Shown: positions 1 to 64,000 of the stretch, piece after piece
Numbering within the stretch: position 1 is the first letter of the stretch
Layout of the letters: each line of letters begins with the position of its first letter
Assembly: GCA_964016885.1 (NCBI GenBank)
Contig: OZ024762.1
Location: 4,836,001 to 4,900,000, forward strand
From: Eledone cirrhosa
Lineage: Eukaryota
Direction: 5' to 3'
DNA length: 64,000 nucleotides
The notes under the pieces: generated by a model
What the model was told of the DNA's origin: nothing
What the model saw: the letters and a program-made list of their open reading frames with translations, nothing else
The model's database searches: none
Translations under genes and position numbers: made by a program

Positions 1-90
1 ATAGGTCTATAACATCATCAATAGACAAATAGATATGTAAACGGTATACTAAAAACTGAGAATCGCTATCGTCTCCCTGAGATATGCACA

Positions 91-3000
91 ATGGTTGATG
101 AGCTTACACGAGAAGATGTGGAAACATTTTTCGAAGAAAATCCTGAATTCCTTAAAAAATATGCAAGTAAGAATAAAATACCACCTTCAGCATTATCATT
201 TATCGAACACCTTCAATTAATTCTTAGTCGAAAAATAGCCTACCAAACGCAAAGGAGCAGTGTGATTTCCGAATTCGAGACTTACAGAGAAATACTCAAG
301 GAATTCGCTTCCGAACTCAATGAGGATAGACTGTGCTACGTAATTCTTCAAAACACATGTATCTTACTCAATTGTGACAGCGCCAATATTTTCGTGGCTC
401 GAGGTACTGATAATAACCGTTATCTTATTTCTAAATATATAGGTGTCACTTCTAATTCACAACGAACCGAAAGTCAGTATAAAGGACTCAATCCCATTCG
501 CATACCATTCGGTAAAGGAATTGTAGGCTATGTAGCTGAAACTAAGCGTACCTTAAAAGTCACTGATGTTGCCAATTCTGAATATTATAAAATGGTTGAT
601 GTAAAATCTTTCACACCTAATGCCAAAAGTATTCTTTCTATGCCAATTTTAAATAAAAGCGGGAAGGTGATGGGGGTAGCTCAGGTAATGAACTATGACG
701 AAAATTCCGATTTTTCTTCAGAAGATGAAGCTTTATTTGCGAACTTACTGTCCTTTTGTGGAATCGGTATAGAGACTGTTTATTTGTTCCAAGTTTGTAC
801 TGAGGAAGCCAGGCGCAACGCGTTATTACTTAAACTCACGGATTGCATTCTGAAAGTACAAAACAATCTACCGAAGCTTATATCTGAAATTCTACAACAA
901 GCTATGGAGATGTTAGACTGCCGTAATATATGTGTCTATTTGTGTGACAAAACCAAAGGGACAGTCGAGCCTAAGAAGAACTCTAAAGTGTTTCAATTAT
1001 TAAGAGATGAAAACAATATGGAGGAGGTAACAATAGACAGCAGATTTATAAAGCATCTTGAAAGCAATTTGAAAAGTGAGAATATATTCGATATTTTCGA
1101 TTTAAAAACATATGCTGATGTCTCGGTTTCAGATGAGGATAATATCGAAAGTTGGTTACTTTGTATGGCAATAAAGGATGCCAAAGGAAATACAATTGGT
1201 TCGATAATGTTTATTAGAGATTCCAAGGACATATTCAGTGAAAATGATATCAATATGATAAAAACGTTTGCATCGGTTTGTGGTTTGAGTATTTTCAACT
1301 GTCGCCTGTACGAGACTTCAGTTAATTTGTTGGAACAGGCGAAAATAACTAACGATAGACTTGCTTATCACACAATATGCCATATGAAAACTGTTGAAAG
1401 ATACCGTTCAATGAAGTTGAAGTCTGCAGAAGAATATCAAATCTACAGTTTTGACTTCGATGATTCTTTATATAAAGAGGAAGACGGTGTTTTATTGTGT
1501 GTACTGATGTTTTTAAAACTTGACGTTGTAAATATATTGAATATATCTCAAAATTTTTTATACAGGTTTATTCTAACGGTTAAAAAGAACTATCGTCCGG
1601 TTGCCTACCATAATTGGCGCCATGCTTTAAACGTTACACAAACAATGTTCTGCATGTTAACTACAGGCCACGTAGGTAATTACTTTACACAATTTCAACA
1701 GATCTGCTTGTTAATGGCTTGTATGTTTCATGATCTTGATCACCGGGGACAGAACAATTCGTTTCAAGTGAAGATAGCCTCTTCTATTGCTACACTGTAC
1801 GGTACATCTGTATTGGAACACCACCATCTTGACCGGGGTATGATGATTCTGAATAATACTGGAACTAATATCTTTCAAAATCTTCCCGCAGAACAATACC
1901 AGCTTGGTCTCAAATTAATCGAGAAAGCAATCTTAGCTACCGACCTCATGAATTATTTTTCACGAATAAACATTTTTAAACATGAAGTAGAAAGCGGTCA
2001 CAAAGAGTTCGATACTCCCGAAGGGGTTGATTTGCTACTCAACATGTTAATGACTGCAGCCGATCTATCAGGTATTACTAAGCCATGGCCGGTTCAAAAG
2101 AGAATAGCCGTTCAAGTCGCAGCTGAAATGTTCGAACAAGGAGACATAGAGAAAAATTTACAATGTGAGGTAATATCGTTGATGGATCGTGAGAAAAGAT
2201 ACGAAGTGCCTTCAAAGCAAGTTGATTTCATTGATTTTGTGTGTACACCGGTTTATAAAGTCCTAGCAGAATTGGAAGGGTGTTTGAGACCCTTATATGA
2301 CGGCTGCCTAAGAAACAGATCCCAGTGGTACCTTGTTGCAATTGGTAAAGAAATGTTTGATATCGATGAAGAATTAAATCTTGCTTCAAATAAACCTTTA
2401 ACCTTTGAAGAGCAAGAGAAAATTCGATGCCAAATTCGCAAAACTTCTATTCCAGTAGATCGCAAACCTACTCCAGGATATCGCAAAACTTCTGTTCCAG
2501 TAGATCGCAAACTTTCTGCTCCAGTATATCGCAAAACTGCTTCTGCAGTAGATCGCAAAACTGCTTCTGCAGTAGATCGCAAAACTTCTTTTGCAGTAGA
2601 TCGCAAAGCTTTTTCTGTAGATTTCAAAACTTCTCCAGTAGATCGCAAAACTTCTCAAGTAGATCGCAAAACTTCTGCAGTAGATCGCAAAACATCTCCA
2701 GAAGGTAAAGCTCAGACATTAGAAATGTTTAATATAATGGACCAAGATAACCTTCCTCCTTGGAGCCAACCTCAATCGTTATATCGAGCGCCCTCGTTCA
2801 TACCAAGACTAAAGAAGCTTACTAATATAAAACCATCAAATGATCCTATTCAGAAACCTAACATAATAAATAAACATGAAAACTACCCTTTTCTTTTTAA
2901 GCCTGAAACGGAAAGCCCCTTAAATATATATAGTCACAAAAAGAAGCTTTTTCCAGACGATCTGATAAAAATAACTCCGTGCAAGTTACTAAAAAATGAT

Positions 3001-3519
3001 TTGACTTCACCACGAACCAATAGAACAAAAAATTTTATAGTTTATTCCAATATCAATAAATCTGCTACGAACGAAAGTTCGATTATCGAAAATAACGGAA
3101 TGGAATTTAAAAAAGATGCAGAAAACTCTGACTCCTCGCATCGAAATTTCTATTCAACATTGGCTCCTTCCTCTACTTCTCTAGAATCATCGGTAGATAT
3201 CCATACACTAATGGAAGAACACAACACACTAATGAAAGAAAACGATGGCAACAACGCACGTCCTTATCATGGCGTCGAACAAGTCGTATTCGGCGATATC
3301 TGTAGTGTTTCTGAAAACCTAACTAGAAAAATAGGAGTAGATTTGATTGAAAGTAACACAATTTCTACAGTAAACGAATATACAGAGATTCATTCGGTGG
3401 AGTGTGATTTGACACCAAATATCAACAAATTTCGACGACGAAAATGTATGAAGAAGGGTTCCATTAATAAGAACAATCATTACGGCAGCTGGAAGACTCA
3501 TCTGTGTGTGATTTCATAA
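91..3519 (+). CDS. Intronless GAF-GAF cyclic nucleotide phosphodiesterase, PDE5/6-like, paralogue 1 (1142 aa, ends in CaaX CVIS)
   Basis: Single uninterrupted ORF. GAF-A features (IRIPFGKGIVGYVA, SILSMPI, GVAQVMN..F..EDE), a second degenerate GAF, and class I PDE catalytic motifs YHNWRHA, HDLDHRG, LEHHH, ILATD, AADLS..TKPW, EMFEQGD, QVDFID. C-terminus ...RRRKC...CVIS-stop. Confidence 0.93.
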   Translation: MVDELTREDVETFFEENPEFLKKYASKNKIPPSALSFIEHLQLILSRKIAYQTQRSSVISEFETYREILKEFASELNEDRLCYVILQNTCILLNCDSANIFVARGTDNNRYLISKYIGVTSNSQRTESQYKGLNPIRIPFGKGIVGYVAETKRTLKVTDVANSEYYKMVDVKSFTPNAKSILSMPILNKSGKVMGVAQVMNYDENSDFSSEDEALFANLLSFCGIGIETVYLFQVCTEEARRNALLLKLTDCILKVQNNLPKLISEILQQAMEMLDCRNICVYLCDKTKGTVEPKKNSKVFQLLRDENNMEEVTIDSRFIKHLESNLKSENIFDIFDLKTYADVSVSDEDNIESWLLCMAIKDAKGNTIGSIMFIRDSKDIFSENDINMIKTFASVCGLSIFNCRLYETSVNLLEQAKITNDRLAYHTICHMKTVERYRSMKLKSAEEYQIYSFDFDDSLYKEEDGVLLCVLMFLKLDVVNILNISQNFLYRFILTVKKNYRPVAYHNWRHALNVTQTMFCMLTTGHVGNYFTQFQQICLLMACMFHDLDHRGQNNSFQVKIASSIATLYGTSVLEHHHLDRGMMILNNTGTNIFQNLPAEQYQLGLKLIEKAILATDLMNYFSRINIFKHEVESGHKEFDTPEGVDLLLNMLMTAADLSGITKPWPVQKRIAVQVAAEMFEQGDIEKNLQCEVISLMDREKRYEVPSKQVDFIDFVCTPVYKVLAELEGCLRPLYDGCLRNRSQWYLVAIGKEMFDIDEELNLASNKPLTFEEQEKIRCQIRKTSIPVDRKPTPGYRKTSVPVDRKLSAPVYRKTASAVDRKTASAVDRKTSFAVDRKAFSVDFKTSPVDRKTSQVDRKTSAVDRKTSPEGKAQTLEMFNIMDQDNLPPWSQPQSLYRAPSFIPRLKKLTNIKPSNDPIQKPNIINKHENYPFLFKPETESPLNIYSHKKKLFPDDLIKITPCKLLKNDLTSPRTNRTKNFIVYSNINKSATNESSIIENNGMEFKKDAENSDSSHRNFYSTLAPSSTSLESSVDIHTLMEEHNTLMKENDGNNARPYHGVEQVVFGDICSVSENLTRKIGVDLIESNTISTVNEYTEIHSVECDLTPNINKFRRRKCMKKGSINKNNHYGSWKTHLCVIS
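2437..2700 (+). repeat. Coding 21/24-bp tandem repeat (about 12 units, GTAGATCGCAAAACTTCT-like) encoding VDRKTS(A/P)
   Basis: Repeated cgcaaaacttct/gtagat units, in frame inside PDE paralogue 1. Confidence 0.9.
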
Positions 3520-3620
3520 CTTTTGTTGTATAAGTATTGTATAAAATGATTATTGTTGCATGTCGGATTTGTAAAGAAAGTTATATGTGTGTGTGTGTAT
3601 GTATATGTATATATATATAT

Positions 3621-3802
3621 ATGGGAGCCCCTACATGGACACACTAGAAGAGGAAGACCAAGGTTAACGTATGTTGATGCCCTAAGGACAGACACTGGTC
3701 TGTTGGAGACGCACGACATGGCAGCGATAATGAGGGACAGAGACCGCTGGAGAGAACTCGTCCATGGATCTCGGGAATTTTACCCGCCTTAGATAGATAG
3801 AT
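3621..3802 (+). mobile_element. 3' end fragment of an RTE-clade LINE
   Basis: Translates [17 protein letters not shown]....[11 protein letters not shown], the typical RTE ORF C-terminus. Short (TAGA)n tail; flanked by (TA)n. Confidence 0.7.
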
Positions 3803-3822
3803 ATATGTATGTAAATATGTGT

Positions 3823-3832
<10 letters not shown>

Positions 3833-3907
<75 letters not shown>

Positions 3908-3943
3908 AATATATATATATTCATATATATATATATATGTATA

Positions 3944-4034
<91 letters not shown>
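3833..4034. repeat. (TA)n microsatellite
   Basis: Directly visible. Confidence 0.97.
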
Positions 4035-4038
<4 letters not shown>

Positions 4039-4403
4039 ACACACACACACAGACACACATGCACACATACATTTTTACTTTCAAACGTTATCAGAACTAG
4101 CTGTTGAAACGGCCGGAGCTCAGCCGTCGGGCTCCGGAATTTTTCATATATATATATATATATATATAGTTATAAGGTTGGTAATTTAAAACTCTACTTC
4201 AGAGATTTGATTCTGACTTAGTTTTTTCCTATTTAATTGCTAACCTGTAGATATTGTTCTCCATACAGTAACGGTTAAACTCACATGTAATAATTCTTTA
4301 CACACATCTCACTGTGTAACACACTTCTCTCTGTGTAACATATTTGTATTTGAGCTCAGATGAAAATTCTCTGTTCTTCTTTAAGCTAATATTATTATTA
4401 CTG

Positions 4404-4589
4404 TGGGCAGTGGATTGGCAGTATCGGTAGAGGGTCGGACGCCATGCTTTCCAGCATAGTTACGTCCCTTTACGATCTGAGTTCAAATCCCGCCGAGGTT
4501 AACTTTGCCTTTCATCCTTACGGGGTTGATAAAATATAGTACCAGTAATGCACTGGGTAATTGCTGGCCTTGTGCCTAAAGTAGAAACA
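4404..4589 (+). mobile_element. tRNA-derived SINE with ~14-bp target-site duplication
   Basis: A-box-like TGGCAGTATCGG and B-box GAGTTCAAATCC, body GCCTTTCATCCTTACGGGGT..., (ATT)n tail. ATTATTATTACTGT on both sides. About ten related copies in the window. Confidence 0.85.
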
Positions 4590-4762
4590 ATTATTATTAC
4601 TGTCAACTACGAAATACTCTAATTCCGATCCTTGTATATATATAGTGTTAATGTATAAGGGAACAACGAATCAGTATTGCATCATATACATATCTAATTA
4701 CATATTACATATTACATATGTTTCACTGTCGATCAGTTCGAGGAACGATCAATTAATGATCG

Positions 4763-4827
<65 letters not shown>

Positions 4828-5080
4828 TGCCCCCTCGTTATCGAGTATGGCCATTGCCCGATATACCATTATTAATAATTATCAATTAATTCCATCGTGC
4901 AATGCCTGTGCGTGAAGATATTTTTTAAAGTGAGGAAAGACTGTGCACTGAGCCAATCCCACTCTCTGAGAGACTAGCTATAACCCGAAAAGAAGAAAAG
5001 ATCAACATCATCGGTAACTACTGACCCGCAGGTTTTATATCGGAGTTTTCCCAGTTTCCTGAGTTGTCTTCTCCTATATA

Positions 5081-5420
5081 CATGGTGGCTGCCAACTCGT
5101 TTTCGAGTACGGCCACTACTTTATATCCATGTAGGAGAACCCCTACCGATGCGCTGAACGAGTGTGACTTTTTAGTCCTGCCAGCGTATTGAAAACTCTG
5201 GTACAAACACTACACTTGTGACAATTATTGACACATAGTGCTGGGCCCATGGTACCATGTGACGACAAGGGCAGAGAGATCTCCAGATATAAAGCAATGC
5301 CTGTGCCCTGAAGCTTTTATAGTGAGCAAAGGCACTGCACAAAGCCAGTCCCACTCTCTTAACCAAGATGATATTTACCAAAAAGAAGAACAAGTCAACA
5401 TCATTGGATACCATCAGGGT
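5081..5420. repeat. Interspersed repeat, near-identical to 16543-16880 (probable retroelement piece), ending where the 43-bp array starts
   Basis: CATGGTGGCTGCCAACTCG...TACCATCAGGGT occurs at both loci. A more diverged relative lies at 4820-5080. Confidence 0.8.
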
Positions 5421-8400
5421 ATTGCCACCCGACATACAGGCTACCCTTACACACCTGCCAACTATTGCCACCCGACATACAGGCTACCATTACACACCTG
5501 CCAACTATTGCCACCCGACATACAGGCTACCATTACACACCTGCCAACTATTGCCACCCGACATACAGGCTACCATTACACACCTGCCAACTATTGCCAC
5601 CCGACATACAGGCTACCATTACACACCTGCCAACTACTGCCACCCGACATACAGGCTACCATTACACACCTGCCAACTATTGCCACCCGACATACAGGCT
5701 ACCATTACACACCTGCCAACTACTGCCACCCGACATACAGGCTACCATTACACACCTGCCAACTACTGCCACCCGACATACAGGCTACCCTTACACACCT
5801 GCCAACTACTGCCACCCGACATACAGGCTACCCTTACACACCTGCCAACTACTGCCACCCGACATACAGGCTACCCTTACACACCTGCCAACTATTGCCA
5901 CCCGACATACAGGCTACCCTTACACACCTGCCAACTACTGCCACCCGATATACAGGCTACCCTTACACACCTGCCAACTATTGCCACCCGACATACAGGC
6001 TACCCTTACACACCTGCCAACTACTGCCACCCGACATACAGGCTACCCTTACACACCTGCCAACTACTGCCACCCGACATACAGGCTACCCTTACACACC
6101 TGCCAACTACTGCCACCCGACATACAGGCTACCCTTACACACCTGCCAACTACTGCCACCCGACATACAGGCTACCCTTACACACCTGCCAACTATTACC
6201 ACCCGACATACAGGCTACCCTTACACACCTGCCAACTACTGCCACCCGATATACAGGCTACCCTTACACACCTGCCAACTATTGCCACCCGACATACAGG
6301 CTACCCTTACACACCTGCCAACTACTGCCACCCGATATACAGGCTACCCTTACACACCTGCCAACTATTGCCACCCGACATACAGGCTACCCTTACACAC
6401 CTGCCAACTACTGCCACCCGACATACAGGCTACCCTTACACACCTGCCAACTACTGCCACCCGACATACAGGCTACCCTTACACACCTGCCAACTATTAC
6501 CACCCGACATACAGGCTACCATTACACACCTGCCAACTACTGCCACCCGATATACAGGCTACCCTTACACACCTGCCAACTATTGCCACCCGACATACAG
6601 GCTACCCTTACACACCTGCCAACTACTGCCACCCGACATACAGGCTACCCTTACACACCTGCCAACTACTGCCACCCGACATACAGGCTACCCTTACACA
6701 CCTGCCAACTATTACCACCCGACATACAGGCTACCATTACACACCTGCCAACTACTGCCACCCGATATACAGGCTACCCTTACACACCTGCCAACTATTG
6801 CCACCCGACATACAGGCTACCCTTACACACCTGCCAACTACTGCCACCCGACATACAGGCTACCCTTACACACCTGCCAACTACTGCCACCCGACATACA
6901 GGCTACCCTTACACACCTGCCAACTATTACCACCCGACATACAGGCTACCATTACACACCTGCCAACTACTGCCACCCGACATACAGGCTACCCTTACAC
7001 ACCTGCCAACTACTGCCACCCGACATACAGGCTACCCTTACACACCTGCCAACTATTGCCACCCGACATACAGGCTACCATTACACACCTGCCAACTACT
7101 GCCACCCGACATACAGGTTACCATTACACACCTGCCAACTACTGCCACCCGACATACAGGCTACCATTACACACCTGCCAACTACTGCCACCCGACATAC
7201 AGGTTACCATTACACACCTGCCAACTACTGCCACCCGACATACAGGCTACCATTACACACCTGCCAACTACTGCCACCCGACATACAGGTTACCATTACA
7301 CACCTGCCAACTACTGCCACCCGACATACAGGCTACCATTACACACCTGCCAACTACTGCCACCCGACATACAGGCTACCATTACACACCTGCCAACTAC
7401 TGCCACCCGACATACAGGTTACCATTACACACCTGCCAACTACTGCCACCCGACATACAGGCTACCATTACACACCTGCCAACTACTGCCACCCGACATA
7501 CAGGCTACCCTTACACACCTGCCAACTATTGCCACCCGACATACAGGCTACCATTACACACCTGCCAACTACTGCCACCCGACATACAGGTTACCATTAC
7601 ACACCTGCCAACTACTGCCACCCGACATACAGGCTACCATTACACACCTGCCAACTACTGCCACCCGACATACAGGCTACCCTTACACACCTGCCAACTA
7701 TTGCCACCCGACATACAGGCTACCATTACACACCTGCCAACTACTGCCACCCGACATACAGGCTACCCTTACACACCTGCCAACTATTGCCACCCGACAT
7801 ACAGGCTACCATTACACACCTGCCAACTACTGCCACCCGACATACAGGCTACCCTTACACACCTGCCAACTACTGCCACCCGACATACAGGCTACCATTA
7901 CACACCTGCCAACTATTGCCACCCGACATACAGGCTACCATTACACACCTGCCAACTACTGCCACCCGACATACAGGTTACCATTACACACCTGCCAACT
8001 ACTGCCACCCGACATACAGGCTACCATTACACACCTGCCAACTACTGCCACCCGACATACAGGCTACCCTTACACACCTGCCAACTATTGCCACCCGACA
8101 TACAGGCTACCATTACACACCTGCCAACTACTGCCACCCGACATACAGGCTACCCTTACACACCTGCCAACTATTGCCACCCGACATACAGGCTACCATT
8201 ACACACCTGCCAACTACTGCCACCCGACATACAGGCTACCCTTACACACCTGCCAACTACTGCCACCCGACATACAGGCTACCATTACACACCTGCCAAC
8301 TACTGCCACCCGACATACAGGCTACCCTTACACACCTGCCAACTACTGCCACCCGACATACAGGCTACCCTTACACACCTGCCAACTACTGCCACCCGAC

Positions 8401-11400
8401 ATACAGGCTACCCTTACACACCTGCCAATTACTGCCACCCGACATACAGGCTACCCTTACACACCTGCCAACTACTGCCACCCGACATACAGGCTACCAT
8501 TACACACCTGCCAACTACTGCCACCCGACATACAGGCTACCCTTACACACCTGCCAACTACTGCCACCCGACATACAGGCTACCCTTACACACCTGCCAA
8601 CTACTGCCACCTGACATACAGGCTACCCTTACACACCTGCCATCTATTACCACCCGACATACAGGCTACCATTACACACCTGCCAACTACTGCCACCCGA
8701 CATACAGGCTACCCTTACACCTGCCAACTACTGCCACCCGACATACAGGCTACCCTTACACACCTGCCAACTACTGCCACCCGACATACAGGCTACCATT
8801 ACACACCTGCCAACTACTGCCACCCGACATACAGGCTACCCTTACACCTGCCAACTACTGCCACCCGACATACAGGCTACCCTTACACACCTGCCAACTA
8901 CTGCCACCCGACATACAGGCTACCCTTACACACCTGCCAACTACTGCCACCCGACATACAGGCTACCCTTACACCTGCCAACTACTGCCACCCGACATAC
9001 AGGCTACCCTTACACACCTGCCAACTACTGCCACCCGACATACAGGCTACCATTACACACCTGCCAACTACTGCCACCCGACATACAGGCTACCATTACA
9101 CACCTGCCAACTACTGCCACCCGACATACAGGCTACCATTACACACCTGCCAACTACTGCCACCCGACATACAGGTTACCATTACACACCTGCCAACTAC
9201 TGCCACCCGACATACAGGCTACCATTACACACCTGCCAACTACTGCCACCCGACATACAGGCTACCATTACACACCTGCCAACTACTGCCACCCGACATA
9301 CAGGCTACCATTACACACCTGCCAACTATTACCACCCGACATACAGGCTACCATTACACACCTGCCAACTACTGCCACCCGACATACAGGCTACCATTAC
9401 ACACCTGCCAACTATTACCACCCGACATACAGGCTACCATTACACACCTGTCAACTACTGCCACCCGACATACAGGCTACCCTTACACCTGCCAACTATT
9501 ACCACCCGACATACAGGCTACCCTTACACACCTGCCAACTATTGCCACCCGACATACAGGTTACCATTACACACCTGCCAACTACTGCCACCCGACATAC
9601 AGGCTACCATTACACACCTGCCAACTATTACCACCCGACATACAGGCTACCATTACACACCTGTCAACTACTGCCACCCGACATACAGGCTACCCTTACA
9701 CCTGCCAACTATTACCACCCGACATACAGGCTACCCTTACACACCTGCCAACTACTGCCACCCGACATACAGGCTACCATTACACACCTGCCAACTACTG
9801 CCACCCGACATACAGGCTACCATTACACACCTGCCAACTATTACCACCCGACATACAGGCTACCATTACACACCTGCCAACTACTGCCACCCGACATACA
9901 GACTACCATTACACACCTGCCAACTATTACCACCCGACATACAGGCTACCCTTACACACCTGCCAACTACTGCCACCCGACATACAGGCTACCATTACAC
10001 ACCTGCCAACTATTACCACCCGACATACAGGCTACCATTACACACCTGCCAACTACTGCCACCCGACATACAGACTACCATTACACACCTGCCAACTACT
10101 GCCACCCGACATACAGGCTACCATTACACACCTGCCAACTATTACCACCCGACATACAGGCTACCATTACACACCTGCCAACTACTGCCACCCGACATAC
10201 AGGCTACCATTACACACCTGCCAACTATTACCACCCGACATACAGGCTACCCTTACACACCTGCCAACTACTGCCACCCGACATACAGGCTACCCTTACA
10301 CACCTGCCAACTACTGCCACCTGACATACAGGCTACCCTTACACACCTGCCATCTATTACCACCCGACATACAGGCTACCATTACACACCTGCCAACTAC
10401 TGCCACCCGACATACAGGCTACCCTTACACCTGCCAACTACTGCCACCCGACATACAGGCTACCCTTACACACCTGCCAACTACTGCCACCCGACATACA
10501 GGCTACCATTACACACCTGCCAACTACTGCCACCCGACATACAGGCTACCCTTACACCTGCCAACTACTGCCACCCGACATACAGGCTACCCTTACACAC
10601 CTGCCAACTACTGCCACCCGACATACAGGCTACCCTTACACACCTGCCAACTACTGCCACCCGACATACAGGCTACCCTTACACCTGCCAACTACTGCCA
10701 CCCGACATACAGGCTACCCTTACACACCTGCCAACTACTGCCACCCGACATACAGGCTACCATTACACACCTGCCAACTACTGCCACCCGACATACAGGC
10801 TACCATTACACACCTGCCAACTACTGCCACCCGACATACAGGCTACCATTACACACCTGCCAACTACTGCCACCCGACATACAGGCTACCATTACACACC
10901 TGCCAACTATTACCACCCGACATACAGGCTACCATTACACACCTGCCAACTACTGCCACCCGACATACAGGCTACCATTACACACCTGCCAACTACTGCC
11001 ACCCGACATACAGGCTACCATTACACACCTGCCAACTATTACCACCCGACATACAGGCTACCATTACACACCTGCCAACTACTGCCACCCGACATACAGG
11101 CTACCATTACACACCTGCCAACTATTGCCACCCGACATACAGGCTACCATTACACACCTGCCAACTATTACCACCCGACATACAGGCTACCATTACACAC
11201 CTGCCAACTACTGCCACCCGACATACAGGCTACCATTACACACCTGCCAACTATTACCACCCGACATACAGGCTACCATTACACACCTGCCAACTATTGC
11301 CACCCGACATACAGGCTACCATTACACACCTGCCAACTATTACCACCCGACATACAGGCTACCATTACACACCTGCCAACTACTGCCACCCGACATACAG

Positions 11401-13802
11401 GCTACCATTACACACCTGCCAACTATTACCACCCGACATACAGGCTACCATTACACACCTGCCAACTACTGCCACCCGACATACAGGCTACCATTACACA
11501 CCTGCCAACTACTGCCACCCGACATACAGGCTACCATTACACACCTGCCAACTATTACCACCCGACATACAGGCTACCATTACACACCTGCCAACTACTG
11601 CCACCCGACATACAGGCTACCATTACACACCTGCCAACTACTGCCACCCGACATACAGGCTACCATTACACACCTGCCAACTACTGCCACCCGACATACA
11701 GGCTACCATTACACACCTGCCAACTACTGCCACCCGACATACAGGCTACCATTACACACCTGCCAACTATTACCACCCGACATACAGGCTACCATTACAC
11801 ACCTGTCAACTACTGCCACCCGACATACAGGCTACCATTACACACCTGCCAACTACTGCCACCCGACATACAGGCTACCATTACACACCTGCCAACTACT
11901 GCCACCCGACATACAGGCTACCATTACACACCTGCCAACTACTGCCACCCGACATACAGGCTACCATTACACACCTGCCAACTATTACCACCCGACATAC
12001 AGGCTACCATTACACACCTGCCAACTACTGCCACCCGACATACAGGCTACCCTTACACACCTGCCAACTACTGCCACCCGACATACAGGCTACCATTACA
12101 CACCTGCCAACTACTGCCACCCGACATACAGGCTACCATTACACACCTGCCAACTACTGCCACCCGACATACAGGCTACCATTACACACCTGCCAACTAT
12201 TACCACCCGACATACAGGCTACCATTACACACCTGTCAACTACTGCCACCCGACATACAGGCTACCCTTACACCTGCCAACTATTACCACCCGACATACA
12301 GGCTACCCTTACACACCTGCCAACTACTGCCACCCGACATACAGGCTACCATTACACACCTGCCAACTACTGCCACCCGACATACAGACTACCATTACAC
12401 ACCTGCCAACTACTGCCACCCGACATACAGGCTACCATTACACACCTGCCAACTATTACCACCCGACATACAGGCTACCATTACACACCTGCCAACTATT
12501 GCCACCCGACATACAGGCTACCCTTACACACCTGCCAACTACTGCCACCCGACATACAGGCTACCATTACACACCTGCCAACTACTGCCACCCGACATAC
12601 AGGCTACCCTTACACACCTGCCAACTACTGCCACCCGACATACAGGCTACCATTACACACCTGCCAACTATTACCACCCGACATACAGGCTACCATTACA
12701 CACCTGCCAACTACTGCCACCCGACATACAGGCTACCCTTACACACCTGCCAACTACTGCCACCCGACATACAGGCTACCCTTACACACCTGCCAACTAC
12801 TGCCACCCGACATACAGGCTACCCTTACACACCTGCCAACTATTACCACCCGACATACAGGCTACCATTACACACCTGCCAACTACTGCCACCCGACATA
12901 CAGGCTACCCTTACACACCTGCCAACTATTGCCACCCGACATACAGGCTACCCTTACACACCTGCCAACTATTACCACCCGACATACAGGCTACCCTTAC
13001 ACACCTGCCAACTACTGCCACCCGACATACAGGCTACCATTACACACCTGCCAACTACTGCCACCCGACATACAGGCTACCCTTACACACCTGCCAACTA
13101 CTGCCACCCGACATACAGGCTACCCTTACACACCTGCCAACTACTGCCACCCGACATACAGGCTACCATTACACACCTGCCAACTACTGCCACCCGACAT
13201 ACAGGCTACCATTACACACCTGCCAACTATTGCCACCCGACATACAGGCTACCATTACACACCTGCCAACTACTGCCACCCGACATACAGGCTACCCTTA
13301 CACACCTGCCAACTACTGCCACCCGACATACAGGCTACCCTTACACACCTGCCAACTATTGCCACCCGACATACAGGCTACCCTTACACACCTGCCAACT
13401 ATTACCACCCGACATACAGGCTACCCTTACACACCTGCCAACTACTGCCACCCGATATACAGGCTACCATTACACACCTGCCAACTACTGCCACCCGACA
13501 TACAGGCTACCATTACACACCTGCCAACTACTGCCACCCGACATACAGGCTACCATTACACACCTGCCAACTACTGCCACCCGACATACAGGCTACCCTT
13601 ACACACCTGCCAACTACTGCCACCCGACATACAGGCTACCCTTACACACCTGCCAACTACTGCCACCCGACATACAGGCTACCATTACACACCTGCCAAC
13701 TACTGCCACCCGACATACAGGCTACCATTACACACCTGCCAACTACTGCCACCCGACATACAGGCTACCATTACACACCTGCCAACTACTGCCACCCGAC
13801 AT
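5421..13802. repeat. 43-bp minisatellite, about 195 copies (CCACCCGACATACAGGCTACC[A/C]TTACACACCTGCCAACTA[C/T]TG)
   Basis: Period measured directly (ATTGCC at 5421 and 5464). Few SNP variants and occasional 41-bp units. The 43-aa periodicity in all three + frames confirms the period. Confidence 0.97.
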
Positions 13803-14451
13803 GACTTGACCATCTTGACCACTTCCTGTTGCGCGCGCCCCACAACTTTCTACTTCCTCCTCGCCATTCCCACGGACGCTAACGCAGTGGTTTCCTGCTC
13901 GGATATCTCTGTGATTACAACTCGGAACAGTGCCATCCCTTTACACACACCCCGGAAAACCACATAAACACTTACACCATTTGCGCACACACGCAACCAT
14001 ACATTCCAACGTATCCACACCACACAAACACACGCACACACGTGCGCATCCTTACATACAATACACCCACTCCGCCTCCGGATTCCACATCCGACCCCTT
14101 TCCATCCACACGCATACACACACATACACACACATACACACAGACTTACCCTCCACTCCAACATACACAATGGTTTTCCAAAACCCACAGGCACGCAACT
14201 CCGCTCTCCCCCAGACTCTCACACTTACATCCACACACAAACACACACACGTACACCTACACACACGCACACACCTCACCTTCCATCCTCCCCGCTCAGA
14301 CCCCTTCTTTCCTCCCCTCTCTCTCCCTCCCCCCCAACCCCCATCCACCCCAGACACCACATCTTTTCACAACTTGTATTTTAACTTTTATTTTCCACTT
14401 CATGTTTTTTTTTCTTCTAACTCCCCCTCACTCCCTCTCGGAGTTCCCTCT

Positions 14452-14479
14452 CTGATGAAGGGCTTATGCCCGAAACGTC
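14452..14479 (+). ncRNA. Minimal hammerhead-ribozyme-like motif of Penelope-like-element type
   Basis: CTGATGA-A-GGGC-TTAT-GCCC-GAAACGTC: catalytic core, 4-bp helix II and palindromic ACGT helix III. Helix I is poorly formed. Confidence 0.45.
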
Positions 14480-15289
14480 ACACCCACACCCCCACTCTCA
14501 CTAAGCGTGAACCTAATACGTTTTGTAACTTCTACTCCTGCGTTGTTGTTTTTTACTTTCCTTATATATATATCTGCCTTTCTCCCTCTCACTTTCACCC
14601 CCTCGTCTGACCGTTTAGCAGTTCTCTTCTCACTTACAACTGCGGCGATCGGACGTGTGTCTCCTTCCACTCGACCACTCAGTCTTGAACTTAAGTTCTT
14701 TTATCGAGTGGTCTTGGATCTCCGACCTATAGTTGCTCGCACATTGCTCGGTTTGTTGTTGTTTTTTCGCTGTTTTGTTACTGTTTTCTCTTTTTCTTCC
14801 CCTTTGCTTTCCTTCCCTCCTTCCTTCGTTTTCCCAATAACTCATCCAGTTATTGACGTCCTGGGGCGAGGTGGTATCTTGTCTTTAAATTGTCTTTAAA
14901 GCGTAGAAATATCCGAGACCCCCAGTAGACAACTGATGAGGAAAACTCCCCCGCCCCTCCCCCGTTCTTGCTTTCTTCGTATCCCCACTGCATTTTAAGT
15001 TACCTTAAATAGCAACTACACAGCCATTTCTATTCTCCATATATTTCATTATATATATCAGGGGCGAAGGGTGCGTGCATGCAACGCATGCAGTGCATGC
15101 GTTATTGAATCTTGAGTTGATCAATTGCGTCGGTTGAAGCAAGCAGAATTTTGGCTGCTTGTTAAATCGTAGACAGATAAAAAGACAACACGCACACACA
15201 CACGCACACACACACTCACACACATACACACATACACACAAACACACGACAGCGTCGGTTGAAGCAACCAGAATTTTGGCTGCTTGCCA

Positions 15290-15980
15290 AAACACTGTAC
15301 AATGCAGTTCATAAAAAAGATAGCCCCGGTAATAAACACATTAAAAGCTACAGCAATGTGGAAGACATCCATGTACATAATATGAAAGAGTACTGGTGGA
15401 ATGTTCCAGTGAAACCCCCAATAAAATGCAGGCATAACAGACCAGATATTATGATATGGGACAGGGAGAAGAAAACATGCACAGTAGTGGAAATTAGCTG
15501 CCAAGCAGATGCCAATATATCAAAGATTAGCGAAAAGGAGAATATTTATGCAGAACTGATGAGAAATCTGCAGATACTCCACCCTGATTACACCTTCAGA
15601 TTTATGTCTGTGATTATTGGGGCACTGGGGTATGTTAGTAAATGAAATGCCTCAATACAAATCTTGAGAAGCTAGGCTTCACAGGAACAGAAAGAACACA
15701 ACTAGTTAGGAAACTACAAGTACAATCCATTAATGGAACAGTAAAAATATGTAAAACATTCCAAAAGTTTTGCATCTAATAACTGCATATACACATGTAC
15801 AGATACAAAGCATATACACATGCACACATACAACTCAAAACATACACATCCATATCTACACATGCATGCATACATAATCTACCTAGTTGATGTGTAAATT
15901 CCAATGAGAGAGTTTTGTGTCTATGTTAGAAACTGACTCTCTCTATTAGGAAAAAATTTGTGAAATTATAAAACCAGAAC
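15290..15980 (+). mobile_element. 3' part of an R4/Dong-like non-LTR retrotransposon (restriction-like endonuclease), frameshifted
   Basis: WWNVPV...HNRPDIMIWD..K...VEISC..D.NI....K..IY..L...VIIGALG, then in another frame LEKLGF...KICKTF-stop. Followed by (CATA)n. Confidence 0.8.
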
Positions 15981-16168
15981 ATATACACATACATACATGC
16001 ATACATATATACATACATACATGCATACATATATACATACATACATGCATACATATATACATACATACATGCATACATACATACATACATACATACATAC
16101 ATACATACATACATACATACATACATACATACATACATACATACATACATACATACATACATACATGC

Positions 16169-16411
16169 ATATTTGGTGCTACGGGTTATATACCAACTCG
16201 CTTGGACCAAAGTATGACCGAACTTGGATTTGCGGACAAAAAGCGCAGCTCCCTAATTCATAGTCTACAAATGGCTGCGATAGCTGGCACCTTCAAAATA
16301 TGCAAAACATTCTTGCGATTCAAGGGATGACAATTTCTTTTCTTTTACAACCTTGCCACCAGGAAGGTGGCCGGTCAAAAAAATATACTCGAAATTAAGA
16401 GAAAGAGAAAA
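16169..16411 (+). mobile_element. 3' terminus of a second R4-like RLE LINE family, embedded in (CATA)n
   Basis: My translation IFGATGYIPTRLDQSMTELGF...AGTFKICKTFLRFKG-stop aligns with the C-terminus at 15610-15779. The same 3' UTR recurs at 59357-59456. Confidence 0.72.
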
Positions 16412-16432
16412 CATACATACATACTTACATAC

Positions 16433-16463
<31 letters not shown>

Positions 16464-16542
16464 CATAATACATACATACATACATACATACATACATACA
16501 TACATACATACATACATACATACATACATACATACATACATA

Positions 16543-17064
16543 CATGGTGGCTGCCAACTCGTTTTCGAGTACGGCCACTACTTTATATCCATGTAGGAGA
16601 ACCCCTACCGAAGCGCTGAACGAGTGTGACTTTTTAGTCCAGCCAGCGACTTGAAAACTCTGGTACAAACACTACACTTGTGACAATTATTGACACATAG
16701 TGCTGGGCCCATGGTACCATGTGACGACAAGTGCAGAGAGATCTCCAGATATAAAGCAATGCCTGTGCCGTGAAGCTTTTATAGTGAGCAAAGGCACTGC
16801 ACAAAGCCAGTCCCACTCTCTTAACCAAGATGATATTTACCAAAAAGAAGAACAAGTCAACATCATTTGATACCATCAGGGTTGCAGGTGTTATATCAGT
16901 GTTCCTTCTCCTAGAATTCTGCCTTGACAAAGGCTAAGGGGTCATCTCTCCCGGTGATTTTGGATGGCCATTGACTCTTAATAGCTCCTTTGCCCTTTGA
17001 CAGGTTTTGTTTTTAGTCCTGCAGGATGTCCAAAGTCACCCTCCTCACCAAGAAACCTTGGTGA
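16543..17064. repeat. Interspersed repeat flanked by (CATA)n; first ~340 bp match 5081-5420
   Basis: Direct sequence identity to the upstream copy. Confidence 0.75.
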
Positions 17065-17299
17065 CATACATACATACATACATACATACATACATACATA
17101 CATACATACATACATGCATAGATACATACATACATACATACATACATACATACATGCATAGATACATACATACATGCATACATACATACATGCATATATA
17201 TTTCTATATTCTTTTACAACGTAGAATGACTGATATTTTGAAATAGGTTGACACCTGTTAAAAAGTGTTTGGTATTATTTCATTATTGGTTATTACTGT

Positions 17300-17770
17300 T
17301 ATCACCACCATCATCATCACCATCACCACCATCATCATCACCATCATCATCATCACCATCACCACCATCATCATCACCATCACCATCACCATCACCATCA
17401 CCACCACCACCACCACCATCACCATCACCATCATCATCACCATCATCACCACCATCATCACCATCACCATCATCATCATCATCACCATCATCACCACCAT
17501 CACCATCACCACCACCATCACCATCACCATCACCACCACCACCATCACCATCATCACCATCATCACCATCACCATCACCACCACCACCACCACCACCATC
17601 ACCATCATCACCATCACCACCATCACCATCACCACCACCACCATCACCATCATCACCATCACCATCATCACCATCACCATCACCACCATCACCATCACCA
17701 CCACCACCACCATCACCACCATCATCACCATCACCATCATCATCACCATCACCATCACCATCATCGTCAT
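17300..17770. repeat. (CAT/CAC)n trinucleotide microsatellite
   Basis: Directly visible. Confidence 0.95.
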
Positions 17771-17824
17771 CTATTCAACTATCAACATTCAACGCTAATG
17801 ACAGTGGCAATAGATTGAACTATC

Positions 17825-19071
17825 CCGGAAGTGGATTAGCTTGAGAAGACCGCCAACGATACTTTGATATTAATGACCGGAAGTGGATTAGCTTCAGAAG
17901 ACCGCCAACGATACTTTGATACTAATGACCGGAAGTGGATTAGCTTCAGAAGACCGCCAACGATACTTTGATACTAATGACCGGAAGTGGATTAGCTTGA
18001 GAAGACCGCCAACGATACTTTGATACTAATGACCGGAAGTGGATTAGCTTGAGAAGACCGCCAACGATACTTTGATACTAATGACCGGAAGTGGATTAGC
18101 TTCAGAAGACCGCCAACGATACTTTGATACTAATGACCGGAAGTGGATTAGCTTCAGAAGACCGCCAACGATACTTTGATACTAATGACCGGAAGTGGAT
18201 TAGCTTGAGAAGACCGCCAACGATACTTTGATACTAATGACCGGAAGTGGATTAGCTTGAGAAGACCGCCAACGATACTTTGATACTAATGACCGGAAGT
18301 GGATTAGCTTCAGAAGACCGCCAACGATACTTTGATACTAATGACCGGAAGTGGATTAGCTTCAGAAGACCGCCAACGATACTTTGATACTAATGACCGG
18401 AAGTGGATTAGCTTGAGAAGACCGCCAACGATACTTTGATACTAATGACCGGAAGTGGATTAGCTTGAGAAGACCGCCAACGATACTTTGATACTAATGA
18501 CCGGAAGTGGATTAGCTTCAGAAGACCGCCAACGACACTTTGATACTAATGACCGGAAGTGGATCAGCTTGAGAAGACCGCCAACGATACTTTGATACTA
18601 ATGACCGGAAGTGGATTAGCTTGAGAAGACCGCCAACGATACTTTGATACTAATGACCGGAAGTGGATTAGCTTCAGAAGACCGCCAACGATACTTTGAT
18701 ACTAATGACCGGAAGTGGATTAGCTTCAGAAGACCGCCAACGATACTTTGATACTAATGACCGGAAGTGGATTAGCTTGAGAAGACCGCCAACGATACTT
18801 TGATACTAATGACCGGAAGTGGATTAGCTTCAGAAGACCGCCAACGATACTTTGATACTAATGACCGGAAGTGGATTAGCTTGAGAAGACCGCCAACGAT
18901 ACTTTGATACTAATGACCGGAAGTGGATTAGCTTGAGAAGACCGCCAACGATACTTTGATACTAATGACCGGAAGTGGATTAGCTTCAGAAGACCGCCAA
19001 CGATACTTTGATACTAATGACCGGAAGTGGATTAGCTTCAGAAGACCGCCAACGATACTTTGATACTAATG
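17825..19071. repeat. 52-bp minisatellite, about 24 copies (CCGGAAGTGGATTAGCTT[C/G]AGAAGACCGCCAACGATACTTTGATACTAATGA)
   Basis: CCGG at 17825 and 17877 gives period 52. Shorter arrays of the same unit at 23644-23872 and 28432-28712. Confidence 0.97.
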
Positions 19072-20019
19072 AAACCCCCTCAGACACATGGAATCAGAAC
19101 ACAAACAATGCAACCTCACCTGGACTCTTACCTAAAGTCTAAAGTCCGTTTGGAGCCCGGGGTCTTATCCCGTTGCCTGAAGCGACTGAGAGTACAAACT
19201 TCCTCCTGGACAGGACGCCAGTCCATCGCAGGGTTAAACCCCCCCCCCCCCCCAGCTATTGTTGGTCCTCATTTTCAGCTGAGTATACAGGAGCAACGTG
19301 AGATGAAATGTTTTGCTTAAGAACATTCCCCCCCCCCCCACGGAATCACCCCTTAAGAACACAACACACCACCCCTCCCCCAGGAATCACCCCCCCCCCC
19401 CACTCACACACACACACGATCCAGGGGACATTAGAGGCCCAGGAAGACCAAAAAGGACTTGGATGGAGGATATCCGTCGAGATGATGTTAGGCTTTGCCT
19501 GGCCTAAGTGAGACCAGCGGAGCGGGACGCTAAGGAGCGCTGTCAGACAGAACCCACCCCTACTTAGGGATTAATTGTGTCCTGCATACTCAAAAACTGG
19601 ATGATGATGACTTATTATCATAAGTCCCAAACCCTTACCACTAGGCCAGGCGTCTTCACAGTCTTATTCTCCCAGTAGAACAAGTGACGTATGTGAAAAC
19701 TGGGCTCTTACCCCGCAGTGAAAAGTATCTGTTAGCCTCCTAGAATATGTGACCCTTAAAAGCAGTATAAAACTAAAATACTAACCTTGTGTATGCTACA
19801 CCCGTATAACATAGATGTTGTGTGTCTCTCAAAAGTGAGATTACAAGGCTTCTTCTGATATCAATTCTTTAAGATTCCTTAATCCTCAATCTTCAGTCGA
19901 CCATTGTATTATAGTGGTGTTGACAATGATTCTGGACAACATGGTGTGACATTTTCCCTCGTTGTGCAGTCCAGAACATCTCTGTTATCCTTGGATCCCC
20001 AAACCTCAACCCCACCCCC

Positions 20020-20205
20020 ATTTATCTCGGATCCATCTGAAGGCCTCGTTGAACTTGTATAACATTTCTGTCATAGCAGTTTATACACTAACCCTGGATG
20101 ATGGTGATGATTGTGTGAAGTATCAGTTTTCTACGGCCACCTCAACCCAGCTGCTGACAGAACATCTTCCAACGATCTCCATATTGTTACAGGAAAAGAC
20201 GACGT
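20020..20205 (+). mobile_element. Degraded APE-type endonuclease fragment of an RTE-like LINE (also in the duplicated units near 24810 and 29680)
   Basis: NISVIAVY.LT..DGDD.VK.QF and FY.HL..AAD.TS.ND..IV.G across two frames resemble the LINE APE segment VYAPT...KDQFY..L...IV.GD. A GRPKRTWMEDIRRD RTE 3' fragment lies at about 19420-19530. Confidence 0.5.
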
Positions 20206-21133
20206 AAGCAAAATAGACGGAGCCGCGTTGAGTTTGTTGCCAATAAACGCGACGAATGTACACAAGCTAGAAGTTTGTGAACACTTTTGCCGTCTTCACC
20301 TTTCTTCCCTTCGCGTCGTTAAAATAGTTGCTTGTTAATACCGAACTAATTCGATCAACTTTTCTTCCCATTGCCTTGGAAAGCTTAAGGGAAAAGCAAA
20401 TAATGAAGATTGCGATAAGTTGCCAGAAACTCTGTTGAGCATTGTACTAAATGTTGTATAAGGTCCCGTAGCTCCTGATAGAGTCGTAGGGCGCCGTATT
20501 TACATACGGCGTTTCTTGGGTATTTTAAGCTTGGCAGAACCCCTCCCTCCCTAGGCCTGAGTACAGCAGATTTCTTTCAGAGAAAGGAAGAATCGACTCC
20601 AGTACTAGAGGCAAAGCTGACCTTGGTAGGATTTGAACTCAGAGAGCAAAGAGCCGGAACGAACTCCACAAAGTATTCTATCCGACGTTCTAACGACTCT
20701 GCCAATTCGCCGCCACTAAGTACTAGCAGCAATATATAGTCCAATTTTTCTGTGTTCTCAGTTTAGTTCTGAGTTTAGTTCCACCCAGCATCAACAGAGC
20801 ATTCTATCTCGCTGATATCAATAAAATAAATGCAAATTATTTATCTGGGGTGAATTCAATCAAGAAAGTTTTACCTAGCCCAGTTAAATCAACGATAAAA
20901 TATGCAGGTGTGTCATCTAAACCTTAATCGTTTGAGAACTTGGAGTATTTATTTTGTCATAAATTGTCATACGTCACAACAGATTCATTTAACGTGATTT
21001 GAAAGGCAAGCCACGAAAACATGTCTGCTTCTAGTGTCAAGTAACGGAAACTGAAGAAGTTTTCTTCTTTTTTTTTTTCAAGAATCGTAGGATTCAGTGA
21101 AAATTGATTTGATAGTAAACTAAAAACAAAATC

Positions 21134-23656
21134 ATGGAGGACGAACTTTCAGAAGTAAACGTGATACGATTCTTTATGGAAAATCCACTATTCATTAAAT
21201 CATGGCTTTATGAGAGCGGGCGAGGTGAATTAGCTGAAGATCTTTTCGAGCCCTTTCAGGGTCCAGCAGTTGCAGCAACATCCTTTATAGATTATTTAGA
21301 AGAAATCGTGTTTCTTAAGAGACCTGCAGGAAAAGGTCGGAACAGTAGAATTTATGAAAATAAGGTGTACAAAGAAGTAATGAAAAATGTTAACACTGTG
21401 ATTGATGTTCAAAATGTATGCCATAAGATTCTTCAGAATCTATGCATCTTACTTCACTGTGAGAAAGCAAGTCTTTTTTTGACTCGAGGAACGGAAGATA
21501 ACCAATATCTTCTCTCGTCCTTATTCGATGTCACGGCAACATCTGTTTTAGAGGAAACGGTACACACCGAAGAAAATGCCATACGAATTCCATTCGATAA
21601 AGGTATTTCAGGATTTGTAGCTACAAACAGATGTATAGTAAATGTTAAAGATGTGTATCGAGATTCTCGCTTTTTATGTGATGTGGACCAAAAGACTGGG
21701 TTTCGCACCAAAAGTATTCTATGTATGCCAGTTCTGGGAAGAGATACCCATTTGATAGGTGTAGCTCAGGTAATGAACAAAGAAAATGGTTTGGGTTTTG
21801 AAAAGGGAGATGAAATTATATTCGAGAGCTTTTTGTCATTTTGTGGTATCTGTGTGGATAACTCTTTTTCCTTTGAAAAAGCGTATGAGGAACATAAACG
21901 CCAGAAAGTACTAGAAAAGCTCAGTAAATGCATATTAAAATATCAAAACGCACCCCAGAATCTTATACCCGAAATTATGAAGCTTGCCATGGAAATGTTA
22001 CACTGTGAGAGCATTTATGTCTATCTAGCTGATACGAAGAAGGATGCATATCCTCCAAATAAATCTTCGAAAGTCTTCCAGTTGTTGAAAGGGGAATCGA
22101 ATATCACAGAAGAGATTATAGGCCCGAAAGTTAGAAAAGCAATTGAAGAGAATATGAACAGTGGACACACTTTAGATTTGATTAATATGGACGACATGGG
22201 CGATGTTAATGCGATACGTCTCGATAGTACAGTTGAAAGTTGGTTAATTTGTTTAGCCATTAAAGATTCTTACCAGAATTTCGTTGGTAGCCTTGTGTTT
22301 CTTAGAGAATCAAATGATATGTTCAACCGAAATGATATCAATATGATGGAGCTGTTTGCAACATTCTGCGGGTTAGCTTTCTACAACTTCCGTCTTTATA
22401 AAACCTCGGTACAGACGCTAAATCAGCTAGAATATACAAATAAACTTCTTAACTATATAACTTCTTCTGAACCAAAGAATGTACTTAATCATTTAAGATT
22501 GAAGATAAAGTCTTCAAATGACTATCACATTCATAAATTCGATTTCAGTGATTTTGTATTTTCAGAAGAAGAAACCGTTTTGTTGTGTGTCCGTATATTT
22601 TTAGAAGCCAACATATTGGCCGTACTCAGCATACCTATGGACTTATTATATAGTTGGTTGCTAACTGTTAAAAAGAACTATCGACCTGTCACCTATCATA
22701 ATTGGCGTCATGCTGTTAACGTGACTCAAACTATGTTTTGTATGTTTACCACGGGTGGATTACAAAAATATTTCACAGAATTTGAAAGGATTTGTCTATT
22801 GATAGCTTGTTTGTGTCATGATCTCGATCACAGGGGAACAAATAGTGCGTACCTCGTGAAGACGTCATCTCCTCTTGCTACAATGTACAGTACGTCTGTC
22901 TTGGAACACCATCACATAAATCGAAGTATCGCAATACTACAATGCAATAATACAAATATTTTTCAAAATACACCCGCTGAAGTATATCAGGAAGGTCTCA
23001 AATTATTTGAGAAAGCAATCCTTTCTACAGACCTTAAACTTTATTTTGAGAAGCGAAGTCTTTTCAAACAAAAATTTGAAATCGATGACCCTAATTTGAA
23101 ATCTCCTGAAAGTAAGGAATTATTACTCGCGATGATGATGACAGCAGCCGATCTTTCAGCTATTACTAAGCCATGGCCTGTTCAAAAAAGAACAGCCCTT
23201 ACTATTGCAACAGAATTATTTGAACAAGGAGACTTGGAGAGCGCGTATAACCTCCCATTGGTGCCGATGCTGGATCGTGGAAAAAGACATCAAATACCTC
23301 AAATGCAAGTTAGTTTTATAGATTTAGTGTGTACAATGGTTTATAAACTCTTTTCACAAGTGAGTAATCGTCTGACGCCTATGTATAATGGAATGCTTAA
23401 AAACAGAACTCATTGGTCCAATATTGTAATTGGTAAGGAAAAATTTGATATTGACAAAGAATTCGGATACCTTTCCCACGTCAAGCCAGGAAAAAAAAAG
23501 ACAGCAAAGAAATATCGACGATCTCTTCTAATTCAAACTATTTTTACATTTCCTTCGCGTAAACAAATAAGCCAGACAGATATTTCCATCCCTCCACATT
23601 TAATTCGGAAGAAACTTAACCTTAATCATGGCAACTCAGTCAGAACGATACTTTGA
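21134..23656 (+). CDS. Intronless GAF-GAF PDE5/6-like paralogue 2 (840 aa), C-terminally truncated, stop codon supplied by the VNTR
   Basis: Intact GAF-A (D.RF..DVDQKTGFRTKSILCMP, NK..F...DE) and complete catalytic domain (YHNWRHA, HDLDHRG, QVSFID). Lacks the last ~200 aa and the CaaX of paralogue 4. Confidence 0.85.
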   Translation: MEDELSEVNVIRFFMENPLFIKSWLYESGRGELAEDLFEPFQGPAVAATSFIDYLEEIVFLKRPAGKGRNSRIYENKVYKEVMKNVNTVIDVQNVCHKILQNLCILLHCEKASLFLTRGTEDNQYLLSSLFDVTATSVLEETVHTEENAIRIPFDKGISGFVATNRCIVNVKDVYRDSRFLCDVDQKTGFRTKSILCMPVLGRDTHLIGVAQVMNKENGLGFEKGDEIIFESFLSFCGICVDNSFSFEKAYEEHKRQKVLEKLSKCILKYQNAPQNLIPEIMKLAMEMLHCESIYVYLADTKKDAYPPNKSSKVFQLLKGESNITEEIIGPKVRKAIEENMNSGHTLDLINMDDMGDVNAIRLDSTVESWLICLAIKDSYQNFVGSLVFLRESNDMFNRNDINMMELFATFCGLAFYNFRLYKTSVQTLNQLEYTNKLLNYITSSEPKNVLNHLRLKIKSSNDYHIHKFDFSDFVFSEEETVLLCVRIFLEANILAVLSIPMDLLYSWLLTVKKNYRPVTYHNWRHAVNVTQTMFCMFTTGGLQKYFTEFERICLLIACLCHDLDHRGTNSAYLVKTSSPLATMYSTSVLEHHHINRSIAILQCNNTNIFQNTPAEVYQEGLKLFEKAILSTDLKLYFEKRSLFKQKFEIDDPNLKSPESKELLLAMMMTAADLSAITKPWPVQKRTALTIATELFEQGDLESAYNLPLVPMLDRGKRHQIPQMQVSFIDLVCTMVYKLFSQVSNRLTPMYNGMLKNRTHWSNIVIGKEKFDIDKEFGYLSHVKPGKKKTAKKYRRSLLIQTIFTFPSRKQISQTDISIPPHLIRKKLNLNHGNSVRTIL

Positions 23657-23872
23657 TACTAATGACCGGAAGTGGATTAGCTTGAGAAGACCGCCAACGA
23701 TACTTTGATACTAATGACCGGAAGTGGATTAGCTTCAGAAGACAGCCAACGATACTTTGATACTAATGACCGGAAGTGGATTAGCTTGAGAAGACCGCCA
23801 ACGATACTTTGATACTAATGACCGGAAGTGGATTAGCTTCAGAAGACCGCCAACGATACTTTGATACTAATG
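23644..23872. repeat. 52-bp minisatellite, 4 full units
   Basis: Four CCGGAAGT cores counted. Confidence 0.95.
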
Positions 23873-25921
23873 AAACCCCCTCAGACACATGGAATCAGAA
23901 CACAAACAATGCAACCTCACCTGGACTCTTACCTAAAGTCTAAAGTCCGTTTGGAGCCCGGGGTCTTATCCCGTTGCCTGAAGCGACTGAGAGTACAAAC
24001 TTCCTCCTGGACAGGACGCCAGTCCATCGCAGGGTTAACCCCCCCCCCCCCCAGCTATTGTTGGTCCTCATTTTCAGCTGAGTATACAGGAGCAACGTGA
24101 GATGAAATGTTTTGCTTAAGAACACCCCCCCCTCCGGAATCACCCCTTAAGAACACAACACAACACACCTCCCTCAGGAATCACCCCCCCCCCCCACACA
24201 CACACACGATCCAGGGGACAGTAGAGGCCCAGGAAGACCAAAAAGGACTTGGATGGAGGATATCCGTCGAGATGAAGTTAGGGTTGGCCTGGCCCAAGTG
24301 AGACCAGCGGAGCGGGACGCTAAGGAGCGCTGTCAGACAGAACCCACCCCTACTTAGGGATTAATTGTGTCCTGCATACTCAAAAACTGGATGATGATGA
24401 CTTATTATCATAAGTCCCAAACCCTTACCACTAGGCCAGGCGTCTCCACAGTCTTATTCTCCCAGTAGAACAAGTGACGTATGTGAAAATTGGGCTCTTA
24501 CCCCGCAGTGAAAAGTATCTGTTAGCCTCCTAGAATATGTGACCCTTAAAAGCAGTATAAAACTAAAATACTAACCTTGTGTACGCTACACCCGTATAAC
24601 ATAGATGTTGTGTGTCTCTCAAAAGTGAGATTACAAGGCTTCTTCTGATATCAATTCTTTAAGATTCCTTAATCCTCAATCTTCAGTCGACCATTGTATT
24701 ATAGTGGTGTTGACAATGATTCTGGACAACATGGTGTGACATTTTCCCTCGGTGTGCAGTCCAGAACATCTCTGTTATCCTTGGATCCCCAAACCTCAAC
24801 TCCACCCCCATTTATCTCGGATCCATCCGAAGGCCTCGTTGAACTTGTATAACATTTCTGTCATAGCAGTTTATACACTAACCCTGGATGATGGTGATGA
24901 TTGTGTGAAGTATCAGTTTTCTACGGCCACCTCAACCCAGCTGCTGACAGAACATCTTCCAACGATCTCCATATTGTTACAGGAAAAGACGACGTAAGCA
25001 AAATAGACGGAGCCGCGTTGAGTTTGTTGCCAATAAACGCGACGAATGTACACAAGCTAGAAGTTTGTGAACACTTTTGCCGTCTTCACCTTTCTTCCCT
25101 TCGCGTCGTTAAAATAGTTGCTTGTTAATACCGAACTAATTCGATCAACTTTTCTTCCCATTGCCTTGGAAAGCTTAAGGGAAAAGCAAATAATGAAGAT
25201 TGCGATAAGTTGCCAGAAACTCTGTTGAGCATTGTACTAAATGTTGTATAAGGTCCCGTAACTCCTGATAGAGTCGTAGGGCGCCGTATTTACATACGGC
25301 GTTTCTTGGGTATTTTAAGCTTGGCAGAACCCCTCCCTCCCTAGGCCTGAGTACAGCAGATTTCTTTCAGAGAAAGGAAGAATCGACTCCAGTACTAGAG
25401 GCAAAGCTGACCTTGGTAGGATTTGAACTCAGAGAGCAAAGAGCCGGAACGAACTCCACAAAGCATTCTATCCGACGTTCTAACGACTCTGCCAATTCGC
25501 CGCCACTAAGTACTAGCAGCAATATATAGTCCAATTTTTCTGTGTTCTCAGTTTAGTTCTGAGTTTAGTTCCACCCAGCATCAACAGAGCATTCTATCTC
25601 GCTGATATCAATAAAATAAATGCAAATTATTTATCTGGGGTGAATTCAATCAAGAAAGTTTTACCTAGCCCAGTTAAATCAACGATAAAATATGCAGGTG
25701 TGTCATCTAAACCTTAATCGTTTGAGAACTTGGAGTATTTATTTTGTCATAAATTGTCATACGTCACAACAGATTCATTTAACGTGATTTGAAAGGCAAG
25801 CCACGAAAACATGTCTGCTTCTAGTGTCAAGTAACGGAAACTGAAGAAGTTTTCTTCTTTTTTTTTTTAGAATCGTAGGATTCAGTGAAAATGGATTTGA
25901 TAGTAAACTAAAAACAAAATC

Positions 25922-28363
25922 ATGGAGGACGAACTTACAGAAGTAAACGTGATACGATTCTTTATGGAAAATCCACTATTCATTAAATCATGGCTTTATG
26001 AGAGCGGGCGAGGTGAATTAGCTGAAGATTTTTTCCAGCGCTTTCAGGGTCCAGCAGTTGCAGCAACATCCTTTATAGATTATTTAGAAGAAATCGTGTT
26101 TCTTAAGAGACCTGCAGGAAAAGGTCGAAACAGTAGAATTTATGAAAATAAGGTGTACAAAGAAGTAATGAAAAATGTTAACACTGTGATTGATGTTCCA
26201 AATGTATGCCATAAGATTCTTCAGAATCTATGCATCTTACTTCACTGTGAGAAAGCAAGTCTTTTTTTGACTCGAGGAACGGGAGATAACCAATATCTTG
26301 TCTCGTCCTTATTCGATGTCACGGCAACATCTGTTTTAGAGGAAACGGTACACACCGAAGAAAATGCCATACGAATTCCATTCGATAAAGGTATTTCAGG
26401 ATTTGTAGCTAAAAACAAATGTATAGTAAATGTTAAAGATGTGTATCGAGATCCTCGCTTTTTACGTGATGTGGACCAAAAGACTGGGTTTCGCACCAAA
26501 AGTATTCTATGTATGCCAGTTCTGGGAAGAGATACCCATTTGATAGGTGTAGCTCAGGTAATGAACAAAGAAAATGGTTTGGGTTTTGAAAAGGGAGATG
26601 AAATTATATTCGAGACCTTCTTGTCATTTTGTGGTATCTGTGTGGATAACTCTTTTTCCTTTGAAAAAGCGTATGAGGAACATAAACGCCAGAAAGTACT
26701 AGAAAAGCTCAGTAAATGCATATTAAAATATCAAAACGCACCCCAGAATCTTATACCCGAAATTATGAAGCTTGCCATGGAAATGTTACACTGTGAGAGC
26801 ATTTATGTCTATCTAGCTGATACGAAGAAGGATGTATATCCTCCAAATAAATCTTCGAAAGTGTTCCAGTTGTTGAAAGGGGAATCGAATATCACAGAAG
26901 AGATTATAGGCCCGAAAGTTAGAAAAGCAATTGAAGAGAATATGAACAGTGGAAACACTTTAGATTTGATTAATATGGACGACATGGGCGATGTTAATGC
27001 GATACGTCTCGATAGTACAGTTGAAAGTTGGTTAATTTGTTTAGCCATTAAAGATTCTTCCCAGAAATTCGTTGGTAGCCTTGTGTTTCTTAGAGAATCA
27101 AATGATATGTTCAACCGAAATGATATCAATATGATGGAGCTGTTTGCAACATTCTGCGGGTTAGCTTTCTACAACTTCCGTCTTTATAAAACCTCGGTAC
27201 AGACGCTAAATCAGCTAGAATATACAAATAAAGTTCTTAACTATATAACTTCTTCTGAACCAAAGAATGTACATAATCATTTAAGATTGAAGGTAAAGTC
27301 TTCAAATGACTATCACATTCATAAATTCGATTTCAGTGATTTTGTATTTTCAGAAGAAGAAACCGTTTTGTTGTGTGTCCGTATATTTTTAGAAGCCAAC
27401 ATATTGTCCGTACTCAGCATACCTATGGACTTATTATATAGTTGGTTGCTAACTGTTAAAAAGAACTATCGACCTGTCACCTATCATAATTGGCGTCATG
27501 CTGTTAACGTGACTCAAACTATGTTTTGTATGTTTACCACGGGTGGATTACAAAAATATTTCACAGAATTTGAAAGGATTTGTCTATTGATAGCTTGTTT
27601 GTGTCATGATCTCGATCACAGGGGAACAAATAGTGCGTACCTCGTGAAGACGTCATCTCCTCTTGCTACAATGTACAGTACGTCTGTCTTGGAACACCAT
27701 CACTTAAATCGAAGTATCGCAATACTACAAAGCAATAATACAAATATTTTTCAAAATACACCCGCTGAAGTATATCAGGAAGGTCTCAAATTATTTGAGA
27801 AAGCAATCCTTGCTACAGACCTTACACTTTATTTTGAGAAGCGAAATCTTTTCAAACAAAAATTTGAAATCGATGACCCTAATTTGAAATCTCCTGAAAG
27901 TAAGGAATTATTACTCGCGATGATGATGACAGCAGCCGATCTTTCAGCTATTACTAAGCCATGGCCTGTTCAAAAAAGAACAGCCCTTACTATTGCAACA
28001 GAATTATTTGAACAAGGAGACTTGGAGAGCACGTATAACCTCCCATTGGTGCCGATGCTGGATCGTGAAAGAAGACATGAAATACCTCAAATGCAAGTTA
28101 GTTTTATAGATTTAGTGTGTACAATGGTTTATAAACTCTTTTCACAAGTGAGTAATCGTCTGACGCCTATGTATAATGGAATGCTTAAAAACAGAACTCA
28201 TTGGTCCAATATTGTAATTGGTAAGGAAAAAATTGATATTGACAAAGAATTCGGATACCTTTCCCACGTCAAGCCAGGAAAAAAAAAAGCAAGAAAGAAA
28301 TATCGACGATCTGTTCTAATTCAAACTATTTTTACATTTCCTTCGCGTAAAGAAATAACCTAG
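25922..28363 (+). CDS. Intronless GAF-GAF PDE5/6-like paralogue 3 (813 aa), truncated by a CAG>TAG change after the catalytic domain
   Basis: Near-identical to paralogues 2 and 4. ATAACCTAG here versus ATAACCCAG in paralogue 4. All catalytic motifs are intact. Confidence 0.83.
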   Translation: MEDELTEVNVIRFFMENPLFIKSWLYESGRGELAEDFFQRFQGPAVAATSFIDYLEEIVFLKRPAGKGRNSRIYENKVYKEVMKNVNTVIDVPNVCHKILQNLCILLHCEKASLFLTRGTGDNQYLVSSLFDVTATSVLEETVHTEENAIRIPFDKGISGFVAKNKCIVNVKDVYRDPRFLRDVDQKTGFRTKSILCMPVLGRDTHLIGVAQVMNKENGLGFEKGDEIIFETFLSFCGICVDNSFSFEKAYEEHKRQKVLEKLSKCILKYQNAPQNLIPEIMKLAMEMLHCESIYVYLADTKKDVYPPNKSSKVFQLLKGESNITEEIIGPKVRKAIEENMNSGNTLDLINMDDMGDVNAIRLDSTVESWLICLAIKDSSQKFVGSLVFLRESNDMFNRNDINMMELFATFCGLAFYNFRLYKTSVQTLNQLEYTNKVLNYITSSEPKNVHNHLRLKVKSSNDYHIHKFDFSDFVFSEEETVLLCVRIFLEANILSVLSIPMDLLYSWLLTVKKNYRPVTYHNWRHAVNVTQTMFCMFTTGGLQKYFTEFERICLLIACLCHDLDHRGTNSAYLVKTSSPLATMYSTSVLEHHHLNRSIAILQSNNTNIFQNTPAEVYQEGLKLFEKAILATDLTLYFEKRNLFKQKFEIDDPNLKSPESKELLLAMMMTAADLSAITKPWPVQKRTALTIATELFEQGDLESTYNLPLVPMLDRERRHEIPQMQVSFIDLVCTMVYKLFSQVSNRLTPMYNGMLKNRTHWSNIVIGKEKIDIDKEFGYLSHVKPGKKKARKKYRRSVLIQTIFTFPSRKEIT

Positions 28364-28431
28364 ACAGATATTTCCATCCCTCCACATTTAATTCAGAAGA
28401 AACTTAACCATAATCATGGCAACTCAGTCAG

Positions 28432-28712
28432 AACGATACTTTGATACTAATGACCGGAAGTGGATTAGCTTGAGAAGACCGCCAACGATACTTTGATACT
28501 AATGACCGGAAGTGGATTAGCTTGAGAAGACCGCCAACGATACTTTGATACTAATGACCGGAAGTGGATTAGCTTGAGAAGACCGCCAACGATACTTTGA
28601 TACTAATGACCGGAAGTGGATTAGCTTCAGAAAACCGCCAACGATACTTTGATACTAATGACCGGAAGTGGATTAGCTTCAGAAGACCGCCAACGATACT
28701 TTGATACTAATG
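28432..28712. repeat. 52-bp minisatellite, 5 full units
   Basis: Five CCGGAAGT cores counted. Confidence 0.95.
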
Positions 28713-30788
28713 AAACCCCCTCACACACATGGAATCAGAACACAAACAATGCAACCTCACCTGGACTCTTACTTAAAGTCTAAAGTCCGTTTGGAGCCCG
28801 GGGTCTTATCCCGTTGCCTGAAGCGACTGAGAGTACAAACTTCCTCCTGGACAGGACGCCAGTCCATCGCAGGGTTAAACCCCCCCAGCTATTGTTGGTC
28901 CTCATTTTCAGCTGAGTATACAGGAGCAATGTGAGATGAAATGTTTTGCTTAAGAACACCCCTACCCCCACCCCCCCACCCCCCACCCACCCCCACCCAC
29001 CCCCCCGGAATCACCCCTTAAGAACACAACACAACACCCCTCCCTCAGGAATCACACCCCCACACACACACACGATCAAGGGGACAGTAGAGGCCCAGGA
29101 AGACCAAAAAGGGCTTGGATGGAGGATATCCGTCGAGATGATGTTAGGCTTGGCCTGGCCTAAGTGAGAGCAGCGGAGCGGGACGCTAAGGAGCGCTGTC
29201 AGACAGAACCCACCCCTACTTAGGGATTAATTGTGTACTGCATACTCAAAAACTGGATGATGATGACTTATTATCATAAGTCCCAAACCCTTACCACTAG
29301 GCCAGGCGTCTCCACAGTCTTATTCTCCCAGTAGAACAAGTGACGTATGTGAAAACTGGGCTCTTACCCCGCAGTGAAAAGTATCTGTTAGCCTCCTAGA
29401 ATATGTGACCCTTAAAAGCAGTATAAAACTAAAATACTAACCTTGTGTACGCTACACCCGTATAACATAGATGTTGTGTGTCTCTCAAAAGTGAGATTAC
29501 AAGGCTTCTTCTGATATCAATTCTTTAAGATTCCTTAATCCTCAATCTTCAGTCGACCATTGTATTATAGTGGTGTTGACAATGATTCTGGACAACATGG
29601 TGTGACATTTTCCCTCGGTGTGCAGTCCAGAACATCTCTGTTATCCTTGGATCCCCAAACCTCAACCCCACCCCCATTTATCTCGGATCCATCCGAAGGC
29701 CTCGTTGAACTTGTATAACATTTCTGTCATAGCAGTTTATACACTAACCCTGGATGATGGTGATGATTGTGTGAAGTATCAGTTTTCTACGGCCACCTCA
29801 ACCCAGCTGCTGACAGAACATCTTCCAATGATCTCCATATTGTTACAGGAAAAGACGACGTAAGCAAAATAGACGGAGCCGCGTTGAGTTTGTTGCCAAT
29901 AAACGCGACGAATGTACACAAGCTAGAAGTTTGTGAACACTTTTGCCGTCTTCACCTTTCTTCCCTTCGCGTCGTTAAAATAGTTGCTTGTTAATACCGA
30001 ACTAATTCGATCAACTTTTCTTCCCATTGCCTTGGAAAGCTTAAGGGAAAAGCAAATAATGAAAATTGCGATAAGTTGCCAGAAACTCTGTTGAGCATTG
30101 TACTAAATGTTGTATAAGGTCCCGTAGCTCCTGATAGAGTCGTAGGGCGCCGTATTTGCATACGGCGTTTCTTGGGTATTTTAAGCTTGGCAGAACCCCT
30201 CCCTCCCTAGGCCTGAGTACAGCAGATTTCTTTCAGAGAAAGGAAGAATCGACTCCAGTACTAGAGGCAAAGCTGACCTTGGTAGGATTTGAACTCAGAG
30301 AGCAAAGAGCCGGAACGAACTCCACAAAGCATTCTATCCGACGTTCTAACGACTCTGCCAATTCGCCGCCACTAAGTACTAGCAGCAATATATAGTCCAA
30401 TTTTTCTGTGTTCTCAGTTTAGTTCTGAGTTTAGTTCCACCCAGCATCAACAGAGCATTCTATCTCGCTGATATCAATAAAATAAATGCAAATTATTTAT
30501 CTGGGGTGAATTCAATCAAGAAAGTTTTACCTAGCCCAGTTAAATCAACGATAAAATATGCAGGTGTGTCATCTAAACCTTAATCGTTTGAGAACTTGGA
30601 GTATTTATTTTGTCATAAATTGTCATACGTCACAACAGATTCATTTAACGTGATTTGAAAGGCAAGCCACGAAAACATGTCTGCTTCTAGTGTCAAGTAA
30701 CGGAAACTGAAGAAGTTTTCTTCTTTTTTTTTTCAAGAATCGTAGGATTCAGTGAAAATTGATTTGATAGTAAACTAAAAACAAAATC

Positions 30789-33700
30789 ATGGAGGACGAA
30801 CTTACAGAAGTAAACGTGATACGATTCTTTATGGAAAATCCACTATTCATTAAATCATGGCTTTATGAGAGCGGGCGAGGTGAATTAGCTGAAGATTTTT
30901 TCGAGCCCTTTCAGGATTCAGGAGTTGCAGCAACATCCTTTATAGATTATTTAGAAGAAATCGTGTTTTATAAGAAACCTGCAGTAAAAGGTCGGGACAG
31001 TAGAATTTGTGAAAATAAAGTGTACAAAGAAGTAATGAAAAATGTTAACAGTGTAATTGATGTTCAACATGTATGCCATAAGATTCTTCAGAATGTATGC
31101 ATCTTACTTCACTGTGAGAAAGCAAGTCTTTTTTTGACTCGAGGAACGGAAGATAACCAATATCTTCTCTCGTCCTTATTCGATGTCACGGCAACATCTG
31201 TTTTAGAGGAAACGGTACACACCGAAGAAAATGCCATACGAATTCCATTCGATAAAGGTATTTCAGGATTTGTAGCTACAAACAAATGTATAGTAAATGT
31301 TAAAGATGTGTATCGAGATCCTCGCTTTTTATGTGATGTGGACCAAAAGACTGGGTTTCGCACCAAAAGTATTCTATGTATGCCAGTTCTGGGAAGAGAT
31401 ACCCATTTGATAGGTGTAGCTCAGGTAATGAACAAAGAAAATGGTTTGGGTTTTGAAAAGGGAGATGAAATTATATTCGAGACCTTCTTGTCATTTTGTG
31501 GTATCTGTGTGGATAACTCTTTTTTCTTTGAAAAAGCGTATGAGGAACATAAACGCCAGAAAGTACTAGAAAAGCTCAGTAAATGCATATTAAAATATCA
31601 AAACGCACCCCAGAATCTTATACCCGAAATTATGAAGCTTGCCATGGAAATGTTACACTGTGAGAGCATTTATGTCTATCTAGCTGATACGAAGAAGGAT
31701 GCATATCCTCCAAATGAATCTTCGAATGTCTTCCAGTTGTTGAAAGGGGAATCGAATATCACAGAAGAGATTATAGGCCCGAAAGTTAGAAAAGCAATTG
31801 AAGTGAATATGAACAGTGGACACACTTTAGATTTGATTAATATGGACGACATGGGCGATGTTAATGCGATACGTCTCGATAGTACAGTTGAAAGTTGGTT
31901 AATTTGTTTAGCCATTAAAGATTCTTCCCAGAAATTCGTTGGTAGCCTTGTGTTTCTTAGAGAATCAAATGATATGTTCAACCGAAATGATATCAATATG
32001 ATGGAGCTGTTTGCAACATTCTGCGGGTTAGCTTTCTACAACTTCCGTCTTTATAAAACCTCGGTACAGACGCTAAATCAGCTAGAATATACAAATAAAG
32101 TTCTTAACTATATAACTTCTTCTGAACCAAAGAATGTACTTAATCATTTAAGATTGAAGATAAAGTCTTCAGATGACTATCACCTTCATAAATTCGATTT
32201 CAGTGATTTTGTATTTTCAGAAGAAGAAACCGTTTTGTTGTGTGTCCGTATATTTTTAGAAGCCAACATATTGGCCGTACTCAGCATACCTATCGACTTA
32301 TTATATACTTGGTTGCTAACTGTTAAAAAGAACTACCGACCTGTCACCTATCATAATTGGCGTCATGCTGTTAACGTGACTCAAAGTATGTTTTGTATGT
32401 TTACCACGGGTGGATTACAAAAATATTTCACAGAATTTGAAAGGATTTGTCTATTGATAGCTTGTTTGTGTCATGATCTCGATCACAGGGGAACAAATAG
32501 TGCGTACCTCGTGAAGACGTCATCTCCTCTTGCTACAATGTACAGTACGTCTGTCTTGGAACACCATCACATAAATCGAAGTATCGCAATACTACAAAGC
32601 AATAATACAAATATTTTTCAAAATACACCCACTGAAGTATATCAGGAAGGTCTCAAATTATTTGAGAAAGCAATCCTTTCTACAGACCTTAAAATTTATT
32701 TTGAGAAGCGAAATCTTTTCAAACAAAAATTTGAAATCGATGACCCTAATTTGAAATCTCCTGAAAGTAAGGAATTATTACTCGCGATGATGATGACAGC
32801 AGCCGATCTTTCAGCTATTACTAAGCCATGGCCTGTTCAAAAAAGAACAGCCCTTACTATTGCAACAGAATTATTTGAACAAGGAGACTTGGAGAGCGCG
32901 TATAACCTCCCATTGGTGCCGATGATGGATCGTGGAAAAAGACATCAAATACCTCAAATGCAAGTTAGTTTTATAGATTTAGTGTGTACAATGGTTTATA
33001 AACTCTTTTCACAACTGAGTAATCATCTGACGCCTATGTATAATGGAATGCTTAAAAACAGAACTCATTGGTCCAATATTGTAATTGGTAAGGAAAAATT
33101 TGATATTGACAAAGAATTCGGATACCTTTCCCACGTCAAGCCAGGAAAAAAAAAATCAGGATTGAAACATCGACAATCTGTTCTAATTCAAACTATTTTT
33201 ACATTTCCTTCGCGTAAACAAATAACCCAGACAGATATTTCCATCCCACCACATTTAATTCGGAAGAAACTTACCCATAATCGTGGCAACTCATTCATAA
33301 CGGATTCAGATTGTCAGACTGAAGATCTGGAACGGTCTACCGTGGCGGTACAGACAGATATTTTGAGTGACTCACGGCGTTTGTCGATTATAATGCCACA
33401 CGAGCAACCGATGATTTCTCCGGAACAAACCCAAGACGATTCTATGAGTATGGAAACCAAAACATTAATGAAAACATCCAGTAGTGGTTATTCAAAGTTA
33501 ATTCAACATTCAAGCGCCAACAGAAGACGTTCAAGTATGATTGAAGATATTGCAATCGAAAAACGCACTGAATTACAACGAAAAAGAAACGAAAATCAAA
33601 GTCCACCTTTCGCGCAGGAAGAGATTCCGCAGTTAATAAAAAAATCATCGATTACTGTTCTACCACCAAACTCCCTTGATGAACTAAGACGAACATCCTC

Positions 33701-33914
33701 ACAAAGAACACGACTTTCTATTAACTTCCAAGACTCAAAAACTCAGCTGAAACAAACTTTAAGCAATAATTTACTTCAAACTTCCCTAGGAGGCTTGCTT
33801 ACAACTAACATGGAGCAGTCCATCCGAAAACGCAAATGTTTACAGTCTGATAGGGAAAAAAAGAAACCCGGGCGCCGTAAGTCTTGGAGGAGTGTCATGT
33901 GTGTCATAGCATAA
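30789..33914 (+). CDS. Intronless GAF-GAF PDE5/6-like paralogue 4 (1041 aa), full-length member of the triplication, ends in CaaX CVIA
   Basis: Same domain motifs. Long disordered tail ending RKRKC...KKKPGRRKSW..MCVIA-stop. AATAAA about 65 nt downstream. Confidence 0.93.
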   Translation: MEDELTEVNVIRFFMENPLFIKSWLYESGRGELAEDFFEPFQDSGVAATSFIDYLEEIVFYKKPAVKGRDSRICENKVYKEVMKNVNSVIDVQHVCHKILQNVCILLHCEKASLFLTRGTEDNQYLLSSLFDVTATSVLEETVHTEENAIRIPFDKGISGFVATNKCIVNVKDVYRDPRFLCDVDQKTGFRTKSILCMPVLGRDTHLIGVAQVMNKENGLGFEKGDEIIFETFLSFCGICVDNSFFFEKAYEEHKRQKVLEKLSKCILKYQNAPQNLIPEIMKLAMEMLHCESIYVYLADTKKDAYPPNESSNVFQLLKGESNITEEIIGPKVRKAIEVNMNSGHTLDLINMDDMGDVNAIRLDSTVESWLICLAIKDSSQKFVGSLVFLRESNDMFNRNDINMMELFATFCGLAFYNFRLYKTSVQTLNQLEYTNKVLNYITSSEPKNVLNHLRLKIKSSDDYHLHKFDFSDFVFSEEETVLLCVRIFLEANILAVLSIPIDLLYTWLLTVKKNYRPVTYHNWRHAVNVTQSMFCMFTTGGLQKYFTEFERICLLIACLCHDLDHRGTNSAYLVKTSSPLATMYSTSVLEHHHINRSIAILQSNNTNIFQNTPTEVYQEGLKLFEKAILSTDLKIYFEKRNLFKQKFEIDDPNLKSPESKELLLAMMMTAADLSAITKPWPVQKRTALTIATELFEQGDLESAYNLPLVPMMDRGKRHQIPQMQVSFIDLVCTMVYKLFSQLSNHLTPMYNGMLKNRTHWSNIVIGKEKFDIDKEFGYLSHVKPGKKKSGLKHRQSVLIQTIFTFPSRKQITQTDISIPPHLIRKKLTHNRGNSFITDSDCQTEDLERSTVAVQTDILSDSRRLSIIMPHEQPMISPEQTQDDSMSMETKTLMKTSSSGYSKLIQHSSANRRRSSMIEDIAIEKRTELQRKRNENQSPPFAQEEIPQLIKKSSITVLPPNSLDELRRTSSQRTRLSINFQDSKTQLKQTLSNNLLQTSLGGLLTTNMEQSIRKRKCLQSDREKKKPGRRKSWRSVMCVIA

Positions 33915-34375
33915 TTCTACAAAAAAAAAAAAAAAAAATGGCAAAAAAAGTACATTGATTTGTTCAGAAAATATAAAGAAATAAAGAAGAAAACCACGTA
34001 GATCAATACATGTGAATTATCAAATTACTAATACATACATGATCGGATATCTTGTTGTTGTTTTTCGAACGGAATAAGTAATATTCGGTTTCTTCATCAA
34101 ACAGTAAGAAACTGTTTTCGTTGATTATGTATATGTGTGTGTGTGTCTGTGTGTGTGTCTGTGTGTGGGTGCAGAGGTTCAGTATGTCCGAAGAAAACTG
34201 GTGAGCCTAACAAAGTCAGCACTCGATGAATAGCAGGGTGTATAACACTTTTCTGAGGATCAGTTTGGGAATCTGGAGCGGATCACGAGCTGTTTGGAAA
34301 ACATTTGTAACCAGGATTGAACAATAAATCTCTTATGTAACACCTCCACTTTGTTCTTATTATATATATATATAT

Positions 34376-34496
<121 letters not shown>

Positions 34497-34809
34497 GTTA
34501 TAGTTCACTATTTTCATTGGTAAGGTAAGTCAAGATCGAAAGCGAACAATTATAGTAGCAGAACATTCAAAATTCATTAAGACCAAGGATTAGTATTATA
34601 ATTATTTATTTATACATCTACGGTCGTTTCAACAATTGCCCCCCCCCCCCCCCCCCCCCTATTATCTGTTAAGTAACTCTATTATAGGTGCTCTACTCAA
34701 AGCCATATCTCTTCAGGAAATATAATTTAAAAAATAACAATAATTTTATTAAAATCATAAGACAAATTATCAAGAATAATACAAGATTCAAAGCGATACA
34801 TAGATAGAT

Positions 34810-34856
34810 ATGTTTCTTTATTAGCCACAGGGGCACAAAAGAAGGGGACAAATACA

Positions 34857-34857
<1 letters not shown>
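34810..34857 (-). mobile_element. Extreme 3' tip (~47 bp) of the Tx1-like LINE
   Basis: TTTCTTTATTAGCCACAGGGGCACAAAAGAAGGGGACAAATACAA, identical to the ends of the two longer copies, with (GATA)n on both sides. Confidence 0.8.
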
Positions 34858-34905
<48 letters not shown>

Positions 34906-34907
<2 letters not shown>

Positions 34908-35448
34908 TATTTCTTTATTAGCCACAGGGGCACAAAAGAAGGGGACAAATACAAAGGGGGAAGTTTACATACAATAAAAACGTGTAAAATGTTATCACAG
35001 ATGGAATTTAAAAGTTAGTCGATTTTCCCCAATAGAGGGAGACAGTTTATATGGGTAACACATACCCCCGAAAAAATGTGCAACCCTCATCTCCAGGAGT
35101 ACGAAGAGCTTGTACTCCTTTCCTCTCCTCCTCCTTTTCCTCAATCTACAGGCTGATATAGAGAGAAGGCCCATTCACTCGGGCCATTCTCGCCACTTTC
35201 ACCCACCTTTCATAAAACTTGCTGGGGTACAGCACCTCTCTCTCCATCCTGATTCTTCTTCCAAAGTGGTATTTGAAAAAAAGAATCAGTTGTTGGCCGG
35301 AGAGAAAGGTGTCTGACCTCAGCCCTTTCAACCTTGTCCACCATACAACCTCTTTCGCCATAGCTATCACACAAAGGAAAACCGCCTCTCCTTCGTTTTT
35401 GAAGGAGGGTGGCGGTTTGATCATGACAATGGACTCGGTGGTCAACTG

Positions 35449-35450
<2 letters not shown>
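34906..35450 (-). mobile_element. 5'-truncated ~545-bp copy of the Tx1-like LINE 3' end
   Basis: Matches 35511-36055 (offset 605) with no differences that I could spot. Bounded by (GATA)n. Confidence 0.9.
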
Positions 35451-37699
<2,249 letters not shown>

Positions 37700-37819
37700 A
37701 GCAAATGAATGAATGAAGGAGATACTAGCCGTTAAAACAAGTTGTTTATATAAATCTTATATAATGTTTCGCACCTCTCTGTATCTCTCTACCTCCTCCT
37801 CTCCTACGATACATATTTA

Positions 37820-37872
<53 letters not shown>

Positions 37873-38684
37873 TTCAAAATATTAACAAAACAGATATTCT
37901 TGTGATCAAGTATATTTTATTATACATATTTCAGAGGTACTGAGTTAACTTCAACAGTACGTTCTCATCAGATAAAATAAGATGATGCATGACATACCCT
38001 GACATAGTAGATGGTTAAGATTCAGTCATGGTAGTGAATAATATATGACAAAACTCAATATTTATATACCTTAATATTGAGAACATGAGAAAAATATATA
38101 ATACATACAATAGACATGATATTCCTACACTTATTTATCTCGAAACATATTTGGATTTTAAAGTTTAAACTTATCTACGGAACAGGTTTGATTTTGAAAT
38201 TTAAATGTGTCTAAACATCATAGCCTTTTGGCAATGCAGCTCGTCTTTGTTGATTTATTATTTTAAATCGATATGGACAAACTGTAGTATAATAATTAGT
38301 ATACTTCATTCTGGCTAAATTTTCTTTTGCAATATAAATACAGATGTGTTGGTATCTGTGTTTCATCATATATATTAGTTTATACACGGCTCAGGGGTAT
38401 TTCCTTCTTCGAGCTAATTCCATTGTAAAAGAATTCATTACACTTAATAATATATATATATATATATATTGGTAAACGGAATAGAAAATGGTGACAAATT
38501 GTTCAGTTGAAAAATGGTTTAATTAGGAATAAAAGAGTATTAGTGATTGTATGGGTTAGTATTCAGTTGTGGTTTTAAGTTTTTAAGTTTTTACCGGTTG
38601 CTCATTTCTAAATGCTTTTCAAAAATAATTTTGAGATAGAGTGTCCGTGTTGTTTGCTCTGATCTGATTAGTTTTGGGAATTCT

Positions 38685-38932
38685 ACCTGTTTTTATGTTA
38701 AAAAAGTGGCTCCAGCGTTACTTTGGTGTTGCAAAAATTCTTGTGGTCAAAACAATTTTGATTGGTCGGTAGAGGTCATGTGAATGTAAAAAATTGATTT
38801 TGCGCCAAGACTGTTTTTATGTTAAAAAAGTGGCTCCAGCGCTATTTGGTGTTTGCAAAAATTCTTGTGGTCAAAACAATTTTGATTGGTCGGTAGAGGT
38901 CATGTGAATAAAAAGTTGGTTTTGCGCCAAGA
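38685..38932. repeat. ~123-bp direct tandem duplication within a degraded retroelement fragment
   Basis: CTGTTTTTATGTTAAAAAAGTGGCTCCAGCG...TTTTGCGCCAAGA occurs twice in tandem. Confidence 0.8.
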
Positions 38933-39053
38933 TTGAGAAATGACTCTTTCACAACAAATATGTGTGTAAATGTGTGTGTGTGTGTAGTAGTAGTAAGGTG
39001 TTCGATGTTGTGATAATGGTTAGCAGGGATGTGTGTCAAATGGCTATTAAGAT

Positions 39054-39165
<112 letters not shown>

Positions 39166-39511
39166 CAGAGTAATTCGTGGTAGCAGGGATGGTCAGTAAG
39201 AATGTGTCTGAAAGCAATGGGGGGTATTTTAGCATGTCAAAAGATATTTTTCAGCTTTTGTCTTATACGGAGAAGTGCGTGTGTGTGTGTGTGTGTGTGT
39301 GTGTATAAGTCTCTTTGTATGTTAATGTACGCATGTGTATGTGTGTGTGTAGATATGTGTGGGGGGGGATCAGTATTTTTTTCCCCCTGGTAAAATGGTG
39401 TACATTATTCGATTTTTTCAGTAAAATCGGTTCTCTTAATAGAACATCAAAAATCTTAACAATAAAAGGTGTGAAATGATATTCACTACATATATATACA
39501 CATACATATAT

Positions 39512-39575
<64 letters not shown>

Positions 39576-39692
39576 TTTTTCTGTGTTGCATATAGAGCAT
39601 GTGTGTTTACGTATGTCATTGTGTTTATATGTGGGTGGAGATGTGTGCTGATGTAGGTATGTATGTTAACGTGTGTATGTTGTGGGTTCGTC

Positions 39693-39835
39693 TTAGGGAG
39701 AAGTGTTTAGACGGGGTCCGTATTTGTTAATGAAGTAAGATTCCTTGCTGGTGCGCTGGGTGTGGTGGGTGGCATTATCTTTAAATTTGTAGAGGGGAAA
39801 GATTCTGAAGTTGGGATGATTTTGGTTGCATACAA
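39693..39835 (-). mobile_element. Penelope-like element, C-terminal fragment of the GIY-YIG endonuclease
   Basis: C.QNHPNFRIFPLYK......R.SKESYFINKY.P.LN matches the end of PLE GIY-YIG domains (R..KE..FI....P.LN). Confidence 0.65.
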
Positions 39836-39916
39836 ATGCACACACCCGCACATGACAGGCTTTTGCAATTTCCATCTTTCAAATTCTATACACAAGGCAG
39901 TATGTATGTGTGTATG

Positions 39917-39977
<61 letters not shown>

Positions 39978-39979
<2 letters not shown>

Positions 39980-41371
39980 AATAATGGAGCTGCGGCGTTG
40001 CAAATGGGATACATATGAAAAAGTGAGTCCATCATCAGTGACCCTCCAACCGTCCTCCTCCTTCAAGTTTGACCTGTGTGTAATTCTTTTCTCGCGCAGT
40101 CTTGACCGAGCTGGTATGAAATTTTTTTCTCTCTCTCTTTCGTCTGCGACTTCACAAAACTTGCGTTTACCGAATTCGTAGACCAGACCACCTTATCTTC
40201 TTCTTCTTCTTCTTCTTCTTCTTCTTCTTCTTCTTCTTCTTCTTCTTCTTCTTCTTCTTCTTCTTCTTCTTCTTCTTCTTCTTCTTCTTCTTCTTCTTCT
40301 TCTTCTTCTTCTTCCTCTTCTCTCCTTTTTCTTTCTCTCTCTCTCTCTTTTTTCCCCCCCCCCGTCAAACCTGGGCGAAATTCTTTCCTTGCTCACATTT
40401 CTACCAGGTTCGATGGTCTTTCGTCTCTTGTTCACGATTTCACAGAGTTTATATTCATAGAGATCTGGGACTTGTCTATTTCTACTCACTTTCCGTTGCT
40501 TAAACCCTTTTGTTGTTACTCTAGCGTCCCCCTTTATTTACGTGTCCCAACGACTTTTTTTAGCCGTTGTTCGCACCAACCTGAGGCATATGGCCCTTAA
40601 AGCGATGAAATGCCGAGGACGGTTGGAGGGTCACTGATGAAGGACTCACTTTTTCATATGTATCCCATTTGCAACGCCGCAGCTCCATTATTATCATCAT
40701 ATTTACACATATTACTTTTCCATGCTGCCTGTCTGTTTCGTTCCTTGTATCTTTACCACTTCTAGCAGTCTCCCTCTCTGTTACTCTCTCCTCAACTTTC
40801 ACTCACTCATTCTCTGTCACTACCTCTCCTCCTCCTCTTTCCTCCTCCTCTTTCCTCCTCCTCCTTCAAGTTTGACCTGTGTGTAATTCTTTTCTCGCGC
40901 AGTCTTGACCGAGCTGGTATGAAATTTTTTTCTCTCTCTCTTTCGTCTGCGACTTCACAAAACTTGCGTTTACCGAATTCGTAGACCAGACCACCTTATC
41001 TTCTTCTTCTTCTTCTTCTTCTTCTTCTTCCTCTTCTCTCCTTTTTCTTTCTCTCTCTCTCTCTTTTTTCCCCCCCGTCAAACTTGGGCGAAATTCTTTC
41101 CTTGCTCACATTTCTACCAGGTTCGATGGTCTTTCGTCTCTTGTTCACGATTTCACAGAGTTTATATTCATAGAGATCTGGGACTTGTCTATTTCTACTC
41201 ACTTTCCGTTGCTTAAACCCTTTTGTTGTTACTCTAGCGTCCCCCTTTATTTACGTGTCCCAACGACTTTTTTTAGCCGTTGTTCGCACCAACCTGAGGC
41301 ATATGGCCCTTAAAGCGATGAAATGCCGAGGACGGTTGGAGGGTCACTGATGAAGGACTCACTTTTTCATA
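39978..41371. repeat. Composite repeat: ~80-bp inverted repeat (39978-40056 / 40614-40695) plus direct duplication of 40052-40660 at 40855-41371
   Basis: Both relationships were read directly. The two direct copies differ mainly in (TTC)n length. Confidence 0.85.
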
Positions 41372-41469
41372 TATATATATATATATATATAACAAAGGAA
41401 ATGTGGTAAGGAACCAGGTGGACCATAACGCACCAGAGTACTCAATACTTAGGGTAGTAGAGTGGGAAA

Positions 41470-42339
41470 TAGGAAAAAGTATGACCCCGACGGCAGAGCT
41501 CAAGCTGTTTCGACGGCTATTTCTGGACTAAATTAGAATTTTTAGCCTGGTGAATAAATAGCCGAACTTGTCAAGGAGGCACTTCTTTATATGGGAAGAC
41601 AAAGAGGAAAAGAAAAGAGATACAACTAACTCTTTTCTTTTCCTCTTTGTCTTCTTCTTCCCCCTGTCGCATCCTATCACTTCCTTCCACCCCTATTTTC
41701 TTCCTCGTCTGCTTTTCCTCTTTCGCCTACCCCGATGCAGCCCATCGGGCCTCTGTAGTATCAGTTCCCCCACCCCTGTAATTTTAAGATAGATTTGGCC
41801 TAATACGATTTACCAACTACTTATAGCAGACATGTTAAACCCCTTTAATTTTGTATCAGTTCTGGTACTATTTCTACAAGTTTTTTCTATTCTCAACTTA
41901 TTAACCTGTAATTGTAAGATAGCATTGTGATTTTTTTATTCATTTCTCACTATCTAATTATATATATTTTTGTTATTTCTTTTATTGTCTCCTACTCTCA
42001 TTCGATTTACCTATTCTATAACCTCCCTCCTCCACTTCATACACTATCCTTAGATTCTGCTGTATACATATCACTTTCAACGCTTGACCGCTCCACTCAC
42101 TCCCCTATTGTTCTACAGGCAAGTTCAGCCACACCTACCTCCCACCAAATGTCATGATAGACTTATTTGTGTTTACAACAAATTTTAACCAATCCTCTTG
42201 ACAACTACAATCTTCCCATATAAGGAAGTACCCCCTTGACAAGTTCGGCTATTTATTCACCAGGCTAAAAATTCTAATTTAGTCCAGAAATAGCGTCGAA
42301 ACGGCTTGAGCTCTGCCGTCGGGATCATACTTTTTCCTA
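41470..42339. mobile_element. Element with ~130-bp terminal inverted repeats (41470-41600 / 42210-42339)
   Basis: GGAAAAAGTATGACCCCGACGGCAGAGCTCAAG...TATATGGGAAGA and its reverse complement. Relatives at 4095-4146, 50826-51001 and 59545-59680. Confidence 0.7.
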
Positions 42340-42409
42340 TATATATATATATGTATATAGGAAAAAGTATGACCCCGATGGCATATATATATATATATAT
42401 ATATATATC

Positions 42410-42955
42410 ACTCAGACGGTGGATGGGCGCTACACGAGAATGCTGTAGAGGGTGAATGCTGCTGCATATATTGAGGTTCTGGATAAAGTTGTTAAGCCTT
42501 GGATCAACAGTGTATGCAACTGAAGGCCTTATGTCTTTCAACAAGATTTTGCGCCATCACACAAGTCTCAAATGACACAAGAATGGATGATCACATCACC
42601 CCCAACATTTGGCCTCCTAATTCTCCAGATCTCAATCCACTGGACTACTATGTATGGAGCACTGTTGAGAAAAATGTCAACGAACACCCCATAGCACCAA
42701 AGATTCTTTGAAAGCCGCCATAATTCGAGTCATGTCCGATATGAACAAGGCCCACTAAATCCGAGCTTGTAAACGATTTCAACCACACGTAGATGCAGTT
42801 ATTGATGGTTATTGTGGTTTTATTGAATGAAATTATTAAATTGATAATTCAGCTTCATGTTTGTTATTTTTATAAGAATACAGTTTTTTTCTGTTATTAT
42901 GTAAGCGTTTTTTTAACCATAAATCTGTCCTCAAATACCGTCCGCACCCTGTATA
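42410..42955 (+). mobile_element. Degraded Tc1/mariner (maT/DD37D-like) transposase 3' part with right terminus
   Basis: YVFQQD.APSH and WPPNSPDLNPLDYYVWS motifs. Ends ...CCGCACCCTG-TA. Confidence 0.8.
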
Positions 42956-43191
42956 TATTATTTACAATTTCCGTGTAGGCATGTCTCTCTGGAAATAGGG
43001 CTAGGGGGCGCTGGGGGTATTACGTGGCCGTGAATGGGGGTGGCATATACAGACACCTCACCCTTCAAGGTTTTCTTCTTCTGTACGAGACGTACCAATC
43101 ACGTAGTATACTCGATCACTAGAGCCAGCTCGTGGATTAGCGGACGTGAGGTCCACACTCTCACAGCTTCCATGGCTATTACAGAATAACC

Positions 43192-43561
43192 TACGACGGT
43201 CGACTGAAAAGTTCACAGGCTGACCAAGATACTCGCATGGAATGACCAAATGAGTCCCTGGAAAGAAACAACGCAATTATTGGATTGTCAGTATCGGTAG
43301 AGGGTCGGACGCCATGCTTTGCAGCATAGAGTTACTGCGCTTTATGGTCTGAGTTCAAATACTACCGAAGTTAACATTCCCTTTCATCCGTACGGGGTCG
43401 ATAAAATAAAGTACCAGTAATACACTGGGTAATTGCTGGCCTTGTGTCAAAAGTAGAAACAATTATTAGCAAGAAGAATTGAAAATAAAGCATGCAAGTT
43501 TCACAGCTCTAGAATCACTCTTTCATAGTCATCCTATGAACTTTTCAGCCCACCCTCGTAT
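43192..43561. mobile_element. Mariner-type MITE (TACGA..G..CTGAAAAGTTCA TIRs) with a SINE inserted at about 43281-43468
   Basis: TA-flanked TIRs TACGACGGTCGACTGAAAAGTTCA / TGAACTTTTCAGCCCACCCTCGTA. A SINE-free relative lies at 44178-44515. Confidence 0.75.
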
Positions 43562-44177
43562 AAATAGTTTTACCATTTAAAAAATGAAATTAATGACATT
43601 TTCTCTTTTTTTTCTTTTTACCAATAATATATTTTTCCTTTTTTTATTTCAGATTTTGAAAATATGTCCTCTGGAAATTTTCCACAATAAATTTCCGGTT
43701 AACATATTTTGAAACTCTGAAATTAGAATTAAAAATAAATTATCCTTTTAAAAAATGTTATTAGAGATTTAAGTATTTGTTTTTACTTTAGGCAAAATGC
43801 CTGTAAGGATGAAAGGCAAAACTAACTTCGGCGGGATTTGAACTCAGAACGTAAAGAGCCGTAACTCGAAGCATGGTGTCCGACGCTTTAGTGAAGTCAC
43901 TTTTGTGTTCTCCTGCATTTAAGAGTTCATACATAGACCTTTGCGAACTGAGTGCCGAAGGCCAACATTTTCTAATTAATAACTCTGTTTGTTGCCCCTG
44001 CTAAATATCCTTATACAACTTCTGAAGACGGGGCCGAAAACCTGCTGCACTTAAGGATACACGGCAAGTACCAAACCAATGAATAATCGTTTCTTTTGTT
44101 AGTTGTTCTGTTGTCTCGCCAGCTTAAGTTAACATCTAAATCGTTCTCAACAGACTTCCTACATCCTTTAACATTAA

Positions 44178-44515
44178 TACGAGGCTCGGCTGAAAAGTTC
44201 ATAGGCTGACCAAGACACTCTCATGGAATGACCAAATGAGGTATATTTTTCAACATAGTCCCTCGAAAGAAACAATGCAGTTATTGATAAGAAGAGTTGA
44301 AATTAATGCATGTAAGATTTCACAGCTCTAGCATCACTCCTTCATAGGCTGACAAAGATACTCTCATGGAATGACCAAATGAGGTTTATGTTTCAACATA
44401 GTCCCTAGAAATGCAGTTATTAATAAGAAGATTTGAAAATTAATGCCTGCAAGATTTCACAGCTCTAGCATCACTCTTTCCTAGTCAGCCTGTGAATGTG
44501 TCAGTCGATCCTCGT
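44178..44515. mobile_element. Second copy of the mariner-type MITE, with an internal ~145-bp tandem duplication
   Basis: TACGAGGCTCGGCTGAAAAGTTCATAGGCTGAC start. The CATAGGCTGAC...GCATCACTC block is present twice. Confidence 0.7.
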
Positions 44516-44997
44516 GTTTAACCACGCAGTTGATCTCTGCTGAAAGTTTTATAGGATGTCTCGTAAATATGGCTAAACCAAAGGGACATTTGGGCCTTTA
44601 AAGGTCACACATTTATATATCCAATTGATTGGTCTAACAGGGAAGCCTCTACGCGATCGTTTGTCCTGCTAGAAATAGCAGACAAATATCCCTCAAACCA
44701 CACTTTAATGTATTTAAAAGTAAGTGACATGTTTGGTAATATAGTCCCAAATAGATTTTTTTTAATACAAAAACACGTTGGTCATGTCAGGAGCGCTTTT
44801 GATCAATTGGTGGGGGGGGGGGGGGCTGACATGAAGCTAAACAACAACGTGTTCTTCATTGTATGTACTGCCGTGGTCTTGAGAATGGTTCCAACATCAC
44901 ACTATCTCTGCTAACTATTTACTCGCTTATGATACCAACCTAACGTCATAGTTAGGTTGGTATCATAAGCGAGTAAATAGATTTGTTGGAATACATT

Positions 44998-45695
44998 AGA
45001 GAGAGAGAGAGAAGAGAGAGAAGGAGAGATATAAGGATAATGAAGGGAGGATAGAGAGAAGGAGAGATATAAGGATAATGAAGAGGGATAGAGAGAGAAG
45101 GGGAGATATAAGGATAATGAAGAGGGATAGAGAGAGAAGGGGAGATATAAGGATAATGGAGGGGGGATAGAGAGAGAAGGAGAGATATAAAGATAGTGAG
45201 GGGGTAGAGAGAGAGAAGGAGAGATATAAAGATAGTGAGGGGGGGATAGAGAGAAAAGGAAAGATATAAAGACAGTGAGGGGGTAGAGAGAGGGGAGAGA
45301 TAAAAATAGTGAGGGGGTAGAGAGAGAAGGAGAGATATAAAGATAGTGAGGGGTAGAGAGAGAAGGAGAGATATAAAGATAGTGAGAGGTAGAGAGAGAA
45401 GGAGAGATATAAAGATAGTGAGGGGTAGAGAGAGAAAGCGGGGGAGGATAGAGAGAGAGAAGGAAAGGTAGAGAGAATGAGAGAGAGGGATGAAAAGAGA
45501 GAGAGAGAGACCGAAAGAGAAAGCGAGAGGAGAAAGAAGGAGAGAAGGAGACAAAAATAATGAGAATGAGAAAAAGAAAGAGAGAGAGAAGACAGACTAA
45601 TTGAAAGAGAAAAAATAAAGACAATGGGACAGAAAGAAAGGAAAAGTGAGAGATGATAAGTAGCTAAATAGACAGATAGATAGAGAGGGAGGGAT

Positions 45696-45790
<95 letters not shown>

Positions 45791-45824
45791 GATAGATAGA
45801 TATTAGATAGATAGATAAATAGAT

Positions 45825-45870
<46 letters not shown>

Positions 45871-45910
45871 GGATGGATGGAGAGAGATAGGCGTATAGAG
45901 AGATAGAGAG
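44998..45910. repeat. Purine-rich low-complexity region: ~35-bp GA-rich minisatellite, (GA)n and (GATA)n
   Basis: GAGAGAAGGAGAGATATAAAGATAGTGAGGGG units directly visible. Confidence 0.9.
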
Positions 45911-46087
45911 ATATGTTTCTTTGACATATTGACTGATTCACTAACTGACTGACTGACAGACAGGCATACAGGCAGGCATACAGGCAGGCATGCAGGCAGG
46001 CATGCAGGCGGTTAGGCAAACACATACCGGTGAGTAGAAGAGAAGACATTACCATAGTGCAATTAAAAGTTTTGTTTGTTTTTCAAT

Positions 46088-49000
46088 ATGATTAAAACAG
46101 AGCCTACAGCTTTGACAGCAGTCGAGGTGGAAACTTTCCTTGGAGATAATAAGGAGTTTGTTATTGAGTGGCTCTCAGCACATGGTATGCAAGAAATAGC
46201 AGATGACACATCGAAAAGATTCGTTGCTGAAAAAATCACTTTGACTTTTTTAAAGAAACTGATGTCGCGATTGGGAGAAGATGACTTATCTACAACTCCC
46301 ATATTTTTAGATTTGTTTCGTGAGATATTGAAAGATGTCGCAATTAGCGTCAATGAAAATGCATTAACTCATAAGATTCTTCAAGCTGCATGCAAGCTGG
46401 TTCAGTGTCGTAGAACAAGCTTGTTCCTAGTTCAGGGAACTAGTGAAAATCGATTCCTTGCTTCGAAATTCAGCGATGTTAAAATTACATCGAAAATGAA
46501 GGAAACACTCAACACAGAAGGGAACACAATTATGGTACCGTTTGGCGAATGGGTCGTAGGATATGTCGCTGTAAACAAGTGTTTTGTAAATATTAAAGAG
46601 ACAACCGATGAATCACGTGTTATTAAGGATATTGATAAATATGAGAAGAGCAAAGCAAAAACTATTCTTGCTGCACCAGTGTGCGATAAAAGTGGAGTTG
46701 TAATAGGCGTGGTTAAAGCTATGGATAAATTAGAGGATAAAGATTTTACTCATCAAGATGAAAACGTGTTTGAATTCATTTCGGCATTTTGTGCTGTAAC
46801 TATTACCAGTGCCCGCATCTTTGAAAGCTCTCGGGATGAAGACAAACGGCATAAAATAATGCTAAAACTCACTCAGATCATTATGAAAGATTATAGCAAC
46901 GTCCAAAAATGTATAACGGAAATTCTTAATCAGGCCTTAGTATTATTGGAATGTGATAATGTCAGCATCTATGTAACTGATGATACAAAGGATTTGCAGC
47001 ATTTCAACGAATCCACTGAAGTGTTTCAGTTGTTAAAAGGCGAAAAGGAAGTTAAATGTACTCCCATCGAACCCCGATTCATCCCGATAATCAAACTCAA
47101 CAGGCAACGTGTAAGTAAGATGAATATAATTGATTTGCTTTTACCGGAGAACATCAAAGTTACAATCGACGGTAACGTGAAAAATTGGTTGTCTTGTGTA
47201 TCGATTATTGATTCCTGTAAAACACTAATAGGCCATATGATGTTTCTTAGAGAATCGATTAATACTTTTAATGATTTTCAAATTACTATGATGAAGACAT
47301 TTGCCTTGTACTTCGGATTAGTAATTTACAGGAATAATCTGTTTAACTCTTATCAGTATGTATCCCGGACTTCTTTTACTGATGAGTTACTCGCCATTCA
47401 CATTATTTGCCCAGAAAGCGATGTCAATAAAATGCAACGGTTAAAGATTCAGAGCCCAGAGCACTATAACATTTACTACTTCGATTTCGCATCTAATTTA
47501 TTGCCAGAAAATGAAACTTTTACGGTGGCTGTTCTTATATTCTTAGAAATGAAGGCTCTAGAAATATTGAAAATATCTATGTCCACTTTGTATCGATTTT
47601 TATTAACCATCAAAAAGAACTATCGACCTGTCACCTATCATAATTGGCGTCATGCTGTTAACGTGACTCAAAGTATGTTTTGTATGTTTACCACGGGTGG
47701 ATTACAAAAATATTTCACAGAATTTGAAAGGATTTGTCTATTGATGGCTTGTTTGTGTCATGATCTCGATCACAGGGGAACAAATAGTGCATACCTCGTG
47801 AAGACGTCATCTCCTCTTGCTACAATGTACAGTACGTCTGTCTTGGAACACCATCACTTAAATCGAAGTATCGCAATACTAAAAAATGATAGTACAAATA
47901 TTTTTCAAAATACACCCGCTGAAGTACATCAGGAAGGTCTCAAATTATTTGAGAAAGCAATCCTTGCTACAGACCTTACACTTTATTTTGAGAAGCGAAA
48001 TCTTTTCAAACAGAAATTTGAAATCGATGACCCTAATTTGAAATCTCCTGAAAGTAAGGAATTATTACTCGTGATGATGATGACAGCAGCCGATCTTTCA
48101 GCTATTACTAAGCCATGGCATATTCAAAAATTAACCGCTATGTTAATCTCTTCTGAATTTTTTGAACAAGGAGACTTGGAAAAATGTATGGATGTTGACG
48201 TCATATCCTTAATGGATCGTAAAAAAATACACGAAATACCTAAATCTCAAGTTGGTTTTATCGATTTCGTGTGTACGATGGCTTATAAACTCCTTTCACA
48301 GGTGAGTGAATATATGATGCCTATGTATCATGGACTGCTTAACAACAGAACTCATTGGTCCGATATTGCAAATGGTAAGGAAGAATTTGACATTGAAAAA
48401 GAGTTTCAAAATGCTTTGAAGATGCATGATGAAATAAACGATTTGACAACGCCGGATCAGGAGACATATTCCAATGCAACCACCCAGACACTTCTACAAG
48501 ATTTCAAGGGCAAGGGAGAACAGCAAACAATTCAAACTGAACTTTCTTATCCTAAAGAAGCATTGGTATCCATACATGATCTAACGGTGCCTGTTTTACA
48601 TGAATCTAACATCGATACGATCCACAAAGAAACAAGGTCTTGTCAAACAAATAAAAAATGTTTCAAGGAAGCCCCCTCTCAAACCACTCCCCCCGCTATA
48701 CCCGCAGGCGAAGACTTCACACAGCTACCGACACAGTTTAGATCAGTACGCCCCGTAACAAAACCTGGGGTGTACTCGGGATCAGACCATAAAATGTCAT
48801 CAGCTTTCAATCCAGTGAATAGTTTCCCAAGGAGGACAAGCTGTTTCGATCAGCTTGTGGATCAAAGACGCAAAGAATTACAGGAGAAAAAACAAAACAT
48901 ATGTCTAGAAAACAAAGAGAAGCTGTTTCCTCTGGGAAAACCCTCACATACTGTTTTACCGCCGGATCCAATGAACCTGATGAATAAAAATGAATCCAAA

Positions 49001-49471
49001 AGTTCACAGGATTCTACATCATTTGCTGACGAAATGTTGAAACTACCGTCCCCGAGGTCTAAAATGTCAATGGATTCTTCATTTTCTATGATAAAAAGCA
49101 AACTTCCTGAACCAATAAAGGAAGAAGTTAGTGACAGTGACCAAGAATTGGTTGCCGTGTCTAATTCAAAAGTTTTTGAAAATGTTAATTCTGAGCATTA
49201 TCTCACGTCACATCTTTCTTTGAACTGGGCACAATCTTGGTCGAATATATTTGAAACAAATGACTTAACTGAAATACCTGCTGGTCAAAGGGAATATGCG
49301 ACACCTAGAAACGATAGCCAAACTGAATCCAACTCAATTGACTTCGGCGCATCCAAATTTCTGAACAGTCTCAACCTCCGAAAACGTAAATGTGTTAGGA
49401 TTAATCCGAAAAAACAAAAGAAAAGGAGTCAGAAATTGGGTATTCTTGAACATGTATGTGGGATTTCTTAG
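46088..49471 (+). CDS. Intronless GAF-GAF PDE5/6-like paralogue 5 (1127 aa from first ATG), ends in CaaX CGIS
   Basis: Single ORF; first ATG at 46088 (the track starts at a TTG at 46076). Divergent GAFs, complete catalytic motifs (YHNWRHA, HDLDHRG, EFFEQGD, QVGFID). Tail RKRKC..KKQKKR..VCGIS-stop. Confidence 0.92.
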   Translation: MIKTEPTALTAVEVETFLGDNKEFVIEWLSAHGMQEIADDTSKRFVAEKITLTFLKKLMSRLGEDDLSTTPIFLDLFREILKDVAISVNENALTHKILQAACKLVQCRRTSLFLVQGTSENRFLASKFSDVKITSKMKETLNTEGNTIMVPFGEWVVGYVAVNKCFVNIKETTDESRVIKDIDKYEKSKAKTILAAPVCDKSGVVIGVVKAMDKLEDKDFTHQDENVFEFISAFCAVTITSARIFESSRDEDKRHKIMLKLTQIIMKDYSNVQKCITEILNQALVLLECDNVSIYVTDDTKDLQHFNESTEVFQLLKGEKEVKCTPIEPRFIPIIKLNRQRVSKMNIIDLLLPENIKVTIDGNVKNWLSCVSIIDSCKTLIGHMMFLRESINTFNDFQITMMKTFALYFGLVIYRNNLFNSYQYVSRTSFTDELLAIHIICPESDVNKMQRLKIQSPEHYNIYYFDFASNLLPENETFTVAVLIFLEMKALEILKISMSTLYRFLLTIKKNYRPVTYHNWRHAVNVTQSMFCMFTTGGLQKYFTEFERICLLMACLCHDLDHRGTNSAYLVKTSSPLATMYSTSVLEHHHLNRSIAILKNDSTNIFQNTPAEVHQEGLKLFEKAILATDLTLYFEKRNLFKQKFEIDDPNLKSPESKELLLVMMMTAADLSAITKPWHIQKLTAMLISSEFFEQGDLEKCMDVDVISLMDRKKIHEIPKSQVGFIDFVCTMAYKLLSQVSEYMMPMYHGLLNNRTHWSDIANGKEEFDIEKEFQNALKMHDEINDLTTPDQETYSNATTQTLLQDFKGKGEQQTIQTELSYPKEALVSIHDLTVPVLHESNIDTIHKETRSCQTNKKCFKEAPSQTTPPAIPAGEDFTQLPTQFRSVRPVTKPGVYSGSDHKMSSAFNPVNSFPRRTSCFDQLVDQRRKELQEKKQNICLENKEKLFPLGKPSHTVLPPDPMNLMNKNESKSSQDSTSFADEMLKLPSPRSKMSMDSSFSMIKSKLPEPIKEEVSDSDQELVAVSNSKVFENVNSEHYLTSHLSLNWAQSWSNIFETNDLTEIPAGQREYATPRNDSQTESNSIDFGASKFLNSLNLRKRKCVRINPKKQKKRSQKLGILEHVCGIS

Positions 49472-49524
49472 TTTCACAATAAAGAATGGAAAAAGCAACA
49501 ACACACCAGTTATTCTCCTCATCA

Positions 49525-49672
49525 AAATAATAGTTTCTGATTTAGGCACAAGGCCAGCAATTTTGGGGGAAGGGAAATCGATTAAATCGACTCCAGTGAA
49601 TTGCGGGTACTTTATTTTATCGACCCTGTAAGGGTGAAAGGCAAAGCTTACCTCGGTGGGATTTGAACTCAA
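49525..49672 (-). mobile_element. tRNA-derived SINE (partial) just downstream of paralogue 5
   Basis: Reverse complement of B-box GAGTTCAAATCC and the GCCTTTCA..C body. Confidence 0.75.
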
Positions 49673-49952
49673 AATAATGGCATTTCATCTCCTTTTCATC
49701 CCAGCCGAACTTGCGATCAAACCAAGGAAATATATTCATACTAAATATATCGATCTACCATCACAGTTCGTATTTAGGATAATCTTCAATCTAGTGGGGT
49801 TTTTTTTAGTGTCAATGAAATTAGTGGGTTGCCTCCCTTGGTTAATCTATCTATGTTTTCTTGGCTGTCAAATAAAATGTCTCCATTTTTTTAGAGCATA
49901 GCTAATATCTAACAGCGTGTGAGATTAAACAATAGAGTGTATATATTTATAT

Positions 49953-49995
<43 letters not shown>

Positions 49996-50104
49996 GCCTC
50001 TCTCTCTCACTCAATCACTCGCTCTCTCTCTCTCTCTCTCTTTATATAGATATATACACTCTTCCATTTATTTGTATGCCTCTCTCTCTCTCTCTCACTC
50101 TCTC

Positions 50105-50137
<33 letters not shown>

Positions 50138-50660
50138 AGTTCAAGGAGTCAACAAACAGAGGTACAAAAAGTCTTATTAGTTTCACGCTTTTTATTGGAA
50201 AGAGGAAAGAAAGTTTGACGTGTCGGGCTTAAGCCCTTCTTCGGGAGTTCAAAATAGAGACAGGATCACAATGGAGAAACAGAAAAAAGGTCCAGTAAAG
50301 ACAAATATATATATATATAGTAATAATAATAAATGTGAAGACTAAAATCCAAAGAGGGGTCGATAAGGATAAATATATATCAAATATATAAGAACTCTAG
50401 AGCAAATATTTATTAAAATAACAGTTTAAGCAAAGAATCGCTGCTTTCACCCTTAACGGGATCTTATATATATATATATATATGATTGGTGTTAGATGCT
50501 TAAAGAGTCCGTATGCGGTAGGCCGTATGAGCACTCGATGCTCTCATAGAGCAGAGTATGATATCACAGAAAAAAAGAGAATCAATGTTGCGACGAATGG
50601 AATTTATTGGACATATTACAATCGTAATATGGCGACCAGCTCGAGGGACGATCGATGTGA

Positions 50661-50806
50661 TGATCGAACCTGACTCTGAAAATCGCAAGGTCCTCAGATA
50701 CGTCTTGATTCTACGAAGCAGATTTTCCTAGGAAAATCTGAAAATCTGCTTCGTAGAATCAAGACGTATCTGAGGACCTTGCGATTTTCAGAGTCAGGTT
50801 CGATCA
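50661..50806. repeat. Near-perfect palindrome (arms about 65 bp)
   Basis: TGATCGAACCTGACTCTGAAAATCGC...GCAGATTTTC versus GAAAATCTGC...GCGATTTTCAGAGTCAGGTTCGATCA. Confidence 0.93.
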
Positions 50807-50825
50807 TATATATATATATATATAA

Positions 50826-50945
50826 GAAAATGTATGACCCCGACGGCAGAGCTCAAGCCGTTTCGACGGCTATTTCTGGGCTAAATTTAGTCTAGAAATA
50901 GCCGTCGAAACGGCTTGAGTTCTGCCGTTGGGGTCATACATTTTC
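50826..50945. repeat. Second palindrome (arms about 60 bp) centred on CTAAATTTAG
   Basis: GAAAATGTATGACCCCGACGG... versus ...CCGTTGGGGTCATACATTTTC, with a few mismatches. Confidence 0.9.
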
Positions 50946-51666
50946 CTATTACCCACTCTACTACCCTAAGTATTGAGTACTCTGGTGCGTTATGGTCCAC
51001 CGTTCTGTTTGCCTTTTACATATATATATGTAAAAGGTAAACAGAAATAACAACACAATTGGTACAATATATGGAAGGAATATATTAGGTTAACGCTTGA
51101 TATAGCAGGAAGAGGGTCTTAACTTTTCGGACGCTAGTCCTTCATCAGAAGAAAGAATGAGAAATAAGATAGATTGAGGGGACGGGCGGGATGGAATTGG
51201 AAAAAATGTCTTTAGATAAAAATAACAGGTCCATTCATGTTGACATCTCTTGGAAAACTGTTGGTGCTGGCGTTTTGTGTATGATTTGTTTTTTAGAAAA
51301 GTGGATGATGGAGCGCGTCTACCTAAAATGGAAAAAAAACGTTTTGTAAAAAGAGCTACACTTGAGCACGTGTGTAAGCATGTGTTTGTGTGTGTGTGTG
51401 TGTATGTGTGTGTGTGTTATACGTCCGTACGAAGCTAAGAAGAAATGTGTGTATATGTGAGTAAAAGAGTGTGTGTACATGTAAGTACGAAGCTATGAGC
51501 AAAAGTATGTTAATATAAGTGTGTGTGTGTATATAGAGCAGTGAAGGGAAAAGTAGAGTGAGTATATATAGTATGTATTAGTTTAAGAGAAGCTGCTAAT
51601 GATCAAGAGAAAACGATAGGAATCTAGGGGTGAGATAATGGACGGGGTATTAGAGAAATTGGGGAG

Positions 51667-51705
<39 letters not shown>

Positions 51706-51959
51706 AAAGTTTTATTTAAAATTGTTGGGTTACAACAAGTAAATATTTTATAACCGATATAAAGCACTCGACAAGTTTTTGGAGTAGATATACCTTGGTG
51801 GTCGTTTGTATTTATGGTACGTCAAAATTATTTATGAAACAGTTTATATATTGTATTTTATCTGACGAAGGCATGCCATATTTTTAATATGGTATCCCTG
51901 GGGTATGTATAATGAAATAAATATGGTTTTATAAATATAGTTTCCATTTGTTTGGTATC

Positions 51960-52010
<51 letters not shown>

Positions 52011-53558
52011 AATATAAATTAGCGAGAATCGTATTTCGGCTTAGGAATTAACGAAAAACAACTTTTATTATATACCAGTAATGCACTGGGTAATTGCTGG
52101 CCTTGTGCCTAAAGTAAAAACAATTATATATATACAATAAAAGAACGATTTGTTATGTCTTCATTACGTTTATTGAGTAGTGACGCGCGTTTCGCTATTG
52201 ATCAGTTTAAGGTTCGATCTGTATCGATCTAGCCCAACTCGATCTAGCCAAATCATAAGCTCATAGGACCTCTGCTGTGGTAATATAGTTATTATATATA
52301 TATATATATAATAACTTGTACAAAGTCAGACAGGGTAGATTCCCAGTAAAACAATCTAAAACAAGAAAGCTTCCCTGTCATATACTCTTTTACTCTTTTA
52401 CCTGTTTCAGCCATCCGGCTGAGGCCATGCTGGGGCACCGCCCTTGTCATATATATATAATAATAATAATTGTTTCTACTTTAGGCACAAGGCCAGCAAT
52501 TACCCAGTTCATTACTGGTAATAATAATAATATTGTGGAGGTGTTAAATTTTCATTACATTTATCATTACATATTTATATATATATATATATATACACAC
52601 ACACATACATAAATACCTATATACATGTGTGTGTGTATGTGTACGTATGTGTGTGCGTGTCTTTAAAAATATCAATGATGTTCAAAATATATGAAAAGTA
52701 CAGTCATCATATTTACCCCCCACCCTTCACATCACTGGGTGCTCTCGTTATCTTGTTGTCAAGAGTATAATCTACCCCGTCCTTAACATCACCGGGTACT
52801 CCCATTATCTAATATTCTGTTGTATAAGTTGGACCCAAACCCCCACTTTAGATAGCTGGGTGATCCCATTTAATTGTTTTATCTATCAAACCGTTCAACG
52901 CCAGTACTTACGTTCGAAAAGAGTTGTTGACTTGATTTTTCCTCTCTTTTCGTTGCTTCACCCTTCGTGTCTGTTTACATTTTTTTTTCTCCCACCCCCC
53001 TTTTTTATCCCAATAACTTATTTTAGATATTGTTCGCCCTAGGCTGAGGTATCTTGTCTCGCGAAGAAATGACCTATGATTCCTAACAGACAACTGACGA
53101 TGGATATTGCCCTCTTTCGCCCGTAAATATACATGAATGTATGTATAGTATATTTGGCAATACGGTATATTACCAAATATACTATACATACATTCATGTA
53201 TACATCGCTATTTCAGAGCACCAATCCTAATACCTAATTTTTGCTGGACTGGCAATCGCTCTGAATAATCAGCTCCTGATTATTACTGGAATTCTATAAG
53301 AATCCAGCTTCTATAATTTTCGGCAGAACAGGGGGTGTGTGGCTCTGATGATCGCCAACCAGCGTGAAACAGACTGTCAGCTTCTCTCCCTTCTTTCGCC
53401 GAAAAGAAGTAAGTGACATAGTCACTACTTTAAAACTGATAGCATATGGTCTTCTAAATGTTTTTAAATTAAACATACGGTATATTGTCAAATATATTAT
53501 ACATACATTCATGTATACATCGCTATTTCAGAGCACCAATACTTATATATATATACAG

Positions 53559-53606
<48 letters not shown>

Positions 53607-53772
53607 AGTTAACTAATACAGACCAACAAAATATGTACACTCTACCTTTCGCTTCACAGCTCTGTACACACACAAACACGCTTATATTAACATACTTTTG
53701 CTCATAGCACACAGACACTCTTTTACTTACATATACATACACACATATCCTCTTAGCTTCGTACAGACGTAT

Positions 53773-53810
<38 letters not shown>

Positions 53811-53811
53811 G

Positions 53812-53886
<75 letters not shown>

Positions 53887-54225
53887 GCGCACAAGTCTAG
53901 CTCTTTATACAAAATGGGGGGGGGGGTTCATTTTAAGTAGACGCGCTCCATCATCCACTTTTCTAAAAAGAATATATCATACATGTGGGGATTACAATGA
54001 TTTACCTGTCTAACTTGTACTAATTTTCATTTCAGTTTATTTGTTTATTTTGTAAAGTATTATCTTCTGTTGTGTTGGAGAAACAGGATTTTGTTGAGTA
54101 ACTTTATAGATTTTGATAAACTACAAATATACCTCACTACTGAACTGTCTAAATATCAGTACTTTCCATAGTCACATTTATACACACATTCTAGCTTTTC
54201 TCTCTCTTTCTCTCTCTCTCTATAT

Positions 54226-54313
<88 letters not shown>

Positions 54314-54867
54314 ACAGGAAGAAAAAGATGATTATTAGGAAGAAAAATTTTTTTTTTTCCTTTTTATTTTTCTCTCTTTTTTCTGGGTTAGAAAATGATT
54401 AAAACGAAATATTTTACTTTGTGTGAAGTGTTAAGGTATTAGTTGATTTATTTATTAATTAACAATGGCCTTTATTTATTTATATATTTAATAATTGTTT
54501 ATTACCCGTTTCAGCATTTTTATGCATTATCAAATGATAATAATATGTATTGGTGTAAAATGGTGGTGTTGAAGATGATAAGGAAATGGTGCAGAAAGAA
54601 TAATGTTATTTGCAAACAAGGTTTATGAAGTGAAAAGAAAATAGAAAAAGAAAGGGCGTAATGTGGAGCATAATAAGGCAATGTGAAAGAAAAAATAATG
54701 TTATTTACAGGCATAGTTCTTGAAGATAAGCAGATCAAAATGTGTTAATATAGCAAGGGAGCTTAGTTGATCCATGATGGAGGCAAATGGTAGTCTGGGG
54801 TTTGATATGATTTCCCTTTTTAGAGAGTTACTATGCAGGGGGAGGTAATTCTTTCTGTGTATATATA

Positions 54868-54938
<71 letters not shown>

Positions 54939-54999
54939 CAGAAAAGACGGAGAGAAATATAGGTAGGATTAAACGAAACGGAAAAAAGTTTAAACCAAC

Positions 55000-56450
55000 A
55001 ACCAGACAACCATACCACTAGACAACCAAACCACCAGACCACCAGACAAGCAGGAAACCAAACCACCAGACAACCAGACCACCAGACAACCAAACCACCA
55101 GACAACCAGACCACTAGACAACCAAACCACCAGACCACCAGACCACCAGACGACGCGACAACCAAAACACCAGACCACCAGACCACCAGACCACCAGACA
55201 ACCAGTCAACCAAACCACCAGACAACCAGACCACCAGACAACCAAACCACCAGACCACCAGACCACCAGACAACCAAACCACCAGACCACCAGACCACCA
55301 GACCACCAGACAACCAAACCACCAGACCACCAGACCACCAGACAACCAAACCACCAGACCGCCAGACCACCAAACCACCAGACCACCAGACAACCAGACA
55401 ACCAAACCACCAGACCACCAGACAAGCAAACCACCAGACAACCAGACCACCAGACCACTAGACAACCAAACCACCAGACCACCAGACCACCAGAGAACCA
55501 AACCACCAGACAACCAAACCACCAGACCACCAGACAACCAAACCACCAGACCACCAGACAACCAGACCACCAGACAACCAAACCAACAGACCACCAGAAC
55601 ACCAGACAACCGGACAACCAGACAGCCAGACAACTAGACAACCAGACAACCAAACCACCAGACCACTAGACAACCAGACAACCAAACCACCAAACCATTA
55701 GACAACCAAACCACCAGACCACCAGACAACCAGACCACCAGACCACCAGAGAACCAAACCACCAGACCACCAGAAACCTGACCACCAGACAGCAAGACAA
55801 CCAGACAACAGACCACCAAACAACCAGAAACCAGACAACCAAACCACCAGACCTCCAGACAACCAGACAACCAAAACACCAGACAACCAGGCCACCTGAC
55901 AACCAGACCACCAAACAACCAGACAACCAGGCCACCTGACAACCAGACCACCAAACAACCAGACCACCAGACCACCAGACCACCAGACCACCAGACCCCC
56001 AGACCACCAGACAACCAAACCACCAGACAACCAGACAACCAGACAACCAGACAACCAGACCACCAGACAACCAAACCACCAGACCAACAGAGAACGAAAC
56101 CACCAGACAACCAGACAACCAGACAACCAGACCAGCAGACCACCAGACCATCAGAAACCAGACAACCAAATAACCAGACCACCAGACAACCAGACAACCA
56201 GACCACCAGGCCACCAGACAACCAGACAGTCAGACCACCAGACAACCAGACGGCCAGACAGCCAGACCACCAGACAACCAGACGGCCAGACAGCCAGACA
56301 GCCAGACAGTCAGACCACCAGACAACCAGACGGCCAGACAGCCATACAGCCAGACAGTCAGACCACCAGACAGTCAGACCACCAGACAACCAGACGGCCA
56401 GACATCCAGACAGTCAGACAACCAAACCACCAGATAGCCAGACAGCCAGA
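55000..56450. repeat. Degenerate 8/9-bp ACCAGAC[C/A] low-complexity satellite
   Basis: Directly visible. It is the source of the VVWLSG pseudo-ORFs. Confidence 0.93.
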
Positions 56451-56641
56451 GGAGAAAATAAAATGTAATCGGGTGACAGAAAGTTAGAAACGGTGTTTAA
56501 GATAATGAATGTGATAACTACTGATAGATCTAGCCTTGTCATCGTATCTTTCTTCAGATAACTGACGGATCTCAGTTGAGATAATTCTCATTGCTGTCGT
56601 CTGCCTTCAAGCAGTAAACAAACACTTTAATTTAATCGGAG

Positions 56642-57071
56642 ATGGCCGAAAATGGAAACAAAACTGTGTTTGTTGATCCGGATAAAGAGGAGGACATTGG
56701 CCAGGATATACCGAAAGATGGATTATTGGAACTAAAGATAAACCACTCGTTCAAAGTCTACATTCTTGCGGCTCTAGCTCAATGTTCGGTATTGTCATTG
56801 GGCTATGATTTGGGTGTGTCTTCAGGTGCTATACTTGTCCTTAAAGAAACCGTGCAGTTATCATCGTTTTGGCAACAGTTAATAATTGCTGCGCCCCTAC
56901 CGTTGGCATTCATAGTTTCTTTTGTTGCATCGAAAATTAGCGATGTATTTGGCCGTAAAAAAACTATCATGGCCAGTAGTGTCTCGTATATCGCTGGATC
57001 TATCATTTCTGGAAGTGCAGTGGATAAATATATGCTTTTATTCGGAAGATGTTTGGTGGGCTGTGGATTCG
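56642..57071 (+). CDS. SLC2A13: First coding exon of an MFS sugar porter, SLC2A13/HMIT (H+/myo-inositol transporter)-like
   Basis: GYDLGVSSGA, LS.FWQQLI, SD.FGRKKTI and LLFGRCLVG.G.G sugar-porter TM1-4 motifs. Canonical donor G|GTAAGA at 57071/57072 (phase 1). No later exons recognised in the window. The symbol reflects family resemblance, not proven orthology. Confidence 0.8.
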
Positions 57072-57139
57072 GTAAGAGACCAAAGAGTTTTTTTTTTTAA
57101 TTTATTCTTCTTTACAGTTTAAATGGCCATCCTTAGTCA

Positions 57140-57255
57140 TGAATATGTGTGTAAATGTTAATCTGCGTGTGTGTGTTTGTTTCTTTGTGTGTGTATGTGG
57201 TTATGCGTGTTTGAGTATGTGTGGTTATATGTGCATGTATGTGGTTATGTATGTT

Positions 57256-57299
<44 letters not shown>

Positions 57300-57441
57300 T
57301 ATGTGGTTATGTGTGTTTCTGTGTGTGTGTGTGTGTGTATGTGTGTGTGTGGTTATGTGTGTTTCTGTGTGTGTGTGTGTGTGTGTATGTGTGTATGTGG
57401 TTATGTGTGTTTCTGTGTATGTGTGTATGTGGTTATGTGTG

Positions 57442-57493
<52 letters not shown>

Positions 57494-57509
57494 TATGTGG
57501 TTATGTGTG

Positions 57510-57549
<40 letters not shown>

Positions 57550-57591
57550 GTTATGTGTGTGTATGTGTATGTGTGTATGTGGTTATGTGTG

Positions 57592-57635
<44 letters not shown>

Positions 57636-57707
57636 TATGTGGTTATGTGTGTTTCTGTGTATGTGTGTATGTGGTTATGTGTGTTTCTGTATGTAGTTAT
57701 GTATGTT

Positions 57708-57747
<40 letters not shown>

Positions 57748-57763
57748 TATGTGGTTATGTGTG

Positions 57764-57830
<67 letters not shown>

Positions 57831-57973
57831 TTATGTGTGTTTCTGTGTGTGTGTGTGTGTGTATGTGTGTATGTGGTTATGTGTGTTTCTGTGTATGTGT
57901 GTATGTGGTTATGTGTGTTTCTGTGTATGTGTGTATGTGGTTATGTGTGTTTCTGTATGTGGTTATGTATGTT

Positions 57974-58011
<38 letters not shown>

Positions 58012-58125
58012 TGTGTGGTTATGTGTGTTTCTGTGTGTGTGTGTGTGTGTATGTGTGTATGTGGTTATGTGTGTTTCTGTGTGTGTGTGTGTGGTTATGT
58101 GTGTGTGTGGTTATGTGTGTTTCTT
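57140..58125. repeat. (TG)n-rich compound micro/minisatellite (GTGGTTATGTGTGTTTCT units), intronic
   Basis: Directly visible. Confidence 0.93.
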
Positions 58126-58439
58126 TTTGTCTAATTATGTGAATTTTGCTGGTTAAAGAAAGAACTGGTCTTTAACAGAGAACCAAAGTTCTATCATTAG
58201 AATTTAGAGAACAAAAACAGTGAGCATCACAGGTTAAACTTTTAGAAACGTCTTGCATGTTTTTACTGTTCCACTTACAGGTTGTATGAATGAATAATCT
58301 GAATATGGTTTGGTAGTGACCCGTACCTCCCGTGAGGGTCGTAAGGGTGCTATAATCATATACGGCTTTACTATGGCACAATACATCCCCTCTCCAGGTC
58401 TGAACACAGCCGGTTTCTACCAGAGAAGGAGGGAGAGTT

Positions 58440-58605
58440 AGTTTGAGGAAGTGAGAAAGAGCAAGAATCGACCCCAGTACTAAACTGGTACTTCTTTTTA
58501 TCGCCCTCGAATTAATGAAAGCAAAGTTGACCTCGGCAGGATTTGAACTCAGAGAGTGCCGAAACGAATACCGCAAATCATTCTATCCGACGTTCTAACG
58601 ACTCT
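58440..58605 (-). mobile_element. tRNA-derived SINE
   Basis: GGATTTGAACTC (reverse B-box) with the family body. Similar to the copies at about 20612-20716 and in the duplicated units. Confidence 0.7.
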
Positions 58606-59035
58606 CCCTATAGACGTATATGAGTATAGAAGCGGGAAATGTCAATGCAATGGTCCTTAATTTGCTCATTTTGGAAAAGAAAACCTTTCATTTGGAGAAA
58701 CAGGTGACCTATATGGCTGTATATACGTACCAATGCCAAACCTGACCGTTAAAACGAAAGTCCCGACTGCAGTTTCACCGAATCCGTTTGCAACAATATG
58801 CACTTTAGAAGTGCATCATCACTGTGAGGTTGATAAAGCTTATCAAGAGACCCCTCAAAAAGGATTGTTTCTTGACACGTTCGTAGCAAGGGAGAAATTC
58901 TCGAGAGGTGGTGGGAGAAATCATCGAGCAAAACGTGTTAAGGCGGACATACACATATGAATATGTGTGTGTATATCATTATATATATATGACGGCTGCA
59001 AACTGTGCCAAGAGTATTGCAATCGCTTGTCAGAT

Positions 59036-59240
59036 TCAGATGTGGGACGCTCGGATATGGCTTTGCAAGCCTGCTAGAGACTTGCACTCCTTCACACACT
59101 GACGACAACTATGGATCTCCCTGGCTTGAGGTCCCACATCAGGTTGCCCGTGAACCCTAACAACACCGTGGAGATCATACTTCACTGGTTCTCTCTGAAC
59201 ATGGCTGCGACTGTGGCTCCTGAGACCAGATTTGCTCAAG
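59036..59240 (-). mobile_element. LINE fragment with terminal C2H2-type zinc finger (RTE-like)
   Basis: C.QC.K.CKSLAGLQSHIR.SH-stop is typical of LINE ORF C-termini. Confidence 0.55.
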
Positions 59241-59356
59241 CAAATTTTTTTATATATATACATACATACATATACATACATACATACATACATACATACA
59301 TACATACATACATACATACATACATACATACATACATACATACATACATACATACA

Positions 59357-59456
59357 TTGCGATTCAAGGGATGACAATTTCTTTTCTTTTACAACCTTGC
59401 CACCAGGAAGGTGGCCGGTCAAAAAAATATACTCGAAATTAAGAGAAAGAGAAAAC
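59357..59456 (+). mobile_element. 100-bp 3' tip of the R4-like LINE, inside (CATA)n
   Basis: Same sequence as 16313-16411, with (CATA)n on both sides. Confidence 0.8.
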
Positions 59457-59481
59457 ATACATACATACATACATACATACA

Positions 59482-59517
<36 letters not shown>

Positions 59518-59965
59518 CATATCAGAATGGGGACGGTAAAAACCAGTTAGACCATTACTCACCAGAGTACTCGATACTTGGGGTAGTACAGTGGGTAATA
59601 TGAAAAATTCAGGACCCCGAGTTAGGATCTAGCTGTTGAAACGGTCGGAGCTCAGCCGTCAAGGTCCTGAATTTTTCGTATATATATGTGTGTGTGTGTG
59701 TGTAAAGATTAAGAAGCACTACAAAGTCAATATGCTTTTAAACTAACACATGTTTCAGTCGATAGAACTTCATCTGAAGGGTGTGAAGTTACAAAATCAG
59801 AAATTTAAAAAATTCTTTAAGAACATCTTTTTCCAAAAAGTTGTTATCTAAATGTCCTTATGGTTTTATACTGCGACCATTTGATGGACCTGTTATTTTC
59901 ATCTAAAGACATTTTTTCCAATTCCAACCCGCCCGTCCCCTCAATCTATCTTATTTCTCATTCTT

Positions 59966-60001
59966 TCTTCTGATGAAGGTCTAGCGTCCGAAACGTTAAG
60001 A
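59966..60001 (+). ncRNA. Minimal type I hammerhead-like motif (inverted relative at about 51116-51152)
   Basis: TCTT-CTGATGA-A-GGTC-TAGC-GTCC-GAAACGTT-AAGA: helix I TCTT/AAGA, conserved core, and palindromic helix III. Confidence 0.55.
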
Positions 60002-60063
60002 CCCTGTTCCTGCTATCCCTTCCATATACTGTACCAATTGTGTTGTTATTTCTGTTTACCTTT

Positions 60064-60098
<35 letters not shown>

Positions 60099-60423
60099 TT
60101 CGTTTTTGTATTTGCTTTGCAAGAAATCTTATCTGAAAATGTATGAAACAAATATTGTTATACTTTGGGAGGGTCAGGCTGCCAATAAAGACACACGCAC
60201 CTATTGGTTTCACTTAAATTTATTATAAACTTCCAGTTGGATAGTTTAATAACCGGATGGTTGTTTATTTGTTTATTGTCAAAGCTCTTTCAACACACAT
60301 ACTGTGACTTCCTCGGCGACTAATTTGTTATTTTGTGTCTCTCCTCTTTCTATCCTACACCATCTTCTTTTTGTGAACTGTGTGCCAGACTAGTCCGAGA
60401 AATTGTGAGTGTGATTGTGTGTA

Positions 60424-60564
<141 letters not shown>

Positions 60565-60731
60565 AGATCAAAAGATGGTTAAAGGAGTTCAATATATTTT
60601 ATTATGCGCATTTCAAAAACAAACATCATCAAACAATAATATTTGTGTTTTCATCAGATAAAACAGGAGAACATGATATGAAGGCTAAAAAAACACTTGT
60701 TGATAGTGCAGTTTTAAATCAACATATATAT

Positions 60732-61709
60732 ATATCAACTAGAAATAGATTGACACACATATATATATAAAATAAACACATGAAACAATCTCAGGGAATA
60801 ATTTGTAAAGTGTGTAAGCACACATAGCTAGGTAGGTAACTAATTAAAGTTTAACTAGAACTTCAAATATAGATACCTTTTAAAATGATTAATCTCCTTT
60901 GTATATATTTCTTTAAATAAAAAATATATTTCACCAATTAACCAGTAAATGACAGCAGTCAAATCCTGGATGGTCACCAAAGGAGAAGATCCAACCATCT
61001 GCGTTTACACAGCAAATGCAAATCTGCGAATGACTCGAACCACGTGTTGCATTTTATAAAAAATACAGACATCGCACCGCGTCATCCCAGTGGTGTGAAT
61101 AGGATTATCGACAGCTAGAAATAGCAGCCGAGTCCATTGAACTGAATTAGCTCTACAATCAAGAGGCCGTATATATATCCAAAATTAAATTAAGGCTGTC
61201 ATGTCTGAGAGACATGCGCCATATTCACTGCAGAATAAGCTCAAAGATTCCAATGAATAGATCCGAGCATTTTATATCAACTAGAAATAGATTGACACAC
61301 ATATATATATAAAATAAACACATGAAACAATCTCAGGGAATAATTTGTAAAGTGTGTAAGCACACATAGCTAGGTCAAATTTGACCGCTGTGATTTACTG
61401 GTTAATTGGTGAAATATATTTTTTATTTAAAGAAATATATACAAAGGAGATTAATCATATAAAAGGTATCTATATTTGAAGTTCTAATTAAACTTTAATT
61501 AGTTACCTACCTAGCTATGTGTGCTTACACACTTTACAAATTATTCCCTGAGATTGTTTCATGTGTTTATTATATATATATATGTGTGTGTCAATCTATT
61601 TCTAATTGATATAAAATGCTCGGATCTATCTATTCATTGGAATCTTTGAGCTTATTCTGCAGTGAATATGGCGCATGTCTCTCAGACATGACAACCTTAA
61701 TTTAATTTT

Positions 61710-61712
<3 letters not shown>
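60732..61712. repeat. Complex fold-back: 61177-61373 inverted at 61510-61712; 60732-60964 inverted at 61378-61612
   Basis: Arms read directly, e.g. CCAAAATTAAATTAAGG...CACATAGCTAGG versus CCTAGCTATGTG...CCTTAATTTAATTTTGG. Confidence 0.88.
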
Positions 61713-61782
<70 letters not shown>

Positions 61783-61818
61783 TGACGGGCTTTCACAAAA
61801 ATTCTGTGTCCCCTATCC

Positions 61819-62762
61819 CAACGGTCGACAACCATGGACCACTGGTGATCTGAGAAAAGATTTTGGTGGTCCGCCGACAAATATGGACATTATTTGCAAC
61901 TTTTATGTTTTATTAATAATTGTTTCTACTTTAGGCACAAGGCCAGCAATTACCCAGTGCATTACTGGTACTTTATTTTATCGACCCCGTGAGGATGAAA
62001 GGCAAAGTCAACCTCGGCGGGATTTGAACTCAGATCGTAAAGGGACGTAACTATGCTGCAAAGCATGGAGTCTGACCCTCTACCGATACTGCAAATCCAA
62101 TAAAACAAAAATAATATTTGCGAAAATATATTTTATAACACCCCTAAAAATGTTTCTCCCCAGTAAAGAACTAACATCCATAAAAGAATGTTACACATAT
62201 GTATCATCTATCGACAATATGACACACATACGCTTGTTTAATAAAATAGAAGTTCTCTGATCATTATTTTACAAGAATTGGCAGTATCGGTAGAAGGTCG
62301 GACGCCATGCTTTGACGTATAGAGTTACGGCCCTTGCCATTCTGAGTTCAAATCCCGCCGAGGTTAACTTTGCCTTTCATCCTTACGGGGTCGATAAAAT
62401 AAAGTACCAGTAATCTACTGGGTTATTGCTGGCCTTGTGCCAAAAGTAGAAACAATTATTTTACAAATGGATTAGCAGTATCGGTAGAGGGTCGGACGCT
62501 ATGCTTTGCAGCACAGAGTTACGCCCCTTTATGATCTGAGTTCAAATCCCGCCAAGGTTAACTTTGCCTTTCATCCTTACGGGGGTCGATAAAATAAAGT
62601 ACCGGTAATGCACTGGGTAATTGCTGGTCTTGTGCCAAACGTAGAAACAATTATTTTACAAATGTATTATATTTATCTTTTTTTTTAAATTCATGAGTGG
62701 TCCGCGGGATTTAAGATCATGAATTTAGTGGTCGGTGAGGTCCGAAAGGTTAGCGACCGCTG
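61819..62762. mobile_element. hAT-type MITE carrying three nested SINEs (61914-62100 -, 62277-62461 +, 62468-62656 +)
   Basis: Termini CAACGGTC...GACCGCTG, flanking 8-mers CCCTATCC/CCCTATTT (degenerate 8-bp TSD), and subterminal GTGGTCCGC motifs. Confidence 0.65.
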
Positions 62763-63036
62763 CCCTATTTCACTCACAAGACACATTGGTCGATCCGAAA
62801 CTACTGTTGTAGAAAAAACGAAAAAGCATGTTTTTCAGTCAATCACTATAAAGCATGCATGAGTAACTCTGAAGACTTCACTAGTTTCATGGATTTTCAA
62901 CATATTTTATTCATATTTTAGTCCGACTTCTTCTCTTCCATTGTTCAGTTTATAAAATCAGACTACCCATAACTTCACGGCTATAATCCTAAGTCCTCTC
63001 AACGTAAGCCATGTTTGACTAATAAATACACCATTA

Positions 63037-63223
63037 TGGATTGGCAGTATCGGTAGAGAGTCGGACTCCATGCTTTCCAGCATAGTTTGCGTCCCTTTAC
63101 GGTCTGAGTTCAAATCCCGCCGAGGTTAACTTTGCCTTTCATCCTTACGGGGTCGATAAAATAAAGTACCAGTAATGTACTGGGTAATTGCTGGCCTTGT
63201 GCCAAAAGTAGAAACAATTATTA
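63037..63223 (+). mobile_element. tRNA-derived SINE
   Basis: Full-length copy, very similar to 4404-4589. Confidence 0.85.
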
Positions 63224-63399
63224 CTAGCAGAAAACCGCCGTATGGTGGATTTCTGCTAGCATATGTAGTGTGCATATTGGTATTATACGCAAATATATAT
63301 GCATATAGATATGATATATAAATTGAAAAGTAAATTGACAATATCTTTTTCTTCTTCGCCCACTTATTTCTGTAGGTCATGAGGACAGAATCCTTCTCA

Positions 63400-63990
63400 A
63401 ACACTCCTGACAGTGAGTCTGTCAGAAGCAAACATTTCTAACTGATCCAGCTGGATCCCAAAGCGTGACCAGCAAAACTCATAGATGTTATCCAACTATC
63501 TTGCTTAGGGTCTACCTCTGGGTCTCTTGCCGGTTGGTTGTACCTGTAAAATCTGTCCAGGGATTCCTTCCTAGGACATAACCACATACCCATAGATTCT
63601 AAGTAGCGGCTCTAACAGGAGTGACTCTCTGATCTCCGAGCTATGCACTTTATCGAGTAACGTTACCCAAGATTCATGACGTTACCCAAGATTCATGACG
63701 TTACCCAAGATTCATGACCCTCGGTAAGGGTCGGCAGGAATACCAGGAAGACAGCGAGGAATACCAGGAAGACAGCGAGTTTGGCTTTTACACCTACCTT
63801 CCTTTCTCTGATGACTGAATGCTGAGGCTGGCGCATTACTGCATCAGCTTTTACAATTCTTGCACTTAATTCAACCTCCCGCCTTCTATCACTCATGAAC
63901 ACGACCCTGTGATACTTGAACTTCTCTACCTGCTTCAGTAGAACTTTATTCACATGTATATAAATTTGGGTGACTTCTGTCCATCCGTCC
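63400..63990 (-). mobile_element. Degraded RTE-like LINE RT/thumb fragment
   Basis: LKQVEKFKY..V.F.SD.R.E.E...RI.KA motif. Contains small 19-bp and 21-bp tandem duplications at 63655-63780. Confidence 0.65.
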
Positions 63991-64000
63991 ATCACACAAT

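What the first reader, a model, noticed from the sequence alone, without database searches (positions are those of the whole stretch)
91..49471. Tandem cluster of five intronless, prenylation-competent PDE5/6-like phosphodiesterases
Seen: five single-exon ORFs of 2.4-3.4 kb on one strand, each GAF-GAF-PDEase, falling into three divergent lineages (paralogue 1; 2/3/4; 5). Established: animal PDE5/6/11 genes are normally multi-exon (about 20 exons) and low-copy, and the neighbouring transporter here is intron-containing. Inference: a retrocopy founded a lineage-specific PDE array that then expanded by tandem duplication and kept long open ORFs, which points to selection. This could be an undescribed cGMP-signalling module, for example in sperm, sensory epithelium or photoreceptive tissue. 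The cluster may continue upstream of the window.
Basis: partly seen in the sequence, partly recalled or inferred. Interest (0 to 1): 0.85.

Follow-up and report, generated by a model that had tools for sequence, protein, structure and literature searches.

The report
Octopod intronless PDE6-lineage phosphodiesterase array
This octopus-type genome carries eight intron-free, fast-evolving copies of a cGMP-type phosphodiesterase gene in one cluster and no intron-containing version was found, so a reverse-transcribed copy likely replaced the original gene and then multiplied, likely for cGMP signalling in sperm.

Summary
The five ORFs are real and single-exon in the coding region. Three more lie upstream, giving 8 copies in about 92 kb. 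Only 3 of the 5 window copies (6 of 8 overall) end in CaaX; W2 and W3 are young, truncated 4.79-kb duplicates of W4. Trees place the array in the PDE6 lineage (vertebrate cone PDE6, fly PDE6, sea-urchin sperm 'PDE5') as the octopod orthologue of the mollusc gene. The genome's two closest multi-exon PDEs belong to the PDE5 and PDE11A lineages (AU p 7e-5 and 0.014). No multi-exon parent was found, so this looks like retrogene replacement rather than a retrocopy beside its parent. Relatives sit on one contig each in three Octopus species, and one occurs in Argonauta. Deep paralogue dN/dS is 0.2-0.5. W2/W3/W4 show 67 nonsynonymous versus 7 synonymous changes, and W5's catalytic core was gene-converted. 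Expression is unshown here; O. sinensis data suggest testis. The genes are auto-annotated, but ten literature searches found no description. New variant of a known kind.

The parts
91..3519 (+). W1: 1142-aa GAF-GAF-PDE, ends CVIS; GAF-A NK motif altered (NY); tail holds a 24-bp repeat (2436-2698) encoding eight R-K-x-S/T motifs. Three more copies (U1, U2, U3) lie 10-42 kb upstream, outside the window
   Evidence: orthologue O. bimaculoides XP_014782381; upstream copies
17825..19072 (+). 52-bp minisatellite (24 copies) at the left border of the first 4.79-kb duplication unit
21134..23656 (+). W2: 840-aa truncated duplicate of W4; frame runs into the 52-bp repeat and stops; no CaaX
23644..23873 (+). 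52-bp minisatellite (4.4 copies), junction between duplication units
25922..28363 (+). W3: 813-aa truncated duplicate of W4; TAG at 28361-28363 where W2 and W4 have CAG; no CaaX
   Evidence: T allele and the junction into the repeat are present in Logan contigs of one sample
28432..28713 (+). 52-bp minisatellite (5.4 copies), junction between duplication units
30789..33914 (+). W4: 1041-aa full-length GAF-GAF-PDE with RKRKC motif and CVIA end; the only full-length member of W2/W3/W4
   Evidence: model aligns to PDE6C over residues 64-767 (688 aligned, Z 44.6, rmsd 5.5)
46088..49471 (+). W5: 1127-aa GAF-GAF-PDE with RKRKC motif and CGIS end; GAF-A NK motif altered (DK)
   Evidence: lineage shared with O. 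vulgaris and Argonauta hians
47612..48118 (+). Gene-conversion tract in the W5 catalytic core, shared with W2-W4 (W4 codons 513-681, window 32325-32831)
   Evidence: 91-100% nucleotide identity in 30-codon windows inside, 43-64% upstream, 56-61% just downstream; dS 0.05 inside versus 1.1-1.2 in the GAF domains; left edge seen in contigs

Best explanation
This is an eight-copy tandem array of intron-free PDE6-lineage phosphodiesterase genes that likely arose when a reverse-transcribed copy replaced the octopod ancestor's multi-exon gene, and whose fast-evolving members likely hydrolyse cGMP at the membrane of male germ cells or sperm. Shown: eight single-ORF copies; placement in the PDE6 lineage beside the mollusc orthologue; no multi-exon PDE6-lineage gene detected in the assembly; birth-and-death dynamics (4.79-kb duplications bounded by a 52-bp minisatellite, truncations, an inversion, gene conversion); excess amino-acid change in the youngest copies. 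Inferred from residues and family knowledge: the enzymes are active and cGMP-preferring (metal ligands kept in 8 of 8, the Gln817 equivalent in 7 of 8); six are anchored by CaaX prenylation, four of them with a nearby polybasic-Cys motif; GAF-B is structural only, while GAF-A still senses cGMP in some copies. Inferred role: they would reset cGMP pulses from receptor guanylyl cyclases in the flagellum, as the sea-urchin relative does. U3, the slow member, would be the best candidate to keep the ancestral broader function. Component odds: array and lineage identity about 0.97, parent lost about 0.85, RNA-mediated origin about 0.85, mainly male-germline role about 0.6.
For: Eight full-length PDEase_I matches in open frames of 818-1671 aa, all on C23; the other 30 of 38 matches are exon-sized. 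Mollusc catalytic and GAF-A stretches, with all candidates scored (38 of 38; 25 of 25), found only the array plus exons of other PDE loci. Careful tree: array clade 100/100, array plus mollusc orthologues 96/99, C4 gene in a separate group 98/96. AU rejects array+C8 (p 0.014) and array+C4 (p 7e-5). With vertebrate references, C4 groups with catfish PDE5 and Octopus 'PDE11', C8 with horseshoe-crab 'PDE11A-like', and the array with a cone-PDE6-type protein, fly PDE6 and urchin sperm PDE5 (99*). No hit with a cephalopod name is among the 120 best of 2775 hits to the abalone orthologue. C4 and C8 give chains of 12-16 exon matches over about 200 kb and 70 kb. Abalone and Babylonia isoforms differ by internal 48-aa and 16-aa blocks. 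O. vulgaris CAI9740184-195 (11 of those 12 accessions seen), O. sinensis XP_029650736-745 (8 seen) and four O. bimaculoides RefSeq proteins each share one contig length. W2/W3/W4: 67 N versus 7 S changes, omega 2.6-3.5, p 0.005-0.0003; N rate 3.6% versus 1.2-1.7% in the noncoding flank, p 1.6e-4. PMC11202624 Table 4: an O. sinensis 'cGMP-specific PDE-like' gene has FPKM 13.93 in testis and 0 in ovary. Its Table S7, captioned DEGs in testis, lists 14 of 28 cyclic-nucleotide PDE genes against 2.55 expected, p 4.1e-5. PMC7024835: sea-urchin PDE5 clears cGMP in the sperm flagellum, about 48,600 copies.
Against: No expression data for this species, and no enzyme assay. The O. sinensis gene EVM0008366 is tied to the array only by an identical annotation string. 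Table S7 lists no gene IDs, its parent GO term (14 of 29) has p 0.58, and the study compared only immature testis with ovary, not soma. An O. maya testis paper has 0 mentions of PDE in its text or 6 supplements. U1/U2 have dN/dS 0.94-1.27, not distinguishable from 1. W2 and W3 are truncated, and many of the W2-W4 changes are conservative. Relocation from the ancestral locus was not testable, so in-place intron loss is not excluded. The parent could lie in an assembly gap. The array has long branches (about 1.4-1.9 versus 0.2-0.5 in other molluscs), and in a simpler-model quick tree it left the mollusc group, though it stayed in the PDE6 lineage.
Confidence: 0.55

Rival explanations
1. Same origin, but the array serves somatic cGMP signalling (NO or receptor-cyclase pathways in nerve, skin, suckers or photoreceptive tissue), with testis transcription being incidental.
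For: The array is the only PDE6-lineage representative detected, so any ancestral somatic role must rest on it. U3 is conserved at 81-86%. The lineage includes vertebrate photoreceptor PDE6. Promiscuous testis transcription of retrogenes is described in PMC5803294.
Against: Excess amino-acid change and rapid turnover are more typical of reproductive genes (general knowledge). O. sinensis PDE genes are enriched among testis DEGs. No PDE6 inhibitory subunit was found in invertebrates (PMC4906994), and protostome Gq-opsins mainly serve vision (PMC9776813).
Confidence: 0.22
2. Only U3 and perhaps one or two others are functional; the rest are relaxed or decaying copies kept open by recent duplication and gene conversion.
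For: U1/U2 dN/dS about 1. W2 and W3 are truncated. U2 has lost the Gln817 equivalent. Fragmentary or CaaX-less copies occur in Octopus too.
Against: Five sub-lineages kept open frames of over 1000 aa across species, with dS about 1 or more and dN/dS 0.2-0.5. Metal ligands are intact in 8 of 8. CaaX and the polybasic-Cys motif persist at the end of otherwise poorly conserved tails. dN significantly above both dS and flank divergence is not expected from decay.
Confidence: 0.13
3. The ancestral gene lost all its introns in place (cDNA recombining with its own locus) and was then tandem-duplicated, or a spliced parent survives in an unassembled region.
For: No target-site duplication or diagnostic poly(A) could be tied to a founder. 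The A18 just after the W4 stop and A9 after U3 are not diagnostic. Synteny with other molluscs was not testable.
Against: No cephalopod-named conventional orthologue appears in the 120 best hits or, which argues against a hidden parent. In-place loss is still RNA-mediated and changes only the word 'relocated'.
Confidence: 0.1

Closest known systems
Invertebrate PDE6-lineage enzymes: Drosophila PDE6, Strongylocentrotus 'sperm phosphodiesterase 5', mollusc 'cGMP-specific PDE-like'
   Same: Same clade, GAF-GAF-PDEase layout, CaaX end (17 of 19 non-cephalopod lineage members checked end in C-x-x-x).
   Different: Those appear at one or two lineages per species in the hit lists, with RefSeq splice isoforms, mostly at about 54-73% identity to abalone. 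The array is 37-42% identical to abalone, single-ORF, 8-copy, lacks the GAF-B motif and adds a polybasic-Cys motif absent from those 19.
Vertebrate photoreceptor PDE6 (PDE6A/B/C)
   Same: Same lineage; best full-length structural matches; similar N-terminal helix motif and CaaX.
   Different: No inhibitory gamma subunit was found in invertebrates (PMC4906994); transducin coupling is not implied.
Vertebrate PDE5A
   Same: Best sequence match in the PDB (E 3e-138); catalytic model rmsd 1.5-1.6; pocket residues at the 767/775/817/853 positions mostly kept.
   Different: PDE5A groups with the multi-exon C4 gene, not with the array, and the catfish PDE5A has no CaaX.
Retrogene replacement ('orphan retrogenes'), e.g. 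amphioxus SYCP1 (PMC5803294)
   Same: Single coding exon of about 3 kb, parent not found, likely germline link.
   Different: SYCP1 stayed single-copy at a new position beside the ParaHox cluster. Here the replacement was followed by tandem radiation into five lineages with conversion and positive selection, and relocation is untested.
Auto-annotated Octopus proteins (CAI9740184-195, XP_029650736-745, XP_014782379-381) and Argonauta GAB1609066
   Different: They carry only generic names; copy number and recent duplications differ by species; exon counts of those records could not be read here.

Membership tests
Class I cyclic-nucleotide phosphodiesterase | PDEase_I domain with metal-binding His/His-Asp/Asp ligands | tested here: met
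   Pfam above cut-off in 8 of 8; HNWxH, HDLDH and D(764) positions kept in 8 of 8; residue roles are recalled, PDE5 numbering mapped
GAF-tandem PDEs (PDE2/5/6/10/11) | GAF-A domain | tested here: met
   Pfam GAF in 8 of 8; NK..F..DE motif kept in 6 of 8, altered in W1 and W5
GAF-tandem PDEs (PDE2/5/6/10/11) | GAF-B domain | tested here: met
   By predicted fold in the 2 of 8 copies modelled; W4 aligns to PDE6C over 64-767. Not detected by Pfam; nucleotide motif lost in 8 of 8
PDE6 lineage (invertebrate 'PDE5/6') | Phylogenetic placement with fly PDE6, urchin sperm PDE5, mollusc orthologues and vertebrate PDE6 | tested here: met
   Searches (96/99 with molluscs; 99* lineage, quick tree), AU
PDE6 lineage (invertebrate 'PDE5/6') | C-terminal CaaX motif | tested here: met
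   Met in 6 of 8; absent in truncated W2 and W3. Prenylation itself not tested
PDE6 lineage (invertebrate 'PDE5/6') | cGMP-selective hydrolysis | not testable with these tools
   Gln817 equivalent in 7 of 8 (His in U2), Gln775 and Trp853 equivalents in 8 of 8; needs an assay
Vertebrate photoreceptor PDE6 | Inhibition by a gamma subunit and activation by transducin | not tested
   Not searched here; PMC4906994 found no gamma homologue in invertebrates. Not filed under this family
Vertebrate PDE5A orthologue | Groups with PDE5A in a tree | tested here: not met
   Catfish PDE5A groups with the C4 gene (99* five-row group), not the array
Retrogene replacement | Single coding exon where relatives are multi-exon | tested here: met
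   8 of 8 single-ORF; paralogues C4 and C8 multi-exon; orthologue introns inferred from internal isoform indels in 2 of 5 pairs compared
Retrogene replacement | Multi-exon parent absent | tested here: met
   For this assembly: (a stricter search); assembly completeness unknown
Retrogene replacement | Inserted away from the ancestral locus; poly(A) or target-site duplication | tested here: inconclusive
   A-runs after W4 and U3 stops are not diagnostic; no synteny data for other molluscs
Retrogene replacement | Transcribed | not testable with these tools
   Only indirect O. sinensis data

The most novel reading that the evidence does not exclude
Octopods, perhaps all coleoids, discarded their spliced PDE6-lineage gene and run sperm cGMP signalling on a retro-derived kit. 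In this reading a positively selected PDE array has split into anchored, soluble-truncated, GAF-deaf, substrate-switched and catalytically dead members, working with the intron-free receptor guanylyl cyclases found in the same genome, and is shaped by sperm competition.
Probability: 0.25. Interest if true: 0.72.

Novelty: new variant of a known kind. Interest (0 to 1): 0.52.

Why it matters
In the animals sampled here this PDE lineage appears low-copy and slow-evolving, and it includes the enzyme of vertebrate vision and of sea-urchin sperm chemotaxis. Loss of the spliced gene followed by an 8- to 12-copy radiation under positive selection would be a cephalopod gene-family expansion that these searches did not find described, and a rare replacement-then-radiation case. 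It names concrete candidates for the cGMP-off step in octopus sperm and supplies natural variants at the GAF and inhibitor pockets of PDE5/6-type enzymes.

Tried and rejected
Expression in this species: no RNA holder listed; three runs of unrecorded kind, one sample, were found. They were laid on 25800-28480 and contain the W3 junction, the T allele and the W5 tract edge, which argues against an assembly artefact but is not independent biology. A loose end at 25850 matched 0 of 64 loci, and a DNA search of the W3 5' end found only 5 places, all in the array; the loose end is unexplained. C4 and C8 as parents: rejected. The 2813-aa ORF at 5368-13809 is a 43-bp satellite, not a gene. Gene conversion as the cause of the W2-W4 excess: rejected, since outside the tract it is 59 N versus 6 S, p 0.0014; one N count at codon 792 arose on an artificial stop background and is unreliable. 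Literature: ten searches listed no paper describing the array; one search showed 25 of 305, 25 of 768 and 20 of 23, most subscription papers are not held, and large genome-paper supplements were not searched. Four look-ups of earlier scan findings returned nothing. No squid, cuttlefish or nautilus member was found by name; two unnamed long-ORF members (P0008, P0232) branch near the base and their organisms are unknown. Trees left out W2 and W3 (and U2 in the two smaller trees) and used 50, 31 and 37 selected rows out of about 390 proteins fetched; the outgroup was not monophyletic.
Full report
Observation. The five ORFs exist at the stated coordinates and each carries Pfam GAF and PDEase_I. 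A PDEase_I search of the own genome gave 38 matches. Eight are full-domain matches in open frames of 818-1671 aa, all on contig C23 within about 92 kb; the other 30 are exon-sized. The three extra copies lie upstream of the window: U3 (C23:4794014-4797142, +, 1042 aa, ends CLII), U2 (4809528-4814498, -, 1656 aa with an in-frame 33-aa repeat, ends CSIS) and U1 (4822565-4825690, +, 1041 aa, ends CTIS). Those two are 4.79-kb tandem duplicates of the W4 upstream region and 5' 2.5 kb, about 97% identical and bordered by a 52-bp minisatellite. W2 runs into the repeat and W3 has a CAG-to-TAG stop. Contigs from one sample contain the junction and the stop allele.

Domain anatomy. Pfam sees only GAF-A. 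AlphaFold models of U3 (pLDDT 65) and W4 1-790 (pLDDT 83) both show a second alpha/beta domain. W4 aligns to cone PDE6C over residues 64-767 (Z 44.6) and to the PDE5 catalytic domain at rmsd 1.5-1.6; U3's top Foldseek hits are PDE6. Metal ligands are intact in 8 of 8 copies. The Gln817 equivalent is kept in 7 of 8 (His in U2; Glu in one O. vulgaris copy), and the Gln775 and Trp853 equivalents in 8 of 8 (the roles of these residues are recalled). The GAF-B NK..F..DE motif is lost in all 8 and in the 6 other clade members aligned, while the GAF-A motif is altered in W1 and W5. The tails align poorly, yet 4 of the 6 CaaX-bearing copies, and most CaaX-bearing Octopus relatives, keep an RKRKC-like motif shortly before the CaaX, which none of 19 non-cephalopod lineage members checked has. 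I infer a second membrane signal.

Which PDE. The closest named relatives are Octopus proteins at 39-59% identity, so the genome is octopod-type. The careful mixture-model tree gives one array clade (100/100) joined to the mollusc orthologues (96/99) inside a group with fly PDE6 and sea-urchin sperm PDE5. A simpler-model quick tree kept it in that lineage but not with molluscs, as can happen with long branches. Adding vertebrate references resolved three old lineages: PDE11A-like (own C8 gene), PDE5 (catfish PDE5A, insect and Octopus 'PDE11', own C4 gene) and PDE6-like (a cone-PDE6-type protein, fly, urchin, molluscs and the array). This matches the PDE5A / PDE6-like / PDE11A scheme in the cnidarian table of PMC9776813 (passages). 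'PDE5/6-like' is therefore best read as PDE6 lineage.

The parent is missing. Whole-protein and short-stretch searches found only the array and exons of other PDE loci (all candidates scored in the last two). The two closest multi-exon genes are rejected as sisters of the array (AU p 0.014 and 7e-5). No cephalopod-named conventional orthologue is among the best 120 of 2775 hits to the abalone protein, where other molluscs score 1027 bits or more, nor among the best 120 of 454 hits to the array profile. Introns in the ancestral gene are inferred from the multi-exon paralogues and from internal isoform indels in 2 of 5 mollusc pairs. This fits retrogene replacement as defined in PMC5803294 (passages). 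Relocation versus in-place loss is untested, and an assembly gap cannot be fully excluded.

Age and dynamics. O. vulgaris has 11 of the 12 accessions CAI9740184-195 in this clade, O. sinensis eight in XP_029650736-745 and O. bimaculoides four RefSeq proteins, each set on one contig. All five sub-lineages have Octopus counterparts and W5 has one in Argonauta. Two unnamed long-ORF proteins branch near the base; one (P0232) has lost catalytic residues. Deep paralogue pairs have dN/dS 0.22-0.49 (W5 versus W2-W4 is 0.7 because of conversion), and U1/U2 about 1. W2/W3/W4 differ by 67 nonsynonymous and 7 synonymous changes (omega 2.6-3.5, p 0.005-0.0003). The nonsynonymous rate, 3.6%, exceeds the noncoding flank at 1.2-1.7% (p 1.6e-4), which points to positive selection. 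W5 shares a 507-bp catalytic tract with W2-W4 at dS 0.05 against 1.1-1.2 in the GAF domains. U3 is 81-86% identical to its Octopus orthologues in the folded domains, the others 43-69%; the C4 control is 90%.

Function. There is no RNA evidence for this species. In O. sinensis a gene with the same annotation string as the array proteins has FPKM 13.93 in testis and 0 in ovary, and 14 of 28 cyclic-nucleotide PDE genes are in the testis DEG set against 2.55 expected (PMC11202624; passages and supplement rows). The genes are not mapped to the array and soma was not sampled. In sea urchin, PDE5 clears cGMP made by a receptor guanylyl cyclase in the flagellum (PMC7024835; passages); its orthology to the urchin protein in my tree is inferred from the name. 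The own genome also holds two single-ORF receptor guanylyl cyclases of about 1680 aa and a single-ORF PKA RII, but no link to the array was tested. An O. maya testis paper does not mention PDEs (PMC6341066; text and 6 supplements searched by word). PMC4906994 (passages) found no PDE6 gamma subunit in invertebrates, which weakens a vertebrate-type visual role. I put the full sperm model at 0.55, a somatic role at 0.22, mostly decaying copies at 0.13, and in-place loss or hidden parent at 0.10.

Novelty. The proteins are auto-annotated in Octopus databases, but ten searches (listings only unless cited above) found no description of the array, the intron loss or the missing parent. Genome-paper supplements that I did not search may bear on this. 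The parts are known kinds: class I GAF-PDE, retrogene replacement and tandem birth-and-death. The combination in this enzyme lineage appears undescribed. Verdict: new variant of a known kind, interest 0.52.

Noticed in passing
L070:2488-7503 (+) and L072:3365-8428 (-); a broken third copy in L071 near 5113-5886 (-): Two single-ORF receptor guanylyl cyclases of 1672 and 1688 aa (ANF-receptor, EGF, kinase-like and cyclase domains) on C13 and C2, plus a frameshifted neighbour; possible intron-free cGMP sources.
   Followed up: partly
L075:4793-5908 (-): Single-ORF PKA type II regulatory subunit (372 aa), a possible retrocopy.
   Followed up: partly
L053:6828-7499 (+) versus G000:C4:22.32-22.53 Mb (-): The first large exon of the PDE5-lineage ('PDE11') gene lies on the opposite strand and on the wrong side of the rest of the gene; local inversion or misassembly.
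   Followed up: no
window about 21060-21082, and equivalents before W3 and W4: Polypyrimidine tract and AG about 51 nt before the ATG; candidate 5'-UTR splice acceptor.
   Followed up: no
window 56642-57100 (+), and L042 and L043 downstream of the window: MFS sugar-transporter first exon ending at a GT donor, with two similar-looking ORF starts downstream; possibly a second tandem cluster.
   Followed up: no
window 35751-37493 (-) and 34857-36056: LINE reverse-transcriptase ORF between W4 and W5; a perfect 595-bp direct duplication overlaps its 3' end.
   Followed up: no
window 5423-13802: 43-bp satellite, 195 copies, giving a spurious 2813-aa ORF.
   Followed up: yes
tails of W4, W5, U3, P0008, P0232: A shared RRx(S/T)-type motif followed by a predicted helix in otherwise divergent tails, and eight R-K-x-S/T motifs in the W1 repeat; they resemble PKA/PKG sites (consensus recalled).
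   Followed up: no
window 33921-33938: A-run of 18 directly after the W4 stop (A9 after U3); not diagnostic of retroposition.
   Followed up: partly
window 25850 and 28114: Contigs from runs X1-X3 leave the reference at these places with unrelated sequence; source not found.
   Followed up: partly

Follow-up and report, generated by a model that had tools for sequence, protein, structure and literature searches.

The closest described relatives of the locus analysed here are phosphodiesterases (PDEs) of the PDE5/6 group. PDE6 subunits are prenylated (PMC11254824), as is Drosophila Pde6 (Day et al. 2008, as cited in PMC4595086), and PDE6D is described as a carrier of prenylated ciliary cargo (PMC6678300). 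In sea-urchin sperm, PDE5 is reported to be an abundant flagellar enzyme that clears cGMP near the membrane (PMC7024835). A cnidarian study reported PDE5A-, PDE11A- and PDE6-like groups and no PDE6 orthologue (PMC9776813). Our literature search, which had most subscription journals outside its coverage, found no paper on the present cluster or on its tail.

The window, by which we mean the whole 64-kb stretch of Eledone cirrhosa DNA that was analysed, contains five tandem, single-ORF (single-exon) GAF-GAF-PDEase genes, c1 to c5, all on the plus strand. Pfam matched GAF and PDEase_I in 5/5 ORFs (PDEase_I E 1e-76 to 1e-79), with GAF-A detected in every one of them, and no sixth PDE copy or remnant was found in the 64-kb window. 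Full tails are present in c1 (91..3519, 1142 aa), c4 (30789..33914, 1041 aa) and c5 (46088..49471, 1127 aa). The remaining genes, c2 (21134..23656, 840 aa) and c3 (25922..28363, 813 aa), are recent duplicates of c4; the frame of c2 enters a 52-bp satellite and then stops, and that of c3 is closed by an in-frame stop 3' of the catalytic domain. AATAAA occurs within 700 nt downstream of c4 and c5 and after none of c1, c2 and c3, which is not decisive. We consider it probable that the genes of the cluster arose by retroposition.

The catalytic residues of the window proteins, among them the metal-binding His/Asp and the invariant Gln, are conserved and align with Asp764, Gln775, Gln817 and Phe820 of PDE5A. 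The equivalents of Gln775, Gln817 and Phe820 belong to the substrate pocket. In c4, the catalytic His/Asp residues are intact, as are Gln725 and Phe728, which correspond to PDE5A Gln817 and Phe820. Judging from these residues, the enzymes, with their intact catalytic sites, would likely hydrolyse cGMP and prefer it as substrate. In GAF-B, the NK..F..DE motif is lost in all 16 aligned members of the cephalopod clade described below. The GAF-A pocket motifs are decayed in c1, where the cGMP-pocket motifs are degenerate, and in c5, where they are altered, and not in c2–c4, being intact in c4. GAF-B has a GAF-like fold in the structure model of c4, and its alignment runs through to PDE6. The c4 model superposed on the catalytic domains of PDE5 and PDE6 with Z of about 43 and an rmsd of 1.6–1.9; the structural aligner spanned residues 64–775 only, and the N-terminal helix lies outside its reach. 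By sequence, the best PDB match was PDE5A (E 3e-136). The tail of c4 is disordered in the model, where its only ordered element is a helix at aa 917–935.

The C-terminus of c1, positions 3424-3519, reads NKFRRRKCMKKGSINKNNHYGSWKTHLCVIS and closes with the stop codon. It holds a basic-Cys box, RRRKC (3433..3447, Cys at -24), and the CaaX motif CVIS with its stop (3505..3519). In c4, the box RKRKC is at 33825..33839 (Cys at -25) and the CaaX with its stop at 33900..33914 (CVIA at 33900-33911, then TAA), and in c5 the box RKRKC is at 49379..49393 (Cys at -26) and the CaaX with its stop at 49457..49471 (CGIS at 49457-49468, then TAG), all on the plus strand. This read-out agrees exactly with the preliminary description of this DNA, according to which the three proteins end in R(R/K)RKC followed at some distance by CaaX. 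The basic patch that it placed between the two motifs is evident in c4 and c5, with 12 and 11 K/R in the last 30 residues, but modest in c1 (9). The tails that it called barely alignable are so among the window paralogues (c4–c5 E 1e-4; nothing reported for c1–c4 at E<0.05), whereas each full tail aligns to the tail of its own orthologue (E 1e-35, 1e-17 and 3e-23).

A six-frame scan of the 64 kb for [RK][RK][RK]KC returned 4 matches, which were the boxes of c1, c4 and c5 and a short non-genic minus-strand frame. With 200,000 shuffles of each tail, the probability of a Cys at -4 was 0.012-0.017 per tail and that of R[RK]RKC within the last 45 residues was 5e-6 to 6.5e-5 per tail; because the paralogues are homologous, these values gauge retention against the drift of the tail, not three independent events. 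A chance or repeat origin of the tail motif was rejected. The five complete named Octopus paralogues all finish in box plus Cxxx (5/5), and P0158, the orthologue of c1, also terminates in CVIS. A donor-like GTAAGT is found at 33877 in c4, between box and CaaX. That the relatives begin and finish alike argues against transcripts that are spliced or extended beyond these termini. For c2 and c3, tblastn of the three full tails combined with three-frame reading found no downstream exon with a box or a CaaX.

The proposal that these endings are of the farnesyl type was borne out by prediction: CVIS, CVIA and CGIS are positive by 4/4 prenylation predictors in published tables for the yeast enzyme, with CGIS belonging to the positive training set of such predictors (PMC9231725), and S or A at X is stated to favour farnesyltransferase (PMC11254824). 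As judged from these endings, the tails of c1, c4 and c5 are very probably farnesylated and membrane-associated. A farnesyl group usually requires a second membrane signal, either charge or palmitate, and this need fits the presence of the basic-Cys box. We give S-palmitoylation of the box cysteine, where the preliminary description had proposed a second lipidation, an even chance.

The best matches of the window proteins are proteins of Octopus vulgaris, O. bimaculoides and O. sinensis at 39-59% identity, and the closest relatives, which are Octopus proteins, stand at 52%. Trees were built by quick LG+G4 search, with no bootstrap, from sets of 55, 60 and 31 selected rows, one or two for each genus and all of them from invertebrates. 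The window and Octopus proteins formed one clade on a long stem (SH-aLRT 100), in which c5 paired with O. vulgaris P0012, c2–c4 with P0006/7/8/9, and c1 with P0158. These pairings with Octopus proteins indicate three lineages that are older than the split from Octopus. Four O. vulgaris paralogues apparently share a 48.2-Mb contig and two O. bimaculoides paralogues a 36.2-Mb contig, making them candidates for co-location. The attachment point of the clade was unstable across free tree searches; in the free 31-row tree it adjoined PDE11 with a support of merely 11, and the tree constraining it to the molluscs, the best one found, exceeded the free search by 17.4 lnL (p-AU 0.87). The split from the three PDE11-type rows had an SH-aLRT of 98-99. 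On these trees, we place the clade in the invertebrate PDE5/6 lineage, and with the molluscs in the best tree.

To place the two C-terminal motifs in this lineage, we compared their occurrence. A Cys at -4 was found in 89/117 named non-cephalopod homologues (isoforms counted), and at least one form with a C-terminal Cxxx was present in 63/73 invertebrate genera, a count that leaves out 6 PDE11-type or unclear rows. The genera with Cxxx span a sponge, cnidarians, molluscs, arthropods (including Drosophila), echinoderms, hemichordates and amphioxus, and Cxxx is absent from the three PDE11-type rows. The Cxxx tail is thus the ancestral state of invertebrate PDE5/6. The box, with its Cys 21-32 residues from the end, was found in 11/12 CaaX-bearing clade members versus 0/89 others, the pattern used ([RKQ][RK][RK]C, Cys at -21 to -32) having been loosened after the data were seen; of the non-cephalopod CaaX tails, 26/89 have one or another Cys further upstream. 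By this comparison the basic-Cys box is a true novelty of the cephalopod clade, which is also set apart by the loss of the GAF-B motif and by the xQT anchors and mid-tail helix described next. The last residue is S or A in 9/12 clade members and L in 53/89 others, and since gastropod homologues also terminate in S, an S at X is not cephalopod-specific. Two members, P0008 and P0013, finish without Cxxx.

Between the catalytic domain and this anchor, the tails of the clade hold 3-4 conserved xQT anchors resembling sites for LC8, a dynein light chain, just past the catalytic domain and at matching positions across paralogues. The c4 block of four anchors (33174..33359, +) lies in a disordered stretch with pLDDT below 50, and the c5 block of four is at 48470..48688 (+); both are candidate LC8 sites, the best candidates being RKQITQTD (33213-33236) and STVAVQTD (33336-33359) in c4 and EQQTIQTE (48518-48541) in c5. 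Using an xQT pattern that was picked after the sequences were seen, we counted 44 anchors where 9.5 were expected across 16 of the 17 clade tails, and 16 where 26.4 were expected across 102 of the 117 non-clade tails. In c4 and c5 the counts are 4 and 5 versus 0.7 expected each, of which 2 and 1 satisfy all flank rules; c1 has 1 versus 0.36 expected, which is no excess, and the block is absent in c1 and in the basal members P0013 and P0160. Under the flank rules taken from Jespersen et al. (PMC6607443), a set that differs from LC8Pred, there were 7 sites versus 0.5 expected in 14 clade tails and 1 versus 1.1 in 102 others. Only 7/41 sites satisfy all of these rules, D/E/P stands at +2 in 20/41 against a tail frequency of 0.19, and the sites are homologous and hence not independent. 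LC8 is reported to bind RSP3, a radial-spoke protein, at TQT-like motifs (PMC12399478), and many TQT-bearing peptides are reported to fail to bind LC8 (PMC6607443). We lean slightly towards LC8 binding at least two sites in the c4 and c5 tails, as far as their motifs can tell. Further along, an RRxS motif with a helix is found at 33525..33593 (+, aa 913-935) in c4 and is common to c5, where RRTSCF (48830..48847, +) starts the conserved helix motif, and to relatives; the pattern was present in 8/13 tails. In c1, a 24-bp tandem repeat (2436..2698, +, 11.6 copies) replaces the xQT block with units of the DRK(T/L)S type, which are candidate basophilic kinase sites.

The genes c2, c3 and c4 derive from a 4.87-kb unit flanked by the 52-bp satellite, which borders the triplicated unit on its left as an array (17825..19072) and recurs at the c2/c3 junction (23644..23873) and the c3/c4 junction (28432..28713). 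Because the duplicated unit stops at position 33302 in c4, c2 and c3 are without the anchor: c2 retains two xQT anchors and has neither box nor CaaX, and c3 has a tail remnant as far as 28435, likewise without box and CaaX. These two would be soluble or decaying copies. A tract of the c5 catalytic domain (47604..48405, +, codons 528-677) is homogenised with c2–c4 at 91-99% nucleotide identity, as compared with 37-63% upstream of it.

Intron-free tandem copies under replacement pressure typify male germ-line genes. In O. sinensis, a gene named 'cGMP-specific PDE-like' is expressed in testis (FPKM 13.93) but not in ovary (FPKM 0), and 14/28 PDE-annotated genes appear in a testis DEG enrichment table where 2.55 are expected (PMC11202624), these genes being linked to the clade of the window by name only. 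The testis, or sperm, is reasonably likely to be the main site of the cluster proteins. The explanation that we favour, by a little, is that the cluster is a fast-evolving, intronless cephalopod expansion of PDE5/6 whose products are likely farnesylated sperm cGMP phosphodiesterases with a composite targeting tail. In c4 and c5, LC8 would pair the two disordered tails of a PDE dimer near the catalytic domains, and docking of the far end of the tail on the inner leaflet would fall to the farnesyl group together with the polybasic stretch and a reversible acyl group. PDE6D would be the likely carrier of the farnesylated enzyme, and the RRxS sites may be open to control by kinases. The tail would most likely serve to position the enzyme at the membrane of the sperm flagellum, whereas c2 and c3, having lost the anchor by truncation, may be soluble or in decay. 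A bolder version, which we regard as speculative and improbable, is that cephalopods exchanged the ordinary spliced PDE5/6 for an array of sperm cGMP PDEs that is retro-derived and under positive selection, that an LC8-zipped rod with a farnesyl/palmitoyl anchor bridges the axoneme and the flagellar membrane, and that c2 and c3 are soluble or tune heterodimers.

Parts of this explanation can be read differently. The box might not be acylated and might instead be a polybasic signal, for membrane electrostatics or for importin-type or ciliary import, with an anchor made of farnesyl and charge. This is possible but rather doubtful: it agrees with the net charge from the box to the end, which lies between +8 and +11 for the window proteins and the named Octopus proteins, and with the occurrence of a Cxxx without a box in P0164 and of a Cys-less basic cluster in P0013, but the Cys is retained in 11/12 CaaX-bearing members although the spacer length (21-32) and the neighbouring residues differ. 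The preliminary description had seen in the tail and the N-terminal helix the marks of specially PDE6-like enzymes, which would be notable for an animal with a rhabdomeric eye. The helices of c1 (103..150, +), c4 (30801..30848, +; helix 7-16 in the model with pLDDT of about 75-85) and c5 (46112..46159, +, with K in place of P) read as it had written them, and their likeness to PDE6 exists, since the helix profile matches PDE6C and PDE6A, weakly, ahead of others (E 0.025 and 0.58). The helix is nevertheless common to PDE5/6/11-type proteins, also aligning to PDE5A (via the sea-urchin protein) and to a fly PDE11, and is thereby refuted as a diagnostic of PDE6. PDE6-like effectors for light detection, in eye or skin, beside the Gq cascade would suit the prenylation of PDE6 subunits and the position of full-length PDE6 structures at the top of the Foldseek ranking, although that order partly reflects which full-length structures have been solved. 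However, helix and Cxxx are family-wide and so provide no link to phototransduction, and whole-protein scores prefer PDE5A (458 bits versus 417 bits for PDE6, with PDE6 rates biasing such scores). Moreover, the one PDE that earlier work placed with vertebrate PDE6 came from a tunicate (PMC4948711), no invertebrate gamma subunit was found by Lagman et al. (PMC4906994), and the sole expression lead that we found is testis. A role in light detection is therefore very improbable, and the proposed significance for the eye is not supported. In the sample covered, the prenylated tail and the N-terminal helix are ancestral to animal PDE5/6 and not marks of vision; on this ancestry, vertebrate PDE6 likely kept both and PDE5 likely lost the CaaX.

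The replacement excess in the triplicated genes also has two readings. Of the changes among c2, c3 and c4, 55 are replacement and 6 are silent, which gives a pN/pS of 2.4 (p 0.022). If c2 and c3 are dying, this excess would come from relaxed constraint and gene conversion rather than positive selection; the loss of both tails at the satellite junction, the early stop of c3, the evident conversion with c5 and the drop to 38 replacement versus 5 silent changes outside the converted tract (p 0.10, not significant) all point this way. Relaxation, however, predicts a ratio near 1, where 2.0-2.4 was seen, and it is the intact c4 that has the most private changes (26 replacement versus 3 silent). In addition, 785 codons of c2 and of c3 are free of frameshift, and replacement sites are more variable than upstream DNA (38/1226 versus 34/2036, Fisher p 0.006), which may itself be constrained. 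We consider this reading unlikely. Less likely still, in our estimation, is that the cluster represents the cephalopod orthologues of general invertebrate PDE5/6, serving somatic membrane cGMP turnover (muscle, renal or neuronal) with testis as one tissue among several. It would be consistent with the Drosophila homologue, which works in Malpighian tubules and whose prenylation site sets its localisation (PMC4595086, citing Day et al.). Cephalopods were also missing from the best 120 of 1494 matches to an abalone homologue, within which there were many molluscs, so that no slow-evolving cephalopod PDE5/6 parent was found among these 120, nor a conserved one among the 28 matches listed in a second search; with 8000 candidates scored in the first search and a capped set in the second as well, this is no more than suggestive, and such a parent may have been missed. 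The long stem, the repeated duplication, the replacement excess and the intron-free frames suit germ-line genes better, and PDE genes are enriched in testis.

For cephalopod biology, the cluster reveals an expanded and fast-changing family of cGMP PDEs whose targeting tail is new and for which testis is the lead, a candidate for octopod sperm signalling. If LC8 binding and dual lipidation are both true, the cluster would also represent a route of PDE localisation that we did not find in the literature covered. Multivalent LC8 clients such as ASCIZ and RSP3 share with c4 and c5 several TQT-like anchors, a disordered stretch and a dimeric protein (PMC6607443, PMC12399478), but here the carrier is a predicted lipid-anchored enzyme with candidate sites, and we found no PDE listed with an xQT-type LC8 block in the literature searched. 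Vertebrate PDE6A/B/C have in common with the window proteins the N-terminal helix, C-terminal prenylation and the overall fold. They score below PDE5A, however, are without the 260-370 aa tail of the window proteins, and have as their defining traits inhibition by a gamma subunit, of which no invertebrate counterpart is known (PMC4906994), and activation by transducin. Vertebrate PDE5A is the best PDB match, with conserved substrate-pocket residues and a helix that can be aligned through the sea-urchin protein, but it has no long tail, and the window proteins, whose N-terminal region is much shorter, start with the helix. Vertebrate PDE5A is not known to have a CaaX. Drosophila Pde6 belongs to the same invertebrate PDE5/6 group and shares the GAF-GAF-catalytic layout, the N-terminal helix and a basic patch with Cxxx, whereas it ends in CALL (geranylgeranyl type) and is without the basic-Cys box and the xQT block; the window genes differ from it further in being single-exon, tandem and fast-evolving, with a degenerate GAF-B motif. 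Sea-urchin suPDE5, also of the invertebrate PDE5/6 group, ends in Cxxx (CSVI) and has an upstream Cys common to echinoderms. It differs in that its tail is short and has neither the box nor an excess of xQT, both of its GAF motifs are intact and its branch is short. Its breakdown of cGMP in the flagellum is the closest functional model for the window proteins.

Among the recent triplicates c2, c3 and c4 of the PDE5/6-lineage genes, 55 replacement changes were found against 6 silent ones over codons 1-785 (window positions 21134-33143), an excess that is a possible sign of positive selection. All edges of the 4.87-kb triplicated unit carry a 52-bp satellite (17825-19072, 23644-23873 and 28432-28713), and the stop codon of c2 comes from this satellite sequence. 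Over codons 528-677, in its catalytic core, c5 shares 91-99% identity with c2-c4, against about 50% elsewhere; a gene-conversion tract occupies this core, at 47604-48405 in c5 and 32317-33118 in c4. A few bases 3' of the c4 stop codon is a run of about 18 A (33921-33938), which may be a microsatellite or the relic of a retrocopy.

Between c4 and c5, the reverse strand contains part of a non-LTR retrotransposon (35754-37724) in which RVT_1 and zf-RVT domains are recognised. A sugar-transporter (MFS) gene has its first coding exon on the forward strand at 56645-57097 (Pfam Sugar_tr, E 1e-11), which could possibly be used as a synteny marker. At 5423-13802, a 43-bp unit is repeated in 195 copies (96% matches); the resulting array spans 8.4 kb and produces long spurious open frames.

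The tail of c1 contains a 24-bp coding repeat (2436-2698) of about 11 DRK(T/L)S-type units, which are candidate kinase sites, and this repeat has no counterpart in the c1 orthologue P0158. Among the other homologues compared, P0011 of O. vulgaris carries Glu where the substrate Gln is otherwise invariant. Several catalytic motifs of P0166 are degraded, yet this protein retains the basic-Cys box and the C-terminal Cxxx; it is possibly a pseudo-enzyme. Echinoderm PDE5/6 tails (P0100, P0103, P0104, P0105, P0109 and P0156) share a separate upstream Cys at -17/-18, which might represent a parallel second-lipidation site.

In c4 and c5, the mid-tail contains a conserved RRxS motif and helix (33525-33593 in c4; from 48830 onward in c5) followed by an S..V.PP element, together forming a possible phospho-regulated module. 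Each of these tails also carries a block of four xQT anchors as candidate LC8 sites (33174-33359 in c4; 48470-48688 in c5). Sequence comparison showed that the Octopus paralogues keep these blocks, whose motif pattern resembles multivalent LC8/dynein-light-chain sites.
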